This document shows, one piece after another, positions 1 through 64,000 of a DNA stretch of 64,000 nucleotides. How positions within the stretch are numbered: position 1 is the first letter of the stretch; every line of letters starts with the position of its first letter. The notes below the pieces were generated by a model that worked only from the letters and a program-made list of their open reading frames with translations, was not told the DNA's origin and did no database searches. Both the position numbers and the translations under genes were made by a program. Source of the stretch: Amoebophrya sp. A120 (lineage: Eukaryota > Protista > Dinoflagellata); contig CAJINV010000008.1 of assembly GCA_905178155.1 (NCBI GenBank), positions 1,240,001 to 1,304,000 on the forward strand, written 5' to 3'.

Positions 1-847
1 AGCTGATGTGTCCTCTTCTAGCGACATCAACACATATTAAGCACGAGCGCCTGTGCCGCGACAGTATCTTTCGTTAGTGCTATGTGCACTACGTTCTTGG
101 TCTCCCATTGAATACCGAGTTCTCCTGCTCGGAGCGCAGATTTGTATCATCACTGCCGAAAAATCGACAAAGTTCCAACAAAAAAAAACAGAAATCTGCT
201 GTCTTCAACAAAAACTCGACAGAAAATCGATCCGCAGCCCCAGCCAAAAATGCATGTTTGCGAAGACGTAGACGACAACATTGACAGTCCACAGTCAAAA
301 CTGCCAAAGCAGCAAGTTCGGCCGTATTCATCCCAGCCCGGAGCACAAAGTTGTAAAATCAAAATGGAAGAAGATCATATCAAAGATGAAATGCCCGACA
401 AAAATGTTTTTGTAAGAACGCTGTAGGACTAAGACCAGGACCATGCAAATCTAAATGCATGAAGGTACGACCAATCGTAGAATTTTGGAGGTACTTACTC
501 AGGTGCCTACATGCGTATGAAAAATTACCGATCATACTGACTCTGTTTTGATTATCACATCAAGCAAATTACGTAGCACTAGCAAAAAAGTCAGTGCAGG
601 GTCGTGCCGTACATATGTATCTACATGAGGCCGTAAGTGGTACTTCTCGTCCACTTCTACTACAGTAAAAAGATAGGTACTAATACACCTGTAACTACCT
701 CCTGTGTCAGGTGATCGTTGCCCAACTAGAAGTTCTTGCAGAAGTTGTTGCATTATTCGGCTTCGCTCCCACTTGAAGACGAAGTATACAGTAGTTGTTC
801 TTTTGTTTCTTTATTTTTTGAAGACGGAAGGTGGACCAAAGGCAAAC

Positions 848-2909
848 ATGTCATCCGACGCAGCAGCTGGAGCTACCGGATCGGTGCAGGTAGTCGCCGC
901 CGGGTCAGAAGCAGAGATGAACTCCGCCGAAAGCATAGACCATGAGATCCAGGTATTTCTATAACACGAACTCCTCGTAGTTGACTTCCTTACATCTGAC
1001 ATAGGAGAAACCTCCAGAGCAGTTTGCTACATCTTCTTGGCCATATTTAAAAGGCAAAATGAAAATGTAAAATTTCAATCTACCGTATGTGGTGATGCAT
1101 GAAGTGGCTCCCACGCACCGAAGCCCGTAATGTCACCTGACTGCTTCGAGCACTTTTTTACCAACATTAGTGAAAAACGAATTTTAAATTTACCTTTTTC
1201 AACATCGAGCAACCAGTTGTGGCAGTAAGCTGCTATCAACAGAGCGCTCGGCTGAGCACTGCTGATTTGCCTGGTGGCACACATTTCAAAAAAAAACTCA
1301 AGAGGGCTCAAAAAAAAGAAAAGAAAAAAAGAGGGCCGCCCCAGTCCGTCAAAGAAATGAAAAGAAAAGAACCGGGTGAAAAAAAAAAGAATAAAGCCAG
1401 TGGTGAACTTGAAAAATGTGACAGGCATCATCTGCAAAAAAAAAAAGGAAAAAACCCCGGCAGAGAAGGACAAAAGCCCCAACAGCAACAAAAAAAAAGA
1501 AAACAATCACCAAATGCAGATGAATCTGCATGCCACCACAAAAAGAAACAAGTTACACCAGCGATGAAATCAAGCACGACCAGGATGGACCTCTTTGACG
1601 TTTCTCTCGCATTGCGCTGAGCAGTCGCGAGCACCATCTTCTCCAGGCTTCTCACGGAGGTTTGCCGTTCCCGCTTGGTCAGCGTGCAACATGGGTCGTG
1701 GTTCCTACCACCTCATCTCCGTCGAAACAAGAAAAGAGCCTTCATCGTTCGCCAACCGCCCAGACAAAATTACATTTTTTACGAGAAACCGTTCGCATCT
1801 TCTTCGCCACGCATGATGTCGCAGCACATCTCCTCCCAGTGCCAGTTCTTCGCTGGATCGTCCTCTCAAAATAAGTATGTCTGCTATGATGTTAAAAACA
1901 GGAACTGGAACAAGAGATGGAATACATGGAGAAGGAGACCGCCGCTGTGAAGGACCTTTCCGAGAAGCAGGACGTTGACCTGAACGAAGCCGGAACTTCG
2001 CTTGAAACGGACGCGCGATCGGTCTACGTGGGAAACGTCGACTACGGTGCCACCCCGGAGGAACTGCAGGAGCACTTCAAATCCTGCGGCAGCATTAACC
2101 GAATCACAATCATGGTCGACAAATACACCTGCTGCCCAAAAGGTAAAAATAAACAGAATATATATAATTTTTGAACTTATGATGTTGACATCAAATAAAA
2201 GGACACTACTATGCAATGAAAAAAATTTCATTTTGCGTTTTGACGAAAACCTGGACGCGCCGAGCGCTCGGCTGGACCAATGGTACTGAGCTGCTTCTCA
2301 GTAGAACTGGAACTGGTGGGGACCTCCTGGATCTAGATTTTATAATTTGATGCAATTATGAACATGAAGTGATGTCTTAATTTTTCCACAGGCTTCGCGT
2401 ACATGGAATTTGCAGATGTAGCGCACGTGCAGAACGCGACTCTGCTAAACGACAGTCTTTTCCGCGGACGACAGCTCAAGGTTATGCCCAAGCGATCAAA
2501 CGTTCCTGGTTACAACAAGTCCAGTAAAGGCAAATCCGGGAAGGGCGTCAAAGGCAAGGGCAAGAAAGGCGGGTACTAGGACCACCTTTAATACTCAATT
2601 TGAATTTTGCTTTTCTTCTTGAGGCTTGTTTTATTTGGTACGATAGGTGGAGATGAAGTCAGACGCATGATTGAATGGTGGTAGCGCCGGCATGATGACC
2701 TACAACTAGTATCACGACCACTTACAACAAACAACATACGTTGACAAGAACGATGCGTAGAATTGCTGTTCTCTTTGTCAGAAGCCAATCTTAATAGCTC
2801 AGTCAAGAATAGAAAATGAAATATACTAATGAAAAGGTACGCCGCAAGCTATGCTCCCGCTTGGGGTGGGAAGAAGGCCAAGGGGAAAGGAAAGTACGCA
2901 CCGTACTAG
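848..2909 (+). CDS. PABPN1: Nuclear poly(A)-binding protein (PABPN1/PABP2); exons 848-952, 1902-2142, 2392-2572, 2837-2909
   Basis: Three GT-AG introns join an acidic coiled coil, an RRM ([23 protein letters not shown]...KGFAYMEF...[13 protein letters not shown]) and a K/G-rich tail ending YAPY*, typical of PABPN1. Confidence 0.9.
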
Positions 2910-4002
2910 ACAGGTGATAAGTGGACGACGCCGCGGCAAATCACATAGTACTATCTCTGCAGCTGCTCTGATCGCCATTTTCTACCACATGAATCACACC
3001 AGAAGCTCGTATTACCTGTTCTAGTATTCTCGATGCTACTCCCGCGACCCACCAAGATGACCCAGCACCAGTAGACCCAGCACCCGAGCCCAGCATATCT
3101 TCAAATGCGGCACTCATCATGAAGAGATTACTAGTTCTGGACGTCGCCGTGCCTGTGTCACAGTCCTCACTACGAGCTTTTTTCTGTTGTGTTTTTGAGC
3201 TTGAGGACACCTACCACTGCACGCACCTGAGTGCTAGCATACGCATTATCAGCATCAGCTTGATTGCTCATGCTCTTCTTGCTGCTGCATGTTGTAGGTG
3301 CTTCACAATCACATTCATCGAATGAACATGACGAAGGCAAGCGCAAGCAGCGAACATAGACAACACGAAAAGAAATCAAAGCGAAAAAACAAGAAAGCCT
3401 GTATTTTATTGAAACGAATAAAGCGATAAAGTAAGAAGGTGCTTTTCCTACCTTCGCATTCGCTCACTATTAGGATTTTCGATTACGAGCCTATTTCGTT
3501 TGTTCATTCGTGGGTCCCAGACCCAGTGGAGCTTTCCTCGCTTCTCTTATTGTTAGTTTGCGTCGTCGAAGTAGAGCATTCAATTTCATCAAATTTCGTC
3601 CTCGTCGGCAGTATTGACGCCCCTTCGCTTTCGCAACGCGAAATATCAATTTGAGTACTGCTACTGTCTGATTTATGATTCGATTGAGTTGTTTGAGAAT
3701 GGGGCTTCGGCTTCCTCGTGATGTTGAATCGACTATAATCCGCTTCAAACCCTGCATCGAAGACCTGTTGGTTGTGTAAGAAAGTGGGTATAATTCTAGT
3801 CGCATAATTATGTGGTAAAACAAAGCTCACCTGGAAATTGAAAAGAAAATGTAAAGCCTTCAGTAGTATTTGTATTATGACCCGCCGAGGAATCCGAACC
3901 TGCTTCTGCTTGTGTTTCAGCACCACGACAGGCCTCCCCGACACGACCGGTGCAAGAAGTGCCCAACTACGTGTATCTCCCAAATAACAGCGAGCTACAC
4001 GA

Positions 4003-6665
4003 ATGACGGATGTCGCACAGCTTTTCGAGGAGTTAGATCGCCTGCGTGACAGCGCACTGGACGGGGCGGCAGGCGGGAAACAGGAGAATACCCGGCTGCT
4101 GGATGTCCTGTTCGAGAAATTCACGGGTAATTTGGACGCCGTCTTGGAATCATGGCACCAGCGCATGGCTGCGCTGGAGAGCCAACTGATGGCGATAAAG
4201 ACGACCAAGGGAAATAATATTGACTCCGAAGTACTACATACCAGACGAGGCGTCTCCCATGAAGACTACGGTCGCAAAAATATCAACAACAATGCTCATG
4301 CTGTGGCTGTCGAAAATAAAAAATATTGCAATCATCGTGATGGGCTTGTTCGTCGCGCTACCACCCGATCCACAGCAGCAGAACAGGCCTCGCAACCGAA
4401 TCAGCACAGTCACCAGACGCAGAACTTTCTGTTTTACGAATCCGCATTTGGAGGGCAACATGAGGGCCAACGACAAGTGCAGGGTCCTTCTAGTACTCTA
4501 GTCGTGCGTCGCGACAGCTCCGAAAATCCGCGAAGCTCCTTCCCACAGCAACCGCCGCGTTTCCGCACACGGTCGACTGGAATCAGTAGGCCTGCTTTTC
4601 ACTTTGCCGCTGCGACAGAAAGCTCGCGCAGCCGCCGGGAAACCATAGCGGAGGAAGTCGCGAAGGTCGCGACAGTGGAGTCCCGTCCTCCTCCAGCACA
4701 GGCACGACCAACAAATAGAATGCTGAAGCCATCGTATTCCTGTCCGGGCCCGCCATCAATAAGTGCCACAGCGAGTAGAATTTCTCCGATTGCCGGGCTT
4801 GGGGATGGTCAACCTCAACACGATCCTGCTCCTGGCTGCTCTAGTGGGGAAATGGGACGACAACCGAAGGAAATCAGGACCTTCGCTGCAGCTACGTATA
4901 ATCGGCCAACGTTTATTTCTGAAGTTTTTCGTCCACCTGCACGTTCCTGGCTTCCGCCCGAGCAGCTGCCCATGAACAATTTTCTGACCGCCAGAATGGA
5001 CCGAGTCCGAGATGACCGCAAAATACTACGGCAAAGAAGCAGGAGCATTCAAGATCGGTGCAAAAATCTGCTGCGGCTAGAGCCACACCTGCAGCATGTT
5101 CATGTACATGGCACTGACAGAGGTAGGGATACGTATGGCGCCGAAACCCTTGGCTGCCTGCCGGCGGAACAACAAGATGTCGAACAACTACGGATAAAGC
5201 ACGAACTCATTTACGCGGAGGAGGTCCGTCAAAAGCGGGAGTACACAAAAAAGATGCGACGGCTTCAAGAAACGTTCTGCTCACCCTCGACGAAAGCGAG
5301 CGGAGCAAGCGGTAGAGGTTCTACTTCCACCTCGTCTTCAACATCGACCGATGCAACCAAGCTCAAAAAAATGCCGCAACCTTTCGCCTTCACCGGGCTA
5401 TCACACAAAACTACACGACACACCAGGAAAAACACAAATTTGCGTTGCAGTTGTTGGTGTCACAAAGACAAAACTAGCCTCTTTTTGGCCTACAGATTTT
5501 CTTGCCACCTCGTTTTTAGTCGCTAACTTGCATCACGAACTGCATTCCGCAGCAGGCCAGCACATCAAGATTGCCGGTCATCTTGTAGTCTCCGCGTCAC
5601 AGAGTGAAGAAGACTTCTGAGACAATTGCAACTACAACTTAATTTCTGGTTGTATGGGTGTCATTTTCCCCATGATACGGGCTGCAGCAATTTGATGCCG
5701 CCTTCGCCCGGCTCCACGAGTCCTTCGGCATCAGAATGGACGCGGTCCGCGCGGCCCTGCACCACGCAAAAACGACGGCCGCCAGCGTGAAGCACGACGA
5801 ACGCAAAGTGCTCCAGAAGATCGACGCTGCGTTGACAAAAGCCGCCGAAATGGCGACGAAGAAGTACCTATCAAATGTAGGAGTGTCTGGGTCTGGAAGA
5901 ATTCATGTCTGTCATGCTTGTCTGGCATGACTCTTAAATCTGTCATGCACGTTACCCAAGAGCTCCGTTTTTCTGTGATGCAGAAGCGCAGTTTGTCATG
6001 CAGAATAGGCAACACCTAGGAGCTCAGAAATTTGTCATGCTGAGCCAGCATTTGTAGCCTCATCATGAGACGCCACCCAGCGTCACAAGTTTCCAGACCC
6101 AGACACTTTTGCTTTTGATAGTACCTGGCTTGCCCGCAGATATACGAGAAAATCCATCTGCGGGAGGAGTTGAAGTATCAACATATGCATTGCAAAAGTA
6201 ACGTACTAGTAAATTAATTGCATTACAAATTTTAGCAAGAACAAAAGTGAAATTTGTAATGCTGTTTTAACTTAGGAGGGAGATTTGTCATGCATATTTG
6301 CAATTAGTACGAGTGCGATACTTTTGCACTTGATACAACTCCAGGCGAAGCAATTCGAGAAGTCCAAGGAAATGTTGAATACAACGACGCGAGGAGGTTC
6401 TACTTCATCTCCAACAAGCAAAAATGATCGGACGTCGATTATGTCGGGCGATTTCTTCTTTGGGAAGAGCCAAAAGTTCCAAGAACAACTGCATCAGGAA
6501 GTAGATCAAGGTGAAGAAGCCGACGCGCATGCCGAAATGCTGACACTGCAAAAACTAGCCCGTGACATACTACATTTCTGCGAAAATACTACGCAGGAAG
6601 TAGGGCGAGCTATCACCTGGGGCGGTCTGCCTTACGTCGAAGTGCTTCTTCTCGAGTACATGTAA
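4003..6665 (+). CDS. Hypothetical coiled-coil/low-complexity protein interrupted by three introners
   Basis: ORFs 4003, 5736 and 6285 join in frame once each TIR element plus 5 nt is removed (TGL|QQFD, KKYL|ACPQ, KYQ|LQAK). Confidence 0.7.
5399..5677. mobile_element. Introner (TIR element), TSD CGGGC
   Basis: cgggc|tatca...tgata|cgggc with degenerate longer inverted repeats; removal restores the frame. Confidence 0.8.
5869..6120 (-). mobile_element. Introner family A (reverse orientation), TSD GTACC
   Basis: About 30-bp TIR tatcaaa.g.a..agtgtctgggtctggaa; interior motifs are reverse-complementary to the 11685 copy. Confidence 0.9.
6184..6335. mobile_element. Introner family C, TSD CAACA/CAACT
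   Basis: TIR tat....tgcaaaagta.cg.act.gta; similar to 28720-28870 in sequence and length. Confidence 0.85.
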
Positions 6666-7642
6666 AATGATTTAGAAACAACGGCAAAAAGAATAAGTGA
6701 AATGTCAAAGCAGTGCTGTGATTTTTTGTTATTTCCGGCACTTTTCTGTCGTAAGAAAAAAAGAATAAGAAATGAATGCACTTGCCGCAACAAGATCGAG
6801 ACGCTTGTTTCTTCTTGTATGATTCATTTATCTTCCCGGGCGAATGAACAAAGAATGCAGCATCTGTCGCAGCGGCAGCGACCTGCTCGACATCAAAATA
6901 ACTGGTTTCTAGAAGATGTAATTTAGGTGCATCCCATGCCTACCATGGGCGTTTTGAAACAATCTATAGATACACAATCCCAAAAGCAAAGCCATAAGCT
7001 GCTAGAGGACCAGCATCCTCAGTTTCTGCTTTAGTCGTCTCTTGTGCAAATGTGCGACAGGCACATGCAGCATGTGTGTTCGTTCCAACATCAAGAAAAG
7101 ATCGCCTACAACTTTTCTTCATCGCGAACAGCCAAAGATGCGTGTTAGTGTACTAGATCCGTCGTCCTCCCTGAGGTAGGTTAAAAATCGCGGTCGCGGC
7201 GACAACTTGACTTCGACTTGGCATCGTCGTTACTTGTTGTATTGTTTCGCCTCGGCAGGCCCAGGCTTGCTGCGTAGCAGATCACGCAGACACAGGCGAT
7301 AGGATAGAAGCTCTTTGTAATCTGAAGGCAGTAGCGGGCACAGCTTCATCGGTCGAACCACAATCTGATCCTGTGTATGTGTCTGTCTTGCAACAATGAA
7401 TTATTGCAGTCCGTATTCGACCGCAACATAGCATGAGTCTTGTGGTATAAATCAAGACGATATTAACGCCTGCAGATATGGTTGTTCTGCTATTGTCTAG
7501 AGTAGGTCTAGTACCAGTTTGACCCTTATCAACAAGTTAATATGTGACCTGTGTGTGTTATCTTAGTATTCGTTTTCGATTCCTTCTCTTTTTCTCAATG
7601 ATCTAGCTAGAATTTTCGTATTTCAAGCAGAAAAAAGAAATA

Positions 7643-9520
7643 ATGTCGGATAGCGAACAGGAATTCGAGTTCGAGTCGGATGGCGAGATTACACAGGACG
7701 AAGATGAGGATGAGGACGCTATTGCGATCGAGAACCATTTTTACGAGGCGGATGATCACAAGCTCAACAACCCCGCGCATGCGCTGCAGCAGTTTCAGAA
7801 GGTGGTATCTTTGGACAACGAGCGGCAGCGAAAGAATGGCGGCGGCGGCCGACAGAGCAACGAGCAGTGGAAGTTCAAATCTCTGCAGAACATCGTGATT
7901 CTTGCGGCGCGCGTCGGCCAAACCGACACGATGCGCAACACCATGCGCGAGGTGCTCTCGCTGTTGGGGTCGGTGAGCAGAAATGACGCGCAGGAGGCCG
8001 TAAACTCGATTCTCGATCAAATTCTCCAACCCCTTCTGCTGCTGCAAGGTACTAGCGAAGTGTGCGTAGATGGTGCAGCACCACCATCATTACACGGCAG
8101 CAAAATAAACCAGCCGGCGGGTGCGTTGCCAGTGATACTGATCGAGATGTATGAAATGACTTTGGACCACCTGGAGAAAGACGACAATCAGTTTTCCCTT
8201 TGGCTCTCCTCCGTGATAAAGTTGTGCAAACTGCATTTGCAATCCTTCGAGAAAAGCGGCAATGAGCAGGACCGCGGGAGCCTGAAGCGGTTGATTCCAA
8301 AAATCTACAGCGTAATCGACAGAAATAACAGCACTTCTGCTGGATCTGGAGCAGGGACAACTACAACATCAACTACGTCTTCACACAATAACTTATTGCA
8401 AACTAACAGCACGCAGTGGATCGAAATTTACGCTGTGGAGATCCAGTTCGCGGCACTGATCCAAGATTTCCAACGGTTGAAGGAGTTGTATCCCAAAACC
8501 ATCGAGCTCACGTCCGCGATCGCAGACCCGCGGAACCTCGCCGTCATCCGGGAGATCGGAGGGCGCTACCTGTACATGCGGGAAAAGCAGTGGCTCCAAG
8601 CCTACAACGAGTTTTTCGAGGCCTTCCAGACCTACCAGGCGCTCGGCAACGGGAGCAAGGCCAAGCTGATGCTGAAGTTTGTGATCCTCAGCAACATGCT
8701 GGCCTGCTCGGATATCAACCCCTTCGACAGTCGGGAGGCCAAGGTGTACGCCGAAGATCCGGAGCTGAAGAAACTGATTCAACTGCGGCAAGCGGTAGAG
8801 ACAAACGACGTGGACGGACTGAACGAACACTTGGCACACTTTTTGCAGACGGAGAAGGAGATTTTCGCGGACTTTGAACAAGAGTTGAGAAGTGTGACGA
8901 GGTCGGGCATTGTGTTGCACCTCCTCACGGCGTACCAAAAAATATCGCTGTCCTACCTCGCGAATCTGCTGGAGGTGCCCGAGGCAGAAACGCTGCACCT
9001 CGTGAAAACCCTGATACTCAACGGCCGGCTAGACAACTGCCTTGTAGACGAAGTCACGGGATTTCTCGTGCGTGTCCGAATGCCCGACGAGGAGGAGGAA
9101 GAGGAAGACACGAAAGACGACAACTCCTCCAAGAGGAAAACTCTAGTCCAGGATCTGCAGCAGGCACGACAGTTGGAAATGGGCAAGTGGTTGGAGAGCC
9201 TAGACAGAATCAGCTTTAACTTGACCAACAACGCGGCCACTTCTATCTCGCTATTCTCTGGGGGCGGAAGCGCAGCCTCGTCTTTTTCGAACGCCGGGGA
9301 CACGCCTCTGCTCGGTCCCAGTGCAGCGCCGCACGGAGGAATTATGCCGCCAGGTGGGGGTTTACTGGGTTCGGCAATGGACGACCACCTGGGTGGTCCG
9401 GGCGACATGATGGAGCCGGCTGCATTCGATTTGTCAGCGGAACCAGCGGGCCAGCAAGATCTTCTGGATGACCCTGCCGGATTGACACATTATAACTCAA
9501 CGCAATTTTACCAACAATGA
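7643..9520 (+). CDS. CSN2: COP9 signalosome subunit 2 (PCI domain), intronless
   Basis: Motifs IENHFYEA, WKFKSLQNIV, IEIYAVEIQ, AIADPRNLAVIREIGG, AYNEFFEAF and INPFDSREAKVY. Confidence 0.9.
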   Translation: MSDSEQEFEFESDGEITQDEDEDEDAIAIENHFYEADDHKLNNPAHALQQFQKVVSLDNERQRKNGGGGRQSNEQWKFKSLQNIVILAARVGQTDTMRNTMREVLSLLGSVSRNDAQEAVNSILDQILQPLLLLQGTSEVCVDGAAPPSLHGSKINQPAGALPVILIEMYEMTLDHLEKDDNQFSLWLSSVIKLCKLHLQSFEKSGNEQDRGSLKRLIPKIYSVIDRNNSTSAGSGAGTTTTSTTSSHNNLLQTNSTQWIEIYAVEIQFAALIQDFQRLKELYPKTIELTSAIADPRNLAVIREIGGRYLYMREKQWLQAYNEFFEAFQTYQALGNGSKAKLMLKFVILSNMLACSDINPFDSREAKVYAEDPELKKLIQLRQAVETNDVDGLNEHLAHFLQTEKEIFADFEQELRSVTRSGIVLHLLTAYQKISLSYLANLLEVPEAETLHLVKTLILNGRLDNCLVDEVTGFLVRVRMPDEEEEEEDTKDDNSSKRKTLVQDLQQARQLEMGKWLESLDRISFNLTNNAATSISLFSGGGSAASSFSNAGDTPLLGPSAAPHGGIMPPGGGLLGSAMDDHLGGPGDMMEPAAFDLSAEPAGQQDLLDDPAGLTHYNSTQFYQQ

Positions 9521-10152
9521 AGATGAGCCCGGCCATCGGCGAGGACGCTCCTACACGACCCAGACATCGCCGTCACGGAACGTTCCTGTTCCTCGGCGCA
9601 TCATCAATAACTTAGTGTGTCTGTGAAAGTGGAAGATGATGCACGTGTTGACGATATGTCCTGCTGATGTTCGGGTGTGGTTTCACTGTTACCACCAATC
9701 TGAATCTTTTTTGTAGTTGGAATGAAGAAAATCCAAATCGAAATCGAATTCGACAGGCCTCCTCGTACAACATCAATTGTTGCAGCGCTGGTGGCTGCGA
9801 CCTGTTGCGAAGTAAAATCGCGATGGCATCATAGTCGGCATTTCGAAGTTCTTCGTCATACGTAGTGAGGGTACGAGCGTTTTAATCTATCAGGCTGTTT
9901 GCCATGGTGGAGGCCCTCGTGAGGCCATAGCAACAGCATGCGGTAAGGGTTTTTCTACGAAAGCGTTGCTCTTTGTAGGCGTCACGCAGGGTTAGCGACA
10001 TTTCAATCTGTGCCTACTGCACGCAAAGCTGCAAGTTGATTAACTTTTAGGATTGGTATCCGCTCTCTGATGCATGCGCACAACTTCATCGAAAATTATC
10101 TTCGCATGCTTGACTGAAGTCTGTTGATCTTTGTTGATCAACCTATGAACGG

Positions 10153-13100
10153 ATGATGAGCCACCTGCTTCTTCTTGTTTTGAATCTTCTTGGTTTATTC
10201 GCAATTTGTTGCGTAGGTGCAGCCACTATCGAACTTCCATCCAACGAGGATTTGCGGCGCGCTGTGGAGCTGCATGGGCAGAAAGTTGCACGTGCTACAA
10301 AATTCTACGACGATCAGATTCGGCGCGTCACTCGGAACGGCCAGAAGCCGCAATTTCTGGACCCCGCAGTGCATCCTAATCTACCGCCAGACTCGCGGTT
10401 TAACGGGGTTTTTCTGTCGCAGGACCTGTACCGAGAACTGTTCAAAGATGCGGACAAGCACGATTTCATCGCAGTCATTGAACTGCTTGCGGCCATGTCC
10501 CGCGGCTATTTTCACGATGTCGCTGAGCTCCAGCGACAAATTTTGGATGCTCCTGCTTCAGCTGAAGGCTCGTCGGAAGTGGTGGCAAAGGCACAAGAAT
10601 CCGCCCCGAGAAGGTACTGGTCTGCTACACGCTGTCAAAGGTCTTCCCTTTTCGCCTTGGCCTATTATCGGCGCCATAATGGAGCCGGGACAACTTCTAC
10701 TTCCACGCGAAAGCAAAAGCCTAGCGAGTCGGTGGAAACTTCTTCAAACCGGACCTCTGACCTGAGGATCGAGCTTAGCAGCAAAAGCTTCGCGTCGTTT
10801 GCTCGACGCTTTAACCATTTTCGTTTTCCACGGCTATTCACCAGGGCGGACAGCGGACGCGGTCACAGGCTGATTACGCAAAAAGCGGCAAAGGAACTGC
10901 GCACAAAAGTACGAAACCGAACGTGAATTGGACTAGCAAGATCGGATAGCGCTCGAAGCAAGATCGGATAGCGCTCGAAGCAGATCAATGATAATGTGCT
11001 CTTGGCTCGTCCGCACACGCGTAGATAAAAACACCATGCGTAATCTTCGTGGTGTATGTGAAGAAGCTCTCTGCAGCTAATTCATGAAAGCAACGGCAAA
11101 GCCGAGTTGTGAACGTCAACGTTTTTCAACCTCGCTGCTACAAACGCTGAGTTATAGGCTCTCATCGACCTTCTTACCAGATCCGTATGGTTTTTCCTGT
11201 GCGTTCGAGCACAGCACATTGATTGACGCAATCAAGGCATTTTTAGCACTAGCACAGCTCTTGAAGGATTCCAATTCACCGGTTGTGGGGCTATATAATA
11301 AACCGCCGTCTCTACTTCGTCCTCGCCGCTGGTTTCGCAAAGACAAGGAGCAACCGGCGTCGCTCGCGATAACAGCAAAACGGAGGACGGTGCTGGTGTC
11401 CCTGGTGAAGATGCGAAGGGCCGCGACGAGGACCCGATTACCTCTGTGCCGGTAGCGACAACCGCGGGAATGGAGAGGTGGCAGTCGCTAGCAAGCCCGA
11501 ACCGACAAGCCGATCCTTGCTCGGAGGCGATCGGTACGGTGCTGCAGGTGACTGAATTTGTGAACGAAAATCGACGCCGGCCTGGAAGCAAGCGCCCGCC
11601 GGAAGATCCCCGGACATTCCAGAGGACCTGTCCTCGTGAGTTTGCGGGTGCTGTAACGCGACTCGCGATCGAGCAAGTCTTCCGTATCAAATGTAAAAAT
11701 GTCTGGGTCTGGAAGAGTGCGCGATTTGTCATGCTGCTTTTCCACGACCTATGAGGTCTGGAATGCCGGACCTAGCATGACAGATTCTGCGAGACCATTC
11801 TAATGCCTATCCTGCATGAGAAACTACCTCCCGACTTGTTCAAAACTGGGCGACTTTTGGCAATCATGCAACACAGATTTTTGCATGCTGCAGATTTAGC
11901 ATGACAAGTTGCAATCTTCCAGACTCAGACATTTTCGCATTTGATATTCCGCACGGTTCAGCGAAATCAGGTTCCCGCTACAGCGATCCGCGGAGTGGAC
12001 AATATCGACGCACTACTGGCGGGTAGACGAAGGGACGAGGAGGACCCCGACCACAACAAAAACGTCGGAAGCAGCATCGACAATGGTGGCGCCGCTAGGG
12101 CAAGCGCTGTTGGTCGTCCCGGCGCTAGGGTCGACCACGCTGTTCACCACGATGATAGCATGGATAACAACAACGCTATTGACCTGGCACAACTGACCCA
12201 GTTTTTGCCGAGGCTTTATCGAAAATTCGTCCCTTCCTTCAATGTTGCAGTAGAGTCAACAAGTACTACGGCAAACTCCATGAGCGCCGAAGATCATCAT
12301 GCCCGGAGGTGCTATGCACACGTGACTGCTCGCTACGTGGTGCAAGTGGCGGCGATACAGCGCTACTACATGTGCTCCAGCTGGGCTCGGAGCGACCGAC
12401 ATCTGCGGGATGAAACGAAGCGCCAGCTGCTTTACGAAGATTTGTACATGGCCGAAAACTGGATTGCGAACGAGAACATGGACAACATGATTCTTTTGAC
12501 AAACCGAAGTATCATGCTCGTGAACTTCAATTCAACGACTTCGGTCCGTGCTCGTTTGTCGCCTGACGCAAGAACGCACACGACGGCTCCCCCTTCTGTT
12601 CACCTCCCGGGTGTGGGCACGGACACCAAAAAACGCAGCGATTCTTTTTCTTGTAGCACCGCTGCAAGTGGTAGTGGTTCTACTAGTTGTCCATCTACTT
12701 CTACTTCTCGCAACATGGATGTGTGGCTTCGCTTCCCGCATGATCGCAACCATCAAAGAGCTGACACCCTGCAGCGCGTGCAACCGCACCAGCGCATCGA
12801 CGCTTTGGGGAGGAGGTTTCGGCAAGCACTAGCGCTAGAGTCACAACAACGTCAGACCACGTTCTCCACGAGTCGTCGTGGTTTCGCAGAGCAGCATCGT
12901 TCCGCCGGGGAGCGCAGAGAGCCTCAAGAACACAACGCCGAAATCAATTCGGAAGTCGAAGCATCATGCTCCTCGTCACAAGTAGTACCGCAGGAAGACA
13001 ATCATCAAGTTGGAAAGCACGCTGGATGGCTGCTGGATGCTACTCAACCACAACCAAAGCCGCGTAATATAGAGCAGCTGCGTCGTGACGGTGACAACGT

Positions 13101-14349
13101 CAAGAAGTGTCAAAGATACCCCGACCCCAGAACAACTGGGAGCGTCGACGAGCTGCTCTTTCTAAACGCGGGGGCCAACCACGGGCACTGGTTGGATGTC
13201 GTGCGAAATTTCTGTGCGCCGCCCTATTGTCCAGAAAAGCAGTTGCTGCTGGGATTCGAAATTCAACAAGAATTAGTTGAAAAAATGCAGCGGCGCTTTT
13301 TCGATCGTGGGGAGCCGGCGGAGCAGATGGAGCCCGAAGAAGTCCCCAAGCGGGCTAGAAGTATTTCGACCAATGAAAGAGAAGCGGCTCCTGGGGAAGA
13401 ACCTTTTACACAGACGAATGGCCATTTTTCCACACGCCAGCGCATCGAGATTCATCCTTACGGATGGGGAGCCCGTTCGGAGAAAGAAGTTGGCCTTCGT
13501 GTCCAACATGACATTTCCGATGAAATCGCCCAGCTCGAATTCAGCACGAAGAAGGTTCAATCTGCAACGAAGCTAAATAACGTGGCGAAGAGAATGAAAA
13601 TGGTCGAAGTCAAGACCCTGGAACAAGTGATGCAAGAGGTCGAAGTCAGAATGAATATGAAAGCCCGGCGGGAAAGAGAAAGTACATCAAAAAGCATCGA
13701 TGGCGCATCCGCTGCGTCCGAAGGGACATCTTCACCCTCAAAGTCACAGGAAAATGTCGCAATGCCGGCTTTTCTGACGATTGTGGACGCGGAATTTTGG
13801 GACCTTGAGATTGTCAAAGGTATGCACCTGGAGAACGAGATAAATCAAATGCGCTTCCCGCTCTTCCAGATCGAGTGGAATCTGCTGCAGTTGAAGATTG
13901 TGTCAGATACAACCACCGACCACTCCGAGCATTCTGGAGCTGCAACTGGAGCCGCGGCTGCGTCTTGGAAGTCGTCCGTAGAGGCCGTTGCGCTACTTCT
14001 CACCAAGTTTGGCTATGATGCGTTTTTTCCTACCGCGCAAGGATTTGCGTACGCGTCCCTGGAATATTTCGAAATGGAATGGGAGAAAGTGGAGGAGTGG
14101 AAAACAGAAAAGCGGCGATACGGCGGAAGGAGCAGTAGATCCAACGCCACAACACGACAACTACCTCACAGGACTCTACTCTCCAACCTCGACCAGCACC
14201 CGCTACATCCAATACAACCCTCAAATCTGGTTTTCGCGCATCGCACATACTGCAACGAACATGTTTTGAAATTTCTCTACCACTCTGCCATAGACCTCGT
14301 GCAGAAGGATGTGCACCTGACCGATACGAGACTTTCAGCCAGGAGCTAG
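10153..14349 (+). CDS. Signal-peptide protein with C-terminal FkbM-like SAM methyltransferase domain
   Basis: Hydrophobic N-terminus; motifs FLNAGANHG, FEIQ, VKTLEQV, IVDAEFWDLEIVKG, FQIEW. The model needs a GC-AG intron 10869-11157, a 1-nt frameshift near 11300 and removal of introner 11685-11946. Confidence 0.6.
10935..10986. repeat. 22-bp tandem repeat (AGCAAGATCGGATAGCGCTCGA x2 plus partial) inside a GC-AG intron
   Basis: Two exact adjacent copies followed by a partial third copy. Confidence 0.9.
11685..11946 (+). mobile_element. Introner family A, TSD TTCCG
   Basis: ttccg|tatcaaatgtaaaaatgtctgggtctggaaga...tcttccagactcagacattttcgcatttgata|ttccg; removal gives QVFR|TVQR. Confidence 0.95.
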
Positions 14350-15087
14350 CATAGTAGATAAGAACTTCTATCACGCAGACGCACACTCTGGACGAGGATT
14401 GTCCTCAGCCCTCCCCCCAGCATTTCTGGGCGAAAGCTAAAGTTTGTTTCGATACCAACAAACGAAAAGCAGATAAATATCCAACACTTTGTCTTTTGTA
14501 TGTGTACTTGTTCGCGATGAAGATGAGCAACAAGTTGAAGTTCCGGCCTTTTGTTGTCGTTGTGTTTTCCCCGATACTTGTAATAATCTGAGATTTCCAC
14601 CACGCTTCGTGTGCGATTCAAAGAAGCAGCTTTAAAACGAAGAACAGTCAGAAGGGCACGTTGGCGGAGCAAATGCAAATCTTGAAAGTGCAGCGCCGTC
14701 TTTCTCTTTGTAAAAAGTGAAGATCCACCAATGTGAATGTGTCAGCGTTTGTCAGTCGGCTCACACGACTCAATATCCTCTCAAACGCGTAAGATATTCC
14801 ATTGGAATTAATGCCACGGATAGAGGCATGAGGAAGTATAGAACTTTTACGGTGTAGGTTCTGAATGGATCCTCTTGCTCGCACCGCATTGTAGAAAAGT
14901 CAAACGTAGTGGTGACACACTTGTACGAAAAGAGCCACCTTGTTGATCTCTTTAGCCGCGACACTTGAAATGATGAGGCACCCCACCGAGACGAACACCA
15001 CGACCGCGCAAAGGTAGTTGGCCGCACAATAGAATTCACTCACGCGATTCTACTACGCCTCCGATTCAGCACACTCTCTCCCGCAAT

Positions 15088-18000
15088 ATGTCCGACTTGG
15101 AGCAGCTGGTCAAGCGGGTGTTGAATAACACCAAGGACGGCACGAAAAAGTTGAAGGTGGAGGAAGCCGTGAAGGCGTTGGAGCGATACGACGTGGACGA
15201 CGATGCCATCGAGACCTTCACCGTAAACTCGGGCCGTATTAACACTGCCGAGGTGTTTGAGAAATTCGCGATCTTTTGCAAAAAGAATTGTGCCGAGAAA
15301 CCACTGGCCCAGCGTACCTCGCTGCTTGCGGATGCCGCCGGAGAACCGTCTGCGAAGCGTGCGCGCACCACCACGTCGCCCGGTCGTGCCGCAGTCGCGC
15401 TTGGCGGAACAACTGCGATTGGCGCAACTACAGGTAGCGCCGGGGCGCAGCAGGCCGGTGGGTCATCTTCGAGCACCTCGAACAGCTGGGGCACAGGCAA
15501 GAAGCAGGAAAACACATCCTCGTATTCGCAACACGTTCCGACGCCCGTGCGCGGTGGTGTTTCCTCCGGTCTGAACCCGGACCGGTCGGCCCTGCGCACG
15601 TCTGCTGGAGCGGTAGTTCTTGGAACGGGGGGCGGCGCAGCTGCACAGAGCAACAAACCACTGCCCCGCGCAATACTGCGGGGCTGCACCAGCATCGAGA
15701 AGCAACCCCTGCAGGCAGTAATACCGACCGGTATGGAAAGTCGCTTAACGTTCCACGACTCACTGCCGTCTAGCTTTCACAAGGAACCCGTTGCAATCGA
15801 TACAGACTATCCGCAAAGGACTCCAGGTTTGTGTATTATAGTGTTTTGCCGTCGATCTCGATGTCATTCCGGCATTTTAATCCGGCAACTGCAAATGAGG
15901 GGCTTATGGTCGGCTTTGATACATATGAAAATCAAAAAATGTTGTTTATGCTTCGAGCGTTTCCGTTTTCCTTTTCGGTTCAATGAGCATCATCCTGAAC
16001 AACCACAAAACCAAACTGCAGTTGAGTACAATTTTCTCGACCTGAATGTCGAGCGGCGCGCCCTTGCGACTAATGCCAGGCTTGAAGACATGGAAAGCTT
16101 GATGCGCTTGCGCATCGCTGAAGACGACGAAAACGTGCAGAGAGGTGTTGCCTATGTTTTGATTCCATTGGGTACATCAACTTCTACTTATTGTTCATCG
16201 AAGATGATGCAGCCGTGCACTGATTTCCTAATTTAGACTTGCCTCATTTTTAGCGCAGCCAGCTTTGGCATTCGCATTGGCTTCCTCTTATGCCGGAGCC
16301 GGACGCAAACGATCAAAATTAATTGACACCAGGGCAAGTTGGCGAGGTGCAGCAAGTTACGCAGGAGATATCTGTCGTCGGAAGGATACTTTGTGATGAG
16401 GTATCCTGTGTTATTCAACATTGTAGGATTTTCAACAATTCTTTTTTTCTTGCCTCACGTGCAAAAGATAAATTCAATTTTTTGACGGCCGACTCTTCAT
16501 TAAAATCCGCAGGAAGCCACCAGTTCGACGACCGCGGCGAGCAAGTTGAACGAGAGCAGTTTGCTACTCGAAGGCAGCCGCAGCGAGTCCAACGGACAGC
16601 GCATGTACTTCCTCACGCAGGACTGCGATCGCGTTTCCACGTTTCCCGGACAGATAGTGTACACAGACTTTGTTTCCGCTTGAACTACTATGATCCTTCT
16701 ATATCTTCAATCAAACGGCTCTACAAGACCATGGAAGCGCCAGGACGGCCAAGAACGAAACTTTCCTAAACAGGTATGCCGTGGGACGCGGTGAGAAAGA
16801 ACGACTGCACGCAAATCGCTTCATCGGTGGCGTGCCGGTTCCCGCGCGTGAGCTGCCGACCTCCAACTCTGCGGCCCCACCGGTGCACATCCTTTGCGCG
16901 AGCGGGCCTTTTTCCAAGCGCAGCGAGCTGAACTACTCGTGTCTGCGGTCGGTGTTGCAATACGCCCTCGCTGCAAAACCACAAATGGTATGACGGATCT
17001 CTGAATTGGATTTGTAAGAGGAATACTTGCAGCTACTTCTATCCCTTATTTCCGAGATGCGATTCCGTTTCCGAATGTAATGGGTCCGTGCAAGTAGATG
17101 TCTGGTTGATTTTGCATGTTACTAGGTATTACGAGCGACATTGCTTTTTCCCAGAGTTCGATACCATCCTGCAAAACGTTATGCACCACGGAATAGCAGC
17201 ACCCTTTCACAGCCCATCGTGCGTGACGTTTTGCAGAGATGCGTAAAGCCATCGTGCATAACCTTTTGCAGCACGCAACTACGTAGATTATTTGCAGCAC
17301 GTTAATATTCTTGCTGAACATGCTTGCACAGAAGCGCACCAACATACGCTGCACAGGTTATCCTTATGGGTCCTTTCCTCGATTGTAACAATACGGTCGT
17401 TCGAGAAGGCGGCGTAATGGGCGAAGAGGGTCAGGAGGACCTTGACCCGGTGGACCTGACGGAGTCGTTTCTCCTACCCATTCTCGAGGACGCGACTGCC
17501 AAGCTCAAGGAGTCCGGCTGCGAGTTGGTCATCGTGCCGAGCCCAGACGAGGCCACATTTCTGTTTGCAACGCCGCAGCCACCGTATCCGAGTTTCTTTC
17601 TCAGCGAAGGTTGGTTTCGATTGCAAGAACTGGGGGCGCACCTAGTACTCGATATTGATTTTGTTTTCCTACTTTTTCCGCAACTTTCGCTTAGACGACG
17701 CACCCGCATTCATGAGGTAATATGTTTTGCTGTTGTGTTGAGGTTGAAGAAGAAAAAAAGTAAATTTTGAAAACCACACTTCCGACCACGCGACTGTGCA
17801 GGTTCCCAATCCGTGCTTCCTGCGCATCAACAACTCGTTCACCATCAGCTGTACGACGCAGGACCCACTTTCGCCCCTGGTTCGCTCCTTGCTGACCCGG
17901 CCGGAGCCGGAATCCGGTGGCAAGCTGGAAGAGGTGATGCGCCACCTGCTGCGCCAGCGCTCGTGGTTTCCGCGCGATGGCGTGGAGAAAAGCAGTAGTG

Positions 18001-18389
18001 TCAATCAGGGGATGCAGCAGCCGCAAAGCAACATCGACGTTGCGCGTCGGGAGAGATATGAGTTTATTCGGAAAACAAAAAACGGACGGGTTCTCTCCGC
18101 GCAGGAGGTCGAACACGAGCAGGCCGGCGGAGACCAAAAATTGGAAAGAGCAGTGGCCGAGGATGTTGACATTGCGGCGGAGATCGAGGATTGTATTCCC
18201 GACATCTTGCTGTTCTATTCGAATGTGGGGAGGGGATTCCTAGCCAATTTTGTCGAGGATCGGCTCTTTGTCAATCCCGGACCCTGTTCGAAGACCGGCC
18301 AGCACGGGACCTTCGCCGAACTGTTTGTGCATCCAAGGGAGAAACAGCTTGCTCGGGTGGAGATCAAAAAAATTCCGGACCAGTTGTAG
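15088..18389 (+). CDS. POLA2: DNA polymerase alpha subunit B, about 7 exons with GT-AG introns
   Basis: Motifs VVGRILCD, KLNESSLLLEGSR, FPGQIV, ASGPF, ILMGPFLD, VIVPS, PQPPY, VPNPC, PDILL and FVNPG. Confidence 0.85.
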
Positions 18390-19067
18390 GAGGGACGGGC
18401 AACTGGTGGTGATAAATGATATATGATAATGAAAAGCCAAGAAAACCGTTCGTATCGGTTTTCGTATACGCCCCAAAATGCCGCTCACGCAGCTGGTCGA
18501 CATGATTGTAAATTCAAGACGACGCAAACACGCCGGGCTGTATTTCGGCGGAGCACATTCATTCTATACTTTTATCATAGAAAGTGAACGTGAAACCGAA
18601 CCCCACTACCGCTGGGATCTTCGTGAAGAATCTAACGCCAACAACTACATCGGTGTGCAGTGTGGCCGTTTTTATCATTTCTTTTCTTTTCATCTTCGTG
18701 TCTCATCGTGAGCGGGACCAAAGAGGAGGCAATTCATAGAGTGAACTTGTTTGTTAAAAATGCTGATCGATGAACAAAAGCAAATCGAGAGTGGAGAGTG
18801 TACTTAAACGGTCCGAGAACAAAAGAACGCAAGGATTGCCTGAGGTGGGAGGTAGTAAGTATTTCAATGAGCGGCCGCCTATCGTTGCTCGCAAAAATGT
18901 GTGTGTGGGGGTAATGTAGAAGTGGGCCATTTTGTTTAAGAATTACATGCAATTACAACCCTACGAATTCTGCTTTTTTTAGGGCAAGAGAAAAGATCAG
19001 TAGAAGAACGAACTTTGTTTTCTGTGCTGTGTTTTCATTGTCAGCAAAAATCACACAGAAGCCCAAG

Positions 19068-21643
19068 ATGATGTCACGAATGTCTTCTAACGGTGTACTC
19101 GTGCAGCCACACCGAGCTCCTGGCAACAAAAGCCACCCACCTAGGAACACAAAACGGTCTCGGGAGCAGCTGAAGCACAACATCGAGCAGAATGCCATAC
19201 GGGAAATTCCGTTTCACGATCGAATCAGGGAGTACCAAAACGAGTTCGACGATACCGTCATCGGTAAAGCAACTCCATTGGCCACTTCCCATGTGCTGTC
19301 CGGGTCTTCTTCGAGCAGTAGTTCTTCCTCATCAGCAACGAGGCCTGCTGCTGACCTGTTCTGGTCTACCTGGGTGCAGTCAAGAGATCGCTGCGACATG
19401 GTTGCATTTCTGCTGCAGCGGTCGCCGGAAATCACGCTTAACAAATCGGAGCTTGTGCCGCACCATGCGGTGGACTTGATGGATCGATACGTCTTCGCTG
19501 CGAGGACCTGGACCCCGCACCTCGTGTTTCCCTGCTTGTTCGTTTCGCGAAAGCTACACGACGAAAACGCATTCGGTGGTAAAAAAGAAAGCAAACTTGT
19601 TTTTTTTTTGTTGATGCAGATGCACGTGCTCGCCATAGCTCATATGGACATTCACTTTCCTCGTCGATCATGGTCTGATTCTCGATATATGGAATGAACA
19701 GCTGCACGACACAAATTAAACATTTTCAAAAGTGCACCAAATAAAGAAATAATCTTGCTGCAGGCTACGTCGACCTTGACGACAGCTATGGTTCCCTGTT
19801 GGACGAGCTGAACCACGACGACGGCACTCTGTCAGTGTCCGAGTGCGAGGATTTAGAACGCACCTTATTGAACACGTTGGAGTTTCGCGTTTTCCGCAAT
19901 CCGCTTTTGATCGAATTCATTTCCTGGCTTGGAAACGCGGTCTCGCTCTCCTCGTTCGACCTCAAGAAAGCGCAACTGCTCGCAGAGTCCCTGTTTTTCT
20001 GCCCCGACGTCGCGTTTCACCCGTGCCGCCCGGCGACGGCACTAGCAATAGTGTTTTTCGCTTGCAGTGAGTACAGCAGCTTGGAGCTGTGCATCAACCT
20101 CGCCCTGCAGCACACGTGTTTACTGGAGAACGTTCCCGGCATACTGAAGCACATCCGTATGATTTTCATCAATATTTCCATTTCCTCGTCACTCTATGTA
20201 TTGCATACATACTTTAACTTTTTCGCGCTATAGTAGAAGCAGTTGACATCCTCGATCTACATCTTGCACGAAAAATATGTCAACAAGCATGGACACGACA
20301 TCTTCAAATCCAAATGTCTTTTTTTGTGTTCAGATACTTTCCTCGAAGGCCGAGCCACTTCTCCCGTTACCCGCGTAGCAGTAACTGCAGAAAATGCTGG
20401 CCCACCGGGTACTACCACACCGCCGCCAGCGCCGACATTCGTTTCTGTCTTCAAGCGAGTCACGAGCGCCAAGCATAGCAATTCAGGCGGATTCAAAACC
20501 TACGGCGCAACCATGGCCCGGAACTTGTTCGACTGCAGCTCGATGCAAAGTAATTCAGGCGGCAACTCGTCGTCTTCCACTTCCACTTCCACGACGGCAG
20601 GGCCGCGTGATGTGTCATCTACGCAGGGAAAGTTGGGGGCAGCGGGTCGAACATGCAGAAAGAAGGTGCGTTGGAGCGACTTCGCATCGCAGTGGGGCCG
20701 GATGGTGCAGAGCCAAAAGGAAAAACTCGGATGGTCGCCAACGGCGGTTTCGAGCGCTACTCCAAGTCCGGGCCTAGAGAAGAAGCGCCAACGCATCTCC
20801 GCCTCCACGCCGTTTGGCGCTAGTACAGACGGAGCATCTAAGAGCAACGCTGTCATCACACCCAGCACGGTTGCATCGAGCTGCTCGCTGGCCCTTGTCT
20901 CAGCCGATCACGCGAGTCGAAACGTTGTCGGAGGACTCGACGGAATGAACGGAGGATCGCATGGTCATCATGAGCAGATTGACTTCGAAATGATCCAGGA
21001 GCAGGCCACCACCGAAGATCTTCTTGCGTCTACCAAACAGCAGGAGCACCGGCATGGAGCAGGAATTTTTCCACACGACACCTTCAAGATCAGCGAAAGC
21101 ATGCAGGTTTCTTCTACATCAAGCAAGAAAAACCGGAACCGGCGGTATAGTTGCACGCATGCGCAGCGACTGAATTTTATTGCAGATGAAGACGCTGACA
21201 GCGAGGATGCAAACAGTAGCTGCAGTCGGAAGATGAAAACTGCGAAGAAACGTTCCGAAGAGAAGAAAAAACGACTGTCGTTTTCTGATGCGGTAATGCA
21301 CCACAAGGAGCAAGTGCAAGGAGATGACGACGTCCACAAAAACAACTTGATCACGCAAGCGAAAAATCCGCGTGCAGACCGGCGAACAGCCTGGGACGAA
21401 AGCCAACAAAGCCGCAGTGATGTCTCCAGCAGCTTCGAAATCGAGGATGACACCACGACAAGAAAGAACACGACCAACGCTGCTGGTGGATTCTTCGCCG
21501 GCACGACGGCGGGAGCGAACACTTCTTCTCAAGGCGGGGACCTCCACCTCCACAAGGTCGCCCAGAAGCAAAAGTCTGGGGAGAACTTCGATGACCAACG
21601 AGACGAATTCATTATCGACGAGTTTTTGAATGCTATCAAGTAA
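19068..21643 (+). CDS. Cyclin-family protein with long disordered C-terminus
   Basis: Cyclin-box motifs RCDMVAFL, AVDLMDRY, CLFVSRKLHDE and LERTLLNTLEFRV; introns about 19579-19763 (GT-AG) and about 20157-20234 (non-canonical). Confidence 0.7.
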
Positions 21644-22678
21644 AATATTACATAACAAAAATCAAAATGCAGAAAAATATGCTATATTCTATGGGGAGCT
21701 TTTTGCGCGGGTGCTAGTAAAGGCAGAAGTACATGCAAGAATAGAAGCAAATCCTGCAAGTAGAAGAATTGTCATGCGCTCATGATTTTTGTGAAAACTT
21801 CATGAGGAGACGCTTCGGCAGCGCGCGAATTTTGTTTTAGAACTTTGAACAAACGAGCTTACATTTCGCTTTGATGCCATCGTGCTCATCGTTGGTACCT
21901 ACTAGAATATGCGTTTACAAAGTGAAAGTCTCTCACTCAGAAAAAACTGTTGATTGAATGTATCAAGAAACCGTCAGAACTAAATCATGCGAAATCTTCG
22001 AACTTTGATTTTTACCCTTCTTGTAAGTAATGTATGTCACGCAGGAACGACCGGACCGGCGACGTCAGTGATGTCGACTTTGCGTCTACTCCAGAATCAA
22101 TTCTTGCAATTGTTTACAACTTTCGGCTTCGAGGACTCGATAAACGGAGCTGCTATCTATATCAGAGGTCCCGTCCGATTGAACTAAAATTTTTTATGTT
22201 TCTCTCTGTGTACAAAAGAAGTGAAATAAAAGTGTAAGATGCTACTTATTTGCACAGGCCCAAGCAGAACTTTTTCTTTTCTTCTGAAACCTTTCTGATG
22301 TAACAACGACTCGCACAGCTTTGCTTACTAAAAGAACCAGTGACGGCCTTGGGCGGCGGGATCCCGATTCCCTTTGTGGTCTCGGTGTTCAGCATCAGAA
22401 AAAACTGTTTGGTGCAACGGCGAAGAACGGGAAGAAGCGCAAGCTGGTAGGGGATCCAGATCCGTGTGGTGATCGGGAACGTAGTGCTGTTGCATATTGA
22501 GCAGGTTCAGCGTCATCTTGCAGTCGGTTCATCAAGATCGCTCGAAGTAGATCTTCATTTCCTCCTCGACGGATTCAGTCGCACAATATTAGATGGAGTC
22601 GAAAATAAACGACGTGTAAAACGTAAACGTGTGGATTTTTATTTTATTTTGGTTTTCGAAGAATAAGATCAAGTGAAC

Positions 22679-25600
22679 ATGGTCTTGGTTTTCCTGTTGC
22701 CTCTACTGCGCAGGAACGTCCTCGCTAATTCCAGGCGACAAAGACGCTGTGCATTCATGCTCTTTCTCGTGTTGGATTGTTTCTTCCACACAAGTTGTCG
22801 CGACGTTCCCGGCGAAAAAGGTACGGCGACACAGGTCCTGTCGTCTGATCCCTACGGCAACGAGCAAGAGTTCGTGAATTTTTCCTTCCTGAACTCCCGG
22901 GCTGCGGGAGGTGTCGTTGTGGAAGAAAATCATGCTGATTTTGTCGAGAAGAATTTGCTGGCAGCGCAAACCGAAACCAAACTCGACCTGTCGGAGTTGA
23001 TATCCAGGAAAAAACACCCATCCACATCCAATTTGCCATGCAAAACACACATAAAATTCTGTGTTTGTCATGCAAAAAATGGATGTGGATGGGTTCTTTT
23101 CTGTGGATAGTTGATCATGCCTTCACACACAGACCGCGAATTCGGCACGCGTTTGTCGCCTGTGCCCGGCACAAATGAAACAGTTGTTGCCTACTTGCGC
23201 TGTCGCTATCTCACACCTGCTCCTGCTGCTCACCTGAAGAACGCAAGGGCAAATACCGATGCGCGCCATAGCATGGGGGTTATTGATGTTGAGCAAGACC
23301 GTGGAGATGTTGAAGCGCCGCCGAGTAAAAGGAAGACAGAACACAGCCAGCAGCTAGAACAAGATCCCAGTATTGATCTGGACCATTTGATCCGTTTCGT
23401 AGTCGAAAACTTTCAAGAGCGGAAAGCTTCCGTGTCAGCAGTTTCACACAGCGAAAAGGCGGAGGAAGTGCAGATTGGTACGCCCCTCGTCGTGAGTGAA
23501 GATCGGCTGCAGGAAGAAACAAAGCTCTTGACTGAAGAGATCCTCGATGTGCTGAAAGATTGGGACTTCGTCTACGGGCGCTTCGGCGTTCGCGAAGACA
23601 TCGTGAAAAACGCCATCGATGCTCATAAGCGAAAGGGCATCTTCCCCATCAGCTTTAACCATCCCTACGAGGTGCAGCAGGCCTACGTGGTGGAGCCGGT
23701 TTTCGGTGCTGAAAACGTCGAAGCCAAGAAGATTTCAGCGCCAGACAGAGCAAAGCACACCACAAACCGCAACGTCAAGAAGGTTTTGCGAAAGGATCCT
23801 ACACTTGAGACATCGAAATCAACTGTTTTCGCGCTCTCGGTCCCTCATCTGCGGTCGTCACTAATTTTCTCTCGCCGCAGTTCACCAGCACGATTATACT
23901 CGGCATTGATGGTGGACGATGTCGAAAATAATGCTGGGGGAAATGCTAATGGGACGACTGCAGAAAAAATAAAAGCTGTTGCCGAGGACCACGTGGACGT
24001 CGATGACATTTTACCACCCGCCGGCGGCCAGTCGTTTGAGTATCGGTACCATAAGAACTATCATTCGGCAATGTTTGGTTTTTCGCACAAGAAGGCCGGG
24101 TGGGACTGCGCTCGACACTTAGAGATCATGCAGAGCCGCGCGCTCCTACTGTTCGCCGATCCAGTCAATTCTATCCCACCGAACCGTACCGACCATCTAC
24201 GGCTCCCCTACTGCGGTCAGGACACCATGGCATTGTACCCGAAGGACTTGTTTTTGCAAATCGAACAGGATTTCTATTCTCTGCAGCAAAACAAGGACTT
24301 CGCTGTCGCCGAATTCCAAAAGTGGCTTCCGAAGTGGAGAGCTTTTACCAGTGCCATCGACGAAGAGACAACGAGCCTCAGCATTTCCAGGCTGAAGAAG
24401 CTTGCGGAAAGAAGCGGACTGCGCAGCGGTTCACCAAATGAGGACGGCGAGGTGGACCAAAACACCCCGGATGAACAAGATGAGTCTCCGAGTGAAGTAG
24501 AATTTGGAGAGAGCCAGTTCACGCCCAGAATTCCGAGGACCACGAGCCAGGGACCTACAACCAAGAGAGCTGCTCCTGCATTTGTACTTTCTTCGCGACA
24601 TAAGCGGCTATATCAATGGTACCAGCGAGAGCAGACGAAATGGTTCGTCGAGAATCTGGTCTCCCGGAAGGTGGTTGAGTACATGCTTTTGGTCACCAAC
24701 AATTGCCCCAATCCCAAGGCCAAATCGTCGCGGAGAGTAGAGGACAGTAATTTAGAGAACGCTTCTGAGCAAAATGCATCACAAGGAGCGGAAGCTGCGA
24801 CGATCGTGCGATCCACAGTGCCGCTCGCAGCCTCAAAACAGGCGAATCTGGTCTATCAGAAGTATTTGAAATTCGACGAGACGAAAATTGCGGGGGACCG
24901 GATGACGATTCGTGACTACGTAGAGCATCAGGTGGGCCACCAACTTCGTCAAGACCCGGACCAGCCCATGGCAGAGCGTCCACCGGTGGAACAGCTTCAG
25001 CATGAACTCAAAGACGACAGAACACCCGAAGCAGCACCTCCTGGAGTGACGTCAGCAGTAAGTGAGCCGGCAGGTGGTCGTAATGACAATGACCCATCTG
25101 ATGAAGGCACAGATTTAGGTCCGCGGGTACTGTACATAGACAATTTTGGTGCAGAAAAGGGTGTCTCGTCTGTTCGTGACTACAGTGCAATTGGCATGCT
25201 TGCCGGCTTAAAGCAGCTTTTTGGCAAACGCTGCGAGGTTCTTTATCCGCAGCGCCCGATGTACGACTGGACTTCGGAAGTTTTCTCGCCGACGTTCGAA
25301 GGGCAGCGTAGCGCCACTGCAGATCATGGCGCAGATGATCGAAGTGGACGACGACGACCGCGATCGCAGAAGAGGGTGTACACGCGGGACGCTCTGAAAT
25401 ATCTCCCAGCGAGACTAGGCATGAGAAGACGCAGGTCGGCGGAGGTCGGAGTCGATCTTGACCACAAGACGCAGGAGCAAGTCACGACTTTCGCAAGGGA
25501 GGAAACTGGCGGTGCACTCGGACAGGAACGCGGCTGGTACCCCTTTAGCAGTGCATTCGCCCGCCCCGAGGACGCCAGCGGGCACGAAGTCGACTTTTTC

Positions 25601-26283
25601 CAGGCGACAGCGGAGCTCTTCAAGGAGATCGTGCTGAAAACGGCACCAGCGGACGCCAGCAACTCCTCAACGACCGCAAGCAAGAACATCACGACTCCAG
25701 GCGAGGAAGGACAAGACCTCTCCTCGCTTTTACGCGACCACCTCTACTGGACAAAAATGCTGTTCTACCCCTCGCCGAAAGCGCTGGCGCAGATCTTTGA
25801 GAAGATAAGATCCCAGTACTATGATTTCATTGTTTACGGTCTGCAGCACCGATCCATGCCGCACCTCGAGTATCTCCTGCAAACATGTCTGGCTCTGAAG
25901 GGATGTGGTCCACGCAAACTTCTGGTGACATGGACCACGGCAAGAAAAGTTGCCTAATTGGCGATTTTCTTTTGCATTTCTTTTCACCGAAAGAGAAGAT
26001 GACTTGTCATTGGTGGCACTATGATCTTCCCGTCCCAGACATATTTCCAAGGCATATCGAAGATCTAGTGGCAAAACACTACCCGCCAAGCAGGGTGTTG
26101 GGCGTTCACGGCGAAGACGTCTACCGCGAGTACCTTCACGAGAATGTGACGCCCTACATGACGGTATTTGTGCGCGAACTCGGCTACACCAAATACGACC
26201 AGGCACTCCCCGACACCCGCGCCCGGTTTCGTTATCGCCGGGGGGAAATTTATTTCAAGCGACGAAACGCCAACTCGAGGTGA
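22679..26283 (+). CDS. Membrane-anchored putative glycosyltransferase-like protein
   Basis: N-terminal hydrophobic segment and motif YHSAMFGFSHKKAGWDCARHLEI. Introner at 23001 and an apparent 1-nt frameshift near 25927. Start codon uncertain. Confidence 0.5.
23001..23109. mobile_element. Introner family B, TSD GTTGA
   Basis: TIR tatcca..aaaa.a.cccatccacatcca; removal gives SELI|MP. Confidence 0.95.
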
Positions 26284-27480
26284 CGAATTCTTGAAGGTCG
26301 ACTTGGTCTTGGACGCAGGATTCATGATTATCCTCATTCTGCACAGAACTTTTTGGTCAAACAGAATGAAATGAAGAGCAGTTTCCAGCAGCTCTTGCTG
26401 TATTAAGCTTGCTTCTTCTTCGTCAAAGTAGAGACATCAACATTCACCTGGACGAGTTCGAGTACAACACCACCGCGCTTTATTCGCAAAAATGATCCAC
26501 GCCGCACTGCACTCCAATGCTGGTATCCTAGTACTAGTTTCAGTTTGTTTCCGGTCATTGATTCATTACGTAGCCCTAGTAGTCTTCAGGTAGCTACGAG
26601 CACATTTACAATATGCAGGACAAAGCAGGACGACGGAGGTTGTGACACCGAAGACGGCAGAGCGAAGGACAACCTTCCACTTCGATCCGAGGCTCGTCTT
26701 TGACTTTGTTCCCTTTGCTCGTTGTTCAGAACAATCGGCGAAGATAGCGGCATCATAGAATGATTACGATCGTCTTTTCGTGGTCAAGAAGGGGATCTGA
26801 CTTCGACACGTATCGTGTTATTTGATGTCACTGGTGTCGGTACAACCTCCACTACCAATACCACTTGACTCCCAAGTCAGGACCGTGAATTCTGGCGTTG
26901 TCTTCGTTTCTGTAGCTCCAGCTTCATGTAAGTGGTACTAGCCGTTCGATGATGCGCTGACCGATCTACGCCCTGAGATCCACCTCATGCTCAAACTATC
27001 GGAAGATCCGTTGTGTGTCTTTTTGCCGTGAGCGTGCTCGGAAGCTAAAGTTTTATTTTAGGCAGCTTGTGAGGTTCATCGACTCTTCTTTCTCTAAGAT
27101 CTTGCCGTGCGCCGTCTGCGCTAGAATTCTGTGACAGGAGACCTTCGAACGTGCACTGGCGAAAGTGTGCAATCCATCGCTAGGATGTCTGATTTTTTAC
27201 AGCCAGAATTTCGTATAGGTTGGAATTTCGCAAAGCAGTAATTGCTTTGTGAGTTGGATAGCATCTTAATATTTGTGCATTTGCCCGCAGTTGTTGTTGT
27301 GAGCCTTAGAAGCGCCGTAAATGTTTTTTTGCCCAAGTAGTTTCGTGTCAAGTGTAGTGCTTCTACGTGCTCGTGAAGACGAAGAACTCGCTTCCTCATG
27401 TGATCATTGAGTAAAATAAAAGAAAATCAAAATTTTGTCTTTTTTCCATTTTCTGCTCGCCTGTTTTTGATTACCCAAAA

Positions 27481-30400
27481 ATGTCGTGGTGGTCCCGGTC
27501 AATGATTTTTTGGTGTTTCTTTGTCTTTTCGTCTGTTTGGAAAAACAGCTCGTCGGATTTGGTATCCGCTTGTCGTCCGAATCCAGCGTTGGCCAGCATC
27601 CCGGCCTCGTGGGAAGATCAGAACGCCGAGGTTCCGTTCCGCACGCACGGGGTGGAGGGCACGTTCATCCTGCTCAACCACGGCGCTTCCTTCCTGCGGC
27701 TTCCCCCGCCCAGCGACAGTGGGGTCGCCCTCGCGCCGGAACTGCTGGAGAAGATCGGATATCCGGAGGAACACGGAGTGTGTTATGAAAGCCTCAGTAG
27801 AATGGAAGTTCTCAAAGTGGAAATAATTTGTGATGCATGAAATGCGACACCAAAAAGAGTGTATTGCAGAGGACGCAAAAATGGAGGCCGACTATTGTGC
27901 TTCTACGGGTTCAGAATTGGGCTGCTGATTAGCACGAAAGAAGGGCACACCTTTGCCCTAACTAGCATGACAGACATGTTTTGAGTGCCCGGGAAATTTG
28001 TCATGCGCCGATAAGAAATGGCGCTTCAACTGGAGTCGTTTTTTTGCATTACAAATTATTTCCACTTTGAGGATTTCCATTCTGAGGGTGTCATATGTGT
28101 CTCGCAATACCGGACGTTTTCACACGGGGCAACTTGATTCGCTTGCGGTCGAGTTTGACATCCTCCAGTACACTGCTGGAGCAGAAGCAGATGGAAATTG
28201 CCGGAGGTCCTCCGGTGCTCCAAGCTGATGAAAGCCTCAGTATCAAAATGAAGTAGGTGCAGAAAGAGCAGAAGCCATTTGCTGGCTCTCGCTATGATGT
28301 TCATGTTGGCCGTGTCCTTCTAAAACTAGCATGACTGAGTCCTCTCAGTCAACTATGTTTGCGAAGAGGTGGTCGTTTTATTTCGTACTTGTTCTTAATC
28401 ATCCACATCGGTTGCTATTACTTTACAAACCCAGGCGACGACCCAGTCGTCGGTGAGAACACCGCTTTCCTGCTGGCGCAGAAGGAGCAGGTCGAGAAGC
28501 TTTTGCCCCCGACGGGGCGATACTGCAACAGTTTGGTCACCGATGTGAAGTATTGGAACCCCGAGTTTTTGTCCAAGTTCGAGTTGTGGCAGCGGTGGCA
28601 GGATTTTTTTCAGAACCAGCAGAGCATTCTGCTGATCCTCGGCCCTACCGCCCCCTCTGAGGCGCGCTTGCAGACCGTCTTGCCGCGGAAGGATGCACCC
28701 TTCACGGTCGCGCATTACGTATCCTGTGCAAAAGTATCGCACTAGTATAAATCGCAATACAAATTAGCTCAGCAATACAATATTGAATTTGTAATGCTGA
28801 TTTGCCTTAACAACTAGATTTGTAATGCGTAACTGCAATTAGTACGAGTACGATACTTTTGCAATGCATATTACGTCAACGGGCGCAACCTGGACGAGAT
28901 CCCGGAAGTGGTCGAGGTGGTGCAGATATCAAATGCAAAAATGTCTGGGTCTGGAAGAATGCGGGATTTGTCATGCAGCTTTCCCATGACCTATGAGGTC
29001 TGGAATGCAGGACCTAGCATGACAGATTCTGTGCGATATCTCTCATGCCTATCCTGCATGAGAAACTCCCTCCCGACTTGGTCAAAACTGGACGACCTTT
29101 GGTAATCTCGCAACACAGTTTTTTGCATGCTTCAGATTTAGCATGGGGCGTTAGGCCTCGCTTCAGAGGGGCGTTAGGCCTCGCTGCCGGTGCTGTCGGT
29201 AGCGGATGTCCGCGTCCCTTAGGTGGGTGCTGTCCGGAGTTTGTTTATATCAGCGCTTAGGTGGGTGCTGTGGTGGTTTTCAGCGGGCCGCACCCAAGGA
29301 CTCCATCCACTCGCCCCGCGCAACACAATAGACGTTTTTGGCTGCAGACATGATAAAAGTCCACCTATTTCAAGGGGCCGCACCCCGTTTTTTTATGCTC
29401 GGCCCGTTCCTTGCACACAGTGCGCAGCACCAGGCGGGACCATAGGTGAGCTTCTATCTCTGGCGACATTCATGTGGACATATTAAAGCAACATGATGAC
29501 AACTAAGCTTTCTTTTACAGTTACCGCTGCGCTTTGCAACTACAGCAATCGAGGTAGTGCTGACCTGTTTTTTTTACAAATGAAGCGAAAAGGTCTGACA
29601 TTTCAAAAAAATAAGTAGTTTCATCTTCTCGTCGCCGACATAAGTAATTTGAGGTGCCGCACACCTCTATCTCTAGTCTCTTGTTGATTAGTTATATAGA
29701 CTATAGACTAATACGAACTTGACTCAAAGGCTGTAGAGGAAAGTTCTGAGACCCTTAAACAGCATTAGAAATTGCGGCTCAACCTGGAGCAAACCTGGGG
29801 CAAACCCCTAGGGCTTTTCGAAGTGGTCTTCTTTCCTATTTGCGAATACGCACGGCAGTCGGCCCAAAAGATGGAGGCCGAGCCGTAGGGGACGAGCAAA
29901 AACCACAAAAAGCGCGACACTTTGGAAGTGCTGAACCTGCATGCTATTACGACAAAAGCTGGGACCTTTCTGGGGGTCGGGCTCTAGGGCTTTTCAGATG
30001 TTCGCACACTTTTTTTTCTAAAATGCGCGCTACTGTGAAAATATTTGCGACAAATTCTACGGCTTGGGCTGTAGCGGTTCGGCACGATGAACGACAAAGA
30101 AACCCCTAGGCGCTACAAAAATACCCCGAGCCCTAGACGCAGTGACGCCCCTGCCCCCTCGCTCAGAAGAGAACCGCTTGCCCCCTTCAATATGAAAGTG
30201 CCCCTCGCCCCCCGTGCGGTGCGCCCTGCTCCTGGTGGAACCTCTTGCCCCTGCGTGTTGGCGCCTGCCCCTTAGCCCTGGCAGTATTTCTTACTTACCC
30301 TTTGCGTTAGGTCTTGCCCCCCGCGGTGCATCTTGTCCCCCGCAGTACATCTTGCCTCTCGCAGTACATCTTGCCCCTCGCAGTACATCTTGCCCCTCGC

Positions 30401-33400
30401 AGTGCATCTTGCCCCTCGCAGTACATCTTGCCCCTCGCAATGCACCTTGCCCCTCGCAGTACATCTTGCCCCTCGCAGTGCATCTTGCCCCTCGCAGTGC
30501 ATCTTGCCCCTCGCAGTACATCTTGCCCCCGCGCATACGCCTCGCCCCTGGTAGGACTGCTTGCTGCTTGTCGTGCTAGCGCCCCTTTTCCATCGCAATG
30601 CGTTAGACCTCGCCTCGGCAGGCACATTGCGTTTTCTTTGGGCCGGTCGTTTGTTTCATCCTTTCAAGCAACCGACCGCATGTGGACCAGGGACGGAGCG
30701 CATGAAAGTCTCCCGGGCTCCATCCTCGAGGACTTCTATGCACTAAATATCTACGGACGCTGCAAAATCTACAAGCCTTTGAGTCAGCTCGCCCATGTTT
30801 CTATAGTCCCTCAATTATGAAGAAGTTGCCGCGCCGTTGTGCCAACACGGCGGCGCGAGTGCAGCATACTTTTTACTCGTTCGGTCGCGCATGTGTGGTG
30901 CAGCCCGCTCAGAGTTTTTTGTTTTTCATGCGACTCTGCAGCACTCACGCATAAATTTTTGCATGTTCCAAGTCTGACGACTTTCATGGGCTCACGCACA
31001 TCCGGGATCGGGGGGGTAGGAGGGTGTCTTCAAGCCAAAAAAAAATCCCTTTAGAAGTATAGCGGGAGGCGAAGGACCAGATTTAGCATGACAAGTTGCA
31101 TTCTTCCAGACCCAGACACTTTTACATTTGATAGCAGAACTTCGTCCAGCAGGAGGCTCAGGTAGAAACGGGCAGGCAGCTGTCGTTGATTCTGCTTCTG
31201 GGCACGAGCACGGAGTACGCCACGTCGCTCGGACTGCAGCTCCACTGCATTGCCCCGGTTGTCGACGCGCAGGAACTCCGCATCCTGCCCGAGGACCTGC
31301 AACTGCCCGCAGAACAAACGACTCCCGGCACCGCAGCTGCTCGTAGTACTGGAACAAGCTTGAACTCCACGAGCTCGTCGCTCACGTGGAGATTGCTAAC
31401 ACGGAAGTATCAAGAGGAACCCGAAGGCAGCGGTAACCAGCGCGATGACCTCTCCCGCCCGGAAAACCGTGCGAGTGCAGAGTTCGTTATGAATACAGGA
31501 GCGACGAGTAGCGACCGTGAAAGCCCTTCAGGACCTCCCGGCTTAAAAACTTCGCCAAGCGCTGCAGCAGAAGCAGTTCCTCAGCACACAGACGACGCAA
31601 TTACGACAGAGCTGCGGCCGTGGCTCCTTGGTCGATCTGACCTCCCGCCGCGAAGTATCAAAGTGAAAAAAGCCCCCACCCCATATCGGAAACGGAAGAT
31701 GCGCGAATTTGTGATGCTGTGTTTGAGTACACAAATCGACTTGCATTGGTAGAAGTCCAAGAGACGAAGCTGCGGCCTAAATTGCAGGGAATGTGTCATG
31801 CTGTTTCCCACTTCCAGTTGCCTCCTGTCATCCTGGAGCTGGAAGGCTTTCCCACGCTAGGCAGCACTACAGTTCGCATCCTTTGCCTTGTAGCATCACA
31901 AAGCTGATTTGTGACAACAAATCTGCATCACAGATTTCCGTTTTGATATGGGGAGGGGGCATGTCTCATTGTAATACGAAGAGTTGACCTGAACGGACCG
32001 GATTGGGAATTTTTCGTAGCGCCGACGGCCGTCGGTGGGGGCCCACTTGCAGATATTGGCGAAAATATCGAAAACCCGATGATGTCACCCGTATACGTGG
32101 GTAACATCACGGTGCCTTTCGCCCCCCAATCCGTCTTGAGTGGATTGCAAATGAAGATCTCCAGTACGGAGAGGGTGTTCTACAAGAAATCCGGGATCAA
32201 ATTGATCGGAAAAGAAGAAACAGCATCTGTAGCTGCATCAATATCTGACGACCCAACGGCAGCCGGGAATACTAGCGAGGCACTTCTGGAAAATTTCGAG
32301 TACCTGCTGACCATAGACGCCTGTGACTGGAGTTGCGATGTTTTTTTGAACGGTGAGCCGCTTGTCGCCCATCAAGGAGGGTACGACCGATTTCAGGTAA
32401 AGATTCCGGAAAAGTGGATTTTGCCTTCCTCGCAAAGCCAGTCCACTAGCTCCTTCGAGCTGCTGATTACAAGTTGGGATCCAACCGATAAGGGATGCGA
32501 GTTCGTGCAGTCTCCCCCGGTTCCCTGCATTAAGTGCTGCGCGGTGGCAACTCAGCCACGCGGGAAGCAGGTACTACATCAAATCACACTTTGCACTAAT
32601 AAAAAAAAGGAAGATCCAAACAAACCAAACGCATATAGTTAGACGCAAAGGAGGACTCTTAAAGGATCTGCGAAGAGTGATCGTGAAGTCAAGGCTCGAA
32701 GAGTTGTTCATGGCTTCGCTTCTCTCGCATAATTCCGAAAAAATCGCCATTTACGATTACGTATACTCACACTATCCACCACGACCAGGCGCTCGAACCT
32801 GGCTTCATCATGTATAGTCCGGTGACTGGGCTCTGGCGGGACGGCATCTGGGCGGAGTTGGTGCCGAAGTGCCGACTGCAAGTATCCAGGAAAAAACACC
32901 CATCCCCATCCAATTTGTATTTGTCATGCAAAACATGCATAAAATCTACTATTTGTCATGCAAAAAATGGATGGGGATGGGTGTTTTTTCCTGGATAGCA
33001 AGACTGGTCTTGGCATTACGACGCGTACGAGAAGAAGCTCACACTGTTTGGGTTCGAGCTGACCGAATCCTGTCACAAGATGGCGGCGGAGGACGTTTCG
33101 AGATTGAGTCTGAGGGCAGACCTCACATCGTTGACAAGAACCACAACTGGAAGCCCGTTGGGAGCCGCATCTTCTACTTCGCCGACAATCCTCACCTCCA
33201 CCATCCGACTTGCTCGGCATCCCCGCCAGGATCTCGCAGTCGATTTCAGCTTTCAGCAAAACAAAATTGTCTTGGACATAGCCACCAAAGTCGACTCCTT
33301 TCCAGAGTGGAGCGTCGCGTCGCCGAACTTGCACAACCTGACACTGACGGTTTCGTTGACATCCACAACTGGAGTACTAGAGGCCCAGCGCCAGCAGCAG

Positions 33401-34926
33401 GATATGGATAGCCAGTCCTACAAGGTTGGGTTACGACAAATCGAGATTCAGAAGAACCAGTTGTACCTGAATGGGGAGCTGCTGTTCATTCACGGAGTGC
33501 TCCACCAGGGCTACTGGCCGGAGTCTTTACTGACGTCCCCGTCGACGGAGGCGACCTACCAGGAGGTGCGGGCCATGAAGGAGGCGGGGTTCAATCTGGT
33601 GCGCGTCCACATGATCGTCTTCAATCAGGCCTTCTACGCCGCCTGCGACTACTATGGGTTGTTGGTCATGCAGGACATGCCCTCCGGCGATGGCCGCGTG
33701 ATTCCGGCCTGGGACCTGCACCGGCGGAACTCCCAGCCCGATATGGACAACAACGCCGGGTTTGACGAAATTGTCCGCAGCCCGGAGTCGTACCAGAATT
33801 TCTTGACGGAGCTGAAGCAGATGATTCTCAGCCTGAAAAAGTTCTCCTCGGTCATCATCTGGACGCTGTTCAACGAGGGCTGGGGCCAGGCCAACACGGC
33901 GGAGACCGTGCAAGCGGCGCGCTTCTGGGACCCCACGCGGCTCGTGGACGCGGTTTCGGGCTGGAACGACCCGCTGCTGTTCGGGGAACCGCACTACGCA
34001 TTGCAAATATGTCTGGGTCTGGGAGTATGCGAACTTGTGATGCATGTTGCGGACGATCATCCAAAAATCTGTGTTGCGTGACTTGCAAAAGGTGCCCACT
34101 TCTGGCCATGCTGAGAGGGCATTTCTCATGCAGAAGAGGCATCACCAAGGGGCTGCAGATCCTGCGATGCTGGGCCCTGCATTCCAGACTTGGCGGAGTT
34201 TGGAAAAACTCCATGACGAATGTCGCAATCTTCCAGACCCAGACACATTTGCGATCCATACGCACCCAGTGATCCAGTTCGAAGAGTACAAGGAGTCGCA
34301 GGAGCGCACGCAGTTCAATTTCGACATCGGCGACTTCTTCGACGTGCACAACTATGAGGGCAGCCCCTTCCAGAACCTGTCCAAAACCTTCGACGTCTAC
34401 CCGTTTCCGCTGGCAAACCGGGTGATTCTGGTGGGCGAGTACGGGGGTATCGGGTTATCCAGGAAAAAACACCCATCCCCATCCAATTTGTCATGCAAAA
34501 CATGCATAGTTTGCGAATATTTGTCATGCAAGAAATGAATCGGGATGGGTGTTTTTTTCTGGATACGGGTACAGCAAGGGGGAGAAGCACGACTACGACC
34601 CCGATGCCAGCTGGGGCTACGGGAACGTGCGCCACAGCGCCGCCGGCTTTTTCGAGGCGGTGGAAGCGGTGTTGGACCGCCTCAAAATACTTGCTTGTCG
34701 CGAAGAGTACAACGTCGTCGGGGGCGTGTATACGCAGTGGACGGACGTGGAAACGGAGATCAATGGCCTAGTGACGTACGACCGCGTACCGAAACTCTCG
34801 CTACGACGGGAAATGAAACTCCTGTCTGACAAACTCCTCCGCGCGTATTATGACTGTAAGAAGCCCAGGTGGTCTTTTGCTGACAAAAGAAAACGCGAGC
34901 AAGAAAAATTAGAAATGTACGAATAA
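27481..34926 (+). CDS. Glycoside hydrolase family 2 (beta-galactosidase/glucuronidase-like) with signal peptide and N-terminal extension; 7 introners and 2 GT-AG introns
   Basis: Reconstructed motifs DLNGPDWEF, HQGGY, QPRGKQ, GVLHQGYWP, GFNLVRVH, WTLFNEGWGQ, DPTRLVDAVSGW, GEYGGIG, SWGYG and YTQWTDVETEINGLVTYDR; canonical introns 28240-28434 and 32571-32788. Confidence 0.85.
27784..28095. mobile_element. Introner, TSD TGTGT
   Basis: About 50-bp TIR including ctcaaagtggaaataatttgt(g/a)atgca; removal opens an exon at 28101-28239. Confidence 0.9.
28720..28870. mobile_element. Introner family C, TSD TTACG
   Basis: TIR tgcaaaagtatcg; removal gives AHYV|NGRNL. Confidence 0.9.
29146..31077. mobile_element. 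Non-coding nested insertion with 13-bp TSD CAGATTTAGCATG
   Basis: CAGATTTAGCATG occurs at 29133-29145 and 31078-31090 but only once in the empty 11685 copy; no clear TIR or long ORF. Confidence 0.85.
30312..30534. repeat. 19-bp minisatellite (CAGTRCATCTTGCCCCTCG), about 11-12 copies
   Basis: Contiguous near-identical units without spacers. Confidence 0.95.
31656..31976. mobile_element. Introner, TSD CGAAG
   Basis: TIR ...gccccc.ccccatatc..aaacggaa; removal restores PRR|VDLNGPDWEF. Confidence 0.9.
32883..32997. mobile_element. Introner family B, TSD GCAAG
   Basis: Perfect 30-bp TIR tatccaggaaaaaacacccatccccatcca. Confidence 0.97.
33995..34260 (-). mobile_element. Introner family A (reverse orientation), TSD CGCAC
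   Basis: TIR with tgtctgggtctgg; interior gctgggccctgcattccagac and tttctcatgcagaagaggcat are reverse complements of family A interior motifs. Confidence 0.92.
34456..34565. mobile_element. Introner family B, TSD CGGGT
   Basis: TIR tatccag.aaaaaacacccatccc; removal gives GEYGGIG|YSKG. Confidence 0.95.
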
Positions 34927-35550
34927 GTAATTTTTAGAATAACCGCTCATGATCTAGCAATAAAAAAGAAATCGCACTTGATTGTCGTCGTGCCACGTGG
35001 CCGCCGATCGCAAATCCCTGACGATCGGTCAGTGGTCATCACTGCACCTTTTCTTGTGGTTCTTCGCGGTGTTTCTGCACACTGCTGACCGACCTTGGTT
35101 TCGTCATGATCATCGCTATAGTAAATCTATAGTACATCTTCAACATGTCTTCATGATAAGATATCGCTGCGATATCATGAAGACAAGGCGCAGCGATCGG
35201 TGGCGCGCACCTGCTAGTGCGTCGATCTTTGCCTTGTCATCAAGTGAAGACACTCCTGAAGAATTTAGTTGCTGCTACAGCAGATGAACAAGATGCCTAT
35301 CCTCGTCAGCGTCACCTTCATAAATGTCCTGAGTAGCAGCTTGAGGCTCGATAGCACAAGAAGTGCCACGTGTCCTACTTTGCTCATACATCTGTGATGT
35401 AAGTACATTCCAATAGATTTCCTATCAAGCGCAGTCATTTTCTACTCTTCTCTGTCAACATCGTTGGACGCATTGAATTTTGAGCATCATCATCTGTGTT
35501 AGTCTACTGACTACGTGACGTGGTCAGGCTGATCTAACTAGAAGAAAAAC

Positions 35551-36399
35551 ATGCACACCAGTGTTTCATTTGAGGGGGAACTGCGCAAAACAGGCGGAAT
35601 TTACAAAACTCGACAGTATGTGAATTTGCGAAGTACCCTGCCACCGAAGTTGTTTCTGGCTTCGTTTTGTGTCAACCTGATATTGCACGGTGTTTTCTTT
35701 TTCTCGTGCCTAGTGCCGCTCAATCAGGACGTTGATAACGGAAATACCGCAGAAGACACTCAAGAAGAGGCAAACATATTGGCGATCGATAGCACCAACG
35801 CCCATCAGGAAAACAGGACGAAAAACGCCAACACCTTGCCACACACCGTGGCGGTGACTTCGCTCTTAATTTTGAGTTCAGTGCTCGCCGGGTGGTCGAT
35901 TGTGCGCAAATTTCACGTGGATTACGCCCGATACGCGGGCATTTCCAGCGGGTTTCTTGCGATCATTCTGTTCATCACCTGGGTCGAGCTGGCGTCCGTG
36001 CAGAATCTGCGCTCCTTGTACAGAGTGGTGCTGCTGCTTTACAGGTGGATGCAGGATAGCTTTGCTGGAATTCTCCGAGAGGAAAAATCAAAAACTGGAG
36101 CTCCTGCCCTCGATACTACTGCAGCCAGAATCGAAGGGCAAGAATACGAACAGTACCACAAAACTGAGGATGAAATATTGTTGCAGAATAGTGCAGCCTA
36201 TGACTGGCCTCAGCGAATAGACTCAGCGAAGTCCTCACCTGCCAGGACCACGCACCTGCTGGTGGGGTACAAGATGTGGATGTATCTCTTGGTGGCAGGC
36301 TGCAATTTTTGGGCGGGCTACGCAGGAACGTTGGTCTACAGGTCCCACAGAAACTACGTGTTGCAGTGCTTCATCCAGGAGAATTCAAAGTTCAGTTGA
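35551..36399 (+). CDS. Hypothetical multi-pass membrane protein
   Basis: 282-aa ORF with about 4 hydrophobic segments. Confidence 0.65.
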   Translation: MHTSVSFEGELRKTGGIYKTRQYVNLRSTLPPKLFLASFCVNLILHGVFFFSCLVPLNQDVDNGNTAEDTQEEANILAIDSTNAHQENRTKNANTLPHTVAVTSLLILSSVLAGWSIVRKFHVDYARYAGISSGFLAIILFITWVELASVQNLRSLYRVVLLLYRWMQDSFAGILREEKSKTGAPALDTTAARIEGQEYEQYHKTEDEILLQNSAAYDWPQRIDSAKSSPARTTHLLVGYKMWMYLLVAGCNFWAGYAGTLVYRSHRNYVLQCFIQENSKFS

Positions 36400-37084
36400 A
36401 AACGAAAAGGAAACTGAATGCACCGATTCAATCGAAGATTCTCATCCTGCATGAAGGAGAAAGGTGCTACGTGGTAGTACACATGATTTTGCGTTCTGCT
36501 TTTGTGCTTCTACTTTCACGCTTTTTTTCGTTGCGTCACTGTTGTCTTCGTGATAGCAAAGAAGTGAGTTTCAAATCATCCCACTTGCGGCATGGCTGCT
36601 TTCTTCTTTCCCGAAATGCGGAAGATCAAGATAGTGTTTGCGTAGGACGAACAAGAAGAACGTGACGAGGGTGAGCGTGAGTGAGTTGTGAACTGCTATT
36701 GCAGAGCTATCCAATGAACTTCCTTCGAAATCAAAATGAAATTGAAAGTTTCTAGTATCACCGTATGAAGAGGATTTTGCGGAGGGCCGAGAGGTGTGGA
36801 GAAAGGGCTGATGAAAGCGAATAGTGTGTGCACCTCAGTTGTCCGTAATTCACCAAATAAAACAGCCTGACGTATTTCAATTGTTGCAGAAGTCCATCCT
36901 CTTTCTTCGAATTCTGCCTGCGCAATGACCTGTTGAGAGTGATATTAACAACTCCACATTGCCGCTTTCTTTGCCGTGGTAGAGGTAGTTAATAATATTC
37001 TGTTGCTCACTTGTCTTTTTCGTCTCGTCATTTTTCTTTTATCGGTTTTCAACCGAGCAGACAAACCGGCAAACTTCAGCAATC

Positions 37085-40000
37085 ATGGCGGCCAAGGACA
37101 ACATGATTCTTTTCGAGCTGCGGCTCGAGGAGCTGCTGAAGAGCTACACCTTCGATATGACCGTGCGGGACCAGATGGAAATGGGCCAGCGGAAGATCTT
37201 TGCCGAGGCCGAAACTGTAACAAACGCAAAAGTTGTGTTGCACGACCGTCTGCAAAACAGTTTTGCCAAAACTCAGCCTTGCATGAAATTAAAACGTACA
37301 TAGTTAGAAGTACTTTAGCGTCTTCAGGCGGCGCATCAGGATCTTCTCACTCAGATTACCATGTTGGTACAGAGAGTCCTCGTCCGGCACGGACAAGCTC
37401 ACTTCTCGACACGTGGGCACTACTTTGCGATTTGATCACGTTTGTGGAGTAGCCTGCTAGACAAAAGCGATCTCGAAGCGGAGACTTTGCTTTCCATTGC
37501 GGAAATCGACCCAAAGGCGCATGCCGCGTCTGGTACAGCAGTGCCAGTGGATGTTGAGTCGAGACCTGCGTCCAGCACTGTAATTTCGGAGCACCAGCGC
37601 CGCCTGTTCTTTCCGCGCCCATCCGACATGAAGTTCTACGCGAAGGCGCTTCGGAAAAAGACTGGTAATTCATACATAGAATGGTACTAGTAAATCATGG
37701 CGCTTTATTTTGCTTGGTAGTCAGATTTCACGATCGCTGTCGCCGCTTATATGCGCATGATTCTGGAAATTTCTCAAAAAAAATAAAAAACCGAGCGAAA
37801 AACACCAAATACAGCTTCGGGCCAGCCCGCGCATGTCTGGCGGTTAAAGCTCCTCACCGTGTTTTATTCCATTCACCATGGAACCAAAGAATTGCTGCAA
37901 AGTTTTGTCGAGTCCCGCGGTCTTCTTCCGATCGTGGAATTTATGGGCTACACCAAGAACCGCCATGTCCAAAGCCAGGCCGTTGAAATTTTCCAGCACG
38001 CGCTGACGCTACCGACGTTTGCTAGCGTTGCGCTCGAGCTACAGCAAATCCAGACCTTGGAATTTTCCGAGCGAAAACAGAAGGGTGCGGAAGGAGACAC
38101 AGAGGGACGGGGGGATGAAAACGAACTTGAACCAATCACGCAGGCAAAAGGGCGCGGTGTTCTCCTGAACCATCCCTGGTGGCCCTTAGTGCAGGAGTTT
38201 CTGTTCTCTGGCCAACCAGAACACTCCAACTTCTTTCACCACATGCACGAAATGCTACTGGATACGCAGGATGTTTTCCCCCACTCGCGAGTCACCGCGT
38301 GCAAACTATTGGGTCTCGTGCTCCAGGTATAGCAGTTGTTCCATACTCCGAGTATGATACTCGAGCATGATCATTCTTGAATTTTTCCTCGAGACTGAAA
38401 TCCTCAACAAATAAAGGAGCAAGAAAAAACTATTGCAGGCATTCCTTCTTGTTTCTTTTTCTCTGTGCAAAAATCCCCAATAATGTCCCCCGGGGGAGAT
38501 GCCGGGTAACCAAGGTCCACTGGATTTCTCTTCATGCATTACGTTCGACACAAAGTAAAAAAGAGAAATGCCCAATCCAGGATATTTTGATCTCACCCGA
38601 GATCAACTTGCCCCGTCCGAGCCTAACGCAACTACCTACCCAGGAGTTGAGGACAGGGGATTTTAGCTTCTAGTTGTTGTGTCGGAACATTCTGAGAAAA
38701 GTCCCATAGGCCGCGACTTGCATCACATCCCTTTGGGGATCCTGTACTACTTTTCTCTCGAATTCTAAGCATTTTCTTTGTAAGATTGCGGCAATTGGCC
38801 ACCTGTATTTACCCTAGGTGGCAGGACACTCGGCCCCCAGATACCACCTGCACCCCTGCGGGCCGATCCCTTGGCTTTTTGTCTTCGAATAGTTACTGCG
38901 ACTGCGGCTTTTTGTTTGCATTCCTTTCGCTGCCACCTAGAGACCCATACCCCTGCTGTACCCCCCCGCCCGTTTTCGCACTGAAGAGCCCACCGGGCCT
39001 CTCGTGCTTGGTCGAACAAGAACACAACTACAAGGGCAGGCGTGGGGCCCCTCTTAACAGAACGAAACGGCACACCACTACCCGCAGTTTAAAACTAGAG
39101 GCCGAGGCTTTACGGGTTCCCGCGCTGTCTTTTGCATCTGGGCCCCTCGTGGTCACGTCTCCGCGCCACCCCTTGCCTCTTTCCGTAGTCGTGTATGTCG
39201 CTTCTTTGCTTGTCTGAGCCTCAGGACACCCTGCCACCTCTGCGCTCACGTAGTGAGTGCAAGCTGGCGCGCCGCCATGTGCATGCGACTGGAATAGTGT
39301 GGTGAAGTCTTAAACCCCCCCGCCTGCTCTGCGTATGAGTTTTGTTCATTTTCATTCTTTTTTATATAGAATAGAACGGGCCGCGCGTGCCAACACGCAC
39401 ATAGCTTAGTTGCCGCCCATGCCCCCGAGTTTTAAAGTTTTTAGCCTGTTGCCCCTCCTCACTTCCGAAAGTACCCAACGGAGAATCCCCTTCCCCTATA
39501 TTCTTCTGTGTTCTGTTCGATCGCCCCACAGGTGTTTTTCCGTGCCTGCGCCCGGTGTCTTCCCATCCGGTAGCCCCGAGGCTCTACCCCTGTGGCGCAT
39601 CGCCGCTTGGCCACGAATTACGATCAGCAACGGAAGGCAAAGATCGTAGCTCGTGGCCTATTTTTGGCTTCTCCTTTGGTTGTTTTCCTCTTCCCGACCC
39701 GACTGCTGTGCTGTTACTTATGTTATGTCGACACGACACGCGATCTCGCCCCCCGCCGATTTTGCATGATGGCGTCTGCAGTGGCAGACGAAGGCGCAGA
39801 AGTATTTTTTTTGCTGCCGCCTCACTCCGTTAAGCATTTGCCCGAGCGGGGCCGTGTTTCTCGGCGCCCAAAAAATCTTGTCGGGCCCTTCACTGACAAG
39901 GTTTTCGCACTGCGTAGCAAAAGATCAGCTGCAGGCGCGCGGGGCTTGTTTTCCCTTCATTTTGTTTTTCTTTTTCGGACCGCCAGATAGTTCCCCTTTA

Positions 40001-42338
40001 CTATCAACGAGCCCGCTCGTTTTTGCATATCTATGTGCCGCTCGTGTGTGGGGGGTTGTGAACTCGCTGTCGTTTTTGCATTGCCCAACTGATGCCCCCC
40101 CCTTCTTGCTTCCCGCAGAGACCTTGTGTGCCGAAAAATGGCGGGCGAAGCCTTGCTTCCCGTTTCCCTTATCCGTTGTGCCGCCCCGGCTTTCTTCGGT
40201 TCGGTGTTACTGCTTGGCAAAGTTTGGCACAGCAGTCGCGTCTGATCCTCTTGCATGCCGAGACTGCTTGTTCGCGCCTTTGGCGTTCTTTGAGGCTCGT
40301 ACACGGGAAAACTGTTTGCATGAATGAAGCCTGCTCTACCCTTGTACCCCCTTCAGTTTATTCCATCAACATTGTCCCCAAGATTTTGCGGGTTGGCATA
40401 ATCTGTCGGGTATTTAGTTTGCTTGGTCATGATTTAACGCCTTTTCCCTCCCCCGTCGGGGGGGGAAGGAAAGGGAACTCCCCCCCCCCCCCCAAGGAAA
40501 GGGAACTCTCCCCCCCTTCCGATCCTGACGGATCAAAAAGGATCCGTTTTTTTCTCGGATTCTTAATACGATGTAGGAACCGCCGGATAGGGAACCACCC
40601 GCCATAATGGATCTTCCCACTTGCCTAGCGGCCACCCGCGTTCCCGGCCCCGGAGCATCGGAAGCACTTTCACGGACCTTTGTTTTTTACCCATACATTG
40701 GTCCGTGAATGAGAGTCGCCTTGAGATTCCCTACCCCGTCACTTGATCCTATTGACTCTAGTACCCCGGATCGGTCGTATTGGCTCGTCAACTGGATCAA
40801 CTACAGTGCAGATGGTACAGCTCTCTTTCGGACATTCACGCTTCATTGGTTCTTGTCTTAAATTCCCACCCAACGTCGTCCTCCCCAGGAATGACTCGGA
40901 CTTTGCACACTTTCACTTTCACTTTCACCATCCCCAATAATGTAGCAGAAAAGCAAAAGCATGATCATGTACACGTTTTTTATGAGTTGTATCAACAAAA
41001 AACTGGAGGTTATCTGCCAGCCACTTTTGAGGCGAAGCAAAACTATGCTGTCCTCCTCCAGCTCTGCGAGTAGAGTCGTCCGGATCCCCAGCGAGTTGTA
41101 CGGGCGGATTCTGGCCCTGCACGAAAGCGGCGAATTGCCCCCAGACGACATGGAGGTTGTGCTGGAATTATTGAATTTTTTGAACGACTATGATTTTGAC
41201 GCCGAGCGGGCAGCTGCGGCGCGTGAGGATGCCGAAGACGTGGCAGCGCTGCAACGTATTTACGGCAAGAAGACATGCACGTCGGTAGAAAAGGGTGCTG
41301 ATGGGGGCCTGCAGAAAGCGACTTACGGACCCCCTTTAGCAGCATCTGCGGCAACATCGTCCCCTGCCTCTGGCGCGGCTGCCACCGAGGATTTCATTAG
41401 CAGTCAACTCGACCTGGTAGACGCGGATGTTGGCGTATCAAAGAATAAAACTGGTGCTTCTTCGGCGGAAACTGGCGCACACAACGGCTCAGGAGCAATG
41501 CCCGCCGTAGCTGATGTTGAACTTGCAAGCGGGGAAAGCCCTTCATCTGTTGCACAACGCAAGGACAGTATGGAACAGAGTAAAAGAAAATAACCGCGTG
41601 TCGTCTACGTCGTATGACATTCGTCTTCGTGTTAGCGTTGCCTATTTAGCAGAGTTCTCGTTGTCAACATGACATGTTTTACGCGATGAAGTGTGCCATT
41701 TCATTCTCAGCGGTTTGTTTTTGTATAATTTGTCATACGATGCTCACGACGACACCGTTCTTTTCCCCAGTATGAATGCGAAGCGACATATGGAAAACGT
41801 AGAAAAGGCCTTTCAGGACATGCAGTTTCACTTGGGCTTCTACAAAAAGATGGGGAACGAGGCTTTCAAGAAGCAAAATTTTCCCGGATCCATTGCCTGT
41901 TACGAGGCCGCGGTTGATGATGCTGGCGCCGGTTCAACTTCGTTTGCGCTTCTCCAGGGGTACTACAAAGCTTGTGGCCTCCTGCCTGACGCTGACCAAG
42001 ACCAAGTGGAAAAAGCCGAGTCAGTTTTTCTGAAAGAGCTCGACCGTCGTGCCGGCGCAGATAGAGAACTGCACGCCGACCTTTCGCGCATCGAAAATAA
42101 TCTGGCCATGAGTTTCTGGAAGACGTCCCGGACTGCGGAGAGCGCGCTGCACGCAAAAAGGGCCTGCGCACTGGATCCGACGTTCGCAAAAGCGTTTTAC
42201 CGCCACGCCGAGGCAGCATTCGCCTTAAATGACATGGAAACCGCGGAAGCGGCCATCTTCGAAGCCACGCGATTGGAGCCGAAGGATAAAACCATCATCG
42301 AGCTGAAAAAAAAGATTGTGTTGGCAAATCCCAATTGA
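37085..42338 (+). CDS. TPR-repeat protein (C-terminal co-chaperone-like TPR), 5 exons
   Basis: Motifs YKKMGNEAFKKQNF, NNLAMSF, ALDPTFAKAFYRHAEA and LEPKDK; introns about 37217-37441, 37665-37814, 38327-41008 and 41568-41769. Confidence 0.7.
37218..37437. mobile_element. Degenerate introner
   Basis: taacaaacgcaaaagt pairs with actttgcgatttgatc; removing the element plus 5 nt restores the frame. Confidence 0.55.
38375..40957. mobile_element. Candidate 2.6-kb non-coding insertion in an intron, 11-bp direct repeat AGCATGATCAT
   Basis: Repeat at 38364-38374 and 40958-40968 near both intron ends; removal leaves an 88-nt GT-AG intron; atypical homopolymer-rich composition. Confidence 0.5.
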
Positions 42339-45175
42339 AAGTTATACTTTCTTCTTTCTTGCGTCGGACTTTTTCTAGGTGTGATCTGTAAGGCGGGATT
42401 TCGATTCTGTGTGTATTTTCACACAATGATATGAATGCTCGCACTCCTATGGTTGTATGTTGTATCTATTACAAGTAGGACGGAGAACGGCGACGGAGAA
42501 GCGTCGGACCATAATCGCCTTGTAGCATTTTGGCGCTCGTCAGTGCCCATTATAAGAATCGGCGCTGTTGTAGTTCCAAAGAAATGGGAGCATAGATTTT
42601 GCTTTCGCTACACTTACAACATTTCTTTCAAGTGTGTGTTGGCTCCTGACCATGGACATTTGTGGTCCCATTGTGTTCTGACGATCGACCACCTCTAGCT
42701 ATGTGTCAAGCTTCTTTGTTTTGCACACGGACACACACTGCTTGTGGTGCTATTTTTTTTCCGCACGACGCGCAAGTGCAGGTTTCAGATGTGAACCGTA
42801 AGAAGTAGATCTTCTTGGTGTGACCTCGAAATTACTTGTGGTTGCAACAGATATGACAGACACCAATTGAAGCAACAAACTCTCGGATTTTTGTCTACAT
42901 GTAGAAACATCAGTAGAAGGCACATTGCAGGAAGAGTAAAGGACACGAGACCAACATCACCATGGCGAAAGATTACACGGCGTGTGCCACCGCATGCCAG
43001 CTTTTGTCAATGGTGGCAATTCCAATGCTCCTCTACTTCGGTAATTTTGCAATTTGTTTGTCTTGATATTATTTGGTAAACGTAAATATTACGAAGAACT
43101 GCGCCGGTATGCAATGTGAAGGTCTTAATTTTTGAACTTGAAAGGACGATTAGCAAGTATCGGGACCCGGCGGAGGTATCGCTTGGAGACACGTGCATGT
43201 CACCTTCGATATTCAATGTGCTGCTTTGGGGCGGCCGTCCGTAACTATATTCAACCGTGATCCGAATGAGTAGAAGACGATGCGAGGATGAAACGAAAAA
43301 AATCTTCAATAGGTTACCTTGGCTATTCCGAGTCGCGTTTATTGGAGATTCCAGTCGACAAAAAGCAAGGAGCTGCGTTCGGATGCTGGGTATTTTTCCT
43401 ATTCTCCTGTACGACTTCGAATCCATTGCTGTAGCCGACAGAAGACAAGAAATATATGCACACCTTTTTGTTTATTTACTGATGCTGGACGCAATAGCAA
43501 TTTTATACGACGGAGAACCCAACATGTTGCATGATGTAAAATTAAGAAAGACCATTATTAGGTGGACCAGGGCCAAGTGAAGCTGAATCTGAAACTCATG
43601 GAGCCTGATCATTTTCGGCCGTATCTATTTCAGATAGAGTAGCTGACAATTCCAATTGGATTTGACTTTCGTCACACGAAATCGCAAAAATTTAGGGTGC
43701 CGCGGCAATGTACTGCGTCACGTTGGTCTTAAGCATCACCTACAAGCAAACAAGAACCCCCGAATCGCTGGCGGATCCGAATGCCTACGTACTGCGGGGA
43801 CATGCGTAGATTGCAAGATGACGTGTGAGTCATGATGAAAACATGCTCAGTTGTGCTTCAGACCGTCCTTGCACCGCTTTCTGCGTCTGCAGCTCTACCG
43901 ACATTCATTCTTCTTCAGGCCTGCGTTGCGACTTCTCTGTCTTCTCCAGTCATCTGCGCGACGTGTGTTTCATCCTGTATACAAGTGCTGTTTATAGTTG
44001 CTGCTCCAGATGAAGGACTCCTGCTCCGTTACGCTCTTGCATTTTGTTCTTTTCTTCACAGCCACGTAGTTGCGCCGTGGCTGCTTAGGCTAATTGGGTT
44101 CTCCGTCGTAGAAAAATAGCTCTTCAACACCAGCACAGCTTGTAAACCAGATTTTGTGTTTGACTCTCTCCAACTAACTCTAACAGATCGCCGCCGGGAT
44201 GTACGCGGGTACTTACGTTTTGTGTCGCTCCTACAAACAAAGCCGAACTAACAATTTCGAGCAGAGAGGACGTGGCGGTGGAAGTAGTAATGCTTACTCT
44301 ATGGAACCGCTGTCCTGAGCGTCGATCCACTTTTTCCGTTGTGCGGCGCGCACCTCGGATTTTGCCAAAAAGACACCGGTCGTGAGGGATTCTTGACGAC
44401 ATTCAAAATGTTGTTATCGAGGCTGCCGCAGCTAGAGCTACTGACCGCGCCCGTCGCAACGTTGATTATTGGGAACGAATGTTATGAGAAGCAATGCAGA
44501 TGAGGAGCGGCGCATGGAATGCTTTGAACACACGGATTCGCTTTATGTTGTTCTCTGTGAAGATGAAATTTTTTAGACCAGTTATTTTGCCTGCCTTGTT
44601 TGACCTCTGCTCGAGCGTCGGTTCGAGTTCGAGCAAAAGCTGTTCTTACGTTGAAGGAGTGATATTTTAAGATGTCAAAAAATTGTCTCTGCATGTGCAT
44701 CTGCAAGAAAATGACCCTCTGTACGTTGGTTCTCAGCGTTAGCGCTAATGTGTTCATGGCGGCTCATCGGCTGGGAAAGGGATCGCATTCAACTCTTGAT
44801 GAACTTAGACATACGTCGTTCCCAAGTCTTCCAGCAGCGTGAATGATTTTCTTGTAGCCACGGCCACGAGATCCGGGTGTGGCGAAGAGCGAACATAAAC
44901 CTTTTCTTACGAAGGTGCTTGAGGGACACGTAATGTCAAGCACGATGCTATCAGAAAATTACATCAGTGTGTGCAGATCAAGGTATGCTATGGCTAAGTA
45001 AGAGGCAACATCTTCACTATCCGATTGTGGATATCAAAAAAGAACCGAAGTTCTAGTAGTCACAGCGATTACAGCACTGTCTAGCGGAGACACACGCTCT
45101 TCGCTAACAATAGATAGTTGTGCTCCCCTCGTCGACGCTTCGAGATTGAGTCGCAGTCGCATAAGCAAATAGAAG

Positions 45176-47374
45176 ATGCTTGTGGCTCCTTCTTTCCCAG
45201 CTCCTTCTGCTTTTTCCCGAAGTCCTGCTTGCGTTTTCACGAGCGGCCTACGTTGTGGAGTCTTGCTACGACTTCTTTTTTCGCTGTTCGACTTCGACTC
45301 TGGAGCTTGGTCGCTCTGCCACCATGTCACGGCTGCCAGTGTCGGAGGGCCGCGACGGCGGCGCGTGGTCAATGTCGGAGCCCTCAGCGCGCTGCCGCTC
45401 GGTCATGGGGACGGTGACACTTTGTCGGACGACGACAGCATCGACGTAGATGAGCGGACTGTGGTGATAGCTCCGACTACATATGCTCAAGTCGGCCCGA
45501 CGATCAACGCGACAAGAGCTGCTACGCCAGTAAACGGAGACGGACACGAAAACGATGAAGCAGCAGATCGAGATGATGAGGTAAGCGACAAATATCAACA
45601 ACAACCGTCCCCGGGAGCAGGAGCTGGTGGCTCCACCGGCGCAGAAGCGCTCCTCCAGCTTGCGGGTGATCGCTCCTCGCTTGCCACGCTGCAAAAGTTG
45701 GATGCTTTGATCGAACAACGCAGACACCGCTATACAAGCCGGATCAATCCGTTGACCGACGAGATGATATCGAGTACGAAAATCGGGGGCGTGCTGGCGC
45801 GCGTGGCGGCCTTACACGACGGCGATCCGTGGAAAAATCGCAAAACCTGGGAGGATGTGGTGCCGCTCTTTTCGGAGTTGCGCAAGGCCCTCACCGACGA
45901 TGGCTGGCGGGATGTGGTTCCGGAGTACAGCATTTTTTTGTCGCGTGATCAAGTGGTCACCCTGTTGGAGTACTTCCTCTTTATCTCCGCCCTGCACCCA
46001 ACGCAGTTGCGCCGCGTCCAGGAGGTCTTGCGGTGGATGTTCGCAGAACGAAGTATGACGAGGAGCAAAAGGTCGTGCGTCGCCGAGGAAAAAAACTTCT
46101 CTAGCAAATCCGCTCGGGGCGTCGGGGTCCATGGAAAAGTTCTTGCAGCAGGAGTGCCCTGCACCGCATCTTGTGACTGCGGAAGGAGCAACAACATCGC
46201 AACGAACAGCACTGAGGAAATAAACGCTGCGACTGCTACTTCGGAAAACATGAACGCAAAGAAGAGGAGCCCTGGAAGTGCAGGGAGGATGTCCCAGACA
46301 GGAGCTACCTCGTCTGCTTCCGCAGCAGTTTCTGCACTGGCAACCCCGACTGCTACGAATGGAGGAAATAACTCAGCAGGTGGAGCTGGGGCAAACATTA
46401 TTTCGACACCGACCGCCTCTGCGGCTACTGCCTCAACATCCCATGGTCTCCATGCACAGGGAGCCGGCGTCAATAGCAGCGCAGGCGCAGGAGCGACGAA
46501 GCAGCACGTCTGCCGCTGTGGAACTACACACGCAACTACAGGAACAAAGCCGCTTTCATCCTCGGGTGGTGCAGAGGACGATGGAGACGACCCTTTCGAA
46601 AGCTTTGTCCAAGACTACGCGCGTCAACGGCGGGGGGAGGTGTGGCGCGAATTGAGCAGCTCCTGGGCAGACTTGGACACGAGGAAAAATAAGTGCAGCG
46701 TTTCCGGCTACACGCGTGACGGTAAGACGGCACTGCAGCGCGTCGATCTGATTTTGGGAGACATTGCCAGCTCCTTCGCTTCTGTGGAAGACCAGAAAAA
46801 GTGGCAGCAGCTGTTGAATCAGGATAGGGAGGCCGCCCTGGCTGGTGGACAGGATTTGCTCCACCGTGCGACAAATGGAACCACGCACCATCTCCAGGAG
46901 GGCACGACTATCGATGCCGCGCACCATCGCTCACAAGTACAGCCAAGTGCGCTACTTGCTCCAAGTCAACACCAGCTGCCCGGCTCGGCAAGACCACCCC
47001 AACCTGGCACAATTTCCACGCCGTCTCCTGCTATTCCAGGTGCTGCGCCGGTCTATGCGGCCACGAACGGAACTGCAACTGCACGGGCGACGGCCACAAG
47101 CAGTCCCGTAATCAATGAACTTCCGCCAGCGGCGCCGCAGCGAAGTCAGCCCAAAACCATTGGAAAACCACTGCAAAACCGTACAGCTGCTGCTCACGCA
47201 GATCTGTCGAGTACTACTCGTGGAGCTGGCACTTCTAACGCCGGGTTCCACTGGACTTTCGGCTGGCCTTTCAACCATCACACACAAACTTCGCTCCGAA
47301 GCTTGCCTCCACCCAGCCACCCGGATGACGTGCCGCCGACGGGCGACTTCTCGACGAGCTTTTTCCAGTACTGA
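45176..47374 (+). CDS. Hypothetical low-complexity protein
   Basis: 732-aa ORF with two ordered-looking segments; no recognised motif. Confidence 0.65.
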   Translation: MLVAPSFPAPSAFSRSPACVFTSGLRCGVLLRLLFSLFDFDSGAWSLCHHVTAASVGGPRRRRVVNVGALSALPLGHGDGDTLSDDDSIDVDERTVVIAPTTYAQVGPTINATRAATPVNGDGHENDEAADRDDEVSDKYQQQPSPGAGAGGSTGAEALLQLAGDRSSLATLQKLDALIEQRRHRYTSRINPLTDEMISSTKIGGVLARVAALHDGDPWKNRKTWEDVVPLFSELRKALTDDGWRDVVPEYSIFLSRDQVVTLLEYFLFISALHPTQLRRVQEVLRWMFAERSMTRSKRSCVAEEKNFSSKSARGVGVHGKVLAAGVPCTASCDCGRSNNIATNSTEEINAATATSENMNAKKRSPGSAGRMSQTGATSSASAAVSALATPTATNGGNNSAGGAGANIISTPTASAATASTSHGLHAQGAGVNSSAGAGATKQHVCRCGTTHATTGTKPLSSSGGAEDDGDDPFESFVQDYARQRRGEVWRELSSSWADLDTRKNKCSVSGYTRDGKTALQRVDLILGDIASSFASVEDQKKWQQLLNQDREAALAGGQDLLHRATNGTTHHLQEGTTIDAAHHRSQVQPSALLAPSQHQLPGSARPPQPGTISTPSPAIPGAAPVYAATNGTATARATATSSPVINELPPAAPQRSQPKTIGKPLQNRTAAAHADLSSTTRGAGTSNAGFHWTFGWPFNHHTQTSLRSLPPPSHPDDVPPTGDFSTSFFQY

Positions 47375-48677
47375 TTTTCTTGAACAAGAATGAAAGCTAC
47401 ACCCCCAGCACCAGCACTCCGACCACAAAAAAACGACCTGCTTCCATAACGTACAGCTCCTCTGGACCAGACTTTTACGTACTTGTCGACGTTCCAAATC
47501 CAAATTTTGAACTCCGTCTCAACTTTTTGCTCCACTGTATTTTGCAATGATACCATTTCTACTCCTGTTCTTCAATATAAATATAGTTACCCTGCTCTTT
47601 CTGACTTCGCGAAACGCATCTGCTTTCGTTTTTAGACGCCTTTCTGCTTTGAAATTGATCGCAGCAGATAACCACGCCGCTTCATTGTTATGATCTCAGC
47701 TGATGCTTTAACTACTCTTAATTTGCATGATAAAGATAATGTCTACCACCTAAGCCTAACCACTTCCAGGGATTGTACACGTTCCAAAGCCCCGCCCAAG
47801 AAACATGACGCCCTTCCTTTGATCTACATGTGCCATCCTCCTCTTCTAGGGACATTCAATATGCGGCGTTCGGGGGCCCGAACGCACAGATATTGGGAGC
47901 GCGCATCGAATTTTTGTTGTCTGCCAAACTCAAAGCCACTTTCTTTTGTTTGCAAAATGTAAAGACTATTGTATAGAGGTGGAAGTTGCAGAGTAAAAAA
48001 GCCCCCGCAAGAACTACGAGAGCATGAATATGGCTGCTTTGCGTGGTACATACTTATACTTTCGAGCACCTTGTTGTAGGCATAGTTTCAAGGACGCGGG
48101 CGGAAAATTGTATGATGCTTTTTTCTGCTTAATTTGATCCACCGGTCGAGATCGTACAATTTCATCACCAACACACTCGCACTTACGCCTCTTTTGTCGA
48201 ACCATGGGACCGAGGACTTTATGGCCAGTTCGATGTAAAATGAAATCGAGTTGTGCCGTCACTTAGTACGTGAAGTTTCGTCTGTGAGCCATGGGGGTTC
48301 TTCGTGCGGCCAAACGAAAATCATGTGGTGTTCCGGTGTCATTTCTAGCATATGTTGAGTTGGATAGTCATAGTAGCTTTGCTGACCAAGGAAGCTAACC
48401 CATTTGCCACAATTTGGACATGAGACACCTTTCAGAATGTGTACATCGGTGGCCGTGTCAATCGTTGTGTATATCCGACGCGGTTGCTGAAATTGAAATT
48501 ATATGATGTGCCTCTCGCTCTCATGGTCGTGTATTAGATGACAGAGTCGCCCTGTGCTTCGATTTTTGCTTCTTGTCCACTTTTATCATGGTCTGTGATC
48601 ATGATAATTCGTGAAACACGTGTTCCGCTTCTTGTTCGTTTGTCCCTGAGCCTCTGCGCGTAGTCGAGAATCAATGG

Positions 48678-51094
48678 ATGAAAAGGAATAACAGCAGACC
48701 GCGCACGAGCTCGAGCCAGCAAGTACGTGCGAGAAAACCGGGTGCCAAAAGCAAAGCCGTGCCTATGCCCTCGATGGCGCCTTCTCGCAATGTTAGCAAA
48801 GGAGGAACACAACCGAAGAAGTCGCCTGGTGCAAAGCAGGCGGCCTACAACGACGTCGAAGATCCGGAGGAAGGTGGGAACGAATTGACGTCCTTTGTGG
48901 ACAGTGGAACCGCGAAGGCCCCACACACCATTGGAAAAAACCACAGTAAGATACAAATCAACGATGACGAGAACGACCCGGACAATTCGATCAAGCAGCC
49001 GACAGATCATGCGGAGAAGGGCGGCACGACAGAGGAGCCCGAACCTCCAAGCAAGTTGGCGATCATCGGCTGTATGTTTCTTAACTTTTGGAGCGCGATA
49101 TCCAAGATAAAGAAAAAAGTTCTGACGACATCAATGCAATTTTATTCGCCCTCCCTCCCTGCACGACCTGCTAATGTTGCTATTGCAAGACGGAGTGCGG
49201 GCCGAGGCGGCGTCCGCGTCTTGATCTAGTTGTACATACAGAGTTATGAATATGATGCTCCTGCTGCTAGATAGATGTCTAGTGCGCACAATCGTCACTT
49301 CGACGCTACACTCAACACGGAGGGACAAATGATCATCACGATAAGAAAATACAAGATTTATTGATGTCAGCTCGATTCGTTTTCTTGCATACGACGTCGG
49401 AATTATTTGGGTCAACAAGTGGGTCATGAATCATGGCTGGACCTGGACGACGCTGCTCACATTTAGGAATTGTAGACTCCTCCTGGTGCACAAGGGCAAG
49501 GTTTGTTGACCGACATGAATAAGTCGTGTAAAGAATACCGATGAATAAACTGAAATACTACGGCCTGAACGTTTCTTTTGTATGTTTGAAGTTGGAATAC
49601 AGACTTGCATACTCGGAGCCTGTAGTTTCGTGGCGTGCGTTCAGTAATTTTTTTTTCGTAAATCGCTAAACATTTTCCCAGCACGCACTTGCCTGGAGAA
49701 GGTTTTTCGTGAATCTTGCGGATGCACTTCGTCGCTTCGTACATCGGTTTGGAGATTTCATGGAGGTATAATTATAATTTCATCTTCACTTACTACATTC
49801 ACCTTGAAGTGCGACCTTCCCACCTGCTGCAATGACATACGTCCAGTTCGCCACTTCAATAGCACGACAAATAGCGTACAAGCACAGTTAACGCGCAAAA
49901 ATAGCATGATATTTTTTGAATCCAAAAAACAGGCGTCTCCAACTTTTCGAACCGAAAGACACGAACCTGCGGCAGGTGGTTCCGCTTTGCGCTTCCTTCA
50001 TCGCGTTTGTGGTGTTCAACAACCTGTCGCTCCAGTATAATACCGTCGGTATCTACCAGCTGCTGAAGGTCCTCATGACCCCAGTTATTGTCGCCCTGCA
50101 GTTCTGCATGCACGGGACGCTTCTCACCTTCTGGCAGTCGGTGTCCCTTATCCCGATCTGCTGCGGGGTGGCGATGGCAACCATCTCCAGTCTAGAGGTG
50201 AACGGGTTCCTCGGGCTTTTTTTCGGCGCCATGGGGATCTTTTCGACCTCCCTCTACCAGATTTGGGTGAAGTCCAAGCAAGCAGATTTGCAGCTGAACC
50301 CCTTTCAGCTACTGCATCACCAGTCCTTTCTATCCATGCTCATGCTCGCACCGCTGGCATTCTACGTGGACCGATCGTTCCTCTTCTGCCTCCAAGACTT
50401 CGCCTTAGCGGTGCAGCCCGACCCGGTGTGCCATGTCAAAGTCATCCAGCCTTTGAGTAAAAATCTCGATCTATTCCTTTTGATGTCAATTTGAATTTTT
50501 CTAGTATGCTGGGTATCAGTATGTCTGTGTCAGTGATCGTGTGCTGTTGATAAAGTTTGATATGCCTGATGAGAATGCGCTCAAATAAAGTACACGTCGC
50601 AGCATGGTCCGTCGAAAATTTGACTTCAATTTGGATAATGCTCGCACGACGTTTCACTTTCATTACTTTACAACAGGCGATCCGTGGTTTGTGTCGGCTG
50701 TCGGTTGCAGCTGTTTCCTAGCCTACCTGGTAAACCTGTCAACGTTTCTCGTCATTGGAAAGACCAGCCCCGTGAGTTATTTATGCGAGCAAAAACCTGC
50801 GTGGATCTGGATGTACATGTACTTTGCTAGTAGTAAATCACTCTTCATCGGGATGAAGATAACAAAGGTCTTGCAGTGGTCATGTCTTTTTGTAGGTTCT
50901 TGATTTTGACTAGACTCTGCCGCTCCCCCCGCAAGTTTTTGCAGTGATGGTGCCAGGTTCTGGGACACTCGAAGCTATTTGTCGTGATGCTTTCCGCATT
51001 CCTCATGTTCGGAGACTTGCCCTCATTGCAGAACTTGCTCGGGTGCGGCATGGCTTTGGCTGGAATTTTCTGGTACACGTGGCTGAAGATGTAG
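48678..51094 (+). CDS. Nucleotide-sugar transporter, TPT/SLC35E3-like
   Basis: Motifs LNFWSA-VGIIWVNK, MHF, NNLSLQYNTVGIYQLLKVLMTP, VNLSTFLVIGKTSPVSY-QVLGHSK; three introns appear non-canonical. Confidence 0.85.
49099..49391. mobile_element. Older introner (TSD degenerate, CGCGA/CGACG)
   Basis: tatccaagataaagaa pairs with ttcgtttttcttgcata; removal gives WSA|VGII. Confidence 0.75.
50782..50949. mobile_element. Degenerate introner
   Basis: Inverted repeat gcaaaaac(c/t)tgcg near both ends; intron 50781-50953 gives SY|QVLGH. Confidence 0.6.
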
Positions 51095-52333
51095 CAAGTC
51101 CATTCGGAAAATGATGATGGACACCGGTCTCACTCAATTAGTGAGGGAGACGAAGAAAAGAAGAGCTGCAAACACGACGACACTCTGGCATCATGCAAAG
51201 CACCGCGGAAAACCGCAAAGGAGAACAACGGGGAGAATCAGAATGAACAACCAACGACGACGTCGCGGCGCTGCTCCGCAAAGTCATGGCTCGATGTTGA
51301 TGAAGCGATGCCTTGATGAACTTGCTAGAAGACTATCCTCGAGGACATTACTTGGCGAACATTACGAAGAAATTTTTGAATGGTGTTGGCTGCCGCGGCA
51401 GACGCAGTCGCGCTGTAAGGGGTTGGTCTCGGGCGGTCTATTTCACGACAGAAATAGATTCATATATGTTCATCGCCGCAGTACCAGTAGACGAGAACTT
51501 ACCTAGATCACGCTTGGTAGAATACATTGAAGTTCTTCATCAGAATCAGCACGAGCTTCTTCCTACCAAGAATGGTTTGAAAAGCGCACCACCATCAAAA
51601 TGCCGGAACTACGAAAGATAAAATGACAGCCAGGTCGTGGCAGTGGTCTTCGACTGTGGTGTTTGCGCCGAAGTTGAGACTCATGTTCATCGTTTTTTCA
51701 TTTTTAGTATGTGACTGCCGCCCAGCCCCGACGAGTGTTGAGCGTGAATGCGTAGTACATCTTCTACTGGCCCTTTTTTCGCGTCATTTTTCTCGGGAGG
51801 TGCAAATAAGGTGGCGCAGCCTTATCTCTCCGACTTTTTACCTCCCCAAGTATAAAAGAACATTGAGAAGTGACACTAGATGGAGCTGAGTACTAGATCA
51901 CGAAAGTGCAACGTGCTCGTCAGGCTTGGCACTGCCTTCCGTCTACTTGATTCTTTTTTTCTTTTCTGGTTGACCAAGACGAACTTGTTGACGAGAGTGC
52001 TTTTTTCCATTATGAGTTCCGTGGAGATTTGCCTCCTTTAGTCCTGAAAGAGGGACTGAACTGGAATTGCCGCTGAGAGCGTTGTGCTATACTTGCTTTA
52101 GTCTCTACTAGTACTATGGTATGCGGACAAAGATGTGTGATATCGATATGCGTCTTTTTCAGTATCAGCATGATGTCGTCAACGTCATCGTCAACGTGAT
52201 ATATATACATAATGTTCCACATTTAGATGTTGCACGTGCAGTAAAATAAATTTTCGACGTCGGGGACGACAATGTAAGCGAGGTCTTTCTTCCTGGCGTG
52301 ATGTAGTTGCCCTATTACAACGGAAAGACGAAG

Positions 52334-55300
52334 ATGGATCAGAATCCATTAGACCATTGTGGCACTGCTAGTAGACGGGACGGCAGCTCCACGGACCCGG
52401 GAAATGGGGAGGCGGTCATCGGAATCGATGACCTGCCGGACCACGCCGCCATTGCCGGGGCCGCCGGTGTTGCAGGTACATCAGACGAAGATCACGGTGG
52501 TGGTGCGCTAACTGATATGAAACCTCGGGGGCGCGATCCTCGGAGACCACCAGTGCCCGGCGCTGATCCGCCACTCCAGTCCGCCCCATCTGCCATAGCA
52601 GGAGAGAGCGATGAACCTGAAGAGCCGCTTCCACCATCGAGCGCCCTGGTAGATGATCAACAAGGAGGTTTCGCACCGCAAGCAGGTGCGACGTCGGCGC
52701 ATCTTGCCGGCAGCTTTCTGGATGAAAATCCTAACGCCTTTTACCCAGAGAGCAACCTGCCCTGCAAGACGGGCATTCTCGTCCCTATGACCATCCAGGC
52801 GGAGAAGCGGCGTCTTTTTCACACCCAGATGCCGGAGCACCTGGAACCTTGCTTCCCGCCACTTGAGGTGCCACCGACAAACCCATCAGGCGGCGGCCCA
52901 GGAGGTGCACAACCTGTGCCCGTCCCCGCCCCGCCTTTTGGCTCGTCCGCGGGCGGATTCCATACCAGTGGAGGCGCGGGCAGCAGTCGCATGGGAACGG
53001 CGGCAGGCGGTGGGGGCTCTTCCTCGACCTCTGCCTACCCACCACCCTCGAGCAGTGCAGCTTTTCTGGGCCAGCACTCGACTGCACTGGGTGCTGACCG
53101 AGAGTCAGCTGGAGCAAAGACGACCGGAGTGAGTGACTACAGTATGGGCACCAGTGGGAACATTCTGGAGGAAGTCTATCGTCACGAGGCGGACCGCATC
53201 GCGAATCCGGAAAAGTGTATGAATCGCATTGTCTACGATTCGGTCGACCCGAGCCCTTTCCTCCAACAAAGAAACGGCAATCCAGAGGGTGAAGGCACAA
53301 CCAAGGGACCCTTTTTTTCCGAAAAAAAGCGGAAGAAGCACAAAGAAAAATCAAGCACAACTCCAGCATCGAAGCTGCTTACGGGTAACACTGGCTGCGT
53401 GACGCACGAGCTGGATCCGTGGTATCCGCTCGCGAACGCTCCTCGAGTCTCAGAGCAATTGCTGCACGTAAACTCTTTTTCGCGCAACACGAGCAAAGAT
53501 TCCTCTTCGTCGTCCGGTACCAGCAAGGACAGCAACCGCAGCACGGTAACGAGCGTGGCCGAGCTGCAGAGCAGCAGTTCCTCGTCTGCCTGTATCGGAA
53601 AGAAAATCTGGTGCGCCTAAGTGCGATCGATGAACCACGGCACGTCCTCGACGTATTCTAGTCATCCAAGAAAAGCAGGATCCGATCTTCCCATCTCTTC
53701 TAAGTAGGTGGCGAGTATCAACAGAAGGGAGGAGTAGATATGAATAGATTTTGTAATATAATAACTCGCTTGCACCTACACCTGCACACCTAATAGTGCG
53801 TCGCTTCGTCGTCCAGATTTTCGAGCGCGAAGCCGATACTGGCAGTGATTTTTTTCAGGCACATTTTCCACCACTTTGTATTCAAAGGCGGTCCTGCTGT
53901 GCCTTTTTCATCTCGCCGTGATTTTATTGTGGCAGCACTTCTGCTTCTGACGTTCCATAGCTTGTTCTTCGACTGCCGCGCCAGTGAACCTTTGTGGCAC
54001 GACGACCTGCAATGGAGGGATAGGGAACAAAACGAGCACCACATCGAACAAACTGAAAAACAACTCGAACTGCAACCCCATGTCAAGCAGTGCTGCCTCC
54101 GGTAGTTGCTCGCTGCGACAGGATCATGATGCCGATGCGGACACGACACTGCAGTTTGAGTCGAGATTCGAGAGCGGGAACCTGCGGCGCGTCGTCCAGG
54201 TTTCGGCGTTCGAATATGACTTGGTTTTGAACCCGGACTACAACACGACGTCGCACGCGCAGTGGTTCTATTTTCGTGTGGCGAACACGCGGAAAAACGT
54301 GCGGTACCGGTTCAATTTGATCAACATGATCAAGCCCACGTCCTTGTACAACGAGGGCATGCGGCCCGTGGTGTACAGCATGCGCGAGCACAACGACCCG
54401 AGCATTGGCGGGAAGTGGATGCGCGCGGGGGAAAAGTGTGCCTACTACCAGAACGGTATTGCCAAGCTATCCCACGAAAAAACTGCTTCACTGTGATGAT
54501 TTTGCAAGATTTGCATCACAAGTTTGTTACACATGAAGAAGAAAACTTGGCATGCGTGCTTCCTAAGGGAAAACACTGCTAAAAATCCAATGTCTTGCAT
54601 GTGTAGCAAGACAAACACATTTGCGTTCCGTTCTATGCATCACAAGTTTACAGTGAAACAGTTTTTTCTTGCGATACAAGCGGCGCGGGGTCTACTACAC
54701 GCTCACCTTTCAGATCGCCTTTTCCTACGACTTCGACGTGGTTTACGTGGCATATGGCGTTCTCAAATGTTACATTCTAAATTGTTACATGAATTTGTAA
54801 TGCGAGAACGGCAAAAGTGAATGGGGGAAGCTTGCGCCTTTTGCATCACAGATTTGGCACTGATTTACATGCTGTTTAGCCCCTTCGAAGATTTGTCGTG
54901 CGAAGCAGCTTAATGGTGGCGATCTTGATGGCAAATTTGCATGGCAAATCATGTAACAGTTGAGAGTGTAGTAACATTTGAGAATCCCATATGGCGCAGT
55001 GCTATCCGTACACCTACACCGACCTGCAGTACGATTTGTCAAAAATCGAGGAGGACGCGAAGCCCCGCAACTGCTTCCGCCGCCGCAAACTCTGCGAGAC
55101 GCTGGCTGCGAACGCCTGCGACCTGATAACGATCACAAACTTCGCGGCGCCTCCACCCGCTAGCGCAGCGACCGGTGTGCAGGGGAAAAACGGCGCGTCA
55201 GCCTCAGCCGGCAGCAGCACAACTCGTGCCGTCTCATCTACAACAGGCCCTACAACCGCGACGGCGACGTTCAATCACCTGCGAGATCGGTTCGGCGTGG

Positions 55301-57053
55301 TTATCACTGCGCGGGTCCACCCGGGGGAAACCAGCGCCAGCTGGGTGATGAAGGGGATTCTAGAGTTTCTGAGCGGACCGAGCCGCGAGGCGGAAATTTT
55401 GCGCGACAAGTTCGTGTTTAAGCTGATCCCCATGCTGAACCCTGATGGTGTGGTGGTGGGAAACTACCGCTGCAGCCTAGCTGGCCTAGACTTGAACCGT
55501 CGGTGGCAGGAGCCAAGTCGCAAGCTGAATCCCACGATCTACTTCACGAAAAATCTGTATGGAAGTGGTGCGAGCTGGCGGGAAGTCGTCATTTAAATGG
55601 TGACTAGGTAGGTTTTTATGTGGTCGAATAGCGGTCGTAGCGCTACTTACCGAGGACTTGCAGCTCGAACGAACGCTGTCGCGTGCCGCTCCTTAGCGAA
55701 AGAAAGAATAGCTGGCCTTATTTTTCCTAATTTGTACGGCTTTACCTTTATATGCGTGGCCCGCCCAGCATTGAGCGCAAGCTTGTACAAGTACGAGGTC
55801 TATTTTGAAAAATTAGCGACTCTCTGCATGGCTGCACTCCGATAATTTGATCAAGCGACTTCTGGAGGATCGGGACATTGCGCTTTTTCTCGACATTCAC
55901 GGTCACTCGCGGAAGAAAAACATATTCATGTACGGAAACATCCCGGCGGAGGAGCAGGAGTTTGGGGTGGAGCGAATCTTTCCGAAACTGCTGTCGCAAA
56001 ACTCTGACTACTTCTCCTTTCCGGACTGCAACTTCAAGCGGGTCAAAGAGAGCACAGCGCGGTGTGTCGTCTACAAAGAATTCGGGATTGTCAACTCGTT
56101 CACGCTGGAGGCAAGTTTTTGCGGCCCCAGCATCGGACGGCTCAGGGACAACCATTTCAACACCCATCATGTACATTTGTCATTGGCCAATTGAATTCTT
56201 ATTTATTTGTCTTTCTCTTTACATGTGTTGCAGAAAATGATCTTTTCGAGCTGTACCAACGTTGGCTCTAGGCTGTGAGTAGGTCAAGCAAATAAAACGC
56301 ATCGAGCAGAGTAGTCTGGATATGGCGCCGACCAGAAACAATATCCAGCACATGCACGGCATAGAAAAGTGTACGCTTTAGTCTTAGAAAGATATCGGCG
56401 TGTTGCCGGAGCAGTATGCTGCATCAAATTAACCGAAAAAAAATCAGTTGGAGCGAATGGGCGCGGATTTGTGTAAGACGCTTCTCGATTACGAGAACCA
56501 GCAGAAGCTGTCGCAACTGGCGAAGGAGTTGGCGCAGAGTAGCGGTTCCATCAATTGCGACAGCGAAGATGGGAGCGACGTCGAAGAGGTGCCGAGCGAC
56601 ACGGGCGGCGCAGAGAACGGCAATCGAGGCACCAACTTACAAGTGGTGGGTAGTGGAGCAACCGCTTCGAGCAGTCTGGCACACGGTGGTCAAGGTCAAC
56701 AATATCTGGGAGACTCAACAGCAGCTGTCTCAGACGGTGTATTCAATGATCATCAAGACGGCCGGGTGGACTTACTCGGCAACAGTGCGCGCCGTGGAGG
56801 GCCTCCTGCGCAGCATTTGGCTACCTCGAGCGCGGTCGTTACTACGACGACACCACGGGGTGGGTACTACAACTCCACCGGCGCTGCTCCTCTAGACGCG
56901 GGTGGAAACGTTAATCTTCTTTCGGTTTTCAGTGCGAGTGGTGCGGAAGCGAAGAAAATGCAAGTTCCGTCGACGCCGGTGAAAAAGAAGAAAAGTGGGA
57001 ATTCGGAGAAAAAGCAAAAGTCCTTGACCAAGAAGACCCGTAGTTCCAACTGA
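52334..57053 (+). CDS. Cytosolic carboxypeptidase (M14D, Nna1/AGBL tubulin deglutamylase family)
   Basis: Motifs FESRFESGNL, QWFYF, YYTLTF, CYPYTY, ARVHPGE, PMLNPDGV, GNYRC, DLNR, DIHGHS and SFTLEAS; 4 introners plus a GT-AG intron at 56171-56447. Confidence 0.92.
53593..53959. mobile_element. Older introner, TSD GCCTG/GCTTG
   Basis: tatcggaa...ttccata; removal joins ORF 52307 to ORF 53984 in frame. Confidence 0.7.
54468..54676. mobile_element. Introner, TSD CAAGC
   Basis: 27-bp TIR tatc.ca.gaaaaaactg.ttcactgt; removal gives IAK|RRGVYYTLTF. Confidence 0.93.
54753..54991. mobile_element. Introner, TSD TGGCA/TGGCG
   Basis: TIR tatgg..ttctcaaatgttac; removal gives VYVA|QCYPYTY. Confidence 0.92.
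55558..55844. mobile_element. Older introner, TSD ATCTG/ATTTG
   Basis: tatggaagtggtgc pairs with gctgcactccgata; removal gives TKNL|IKRL. Confidence 0.75.
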
Positions 57054-58356
57054 TGAAGTTCCTTTATTTCATCCCTGAGCTCCCGTTCATGATCGCTGAC
57101 GATCAGCACGAGAGTGCGGATCATCAAGTGGAGGTGGAGCCGTGGAAATATTAAGCCGTGGTAGTTCTTTCTACTATGTCTATGTGGCCCCCGCCCGTGT
57201 TTCTTCGCTATAACTTTGCGTCGTGTCTTCACGCAAATAATGTGATCCAGATTTCGTGTCTTTGACTTCGTCTCTTCGCAGACACGGTCGCAAAAACATG
57301 CGCGTCGTGACCTCTTCTTTATTTCTCATATTTGTGATCGTTCGAGTTGCAGCTATCGAGGAACTTCTCCGCGCCCCTTCGCCGCTGATGTTGCATTTGG
57401 AAGCTGGGGCTACCTCATCGTGAGCAGATAGTGAAACATAATATCGCCGGCGCTCTTGTTGCCGCAATCTTTACGCAGGTGGAACCATGAGTACAGGGAA
57501 AAAACAGAAGAACGCACCGGCAGTTGCATCAGTCACTTACACCATTACAGTTGCGGGGCTTCTCTGGCCGCAAAGAGTAGCATGATCCAGGTGCCTAGAA
57601 CGGTGCAGGATGAAAACGAAATTGAAACACAAAGACGTGCTAGGAGGCGGCTATGAAATAGCTGCAGGGTTTCAAAAATTTATCGTAAGAGCGATCCCGA
57701 TCGCGATTGCTCTTCGAAATTAGGCCCGCGCATTGATTAACGCGACGCGACTGTAACTGCACTTGGACGTTGTATATATGATTGTTGCATGTGTACTACT
57801 ACTAGTGCTAGTGTCATAGAAGTCATCACGAGATGGAAGCACAAGCTTTAGCAGCTTAGCTTTTGTGGATAGAGAATAGCCAAAGGAGCGGACGCAGAGC
57901 AAGGCACTCACAGCGACGGGTCAGAAAGCAAGAACGTCGGTCGCCGGAATATCGTGCTTGAGAAGATTCAAGACCAATTATAATCGTCGCAGAAACTCCT
58001 CCATGCCGCCCCTCCCGCTAGCACTAGTGATAGACAAAGATTGCTCTTCGGGTTTCATTTGCTACGAACTTATCATACCCCATTCGCGTGAAGATGAGAT
58101 GATTTAGACTTTATAGACACCATTGCTTCTTCGTATTTTCATTTTCGTAAATAGCTGCGTCTGATTGCGATTTCCGTATATCTGGGAGCAAGCTTCTTGA
58201 TTCGTGACTAAGTAAAACCAGAGGGAGGTCCACGGGGCCGGGGGTAAGAGGAGCCGCAGGCACGCATTCTTCCCCAAGGACGTGCTTTCGGGATTACAAC
58301 TTCTCATCCACCCTAGAGGAGCAATCGATTCGTCGGCGAAAGGAGAAACCGGCCCC

Positions 58357-60376
58357 ATGACGACGTCCTTCCAGACGATAGAGCCGCCTGCCGGCATGGG
58401 AGAGCGGCACGCAGGACCTGCACTTGCGGCGCAGGCTCAGATGAGTATGACGCATCGGCAATTTAGCGACGAAGAGATAAAGGAGGTACTACCTCCTACG
58501 TGGTCATTCTAATGTTTACCCACGTCTTTGACTTTGATGACCCTGCAACGTCGGCGCCTCTGCGCTGTCCCCAGGAGAAAGCGATCCTCTCAGTATTGTA
58601 AAGAGTTTCTAATAGAAACTCTTCAGTATTGCGAAAAGGAAAGTGACAGTAGCATTGCGAAGATGCGGTCGCTTATTAAGGCACTTTTCAACAACTTATG
58701 ACAGGCATTTGAAACGTTTGATTTGGACAACAATAATTTTGTCGGAGCGGCAGAAATCAAGCACATTCTTGGCCTTGTGGGCGAGAAGGCAACCGACGAT
58801 GAGGTCGACGAAATGATACGGATGTGCGACGCCGATGGAGACGGGCAGGTCACGTTTGACGAATTTTACAAGTTGATGTCAAACCCCTACAAGGAGCGAC
58901 CACTCCCCACGATGCCCAAAACGCAGTTCGTTATCGCAGCGCATCCCCGTCTGGGGCCCACCGCACCGAAGGGTGGCATCGATAAACCTGTGCCAAAAAC
59001 TAAGGTGGCCGAGGTTCTGCAGGACGTCATCACGCAGCTAGCGGGCGGTATACCTCCATCAACACTTTTTGATGTACCAACTGAATTTGGCAGTGCTGAA
59101 ATATAATTACGCGGGCGCGCGCTATTGAATTCGTTAGAGTTGTCTCAGGACGAGTTGGTTTTTTGCGTACATCCACACGGCCACTTCGACGCAGAACGAG
59201 GACCGGGACTCGTGCTGCAACCATAGATTTTTGTGAGATTGCTTCGATGTCGACGAATGCGAATGGTATTTTTATTTCTTTTCTCGTCCTCATCTCAGGT
59301 GGTCGGCTGAAGCCAAGTCACATCAAGAAAATTTACAAGTCGTTTCAAGCGGTGGATAAAGACGGCACGGGTTTTGTAGATTACCCCGAGTTCCTGGAGG
59401 TCCTGAAGCAAAACGACTCCGCCATCATGAAAGAGGTCTTTAAACTGTTCGACTTGGATATGGATCTGTCAGGATTGAAATCGTCAGAGTTGAGATGATT
59501 TGTGACGCATGCAATGGATACTAGTTACGTTAGAACTACAGTTTGTAGTCGCTGCGTGACAAATTTTGTCCGTACGGGAGGCCAATTTGTCATGCTGCTT
59601 AGGGCAAAGGGGCTCCCCTCTGTGATGCTAATCAGCAGCCCAATTCTCGACCCTTACCAGCACTACAATCTGCCTCCCTTGCGTCCTCTGCAAGAGAGGC
59701 AATTTCTGTGTTGCATTCTATGCAAGACAAACTATTGCAACTCTGACGATTTCGATCCTGACGCTTCCATATTGGACTTCAACGGGACGGTCGAACTGAA
59801 GGAGTTTGTGACGGTCCTTTCCTCCTTCACCACCGCAACCAAGACTGACAAACTCAAATTCGCATTCATGATGTTCGTATGCGAGGCGGAAGCAAAAACT
59901 CCTCGATGCTCACGTGAAGGTTGTATGCGTGAAGACGCGAAGAACGACATGCAGGTCTATGCAAATAGAAATAGTTGTTGCAAGTAGGAGAAGGACCTGG
60001 ACCACTAAACCTAAAGCAAGAAAAAAATGATGACTCGCTCGCCTTCTTCGCTATTGCAAGTATGATGTGGGAGCTTCTTCTAAATTCAAATTCGCATTAT
60101 CGTCGATGGGGGCGCTGTTCCGCTGCATAGCTGGACGAGGACGGAAGCGGGCAGCTGGAGCGTGCAGAGTTGGAGCGTATTCTGCGCGCAAATTTTATGA
60201 CCGCGAACCTCCTCCAAAACGAGATTGAACGCAAGGCGGAGGACATATACAAAGCCATCGGGCTTGACAGCGGCACGCCTTTGACGTACGAGCAGTTTAT
60301 GGACCTTTCGAAGTCCCACATAGAGCTGCTGTACCCTGTCGCACAGATAAAAAAGACCATCAACGATCGTGCGTAG
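58357..60376 (+). CDS. Multi-EF-hand calcium-binding protein (calmodulin-like pair plus calcineurin-B-like region)
   Basis: EF loops [48 protein letters not shown] and [12 protein letters not shown]; GT-AG introns 58486-58704 and 59048-59298 plus two introners. Confidence 0.85.
59459..59771. mobile_element. Introner, TSD TTGGA
   Basis: 34-bp TIR tatgga...gtcaggat.gaaatcgtcagagttg; removal rebuilds the EF loop FDLD|FNGTVE. Confidence 0.95.
59878..60129. mobile_element. Older introner (TSD degenerate, GTTCG/GCTGG)
   Basis: tatgcgaggcggaag pairs with gttccgctgcata. Confidence 0.7.
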
Positions 60377-61434
60377 ATGAAATGAGAAGACGGAACAAGA
60401 GGAGGCGTTGTTCCTTCGGCGAATTCGCAGAAGCAGAAACTGAAACCGGGTAGCTCCTGTGCAGTGCAGACGCGATTGGGCTGATCTTAAGTGGAGATGA
60501 GAATGTTGTAACTGGACTTCACTTTGATGTGAGAACGGCTGTCCTCGTCCGCCAGGCCTTAATCGCAGAACAGCAAACGTGAGCAACAAATGTGTGGTGC
60601 AAATGGAAGTTGGTTTCAGTACGCGAAACTGCTGCTTGCGAATGAACTTCTTTCGAAGAAAAGGCGCTTCTTGATTATCCGCTTCATCGGCCCCAATATT
60701 TGAAGATTTTCTTGAACTTGATGTTTCCTACGAGGGCGTCAGGCTCCCGGTCGAACCCGGAAGTTGCGAGCAATTTTGACTGCAAATTTGAACACCGGAG
60801 GAGCCGCTCGAAAGAGGCGTCAGCACTTTCATTCCACGAAGCTCACCACAATGAATCGGTCCTCTGCATCTGCAATTAATCGCAACGTCGCACGCACATC
60901 AAGATGCCGCCGTAAAAATATACAGGAAAAAAATGAAAATCTAAATCACTGCTGCGAGAAAGATAAAGGAGAAGCTTCGGAACAAGCTCATGACAGTTCA
61001 TCTTCACACAGATGAGGCGGCGCGTTCTAAGAGGTTAGCTTTTGTAACTGGATCAGAAATAGCAATAGGCTTCCATCGTCGACGATCAAATCTAAAGTCG
61101 AAAGCAATATGCGATATTCGGTTGTGTCCGCGTCTTGATTGCTTTTCGGTTATGATCATTATCGGTTACAACTGACCTAAACCGACGGCTGTTGATGGCA
61201 GACGTTCCCAGTGCCGGTGAGCATTGCTTCAGGCTTTGGGCAGTTCCTCCTATTGTCTCTTTTCTTTCGTGTCTTTTTTGGTTCACACCTGGCGCACTTG
61301 GCGATCATGTTGAGCTACAGTAAATTATAATTACCTCGGATATTTTTGATTTTGTGATTTTCATTTTGATAGGGAATTGGTTGGGTGCGCGGAGGTCGAG
61401 TTTGTCGCATCGGTCGCAAGACCGCCAGAAGAAA

Positions 61435-63390
61435 ATGTCGACCTCCATCGACATTCCTAAATATGCGTCCGAGTTCGTCGGGACCTACATCCTGGTGCTC
61501 ACCATCGGATGTAATGTCCTCGGTGGCACCGCGGTGTGGGCGGTCACCTCGATTGCCTGCGCTCTGATGGTAAGCATCTACGCCTTCGGTGCAGTCTCCG
61601 GGGCGCACTTCAATCCTGCGGTCACACTCTCCATTGCTCTCACGAACAAAATGCCCGGGGGGTTTAAGGAAGCTGCCATCTACATGGTACCACTCTGCAT
61701 TTGGAAATTGTTCTTCATTGGCGGCGTCCGTTGGAAAAAGAAAAAAGAAAAAACACAAGCTTCGTATGGAGATTCGATGATGTTATGGCTGGCAGTGAAG
61801 CTGCAGCTGTAGTAGCTGTCTTCTAAAAATTGTTCGTGTCGTACTGTAAGAGACCTCGAACAGACACTGAAAGTCGAGGAGGATGACATTGCCATAAAAT
61901 CGTAAAGACAATCTAAATCGCAGGCCGTGCAGCTCGCGGGCGGTATCTGTGCTGGGTTTACCTACCTCGGGCTGTTCAAAACGGCATTTGAACTGGGCCC
62001 AGGAAAGGGCCACACCTGGCTCGCGGCCGGCGTAGTGGAATTGCTGTACACAGCCATGCTGTGCTTCGTGGTGTTGAACGTGGCCTGCGCGTCGGCCAGC
62101 ACGGACAACCAGTACTACGGGCTGGCCATCGGGTTTGTGGTTGTCGCGGGAGGCTATGCGGTGGGCACCATTTCCGGGGGTTGCTTCAACCCCGCCGTCT
62201 CCTTCGGTATCGACCTGGCCAGCTACGACAAGGGCGTCTACATGTGCTTCGTGTACCTCGTGTTCCAGATGATCGGCGCCGCGCTCGCGGCCGGGCTCTT
62301 TCGCCTGGTCCGCGCGGAGGACTTCGGCGGCGTGGCGAACACGCTGAACAGCAAGTTGATCGCGGAAGCCGTCGGAACCTTCGTACTCACCCTCACCGTG
62401 GGCTTCAACGTGCTCACGGCCTCCGCCGCGGGCGCGTACTCCATCGGGGCCAGCTTGATGTGCATGATCTACGCGCTGGGGAACGTTTCTGGCGCGCACT
62501 TCAACCCGGCGGTAACGCTGGCCGTGCTGTTGTCCGGGCGGGACATCATCTCCACCAACGATGCGCTGAAGTACATGGGGGTGCAGACCCTGGCCGCCAT
62601 GGTGGCCGGCCTCACCTACATGGGCGTGCTGGGCATGTCTTTCCGCGTGGCGCCGGGACTGGGCTGGTTCAAGACGGGACTGGGCGAGGTCGTCTACACC
62701 GCCCTGCTCTGCTTCGTTGTGCTCTCGGTCGCCACGGTCAAGAAGCCGTCCGCTGATATGTTCGGCCTCGCGATCGGCTCGGTTATCACCGTCGCGGGCT
62801 TCGCCGGCGCAAGCATGGGAGTGGTACATTTTAACTTATGTTCAGTTACCACTGTGTTTTCTCTTTTTTCTTACATTCTGTCCATGCCGTACTGAACACG
62901 GATTGTTTGACAAAACTAAATCTAAAACGACAAAAATTAATAAAGGTATTGAACCCGGCGTACGAAATTGTAATGCGCGCATTCACAAGCTCACTGCGTC
63001 CAAACCCGACATGTGTTGTTATGGATTGCCTGTCTGAACTGGTTTACAAGAATTCCAAATGCCACTCGTTACAGGAAATTCCTCTACAAGTTCATTTCAT
63101 GCTTAAAAGTACATTGTGCGTGCATCTATAAAGCCTGGTCCTGCCAGATATGACCATTTTTTCGTTCGCGGTTAAATTGCGCAGAGCGGCGATTGCGTGG
63201 ACTTTCGTCTTTCCATAGCGGTGTCGGAATCGGCATCGATTTCACGAACATGGTGAAAGGCGGACACTTCGGAAACTCTCTGCTGTATACCTTGCTGGAG
63301 GGTGTCGGCGCTGCCGCTGCCGTTGGACTCTTCAAAACCGTCCGCCCTGCTGAGTACGACGCCGTAAAACCCGGAAAGTTGATGCCGTAA
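61435..63390 (+). CDS. Tandem (two-MIP-domain) aquaporin
   Basis: Four NPA boxes (HFNPAV, CFNPAV, HFNPAV, VLNPAV); the last lies on a micro-exon at about 62946-62960; introns 61687-61924, about 62824-62945 and about 62960-63221. Confidence 0.9.
62961..63217. mobile_element. Degenerate introner
   Basis: tacgaaa...cgcattc versus gattgcg...tttccata; removing the element plus 5 nt gives NPA|VGIGID. Confidence 0.55.
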
Positions 63391-64000
63391 AAGAAAAGTG
63401 CGTTTTAAAGTGAGATAGTACTATCGGGTCGTGTTGTTAATGTTATGTACATAATACGTCCTTCTCCTTTGTACAATATGAATATGTTTGCGTCATCTAA
63501 TTTTTATTTTTGTGGCTGACGCTGACGCAGACACTATAGGAGCTGCTCCGAGTCACTGTCACATGATGCTGCAATTTTCATCTGTAGGAACAATCAGGCT
63601 TTCATCATGCATTTCATTGTAGGATTTAGATTTCCTGATATTGGAAGACGCGGCGCGTATCAGCTCCTTGCTTCGTGAGAGTTTAGATTCTGTTCTATCG
63701 CGATGCAATGCCAATGTAGCAAAGCGAACCCCTTCCAGGAACTGCACATGTAAATTTACTAATCGAAGCTAAGGGGGTTATTTGCAATTGTTCTTGTTAT
63801 ACTCGGGTTGCAACTTGACTCAGAGGTTTTCGATATTTTCTAATTTTCCGTTTAGCAATTGGTTTTGTTCGTGTGTATAAAAATGCAATTAGCTCTCGCA
63901 ATTATAGCAGGGCTGACTTTATTTAGTGATAGTGTTCATCATCGCACCCAGAAAGAATGTTTTTTCATCACGTTTACTTCTGCCGTCAAGTTGGCCGGTG

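Follow-up and report, generated by a model that had tools for sequence, protein, structure and literature searches.

Introner elements of Amoebophrya sp. A120: putative TA-ended DNA transposons with 5-bp duplications and a likely fixed intron border

The elements that interrupt exons in a 64,000-nucleotide stretch of the Amoebophrya sp. A120 genome (the window) are the published introner elements of this strain and thus belong to an already known system. Our results suggest, with a probability of about 0.8, that A120 introners are short TAY...RTA DNA transposons, likely non-autonomous, kept in DNA but missing from transcripts along with five duplicated bases. The host genome is that of the strain in which introners were described, and a public A120 protein (P0001) is 100% identical to a product of the window; the original prediction, that introners are known in Amoebophrya, can accordingly be narrowed to strain A120 (Farhat et al. 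2021, PMC7789003).

The elements agree with the available part of that study in genome, inverted repeat signature (TAT, N7, AAA), direct repeats, the presence of many families and RNA-supported removal at non-GT-AG junctions, and a MITE-like origin is discussed there. However, direct repeats of 3–5 nt are given there, as opposed to the uniform 5-bp TSD observed here; the intron border is left unknown and variable, with splice sites that vary in position with respect to the hairpin (their Fig. 3 legend), whereas one register fits here; and exon joining is credited to the hairpin, whereas some old introns splice here without a predicted one. Our analysis adds the border register, the hairpin-poor decayed introns, the uniform TSD, the occurrence of both orientations and a common subterminal motif connecting the families.

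Element inventory and duplications

The window holds 16 TIR elements, 13 with a perfect 5-bp TSD and three (6184, 25871 and 54753) with a 4/5 TSD, along with seven decayed non-canonical introns without clear TIR or TSD; about 15 ordinary GT-AG introns lie elsewhere in it. Our scan covered elements of 70–700 bp with TAY...RTA ends. A perfect 5-bp direct repeat combined with a TIR score of at least 25 was found in 12 elements (0–1 per shuffle, 10 shuffles), and a repeat of at least 4/5 with a score of at least 30 in 14 (0 in 10 shuffles). The perfect repeat by itself is in no excess over chance in the window (26 real versus 13–28 shuffled); the signal is TSD and TIR combined. Features are listed below, with a full point where no strand is assigned.

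5399..5677 (.) TIR introner, singleton, perfect 5-bp TSD, gapped TIR; sequence scan
5869..6120 (.) TIR introner, A-type TIR, perfect TSD; transcript contig passes from 6120 into the exon upstream, as a loose end
6184..6335 (.) TIR introner, family D, 4/5 TSD; joint 6178-6336, 157 nt skipped, X1 and X3
10909..11301 (+) decayed non-canonical intron, G+TAC...ATA+4; exact joints, X1 and X3
11685..11946 (.) TIR introner, family A, perfect TSD; exact joint, 267 nt skipped, X1-X3
23001..23109 (.) TIR introner, family B, perfect TSD; joint, 114 nt skipped, X1 and X3
25871..26056 (.) TIR introner, degenerate A-like, 4/5 TSD; joint, 191 nt skipped, X1-X3
27784..28095 (.) TIR introner, family C, perfect TSD; reading frame only
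28720..28870 (.) TIR introner, family D, perfect TSD; intron in P0001 annotation, border differs
28927..31133 (.) family A introner with nested 1.9-kb insert, perfect TSD; missing in annotated P0001
29146..31077 (.) nested insert, 13-bp direct repeat and 19-bp minisatellite (30275-30578); no match in a Pfam search
31656..31976 (.) TIR introner in GH2 gene, perfect TSD; missing in P0001; six near-full-length relatives in a second assembly
32883..32997 (.) TIR introner, family B, perfect TSD; missing in P0001, homolog P0002 colinear over the site
33995..34260 (.) family A introner, reverse orientation, perfect TSD; missing in P0001, P0002 continuous over the site
34456..34565 (.) TIR introner, family B, splits GEYGGIG|Y; missing in P0001, P0004 and P0006 colinear
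49098..49395 (+) decayed non-canonical intron, A+TAT...ATA+4, unslidable; X1 joint
49463..49719 (+) decayed non-canonical intron, 5' T+TA, AT at -7/-6, unslidable; X1 joint
50781..50953 (+) decayed non-canonical intron, 5' T+TAT, AT at -7/-6, unslidable; exact X1 joint
54468..54676 (.) TIR introner, cytosolic carboxypeptidase gene, perfect TSD; sequence and reading frame; DNA run X5 contains numerous related contigs
54753..54991 (.) TIR introner, 4/5 TSD, directly 5' of QCYPYTY; sequence, reading frame and DNA contig
55557..55848 (+) predicted decayed non-canonical intron, G+TAT...ATA+4; continuous reading frame as sole support
59459..59771 (.) TIR introner, family C, EF-hand gene, perfect TSD; length sum of X1 record 3
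59877..60133 (+) decayed non-canonical intron, G+TAT...ATA+4; contig piece edge 60134 and length sum
62960..63221 (+) decayed non-canonical intron, aquaporin gene, G+TAC...ATA+4, unslidable; exact X1 joint, 11-nt microexon

Several figures of the original prediction need adjusting. Its more than 20 elements are reached (23) when the decayed introns are counted in, the TIR elements alone being 16; the hosts of both kinds number eight genes and not nine or more; and the length range of 110–370 bp becomes 109–321 bp for TIR elements, excepting the compound copy at 28927-31133 (2,207 bp). It is this copy which, added to the 12 scanned elements, yields the thirteen perfect TSDs, each different, that had been claimed. 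The copy numbers of families A (four: 5869, 11685, 28927 and 33995, the first sharing mainly the TIR with the others), B (three) and C (two) were reproduced, with an extra pair (6184 and 28720) forming family D. The ends of window elements carry an inverted repeat starting with TAT, seven variable bases and an A-stretch. As had been reported, deletion of an element plus 5 nt restores FDL|DFNG, GEYGGIG|Y and VYVA|QCYPYTY in the reading frames, and sliding yields no GT-AG; neither GT-AG nor GC-AG occurs in any sliding register of the 16 TIR elements, and AT-AC is possible in one register among them.

Absence from transcripts and position of the border

Element plus 5 nt is missing from transcript contigs at six of the 16 TIR elements, to which this direct test extends, and six of the seven decayed introns also have transcript support. 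All four TIR elements lying wholly inside region 6101-26100 are skipped in this way, and at 59459 the gap in X1 record 3 is 605 nt long, exactly the sum of the predicted exons once the element is left out. A single X1 contig (record 2) skips canonical and non-canonical introns alike. The RNA runs X1–X4 represent one sample of one study, available as contigs only, and their RNA label is a guess; the raw-read runs X7 and X8, at 2 and 0 matching reads, did not contain the organism; the joints at 6178, 22994, 25865, 49097 and 49462 are flagged 'between: not known', and none at 54468 or 54753 is among the RNA joints listed. The DNA run X5, in contrast, retains all three TIR elements that it covers: its contigs cross introns without a break and continue into element ends, at single-copy depth (49 at element ends versus 43–46 in unique sequence), and one, 54651-54834, holds both element ends at that depth. 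X5 is one sample and possibly the source of the assembly, and its contigs lose rare variants. These observations support removal at the RNA level, as originally proposed.

The position of the border is likely to be fixed, the intron consisting of 1 nt, TAY...RTA and 4 nt. A fixed-spacer terminal motif fits the 12 transcript-supported non-canonical introns at the 5' end in every case (NTA, a cut one base before 'TA') and at the 3' end, 4 nt past the terminal RTA, in ten, with only four junctions that cannot be slid. These four (49098, 49463, 50781 and 62960), all with 5' NTA and all with AT at -7/-6, argue that the register is fixed, although the final A of RTA is missing in two of them. Base 5 of the downstream TSD copy is retained in the transcripts at 6184 and 25871, which excludes register 0 there; the junction at 59877 allows registers -1 or 0 only, and the intron at 10909 has an alternative 3' end (11299) that moves with an alternative ATA. 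The P0001 annotation places the border of 28720 otherwise than the register predicts. GTA also starts 13 of 15 canonical introns in the window. In the available part of Table S4 of Farhat et al. (PMC7789003), where aligner bias is possible, T stands at +2 in 9/9 predominant A120 motifs and the predominant A25 motifs are TT in 9/9.

Transposon origin and comparison with known systems

In a second assembly, 343 elements were found without requiring a TSD, and 247 of these are flanked by an exact 5-bp repeat (4 bp in three, 6 bp in one; null 1). Orientation is balanced there in family A (14 sense to 14 antisense) and family D (6:7), target sites show a symmetric bias (C at position 1 in 51/147, G at position 5 in 53/147) and a subterminal motif is common to 22 of 24 clusters. 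A non-autonomous DNA-transposon origin, as first suggested, is supported by these sequence features, because a TSD of fixed length and variable sequence is combined with TIRs and both orientations. As in the original prediction, which reported no transposase in the window, neither a transposase nor an autonomous element was found in the window and 153 loci.

The closest published entry in the available part of Gozashti 2025 (PMC12130899) is A120 fam38, tabulated as Ginger with '5-bp TSD, TA/TA Termini' and classed as a TIR DNA transposon; it shares termini and TSD length with our elements but has ORFs similar to Copia/Gypsy, whereas window elements of 109–321 bp are non-coding. Among the rows listed there, most A120 families are of superfamily 'Unknown', with an automated TSD of 2–5 bp or none. 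IS3EU/GingerRoot elements (Kojima 2023, PMC10045372) likewise have TA..TA termini and TIRs (our scans required TAY/RTA), but typically carry a 6-bp TSD, against 5 bp here; a mark of that group is an IS3/integrase-like DDE transposase in an autonomous partner. Introners of Micromonas, Aureococcus and Symbiodinium (Gozashti 2022, PMC9860276; PMC11282704) are MITE-derived, and there too loss with the bases of one TSD restores the mRNA. They carry or co-opt GY and AG, however, and this classical type does not fit here, GY-AG being possible in 0/16 elements of the window and 10/147 of the second assembly, against six in an antisense control. Nonconventional introns of euglenids (Nomura et al. 2025, PMC12501133) are similarly non-GT-AG, with terminal triplets that are complementary and stand at a set distance from each cut; they are excised as full-length circles instead of lariats. 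In Euglena these are CAG at +4..6 and CTG at -8..-6, with spacers of 3 and 5 nt, in a code proven by mutagenesis; the A120 code, in an unrelated lineage, would use TAY/RTA with spacers of 1 and 4 nt, and the ends N-TAY and RTA-N4 do not match the euglenid triplets.

Mechanism of spread and removal

We propose that a trans-acting transposase, probably integrase-like, recognises the common ends TAY-N7-A-tract together with a motif some 40 nt further in, and that it inserts the element in either orientation through a 5-bp staggered cut. The transcript would then lose the element plus 5 nt, as at six TIR elements and six decayed introns, and so the protein is left unchanged. The intron would begin with N-U-A-Y, resembling the host GUA donors with G at +1 dispensable, and end at a fixed distance past the terminal AUA with no AG; since the ends are symmetric, either orientation would present the same signals. 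Removal may be carried out by a modified, U1-less major spliceosome reading a motif-plus-spacer code, with the long hairpin aiding young copies and being dispensable in old ones.

An RNA route of spread, in which excised introns would reverse-splice, is very improbable. Such a route would account for every window copy lying inside exons and for the missing transposase, none being reported in A120 in the available part of Farhat et al. (PMC7789003) either, but not for equal orientations, a duplication of constant 5-bp length and variable sequence or a symmetric target bias. The junctions themselves might be artefacts. Strong hairpins flanked by 5-bp repeats are the classic substrate for reverse-transcriptase template switching, in which case the elements would be gene-damaging insertions, and all RNA evidence consists of cDNA contigs from one sample. 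This is highly improbable, however, given that contigs of good coverage (depth 115 and 677) skip decayed introns that have neither repeat nor hairpin, that removal leaves open frames with residues colinear with homologs, and that 66,565 introns with RNA support are counted in the published survey, 65% of them non-canonical. Ciliate IESs undergo programmed DNA elimination and are absent from the expressed DNA copy; TA at both ends and precise removal would suit such a system, with expressed copies free of elements. Precise DNA-level excision had been named as what would refute the prediction, but the elements are kept in X5 (one sample) with their ends at the depth of unique sequence, and no excision joint is among the X5 joints listed, which argues against the IES type and makes DNA excision extremely improbable.

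A more serious alternative, though still unlikely, retains the same elements and register but dispenses with the spliceosome, a structure-guided endonuclease and a ligase acting at the base of the stem that the paired ends form, a mechanism also suspected in euglenids. Young elements have strong predicted hairpins (z -2.8 to -11.3; -8.9 at 11685), end-to-end pairing is predicted to be retained in three of six decayed introns, there is no AG or evident branch signal, U1 snRNA is undetectable in A120, and the Euglena code, N3-CAG...CTG-N5, is of like form. Against this, the introns at 49098 (z -0.8) and 62960 (z +1.2) have no predicted hairpin, and these two and 49463 have less than one expected end-to-end base pair, yet are missing from transcripts; the 5' end replicates the host donor GUA; and U2, U4, U5 and U6 are present in A120 with 83/89 spliceosomal proteins.

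The spliceosomal reading may extend further, although we hold the following at somewhat below even odds. A single code, with cuts 1 nt ahead of UA and 4 nt past a terminal RUA, would serve tens of thousands of A120 non-canonical introns without G+1, AG or, in old introns, a hairpin, so that any TA..TA transposon with a 5-bp TSD would be a perfect intron in either orientation. One integrase-like clade with the common subterminal motif would lie behind nearly all families, U(+2)A(+3) would also explain the TT starts of A25, and the spliceosome would work without the GU-AG pair, convergently with the Euglena code.

The elements are published for the same strain, and the remaining question of how introns without GT-AG are recognised is made directly testable by a fixed register. 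With such a register, thousands of A120 gene models could be corrected, and the harmlessness of insertion in either orientation would be accounted for. Should the spliceosome be responsible, it would have lost one of its most conserved requirements.

Elements, families and host genes

The window was scanned for elements of the form TAY...RTA with a 5-bp direct repeat and terminal inverted repeats (TIRs), using 10 shuffles of the same sequence as control. A perfect repeat plus TIR was found in 12 elements (0–1 per shuffle), and a repeat of at least 4/5 plus a stronger TIR in 14 (0 in 10 shuffles). Counting a compound copy of 2,207 bp, there are 16 TIR elements. Thirteen have perfect 5-bp target site duplications (TSDs), all different, as originally predicted, and three more carry one TSD mismatch; none of the 16 offers GT-AG or GC-AG in any register, so that sliding the junction never produces a GT-AG intron. 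The families anticipated from the sequence (A, four copies; B, three; C, two) were recovered by blastn, which added family D with two copies. Seven further non-canonical introns have decayed repeats. The predicted total of more than 20 elements holds (23) if these seven are included, but they occupy eight genes rather than nine or more. These eight genes are on the + strand, as are all recognised genes of the window (1–64000), a unidirectional clustering already known from Amoebophrya; about 15 ordinary GT-AG introns share the window. Features referred to below are:

28210–28330, decayed left end of family C in an intron upstream of 28435; the matching right end is absent
28927–31133, compound copy of family A
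29146–31077, insert of 1.9 kb between copies of a 13-bp direct repeat, inside this family A introner beside the shared motif; contains a 19-bp minisatellite
38375–40957, insert of 2.6 kb between copies of an 11-bp direct repeat, located in a predicted GT-AG intron
62946–62959, 14-nt aquaporin microexon holding most of the NPA motif, with a canonical intron on one side and a non-canonical intron on the other

Consistent with the original prediction, taking out the element plus 5 nt restores the GH2, cytosolic carboxypeptidase and EF-hand frames. The carboxypeptidase family is confirmed by PDB matches, which stop short of spanning the junctions, and a GH2 exon matches P0001, a public protein named Amoebophrya sp. 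A120, at 100%.

Removal from RNA and retention in DNA

The element plus 5 nt is removed from RNA. In contigs from runs X1–X4, which come from one sample and are presumed to be RNA, this unit is skipped at all four TIR elements lying wholly within 6101–26100, and a loose contig end links 6120 (element 5869) to the upstream exon. Within 44201–64000, X1 skips three non-canonical introns in a transporter gene and one in the aquaporin gene, and the gap of 605 nt in its EF-hand contig matches the predicted exons minus 59458–59775 and 59877–60133; among the X1 joints listed for this interval, none removes 54468 or 54753. A joint at 62090–62274, present in both X1 and the DNA run X5, corresponds to an internal repeat of aquaporin and was dropped as splice evidence. 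Two raw RNA runs, X7 and X8, gave 2 and 0 aligned reads and carry no weight here. Five more elements are absent from P0001 exactly as predicted, with homologs colinear over three of these five sites. P0001 sets the border of 28720 at a different place than predicted: across 28435–28926 its model begins in another frame and the element is cut 7 nt short. With the 28720 element and 5 nt taken out, the GH2 frame reaches further upstream, so the annotated model is probably truncated.

These junctions could be read as artefacts of reverse transcription or as IES-like excision from DNA, and both readings are contradicted. X5 behaves as DNA, traversing introns unbroken, and, although the assembly itself may have been built from it, it keeps element ends at single-copy depth (49 versus 43–46), in agreement with the expectation of removal at the RNA level. 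Removal would be carried out by a putative relaxed spliceosome without U1, whose snRNA was not detected according to the accessible part of Farhat et al. 2021 (PMC7789003). The main rival is spliceosome-independent, structure-guided removal, as suspected in Euglena, where the tested code N3-CAG...CTG-N5 is of the same form (PMC12501133; review PMC11282704; both as far as accessible). Young elements fold into strong predicted hairpins (z −2.8 to −11.3); the six decayed introns analysed have no strong predicted hairpin (z about −0.8 to +0.9), with fewer than one expected end-to-end pair in three and 13–17 in the other three.

Position of the cut and the subterminal motif

At a few junctions the cuts are seen to lie 1 nt before TA and 4 nt after RTA (−1 and +4 from the element), and the same probably holds for all. 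The TSD copies of 6184 and 25871 differ at base 5 and the transcripts carry the downstream base, which places the cut away from the edge of the element. At 59877 the possible registers are limited to −1 or 0. Four junctions (49098, 49463, 50781 and 62960) cannot be slid; all start N-T-A with AT at −7/−6, and two finish exactly at RTA + 4 nt, the other two without the last A. Among the transcript-supported non-canonical introns, 12/12 are compatible with 5′ NTA and 10/12 with TA + 4 in this register, with five joints flagged 'between: not known' and all joints from one sample. At 10909–11301, the intron's 3′ ends in two contigs differ by 2 nt, and each follows one of two neighbouring ATAs by 4 nt; the shorter form rests on one contig at depth 5 and causes a frameshift. 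Canonical donors of the host start GTA in 13/15 window introns. In the accessible part of Farhat Table S4 (PMC7789003), T occupies +2 in 9/9 predominant motifs of A120, and 9/9 A25 motifs have TT, which agrees with the NTA start, with aligner bias possible.

The motif YTGYVAYGC occurs in 338/343 elements of a second public assembly (22/24 clusters), peaking ∼40 nt from the ends. In the window, 46/54 matches fall within 5.5% of the sequence, an enrichment that is partly circular because the motif was read off these elements. It is missing from 25871 and from 5/6 decayed spliced introns, making a role in splicing unlikely; we infer that its loss in most decayed introns is easier to reconcile with a site for transposase than with a splicing signal.

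Origin of the elements and relation to published work

The end pattern of family A matched one other public assembly (at least 159 stretches, from 13/64 parts scanned); the viral and prokaryotic collections yielded no match. The set analysed (153 loci, 524 kb) derives from A120 or a close relative and may not be independent of the window; its elements show at most 95.6% identity to those of the window, and two strict-cut-off searches returned no homologs linking the two. A TIR scan without TSD requirement found 343 distinct elements (null 1); the exact flanking repeat was 5 bp long in 247 of them, against 3 with 4 bp and 1 with 6 bp. Flanks were usable in 292, and a codon model trained on window sequence, correct for 16/16 window elements, assigned an orientation to 189 of these. 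Sense and antisense copies number 14 and 14 in family A and 6 and 7 in family D, and the target bias is symmetric. GY-AG is possible in only 10/147 elements (antisense control, 6). A GT-donor explanation, with G selected at position 5 of the TSD, was ruled out, as C at position 1 mirrors the bias, and an excess of position-5 mismatches (3/3 in the window) was rejected with 4/38 mismatches in the second assembly.

The fixed 5-bp TSD, both orientations and symmetric target bias support the original interpretation as non-autonomous DNA transposons, which would move by DNA transposition in trans; RNA-based spread is contradicted. As first noted, no transposase was recognised in the window. Pfam matches to a transposase or integrase were absent from 37 of its ORFs, from 27 more inside the two nested inserts and, in the second assembly, from the 68 long ORFs searched out of 134. 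The same assembly contains five long TIR/TSD elements (457–1,104 bp), including L023 (505–1608), a copy of family C; nested within it, near the subterminal motif position, is a ∼800-bp insert with internal repeats. Another locus of this assembly, L071 (2412–4801), encodes an erythromycin esterase-like domain in frame beside ubiquitin-conjugating and RINGv domains. The 2.6-kb insert has no blastn relation to the 1.9-kb insert and no Pfam match; GCATG lies within the duplicated targets of both. The whole 2.2-kb compound intron is absent from the annotated protein; introners may thus offer other elements a safe haven.

The accessible part of a study of IS3EU/GingerRoot (PMC10045372) defines this group by TA..TA termini, shared here, but its TSD is usually 6 bp rather than 5 bp; membership is therefore not claimed, and nothing linking Amoebophrya to IS3EU was found in the literature searched. 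The system is already published for the A120 genome, even, for one family, its TSD length. The original observation is confirmed and its interpretation supported. The introner elements of strain A120 are described in the accessible text of Farhat et al. 2021 (PMC7789003), with inverted repeats starting TAT-N7-AAA, a border 'that remains unknown', direct repeats of 3–5 nt and 65% of introns non-canonical. Gozashti et al. 2025 (PMC12130899), as far as accessible, place most A120 rows under TIR DNA of unknown superfamily (among about 25/58) and list fam38 as Ginger, '5-bp TSD, TA/TA Termini'. Openly accessible literature on the splicing mechanism yielded no statement of a fixed register, on which the Farhat figures may bear. 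The fixed-register rule, based on few junctions, is a modest but testable addition to what is known of these introns.

Follow-up and report, generated by a model that had tools for sequence, protein, structure and literature searches.

A probably composite 1.9-kb insertion within an introner of Amoebophrya sp. A120

Host introner and its gene

The window analysed is a 64,000-bp stretch of the Amoebophrya sp. A120 genome (contig CAJINV010000008.1). It carries a GH2 glycoside hydrolase gene on the forward strand, of which an upstream exon (28876-28926) and a downstream exon (31139-31655) are separated by an introner element (IE). The protein P0001, which is 100% identical and whose sources label it as Amoebophrya sp. 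A120, matches 28869-28925 with its residues 10-28 and also supports the downstream exon, as does record 16 of the set X3. The introner is a MITE-like element with terminal inverted repeats (TIRs) and TAT...ATA ends, to which no strand was assigned. Its limits, 28927-31133, are based on a sibling copy, on the joining of the exons in P0001, and on X3 record 16, which stops at 31134. The limits in the original prediction are adjusted accordingly, and the 5-bp target site duplication (TSD) GCAGA is placed at 28922-28926 and 31134-31138 (forward strand).

The introners of Amoebophrya A120 were described by Farhat et al. (2021; PMC7789003), and their families by Gozashti et al. (2025; PMC12130899). 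The host shares with them a non-canonical intron, a TIR that starts with TAT followed by seven bases and an A run, and a direct repeat at the exon/intron borders (5 bp, GCAGA at 28922 and 31134, within the 3-5 nt of these elements). The TIR is about 50 bp long and begins with TATCAAATGCAAAA at 28927, which includes the TAT start and at least three As. The left TIR lies at 28927-28976 (forward strand), and the right TIR (31085-31133, reverse strand) is intact. Family 38, compared by its description only, likewise has TA/TA ends and a 5-bp TSD. Siblings at 11685-11946, 34002-34252, and 5869-6120 show that the host is repeated within the window. The first of these (262 bp, TSD TTCCG, no strand assigned) is empty and served as the reference for the pre-insertion state. 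The host copy differs from the A120 introners in size: owing to a nested insert, it measures 2,207 bp, whereas its type is about 262 bp long.

The insertion and its 13-bp duplication

The insert occupies 29146-31077 (1,932 bp) and is flanked by two exact copies of the 13-mer CAGATTTAGCATG, which occurs three times in the window, at 11891 in the empty sibling, at 29133, and at 31078. The sibling is 89.5% identical to 28927-29145 and 91.1% identical to 31078-31133; hence, the insert is placed exactly between the 13-mer copies. The duplication relative to the empty 11685 copy thus stands as originally proposed. The left copy (29133-29145, forward strand) can form a small CATGCT/AGCATG hairpin with the preceding bases. 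The right copy (31078-31090, forward strand) shares bases with the right TIR at its inner edge. The duplication overlaps the motif GCATGACAA, as originally noted, but does not break it: the right copy keeps the motif whole at 31086.

The insert had been described as lacking a long reading frame and a clear TIR. Its longest stop-to-stop frame is 169 aa and crosses a minisatellite, and no TIR was found at the ends of the whole 1.9 kb. A Pfam scan of five insert frames (5 of the 20 proteins scanned) gave no matches, and neither did Rfam and tRNA (ARAGORN) searches of the insert. All four paired repeats reported earlier (29145/29168, 29218/29256, 29278/29368, and 29808/29984) are present, and so is the 19-bp minisatellite (30312-30529, forward strand, 11.5 copies).

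The insertion is real and is not single-copy, which answers one objection raised beforehand: diverged relatives of both its parts occur elsewhere. A contig of the public run X1 (29067-29290, depth 44, 1 difference) spans the left junction at single-copy depth, and contigs of this locus are single-depth and exact (29358-29678, depth 46, 0 differences). X1 may be the data underlying the assembly and is then not independent of it. An assembly artefact is very improbable: none of the contigs listed bridges the right junction, against which stand the bridged left junction, the exact 13-bp duplication, and the mutual consistency of the host TSD, TIRs, and reading frame.

Two probable elements, one nested in the other

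The 1.9 kb had been taken for a single element. This view missed an internal subterminal inverted repeat and a strong hairpin, and we consider the insert to be very probably a composite of two elements, the inner nested in the outer. An empty form without 29689-30866 is seen in contigs of two public runs, X1 and X9, the latter an estuary metagenome. One joint links 29688 to 30867 (depth 100, 2 contigs); another, with 7 intervening letters, runs from 29690 to 30876 (X1 depth 295, present also in X9). The two joints represent one empty site. A further, diverged contig of the empty type has a loose end before 30882, and X9 record 11 begins at 29688 with a different flank. The flanks of the relatives described here are those in 9 of 38 loose ends and 13 of 131 pieces.

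A single 1.9-kb element, of which the 754-bp form would be an internal deletion derivative arising through a 2-bp TA microhomology, is improbable. The empty-site joint does slide by 2 bases, and internal deletions are common in the relatives (e.g., joints 29858 to 29940, 29858 to 30009, and 30075 to 30228). However, contigs depart into unrelated flanks at both inner boundaries (at 29688 in X9, and at 30859-30861 in X1 and X9). The inverted repeat and hairpin likewise lie at these boundaries rather than at the outer limits of the 1.9-kb insert.

The inner element

The inner element (29689-30866, forward strand) is 1,178 bp long and probably of the HUH/HLE2 (Helitron2/Helentron) type, non-autonomous and non-coding. 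Elements of this kind, HINE/DINE-1 (PMC4067079), Helitron2 (PMC3627910), and HLE2 (PMC11417382), have a subterminal inverted repeat, a 3' hairpin, insertion between two Ts (T/T), and a central tandem repeat. In the inner element, the 5' arm of the inverted repeat (29699-29737, forward strand) contains exact blocks of 9 bp (29699-29707) and 13 bp (29720-29732), which recur in the 3' arm (30768-30808, reverse strand) at 30800-30808 and 30774-30786, respectively. The repeat has a score of 34, which was reached by none of 2,000 dinucleotide shuffles. Its 13-bp block, within the 11-18 bp of HLE2/HINE elements, sits in a 41-bp imperfect repeat. A GC-rich 3' hairpin (30830-30857, forward strand; a 12-bp stem that includes two G-T pairs and carries a 4-nt loop) folds better than all 200 shuffles (z -3.46) and is the strongest 36-nt window within the insert. 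It ends 9 nt from the end of the element, within the 8-35 nt of HLE2/HINE elements, and is common to contigs with other flanks (loose ends at 30829, 30859, and 30861 among those listed). The 5' hairpin (29687-29712, forward strand), which includes the 9-bp block, is weak (z -2.07; 8 of 200 shuffles fold equally well). The likeness extends to a 5' T, the T/T target with no clear TSD, as judged from the empty paralogous site in X1 and X9, and the minisatellite in the middle of the element.

The inner element differs from HLE2/HINE/DINE-1 in several respects. The 5' repeat of these elements lies 0-4 nt from the 5' terminus and their 3' repeat 20-60 nt from the 3' terminus (PMC3627910, PMC4067079), whereas the 5' arm here starts 10 nt in if counted from its 9-bp block, or 31 nt in if counted from its 13-bp block, and the 3' arm is separated from the end by 58 or 80 nt. 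The repeat is bipartite (9 + 13 bp), and the flanks are single Ts instead of T runs. The cut can also slide by 2 bp (TA), which a microhomology deletion would give likewise and which counts against the reading as an inner element. There is, in addition, an apparent preference for insertion before TACT, which is found 7 nt after 30859 in the window, at an X1 loose end (2 contigs), and at an X9 loose end, that is, in 3 of 3 right flanks among those listed. It recalls IS91, which inserts 5' of a tetranucleotide (PMC10288648). A rolling-circle transposase of the Helitron2/Helentron type would likely have pasted the inner element into the T/T site. Symbiodinium microadriaticum, a dinoflagellate, has a Helitron2-like RepHel (PMC8788227); no RepHel-encoding autonomous partner turned up in searches of public collections.

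The outer repeat

The outer repeat is 754 bp long, lacks TIRs, and owns the 13-bp TSD. No strand was assigned to its left part (29146-29688, 543 bp), which holds paired repeats of 18, 16, and 11 bp and has a 23-bp unit twice at its left end, or to its right part (30867-31036), its deepest-covered segment at about 16x single-copy depth. The terminal 41 bp (31037-31077, forward strand) consist of a run of nine As (31037-31045) and 32 further bases before the TSD, with almost no contig cover (mean depth 14.9). Cover is about 2x single-copy depth at the left end, climbs to about 16x towards the right end, and then stops at the A run; the course is non-monotonic (2.3x to 19x), and summed contig depth does not equal copy number. 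A 3'-biased copy number and TSDs of 7-19 bp have also been described for Helitron2 families (PMC3627910). Relatives of the left part are diverged, the nearest among those listed showing 24 differences in 278.

Target-primed retrotransposition had been proposed for the whole 1.9 kb; it is plausible for the outer 754 bp only, and we give its retrotransposition a little less than an even chance. In this reading, target-primed reverse transcription would have copied the outer repeat into a staggered cut, which left the 13-bp duplication. Non-LTR retrotransposons have been reported for Amoebophrya (PMC7789003). The repeat resembles non-autonomous non-LTR derivatives (SINE-like elements and truncated LINE 3' ends) in its long TSD without TIR or LTR, its end-biased cover, and the nearby A run; cover that rises from left to right and ends at an A run is expected of 5'-truncated poly(A) retrocopies. 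It differs from them in that the A run lies 32 nt from the TSD instead of against it, as in SINE and non-LTR elements. These 32 bases are foreign to a plain poly(A) retrocopy and count against retrotransposition. ARAGORN, Rfam, and Pfam searches of the insert found no tRNA, 5S, or 7SL head and no reverse transcriptase (RT) frame. Penelope-like insertions often have a 30-40-bp tail at one end (PMC8557442), to which 31046-31077 is alike; the outer repeat has no hammerhead (no Rfam match) and no pseudo-LTR, as no terminal direct repeat was found.

A long TSD without TIRs is not unique to retrotransposition, because the Helitron2 families CRe-1/2/3 (PMC3627910) and Replitron-1 (PMC10288648) of Chlamydomonas reinhardtii make variable TSDs. 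The outer 754 bp could accordingly be an HUH (rolling-circle) element with a variable TSD and a 'fuzzy' end of parental flank (31037-31077), which we regard as unlikely. The 13-bp TSD is within their range of 7-19 bp, one end is over-represented, a low-cover 41-bp extension stands between the repeated core and the TSD, and an HLE2-like element, the inner part, is present in the same genome. The outer repeat nevertheless lacks their terminal hairpin at its right end (z +0.73 and -0.19), as well as their subterminal inverted repeat (ATIR) and terminal direct repeat: any TIR or terminal direct repeat in the outer part is at chance level (653 and 737 of 1,000 shuffles score as well). The target has neither a preceding TTTT nor the RG of Replitrons, the left end of the outer repeat following TG. 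Moreover, TSDs of this sort are described as a peculiarity of C. reinhardtii, and no Replitron proteins were detected in alveolates.

Less probable still is a repair patch, by which a staggered break near the TIR (e.g., an aborted cut by the introner transposase) was filled from another repeat-bearing locus with no transposon involved. Low cover at both insert ends around a repeated core makes the TSD-bounded unit longer than the repeated unit, and the break coincides with the TIR's inner edge. The contigs, however, give no sign of a near-identical donor: those of the locus are exact and single-depth, and the next relative among those listed is diverged. Most of the left end is, moreover, covered by a second contig.

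Proposed targeting of introners

It had also been suggested that the insert may be a parasite that uses introners as safe harbours; a specialist of this kind would be aimed at the GCATG(ACAA) motif. We think it quite likely that the insert is not specifically aimed at introners, and the specialist reading is improbable. The sole target seen is an introner, and the cut lies at the 3' base of the small hairpin and at the TIR inner edge, where splicing is spared. The cover bins permit a second left-end copy that starts about 5 bases into the TSD, but an extra 23-bp repeat unit fits them equally well. On the other hand, in a flank test that covers this site and introner family among the contigs listed, 1 of the 115 X1 contigs over the insert ran into the 23-bp introner flanks, and that one was this locus. 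The terminal bins reach 1.7x (left) and 0.3x (right) single-copy depth, as against up to 16-19x in inner bins of the outer element. Introners make up 17% of the assembly (PMC7789003), so nested insertions in them are to be expected. The 262-bp host introner contains six CATG cores, and by our estimate about a third of randomly placed 13-bp stretches overlap such a core. The harmless position is explained by survival bias.

A bolder version is similarly improbable. It takes the outer 754 bp as a family without TIRs, not described before, that enters introners at the GCATG-bearing inner TIR edge (e.g., via nicks by the introner transposase), with the 13-bp duplication rebuilding the splicing hairpin each time; it would be a specialist hyperparasite of non-canonical introns with a Helitron2-like passenger and IS91-like tetranucleotide targeting. 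The system would be surprising only if the outer element proves to target introner TIR edges.

Apparent splicing of the 2.2-kb intron

As had been claimed, the host TIRs still appear to define a 2.2-kb intron, and we are highly confident that the intron is still spliced. P0001 reads EVVEVVQNFVQQ across the element, with the exons joined over 2.2 kb. X3 record 16, taken as RNA by guess only, aligns to 31134-31655, and its remaining 54 letters depart from the genomic sequence instead of continuing into the TIR. The spliced joint itself is absent from the joints listed (15 of 309). In the predicted fold, 46 of 50 left-TIR positions pair with the right TIR (mean pairing probability 0.91). The locus likely owes its survival to the duplication, which rebuilt the right TIR at its inner edge, so that pairing between the TIRs can still take place in the pre-mRNA. 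The full 2.2 kb would then be removed together with one 5-bp TSD copy, and the reading frame would stay open.

Discussion

We propose that two non-autonomous elements, arranged in Russian-doll fashion, landed in an introner, probably untargeted. The inner one may have entered earlier or later than the outer one's arrival at this site; we infer both the order of events and the enzymes that moved each part. The account as a whole, comprising the two-element nest, the untargeted landing, the mechanisms, and the retained splicing, is our best explanation, held at somewhat better than even confidence.

The importance of the finding is modest. It is a pointer to HLE2-like rolling-circle elements in Amoebophrya. 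Our literature search found none described for this genus; the Helitron entries found name other species, and the Helentron match is from Symbiodinium. The HELIANO text and supplement (PMC11417382) gave no Amoebophrya match, nor did the text of the Farhat supplement apart from its figure S4. The intron analysis by Farhat et al. was restricted to lengths of 40-1000 bp (PMC7789003). The locus also provides a natural test of non-canonical intron recognition in Amoebophrya, with an eight-fold longer interior, intact TIRs, and apparently precise removal. Such removal despite the longer interior fits the pairing of the ends as the signal.

Insertion into an introner of a GH2 gene

The host introner (28927-31133), a TIR element with its own 5-bp TSD GCAGA in a GH2 glycoside hydrolase gene, was compared with the empty 262-bp sibling introner at 11685-11946 (TSD TTCCG). 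In the window self-alignment, the sibling matched 28927-29145 at 89.5% and 31078-31133 at 91.1%. A repeat search of the window placed the 13-mer CAGATTTAGCATG at 29133 and 31078, and also at 11891 in the sibling. The alignment and the 13-mer copies together indicate that 1,932 bp (29146-31077) entered the TIR element and duplicated 13 bp exactly, as the original prediction had proposed from the empty copy. The insertion left the GCATGACAA motif undisrupted and whole in the right 13-mer copy. The inner edge of the right TIR falls within the duplicated bases, and the TIR arm was thereby restored whole. Six CATG cores occur in the 262 bp of the host introner; hence, the overlap of the TSD with the motif is unremarkable. 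Counted over both strands of the window, there are 22 copies of GCATGAC and 15 of GCATGACAA, many of them within different introner families; the motif is likely common to these families and would serve in splicing or in transposase binding.

A repeat scan recovered from the insert every paired repeat described earlier, as well as the 19-bp minisatellite. The absence of a long ORF was likewise confirmed, the longest frame (169 aa) passing through the minisatellite. Five insert frames had no Pfam match, the insert had no match in Rfam or in a tRNA search, and the viral collections and a prokaryote genome scan returned no match. A metagenome match to a 20-mer was attributed to chance, the likeness being limited to those 20 bases. 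In the window self-search, no portion of the insert recurred. Among the contigs listed, none bridged the right insert junction; the absent contig cover at 31037-31100 carries no weight for or against that junction.

Composite structure of the insert

Contigs of two public runs, X1 (115 contigs) and the estuary metagenome X9 (4 contigs), were aligned to 29123-31100. The copy analysis is based on two alignments of public-run contigs, and the readings of the X1 and X9 contigs draw on 9 of 38 loose ends and 13 of 131 aligned pieces. Two joints were observed: 29688 to 30867 (depth 100, 2 contigs), and 29690 to 30876, where 7 letters intervene (depth 295), the latter also present in X9. Both represent one empty site without 29689-30866. 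Their combined depth is about 9 times the single-copy depth (about 45), a summed contig depth that is not a copy number, and X1 is possibly the source data of the assembly. An X9 contig begins at 29688, its flank being unrelated, and X1 and X9 contigs depart from the window at 30859-30861 into unrelated flanks. Diverged contigs (differing at 24 of 278, 15 of 340, and 31 of 205 bases) lie beside the exact single-depth contigs of the locus. Since depth sums are unreliable as copy counts, relatives of the insert are best supported by these diverged contigs. The insertion itself is real, and the insert is likely a nested pair of non-autonomous elements in an introner: an outer element of 754 bp (29146-29688 and 30867-31077) interrupted by an inner element of 1,178 bp (29689-30866).

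One X9 record is identical to the window over 151 bases (29551-29699) and overshoots the outer/inner junction by 11 bases, which is not enough to bridge it. This nested arrangement may also occur in wild populations.

The inner element

The inner element, which includes the minisatellite, has an imperfect subterminal inverted repeat of 41 bp, in which blocks of 9 and 13 bp match exactly. No dinucleotide shuffle out of 2000 equalled its score, nor did any other region when 1,849 segment pairs within the insert were compared. A 3' hairpin with a 12-bp GC stem stops 9 nt short of the 3' end (z -3.46, 0/200 shuffles); the 5' hairpin is weak, 8/200 shuffles folding equally well. The first base of the element is T, and a T flanks it on either side; there is no clear duplication, although the cut may shift by two bases. 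TACT follows seven bases past 30859 in all three right flanks seen and likewise in the empty site, and therefore looks like a target preference. HINE/DINE-1, Helitron2, and HLE2 (Helitron2/Helentron-type rolling-circle) elements have been described with these traits (PMC4067079, PMC3627910, PMC11417382), and a Helitron2-like transposase is known from Symbiodinium (PMC8788227). By analogy, the inner element likely works like an HLE2 element. However, its 5' arm lies 10-31 nt inside, whereas the published rule is 0-4 nt; given this spacing, we stop short of counting it as an established HLE2 member. Two other readings were rejected. An ISDra2-like TTGAT target on the left was dismissed because another copy has a different flank, and the 13-bp inverted repeat (29720-30786) does not represent a cut-and-paste TIR because it lacks a TSD and the actual element boundaries are external to it.

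The 3' hairpin region (30829-30861) recurs in X1 and X9 contigs whose sequence to either side is unrelated, and nowhere else in the insert is cover as deep as in this bin (about 38x). HLE2-like elements that insert before TACT likely form a wider family. HLE2-like elements of Amoebophrya are undescribed in the literature searched, which lacks many subscription papers.

The outer element

The 13-bp TSD belongs to the outer element. Relative to single-copy depth, cover of its first 130 bp was 1.7-2x; it ranged from 2x to 19x further in, stood at about 16x at 30905-31036, and fell to 0.3x at and beyond a 9-A run. By analogy, the long TSD, the single over-represented end, and the A-run would fit 5'-truncated retrocopies, and non-LTR retrotransposons have been reported from Amoebophrya (PMC7789003). 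Retrotransposition is thus our favoured reading, held at a little under even chances: the A-run and the TSD are separated by 32 bases and a SINE head is absent. Penelope-like elements have 30-40-bp tails and also pseudo-LTRs (PMC8557442); the outer element lacks pseudo-LTRs. Helitron2 CRe-1/2/3 and Replitron-1 show variable TSDs and extra end sequence (PMC3627910, PMC10288648). In contrast, the terminal structures and targets these require were not found in the outer element. Neither an inverted nor a direct repeat shared by its ends exceeds chance (653/1000 and 737/1000 shuffles score as well), and its right end has no hairpin. A degenerate 9-10-bp repeat at 29215 and 31046, a candidate older TSD, was not above chance in the end comparison, and recurrence of a 14-mer of the 5' end at 30600 (13/14) and 30304 (12/14) was too weak, being matched by 9/300 shuffles. 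A tyrosine-recombinase core-site reading of the 13-mer was set aside, as no second copy with the same duplication was seen. A relict spliced leader near 31037 (minus strand) was also rejected: the dinoflagellate spliced-leader motif matched over 8 bases only, and the other end has no poly(A).

Splicing of the host introner

The exon 3' of the host introner matched P0001 at 100% (1 match among 3,600 candidates). P0001 is a deposited protein with the source name Amoebophrya sp. A120 and carries PF02836. It reads EVVEVVQNFVQQ across the element, 28925 being joined to 31135; gene annotation of the A120 genome is stated to be transcriptome-based (PMC7789003). Like other A120 introners, the host has a TIR beginning TAT, seven bases, and then As, with a short direct repeat. 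X3, a run guessed to be RNA, includes a 2,861-nt contig that aligns at 31134-31655 and ends at both introner borders; its 54 extra letters upstream diverge from the genome instead of entering the TIR. The spliced joint itself was absent from the 15 of 309 joints listed for run contigs, and a public run search found no RNA run containing the probe among the matches listed. In the predicted fold of a 2,227-nt stretch, the left TIR pairs with the right TIR at 46/50 positions (mean probability 0.91). The proposal that the host TIRs still define a 2.2-kb intron is therefore supported by P0001, which joins the exons, and indirectly by the X3 contig that stops at the border. The host introner appears to be still functional as an intron.

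Raw RNA reads of X10 (200 reads) aligned to the host introner only, with 90-95% likeness and none on exons; without exon matches, X10 is uninformative on splicing at this locus. The X10 reads, which bear the same species label, carry a 90-95% similar introner (28927-29145, 31078-31133) with a different flank, on both strands about equally. We read them as coming from a diverged strain with the same introner family.

P0001 starts at 28693, in another frame than the upstream open frame (28435-28875). If the introner at 28720-28870 is excised along with one TTACG copy, the frame is free of stops from 28435 through to the downstream exons, and an RNA-like X3 record covers 28435-28720 with 449 further letters upstream; the P0001 gene model thus looks N-terminally truncated. 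The GH2 region (27784-34565) holds many introners of several families, at 27784-28095, 28720-28870, 28927-31133, from 31656, 32883-32997, 34002-34252, and 34456-34565. A crude TIR and TSD scan of the window returned 7 candidates, not all of them genuine, and does not underlie any estimate of introner cover. Two neighbouring introns have nearly equal first 16 bases (27785-27800 and 28227-28242). The second, which has no obvious matching right TIR, may be a truncated or rearranged element.

Targeting of introners

The original prediction suggested that the insert may be a parasite with introners as safe harbours, a view that the contigs did not bear out for the host's introner family. Only 1 of 115 X1 contigs ran past the insert ends (23 bp of host flank each side), and it matches the locus's own left junction (29067-29290, depth 44). 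Many relatives at the same site of this family would give deep terminal bins; the bins are shallow, and site-targeting is thus unsupported. Repeated introns of the introner type make up 17% of the A120 assembly (PMC7789003), and exonic insertions are purged, so an introner has a high prior probability of being the landing site. That the outer element, or the insert, targets introners is improbable, although further copies may sit in other introner families. Elements targeting introners are undescribed in a literature missing many subscription papers, and a search on nested insertions in introners gave nothing relevant among the matches listed.

In 38 of the 58 A120 rows of supplementary file 8 of PMC12130899, several large A120 introner families have 250-310-bp units and model ends at 4-14 kb, and these families show matches to Gypsy, Copia, DIRS, or LINE peptides. 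From these rows of Gozashti et al., we infer that long nested insertions are common in A120 introners. Relative to a literature missing many subscription papers, the inner and outer elements are probably undescribed families of known kinds.

Follow-up and report, generated by a model that had tools for sequence, protein, structure and literature searches.

A single cut register fits the major spliced forms of introner-derived, non-canonical introns in Amoebophrya sp. A120

More than 60% of the introns of Amoebophrya sp. A120 are non-canonical. In its text and legends, the paper that described their source (Farhat et al., 2021; PMC7789003) reports introner elements with inverted repeats of 8-20 nt starting with TAT, direct repeats of 3-5 nt that overlap the intron borders, non-GT-AG ends and strain-specific positions. 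In A25, introns begin with TT and the repeats with TTA. The elements in the window that we analysed (64,000 nt of contig CAJINV010000008.1, forward strand) are these published introners, which are MITE-like, judging by those parts of the paper: inverted repeats, direct repeats and non-GT-AG ends are shared, and the strain is the same by protein identity, three public A120 proteins matching window exons at 100% identity. The same text and legends treat the borders as variable and unknown, leaving them undefined, whereas we observe one register, a constant A at -7 and T at -6, and in-frame AGs that are skipped. The offsets may already be present in the figures of that study, where the S23 legend reads 'located at 1-5 nucleotides'.

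Our RNA junctions derive from spliced contigs of one sample (X3 and X4, recorded as 'RNA?') and cover positions 44001-64000. Junction counts refer to the 15 of 34 joints that were listed, and the contigs show the major spliced form, minor forms being dropped. Contigs of a DNA-like run (X1) carry the elements uninterrupted, while those of X3 and X4 skip them; this retention rules out an assembly artefact or a deletion at the DNA level. Two X1 joints (54676/54677>54753) were discarded as repeat effects. Canonical and non-canonical introns occur together in the same transcripts. Elements with terminal inverted repeats (TIRs) and target-site duplications (TSDs) were found at the positions given in an earlier note on this DNA. 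Copies within the window, the older ones excluded, share their termini, and DNA depth is high at 54006-55339 and 59342-60008. By register we mean the allowed cut position relative to the 5' TA: identity between the repeats lets an alignment slide, and a TSD mismatch pins the cut. Position counts use 10 older non-canonical introns; a young set comprises 14 TIR elements with a five-base duplication matching at 4/5 or 5/5, selected for TA ends.

Among the joints listed, four of the eight non-canonical RNA junctions are unambiguous, and in all four the intron begins 1 nt ahead of the 5' TA and ends 4 nt past the 3' repeat (p = 0.0008 under a uniform null with one pre-stated register out of six). 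The other four are compatible with the same register, and a GT-AG register is possible in none of the eight. With public gene models included, single-register junctions agree in 5/5 cases, and the allowed registers intersected over the 10 introns leave register 1 alone, again with GT-AG in none. The earlier note had deduced this register from degenerate copies, and its predicted joints at 49098-49395, 50781-50953 and 62960-63221 are reproduced exactly, with no sliding. Four of its five test loci with mismatched TSDs fall within the RNA-covered stretch; besides these three, the element at 54752-54995 is compatible and, as it allows registers 1-5, puts the start of the intron no later than 1 nt ahead of the TA. 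The note's reading F-DEDG at 59878 is borne out by an exon piece that begins at 60134 and a summed length of 605 bases, both seen in X3 as well as X4, and by ...MMF|DEDG... within an open frame of 324 aa. At 62961, where the note argued from the NPA motif, the RNA joint allows a single register, and relatives read NPAVGIGI. Canonical GT-AG use at nearby sites, which the note had named as a refuting outcome, is ruled out at the junctions checked; an in-frame AG 3 nt upstream is skipped in three GT-starting introns (53592, 59877, 62960). At these checked junctions and the others in hand, the predominant spliced product follows one register, N-TA...A-T-N-NNNN (Table 1).

Table 1. Introns, elements and the micro-exon in the window, all on the + strand. 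Registers are cut positions allowed by the alignment.
Feature	Position	Strand	Termini	TSD and registers	Joint or other support
Young element	6183..6339	+		TSD 4/5	Rule gives open frame (sequence only)
Young element	28719..28874	+			Rule removes 156 nt and joins open upstream exon; discordant with the 149 nt taken out in the public model
Non-canonical intron	31655..31980	+	G-TA...A-TA-CGAA	Perfect TSD; 7 registers at protein level	Public A120 protein P0137
Non-canonical intron	37217..37441	+	G-TA...A-TC-ACGT	2 registers	Public A120 protein P0147
Non-canonical intron	41568..41778	+	G-TA...A-TG-AATG	Single register	Public A120 protein P0147
Non-canonical intron, transporter-like gene	49098..49395	+	A-TA...A-TA-CGAC	TSD 2/5; single register	RNA joint 49097>49396
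Non-canonical intron, absent from the earlier note's list	49463..49719	+	T-TA...A-TC-TTGC	TSD 0/5; single register	RNA joint 49462>49720
Non-canonical intron	50781..50953	+	T-TA...A-TG-GTGC	TSD 1/5; single register	RNA joint 50780>50954
Non-canonical intron, in-frame AG 3 nt upstream unused	53592..53963	+	G-TA...A-TA-GCTT	4 registers	RNA joint 53590>53963
Young TIR element	54467..54680	+		Perfect TSD CAAGC; 6 registers (uninformative)	RNA joint 54462>54677
Young TIR element	54752..54995	+		TSD 4/5; registers 1-5	RNA joint 54747>54992
Non-canonical intron	55557..55848	+	G-TA...A-TA-ATTT	Registers 0-2	RNA joint 55555>55848
Young TIR element, EF-hand gene	59458..59775	+		Perfect TSD TTGGA	605 length sum, open frame
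Non-canonical intron, in-frame AG 3 nt upstream unused	59877..60133	+	G-TA...A-TA-GCTG	Registers 0-1	RNA piece from 60134 (X3, X4)
GT-AG intron preceding micro-exon	62824-62945	+	
Micro-exon, 14 nt, with most of the aquaporin NPA motif	62946..62959	+			Joint 62826>63222 has 11 letters between its two sides
Non-canonical intron, in-frame AG 3 nt upstream unused	62960..63221	+	G-TA...A-TA-GCGG	TSD 1/5; single register	RNA contigs

Four positions, T+2, A+3, A-7 and T-6, are constant in 10/10 older introns. Because the register of the other five was chosen by the TA, only the five single-register introns are independent evidence for the donor TA (5/5). The constancy of A-7 and T-6 is free of such selection, as the data themselves set the length of each intron. 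The invariant T at +2 proposed earlier is upheld. The proposed free 3' end stands in part: none of the 10 introns ends in AG and nearby AGs are unused, but A-7 and T-6 do not vary. A constant 3' TA is not seen, as the dinucleotide is TA in six introns, TG in two and TC in two. G occupies +1 in 7/10 older introns, and a drift toward G at this position was rejected as not significant (7/10 older vs 4/14 young, p 0.095). Elements begin with TAT in 7/10 older and 13/14 young cases, the latter set having been selected for TA ends; TSDs match at 5/5 in 11 and at 4/5 in three of the 14 young elements, and at 0-5 of five positions in older ones. The first three bases are GTA in all nine canonical introns with support and NTA in the non-canonical introns. 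A is found at -7 in 8/9 supported canonical introns (p 0.008 against a background of 0.44), in 3/4 further ones inferred from frame and in 1/7 read by eye. As a general mark of canonical introns it was rejected, with 12/20 once frame-inferred introns are included.

In the inserted element, TIRs beginning TAT are flanked by a 5-bp target duplication. From the left duplication the intron takes the final base and from the right one the initial four, which restores the coding sequence whatever the target. A single rule explains how tens of thousands of insertions could be tolerated at sites that supply neither GT nor AG. It also permits re-annotation: among three public gene models that we examined, one lacks such an intron (62960..63221), and in another a junction disrupts the reading frame of the exon upstream. 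The public model agrees with the rule at 37217-37441; at 41568 it ends the intron at 41778, which fits the rule better than the 41769 given earlier.

We tentatively favor, at slightly under even chances, a modified spliceosome that recognizes the donor by U+2 and A+3 and, rather than reading AG, probably counts six bases from A-7. The terminal hairpin would take over from U1/U2AF bridging in joining the intron ends and would then be unwound. The branch point would be the A in the terminal ATA of the right repeat, and G+1 and AG would no longer be required. According to the parts of the genome paper available to us, A120 has nearly all spliceosomal proteins together with U2, U4, U5 and U6, and U1 snRNA is not reported (PMC7789003). 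In Yarrowia, Giardia, Trichomonas and Stentor, the acceptor follows the branch A at a constant, short spacing (PMC2483917; PMC9505925), and by our own count introns of this type have that A at -6 to -8. Compared with measurement from the hairpin, a spliceosomal count that starts at A-7 as a possible branch point perhaps fits somewhat better, a preference that we hold at just short of even odds. A consensus complementary to U2 was not found upstream of A-7 in the 10 older introns, where positions -8 to -14 vary. A-7 and T-6 could be TIR relics, given a sample of ten, and the -7/-6 geometry needs no branch A, because euglenid introns conserve TG at -7/-6 yet leave as circles.

Alternatively, a structure-reading endonuclease could cut the RNA 1 nt outside the terminal stem on the 5' side and 4 nt outside it on the 3' side, with a ligase joining the exons independently of the spliceosome, as proposed for euglenids; we consider this doubtful. 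Cognate ends of non-canonical introns form a duplex of -20.2 kcal/mol, against -13.1 for swapped ends, and none of 20000 swaps was as strong. This intron-specific complementarity has no counterpart in canonical introns (-4.6 vs -5.2 kcal/mol). Cleavage and ligation would also suit the dispensability of both G+1 and AG, the U1 snRNA not found in A120 as far as the source paper's accessible parts go (PMC7789003), and the euglenid introns that share an offset stem and conserved +4/+5 and -7/-6 and form circles. However, the donor UA at +2/+3 is identical in canonical introns of the same genes, a second splicing system would be demanded for most of the genome's introns, and the terminal pairs expected under the rule are broken or improbable (predicted probability <=0.07) in 6/10 older introns, with the cut unmoved. 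Mismatches occur at +2/-5 in two and at +4/-7 in three of the 10 older introns, again with the cut unchanged. More broadly, A120 might remove most introns by a second, spliceosome-independent machine or by a spliceosome stripped of U1, G+1 and AG reading, with fixed offsets matched to the 5-bp duplication, harmless landing at any exon site and convergence with euglenids down to -7/-6; as a whole, we regard this scenario as rather unlikely.

A spliceosome whose acceptor is placed by the hairpin, through a stem-binding adaptor reading A+3:U-6, with the branch point elsewhere and A-7 kept as part of the stem, is unlikely in our view. In its favor, A+3:U-6 is the one pair present in 10/10 older introns and 14/14 young elements, and mean complementarity is maximal at the +2:-5 offset (5.8 vs <=4.0). 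Against it, A-7 stays when +4 changes (four cases vs none of the reverse, too few for significance), and in older introns the ungapped pairing of cognate ends outside the shared motif does not reach significance (p 0.08). Position +4 is T in 7/10 and -5 is A in 6/10 older introns, with no compensating changes. In old copies the terminal pairs are frequently disrupted, so the acceptor measured from the hairpin that the earlier note proposed stays a hypothesis. It is highly improbable that no single rule exists and that the observed register is the most frequent among several in use genome-wide, as a legend of the source paper states (PMC7789003): one public-model junction, 28719-28867, breaks the rule and our evidence consists of major forms at 15/34 joints, but 5/5 single-register junctions agree, all nine dinucleotide pairs 'predominant in A120' in Table S4 of that paper have T at +2, and apparent border variability would arise anyway because the TSD lets most junctions slide in alignments. 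One rule turns the splicing question into alternatives that experiments can separate: a branch at -7, stem versus A, and snRNP dependence.

The modified spliceosome that we favor can be set against several known systems. A metagenome scan with an aquaporin alignment returned mostly intron-free contigs and no A120-like genomic copy, and viral contigs gave 0 matches to a 23-nt pattern of the terminus. Micromonas-type introners (PMC11282704) share a MITE-like origin and a TSD split between exon and intron that restores the gene. They carry or co-opt GT/GC and AG, whereas A120 young elements under the rule end in AG in 2/14 cases and have GT-AG in none. The non-GT/AG introns of Fritillaria borealis (PMC13326754; PMC11282704) are likewise transposon-derived and non-canonical, and their removal by the U2-type spliceosome has been reported; they prefer AG-AC/AG-AT ends and U1 is kept, whereas in A120 +1, -1 and -2 are free and U1 snRNA was not found. 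U2-type GT...AG ends do not describe the A120 introns (0/10 AG ends, G+1 in 7/10). In Yarrowia, Giardia, Trichomonas and Stentor (PMC2483917; PMC9505925) the acceptor is, as here, fixed a few bases after a constant A, but those introns, unlike the ones in A120, retain GT and AG and, in most cases, a strong branch consensus.

The likeness to euglenids suggested by the earlier note holds as geometry. Introns of euglenids (PMC3935182; PMC11282704) and hemistasiid diplonemids (PMC12621601) have, like those described here, non-canonical ends, an end-to-end stem, TSD-like repeats, a 3' overhang longer than the 5' one, conserved -7/-6 and a register readable from repeat-free copies. A stem joining the intron ends is present in A120 (cognate pairing exceeds swapped pairing), with weak terminal pairs in 6/10 older introns. 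In euglenids, the TG at -7/-6 has CA at +4/+5 as its pairing partner, the overhangs are 3 and 5 nt, junctions are pyrimidine|purine and the product is circular. The Amoebophrya introns have T-S at +4/+5 and AU at -7/-6 instead, and differ further in their UA at +2/+3 and in overhangs of 1 and 4 nt.

The splice rule proposed in the earlier note, in which a non-canonical intron runs from 1 nt before the 5' TA of a terminal inverted repeat (TIR) to 4 nt past the end of the 3' repeat, is right wherever it is testable. Contig joints of runs X1, X3 and X4 were considered over 44001-64000, where 15 of 34 joints were listed; two from the DNA-like run X1 were dropped. The remaining 13 joints, from spliced contigs X3 and X4 of one sample recorded just as 'RNA?', represent 14 introns (6 GT-AG, 8 non-canonical), with one joint concealing a 14-nt micro-exon. 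X3 and X4 contigs also lack ordinary GT-AG introns, and X1 contigs span introns gap-free. For each non-canonical intron, we computed the allowed values of k, the number of intron bases ahead of the 5' TA.

Registers allowed for non-canonical introns (the rule states k=1)
Position	Allowed registers	Source
49098-49395	k=1 only	spliced contigs
49463-49719	k=1 only	spliced contigs
50781-50953	k=1 only	spliced contigs
62960-63221	k=1 only	spliced contigs
intron at 53592	4, k=1 included	
intron at 54467	6, k=1 included	
intron at 54752	5, k=1 included	
intron at 55557	3, k=1 included	

For four of four introns to fall in one pre-stated register of six has a probability of 0.0008 under a uniform null. 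Three of them (49098, 50781 and 62960) had been placed in this register by the earlier note, which also chose an allowed register at 54752. In the EF-hand gene, an exon piece begins at 60134 and the record length missing is 605 in both runs. This value equals the summed predicted exons and thus supports introns 59877-60133 (k 0 or 1), also called in the earlier note, and 59458-59775; removal of both leaves a 324-aa open frame. Across these two introns and the eight tabulated above, the allowed registers intersect at {1}, and no intron permits a GT-AG register. At 56448-60952, one spliced contig (X3, X4) contains the tail of a gene plus the entire EF-hand gene, as would follow from either gene overlap or read-through.

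Public A120 gene models were built from transcript alignments, according to passages of PMC7789003, and are therefore a second source that is not fully independent. Three public proteins contain 13 junctions (5 GT-AG, 8 non-canonical). The rule is permitted by seven of the eight non-canonical junctions, of which two are informative: 37217-37441, with the same ends as previously proposed, and 41568-41778, a single-register junction that displaces the proposed end at 41769. The displaced end keeps the frame; an AG at 41770 does not. Junction 28719-28867 is 7 nt short of the rule; its model starts in a shifted frame, and the rule instead joins an open upstream exon. The discordance probably reflects either a mistaken annotation or a minor form. 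The glycoside hydrolase model P0137 (27481-28874) starts frame-shifted at 28693 and leaves out open upstream exons. Removing 6183-6339 by the rule would give an open frame.

An aquaporin exon matched a cluster with Amoebophrya AT5, A25 and A120 proteins; the first two aquaporin exons match A120 protein at 100%, AT5 at 94-95% and A25 at 90%, and two more exons of the window match A120 proteins at 100%. The public aquaporin model P0122 retains intron 62960-63221 as coding. Its tail is wrong: the intron is absent according to spliced contigs and relatives. Introns at 53592, 59877 and 62960 start with GT and have an in-frame AG 3 nt ahead of the acceptor, which the contigs bypass. At 62960, use of this AG would add a residue after NPA; of the 65 related contigs scored, 63 carry V, I or L immediately behind the last NPA. 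A distant aquaporin on metagenome contig L071 (4100-6300; best segment 57%) has introns that are GT-AG-like by eye.

We compiled ten non-canonical introns, seven via RNA and three via gene models, with target duplications (TSDs) of at most 3/5 in seven. T+2, claimed as invariant, and A+3 are present in 10/10; the independent count is 5/5, because TA itself set the register in the other five. T+4 occurs in 7/10, and +1 is G in seven, T in two and A in one; drift to G+1 was not significant (p 0.095). The 3' end, proposed as free, is so in no more than its last five bases: the supposed TA is really A-T-N, with A-7 and T-6 in 10/10. Position -5 is A in six, G in two and C in two; the four terminal bases differ between introns, with no AG end among the ten. 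All nine supported canonical introns start GTA; their ends are A-rich (A 0.44 at -30 to -3) and have no pyrimidine tract.

A scripted scan for TA...TA inverted repeats returned 76 candidate pairs, mostly chance or nested. Fourteen 'young' elements have a 4/5 or 5/5 duplication; under the rule, AG ends occur in 2/14 and GT-AG in 0/14. Splicing takes out the TIR element plus part of its 5-bp duplication, base 5 of the left copy and bases 1-4 of the right one, so the gene is restored at any target. Other repeats include inserted repeat-like DNA in a 2.7 kb GT-AG intron (38327-41008) and in a long intron comprising a 2.2 kb TIR element with a perfect TSD (28926-31137), which also holds a short tandem array near 30330-30530. 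An intergenic 605-bp stretch (43506-44110) has perfect 17-bp inverted repeat ends starting TA, without a 5-bp duplication. Nested inverted-repeat pairs (27824-28058, 54771-54970, 31684-31948), some TA-starting, are possibly older termini. At 28216-28240, an exon end and GT-AG donor look by eye like the 5' terminus of the 27784 element, and may be an element end that became exonic.

The element class is already known: passages of Farhat et al. 2021 describe A120 elements with inverted repeats of 8-20 nt starting TAT and direct repeats of 3-5 nt, and over 60% non-canonical introns (PMC7789003). The Fig. S23 legend places inverted repeats 'at 1-5' nucleotides from splice sites, so its figures may already display these offsets. 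A fixed register, constant A-7/T-6 and AG skipping in Amoebophrya are unstated in the portions searched of this literature, subscription papers aside (PMC7789003, PMC12130899, PMC12005148, PMC11453091, PMC13326754). The rule sharpens a point left open by the available text of PMC7789003.

We favour, by inference, removal by the spliceosome: both intron kinds share the donor UA and are mixed within single transcripts, and a near-complete spliceosome, without U1 snRNA, is reported for A120 (PMC7789003). It could plausibly count to the acceptor from A-7, a tentative reading. Several points speak against it: A-7 is found in 8/9 supported canonical introns (p 0.008) and 3/4 frame-inferred ones but in 1/7 others by eye, non-canonical introns have no branch consensus upstream of A-7, and the drift to G+1 falls short of significance. 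Removal by a nuclease and ligase is a less likely alternative, kept in view by euglenid introns, whose -7/-6 bases are likewise conserved (TG, against AT in A120) and which are released as circles (excerpts of PMC3935182, PMC11282704, PMC12621601).

More doubtful is a spliceosome whose acceptor is set by a hairpin. The end duplex of older introns is stronger with their own partners (-20.2 vs -13.1 kcal/mol swapped; 0/20000 swaps as strong), and canonical introns show no preference (-4.6 vs -5.2 kcal/mol, p 0.89). Outside the shared motif, gap-free pairing in older introns fell short of significance (p 0.08), and whole-intron folding gave terminal pairs in the rule's register a probability of 0.07 or less in 6/10 older introns and above 0.7 in two. 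The matching of the ends could be either left over from the TIR or kept by selection; one-sided retention suggests that A-7/T-6 is read as sequence. That several registers operate with no single rule, as the departure of 28719-28867 would suggest, is improbable: a single register very probably holds for the major spliced form in this window. The sample behind this is small, five junctions with one possible register each, all in major forms and drawn from public models and a single RNA sample. Regarding a spliceosome that counts from A-7, the distance to the acceptor lies within the fixed branch-point range (-6 to -8, our own count) of Yarrowia, Giardia and Trichomonas (PMC2483917) and Stentor (PMC9505925), as given in excerpts of these reports.
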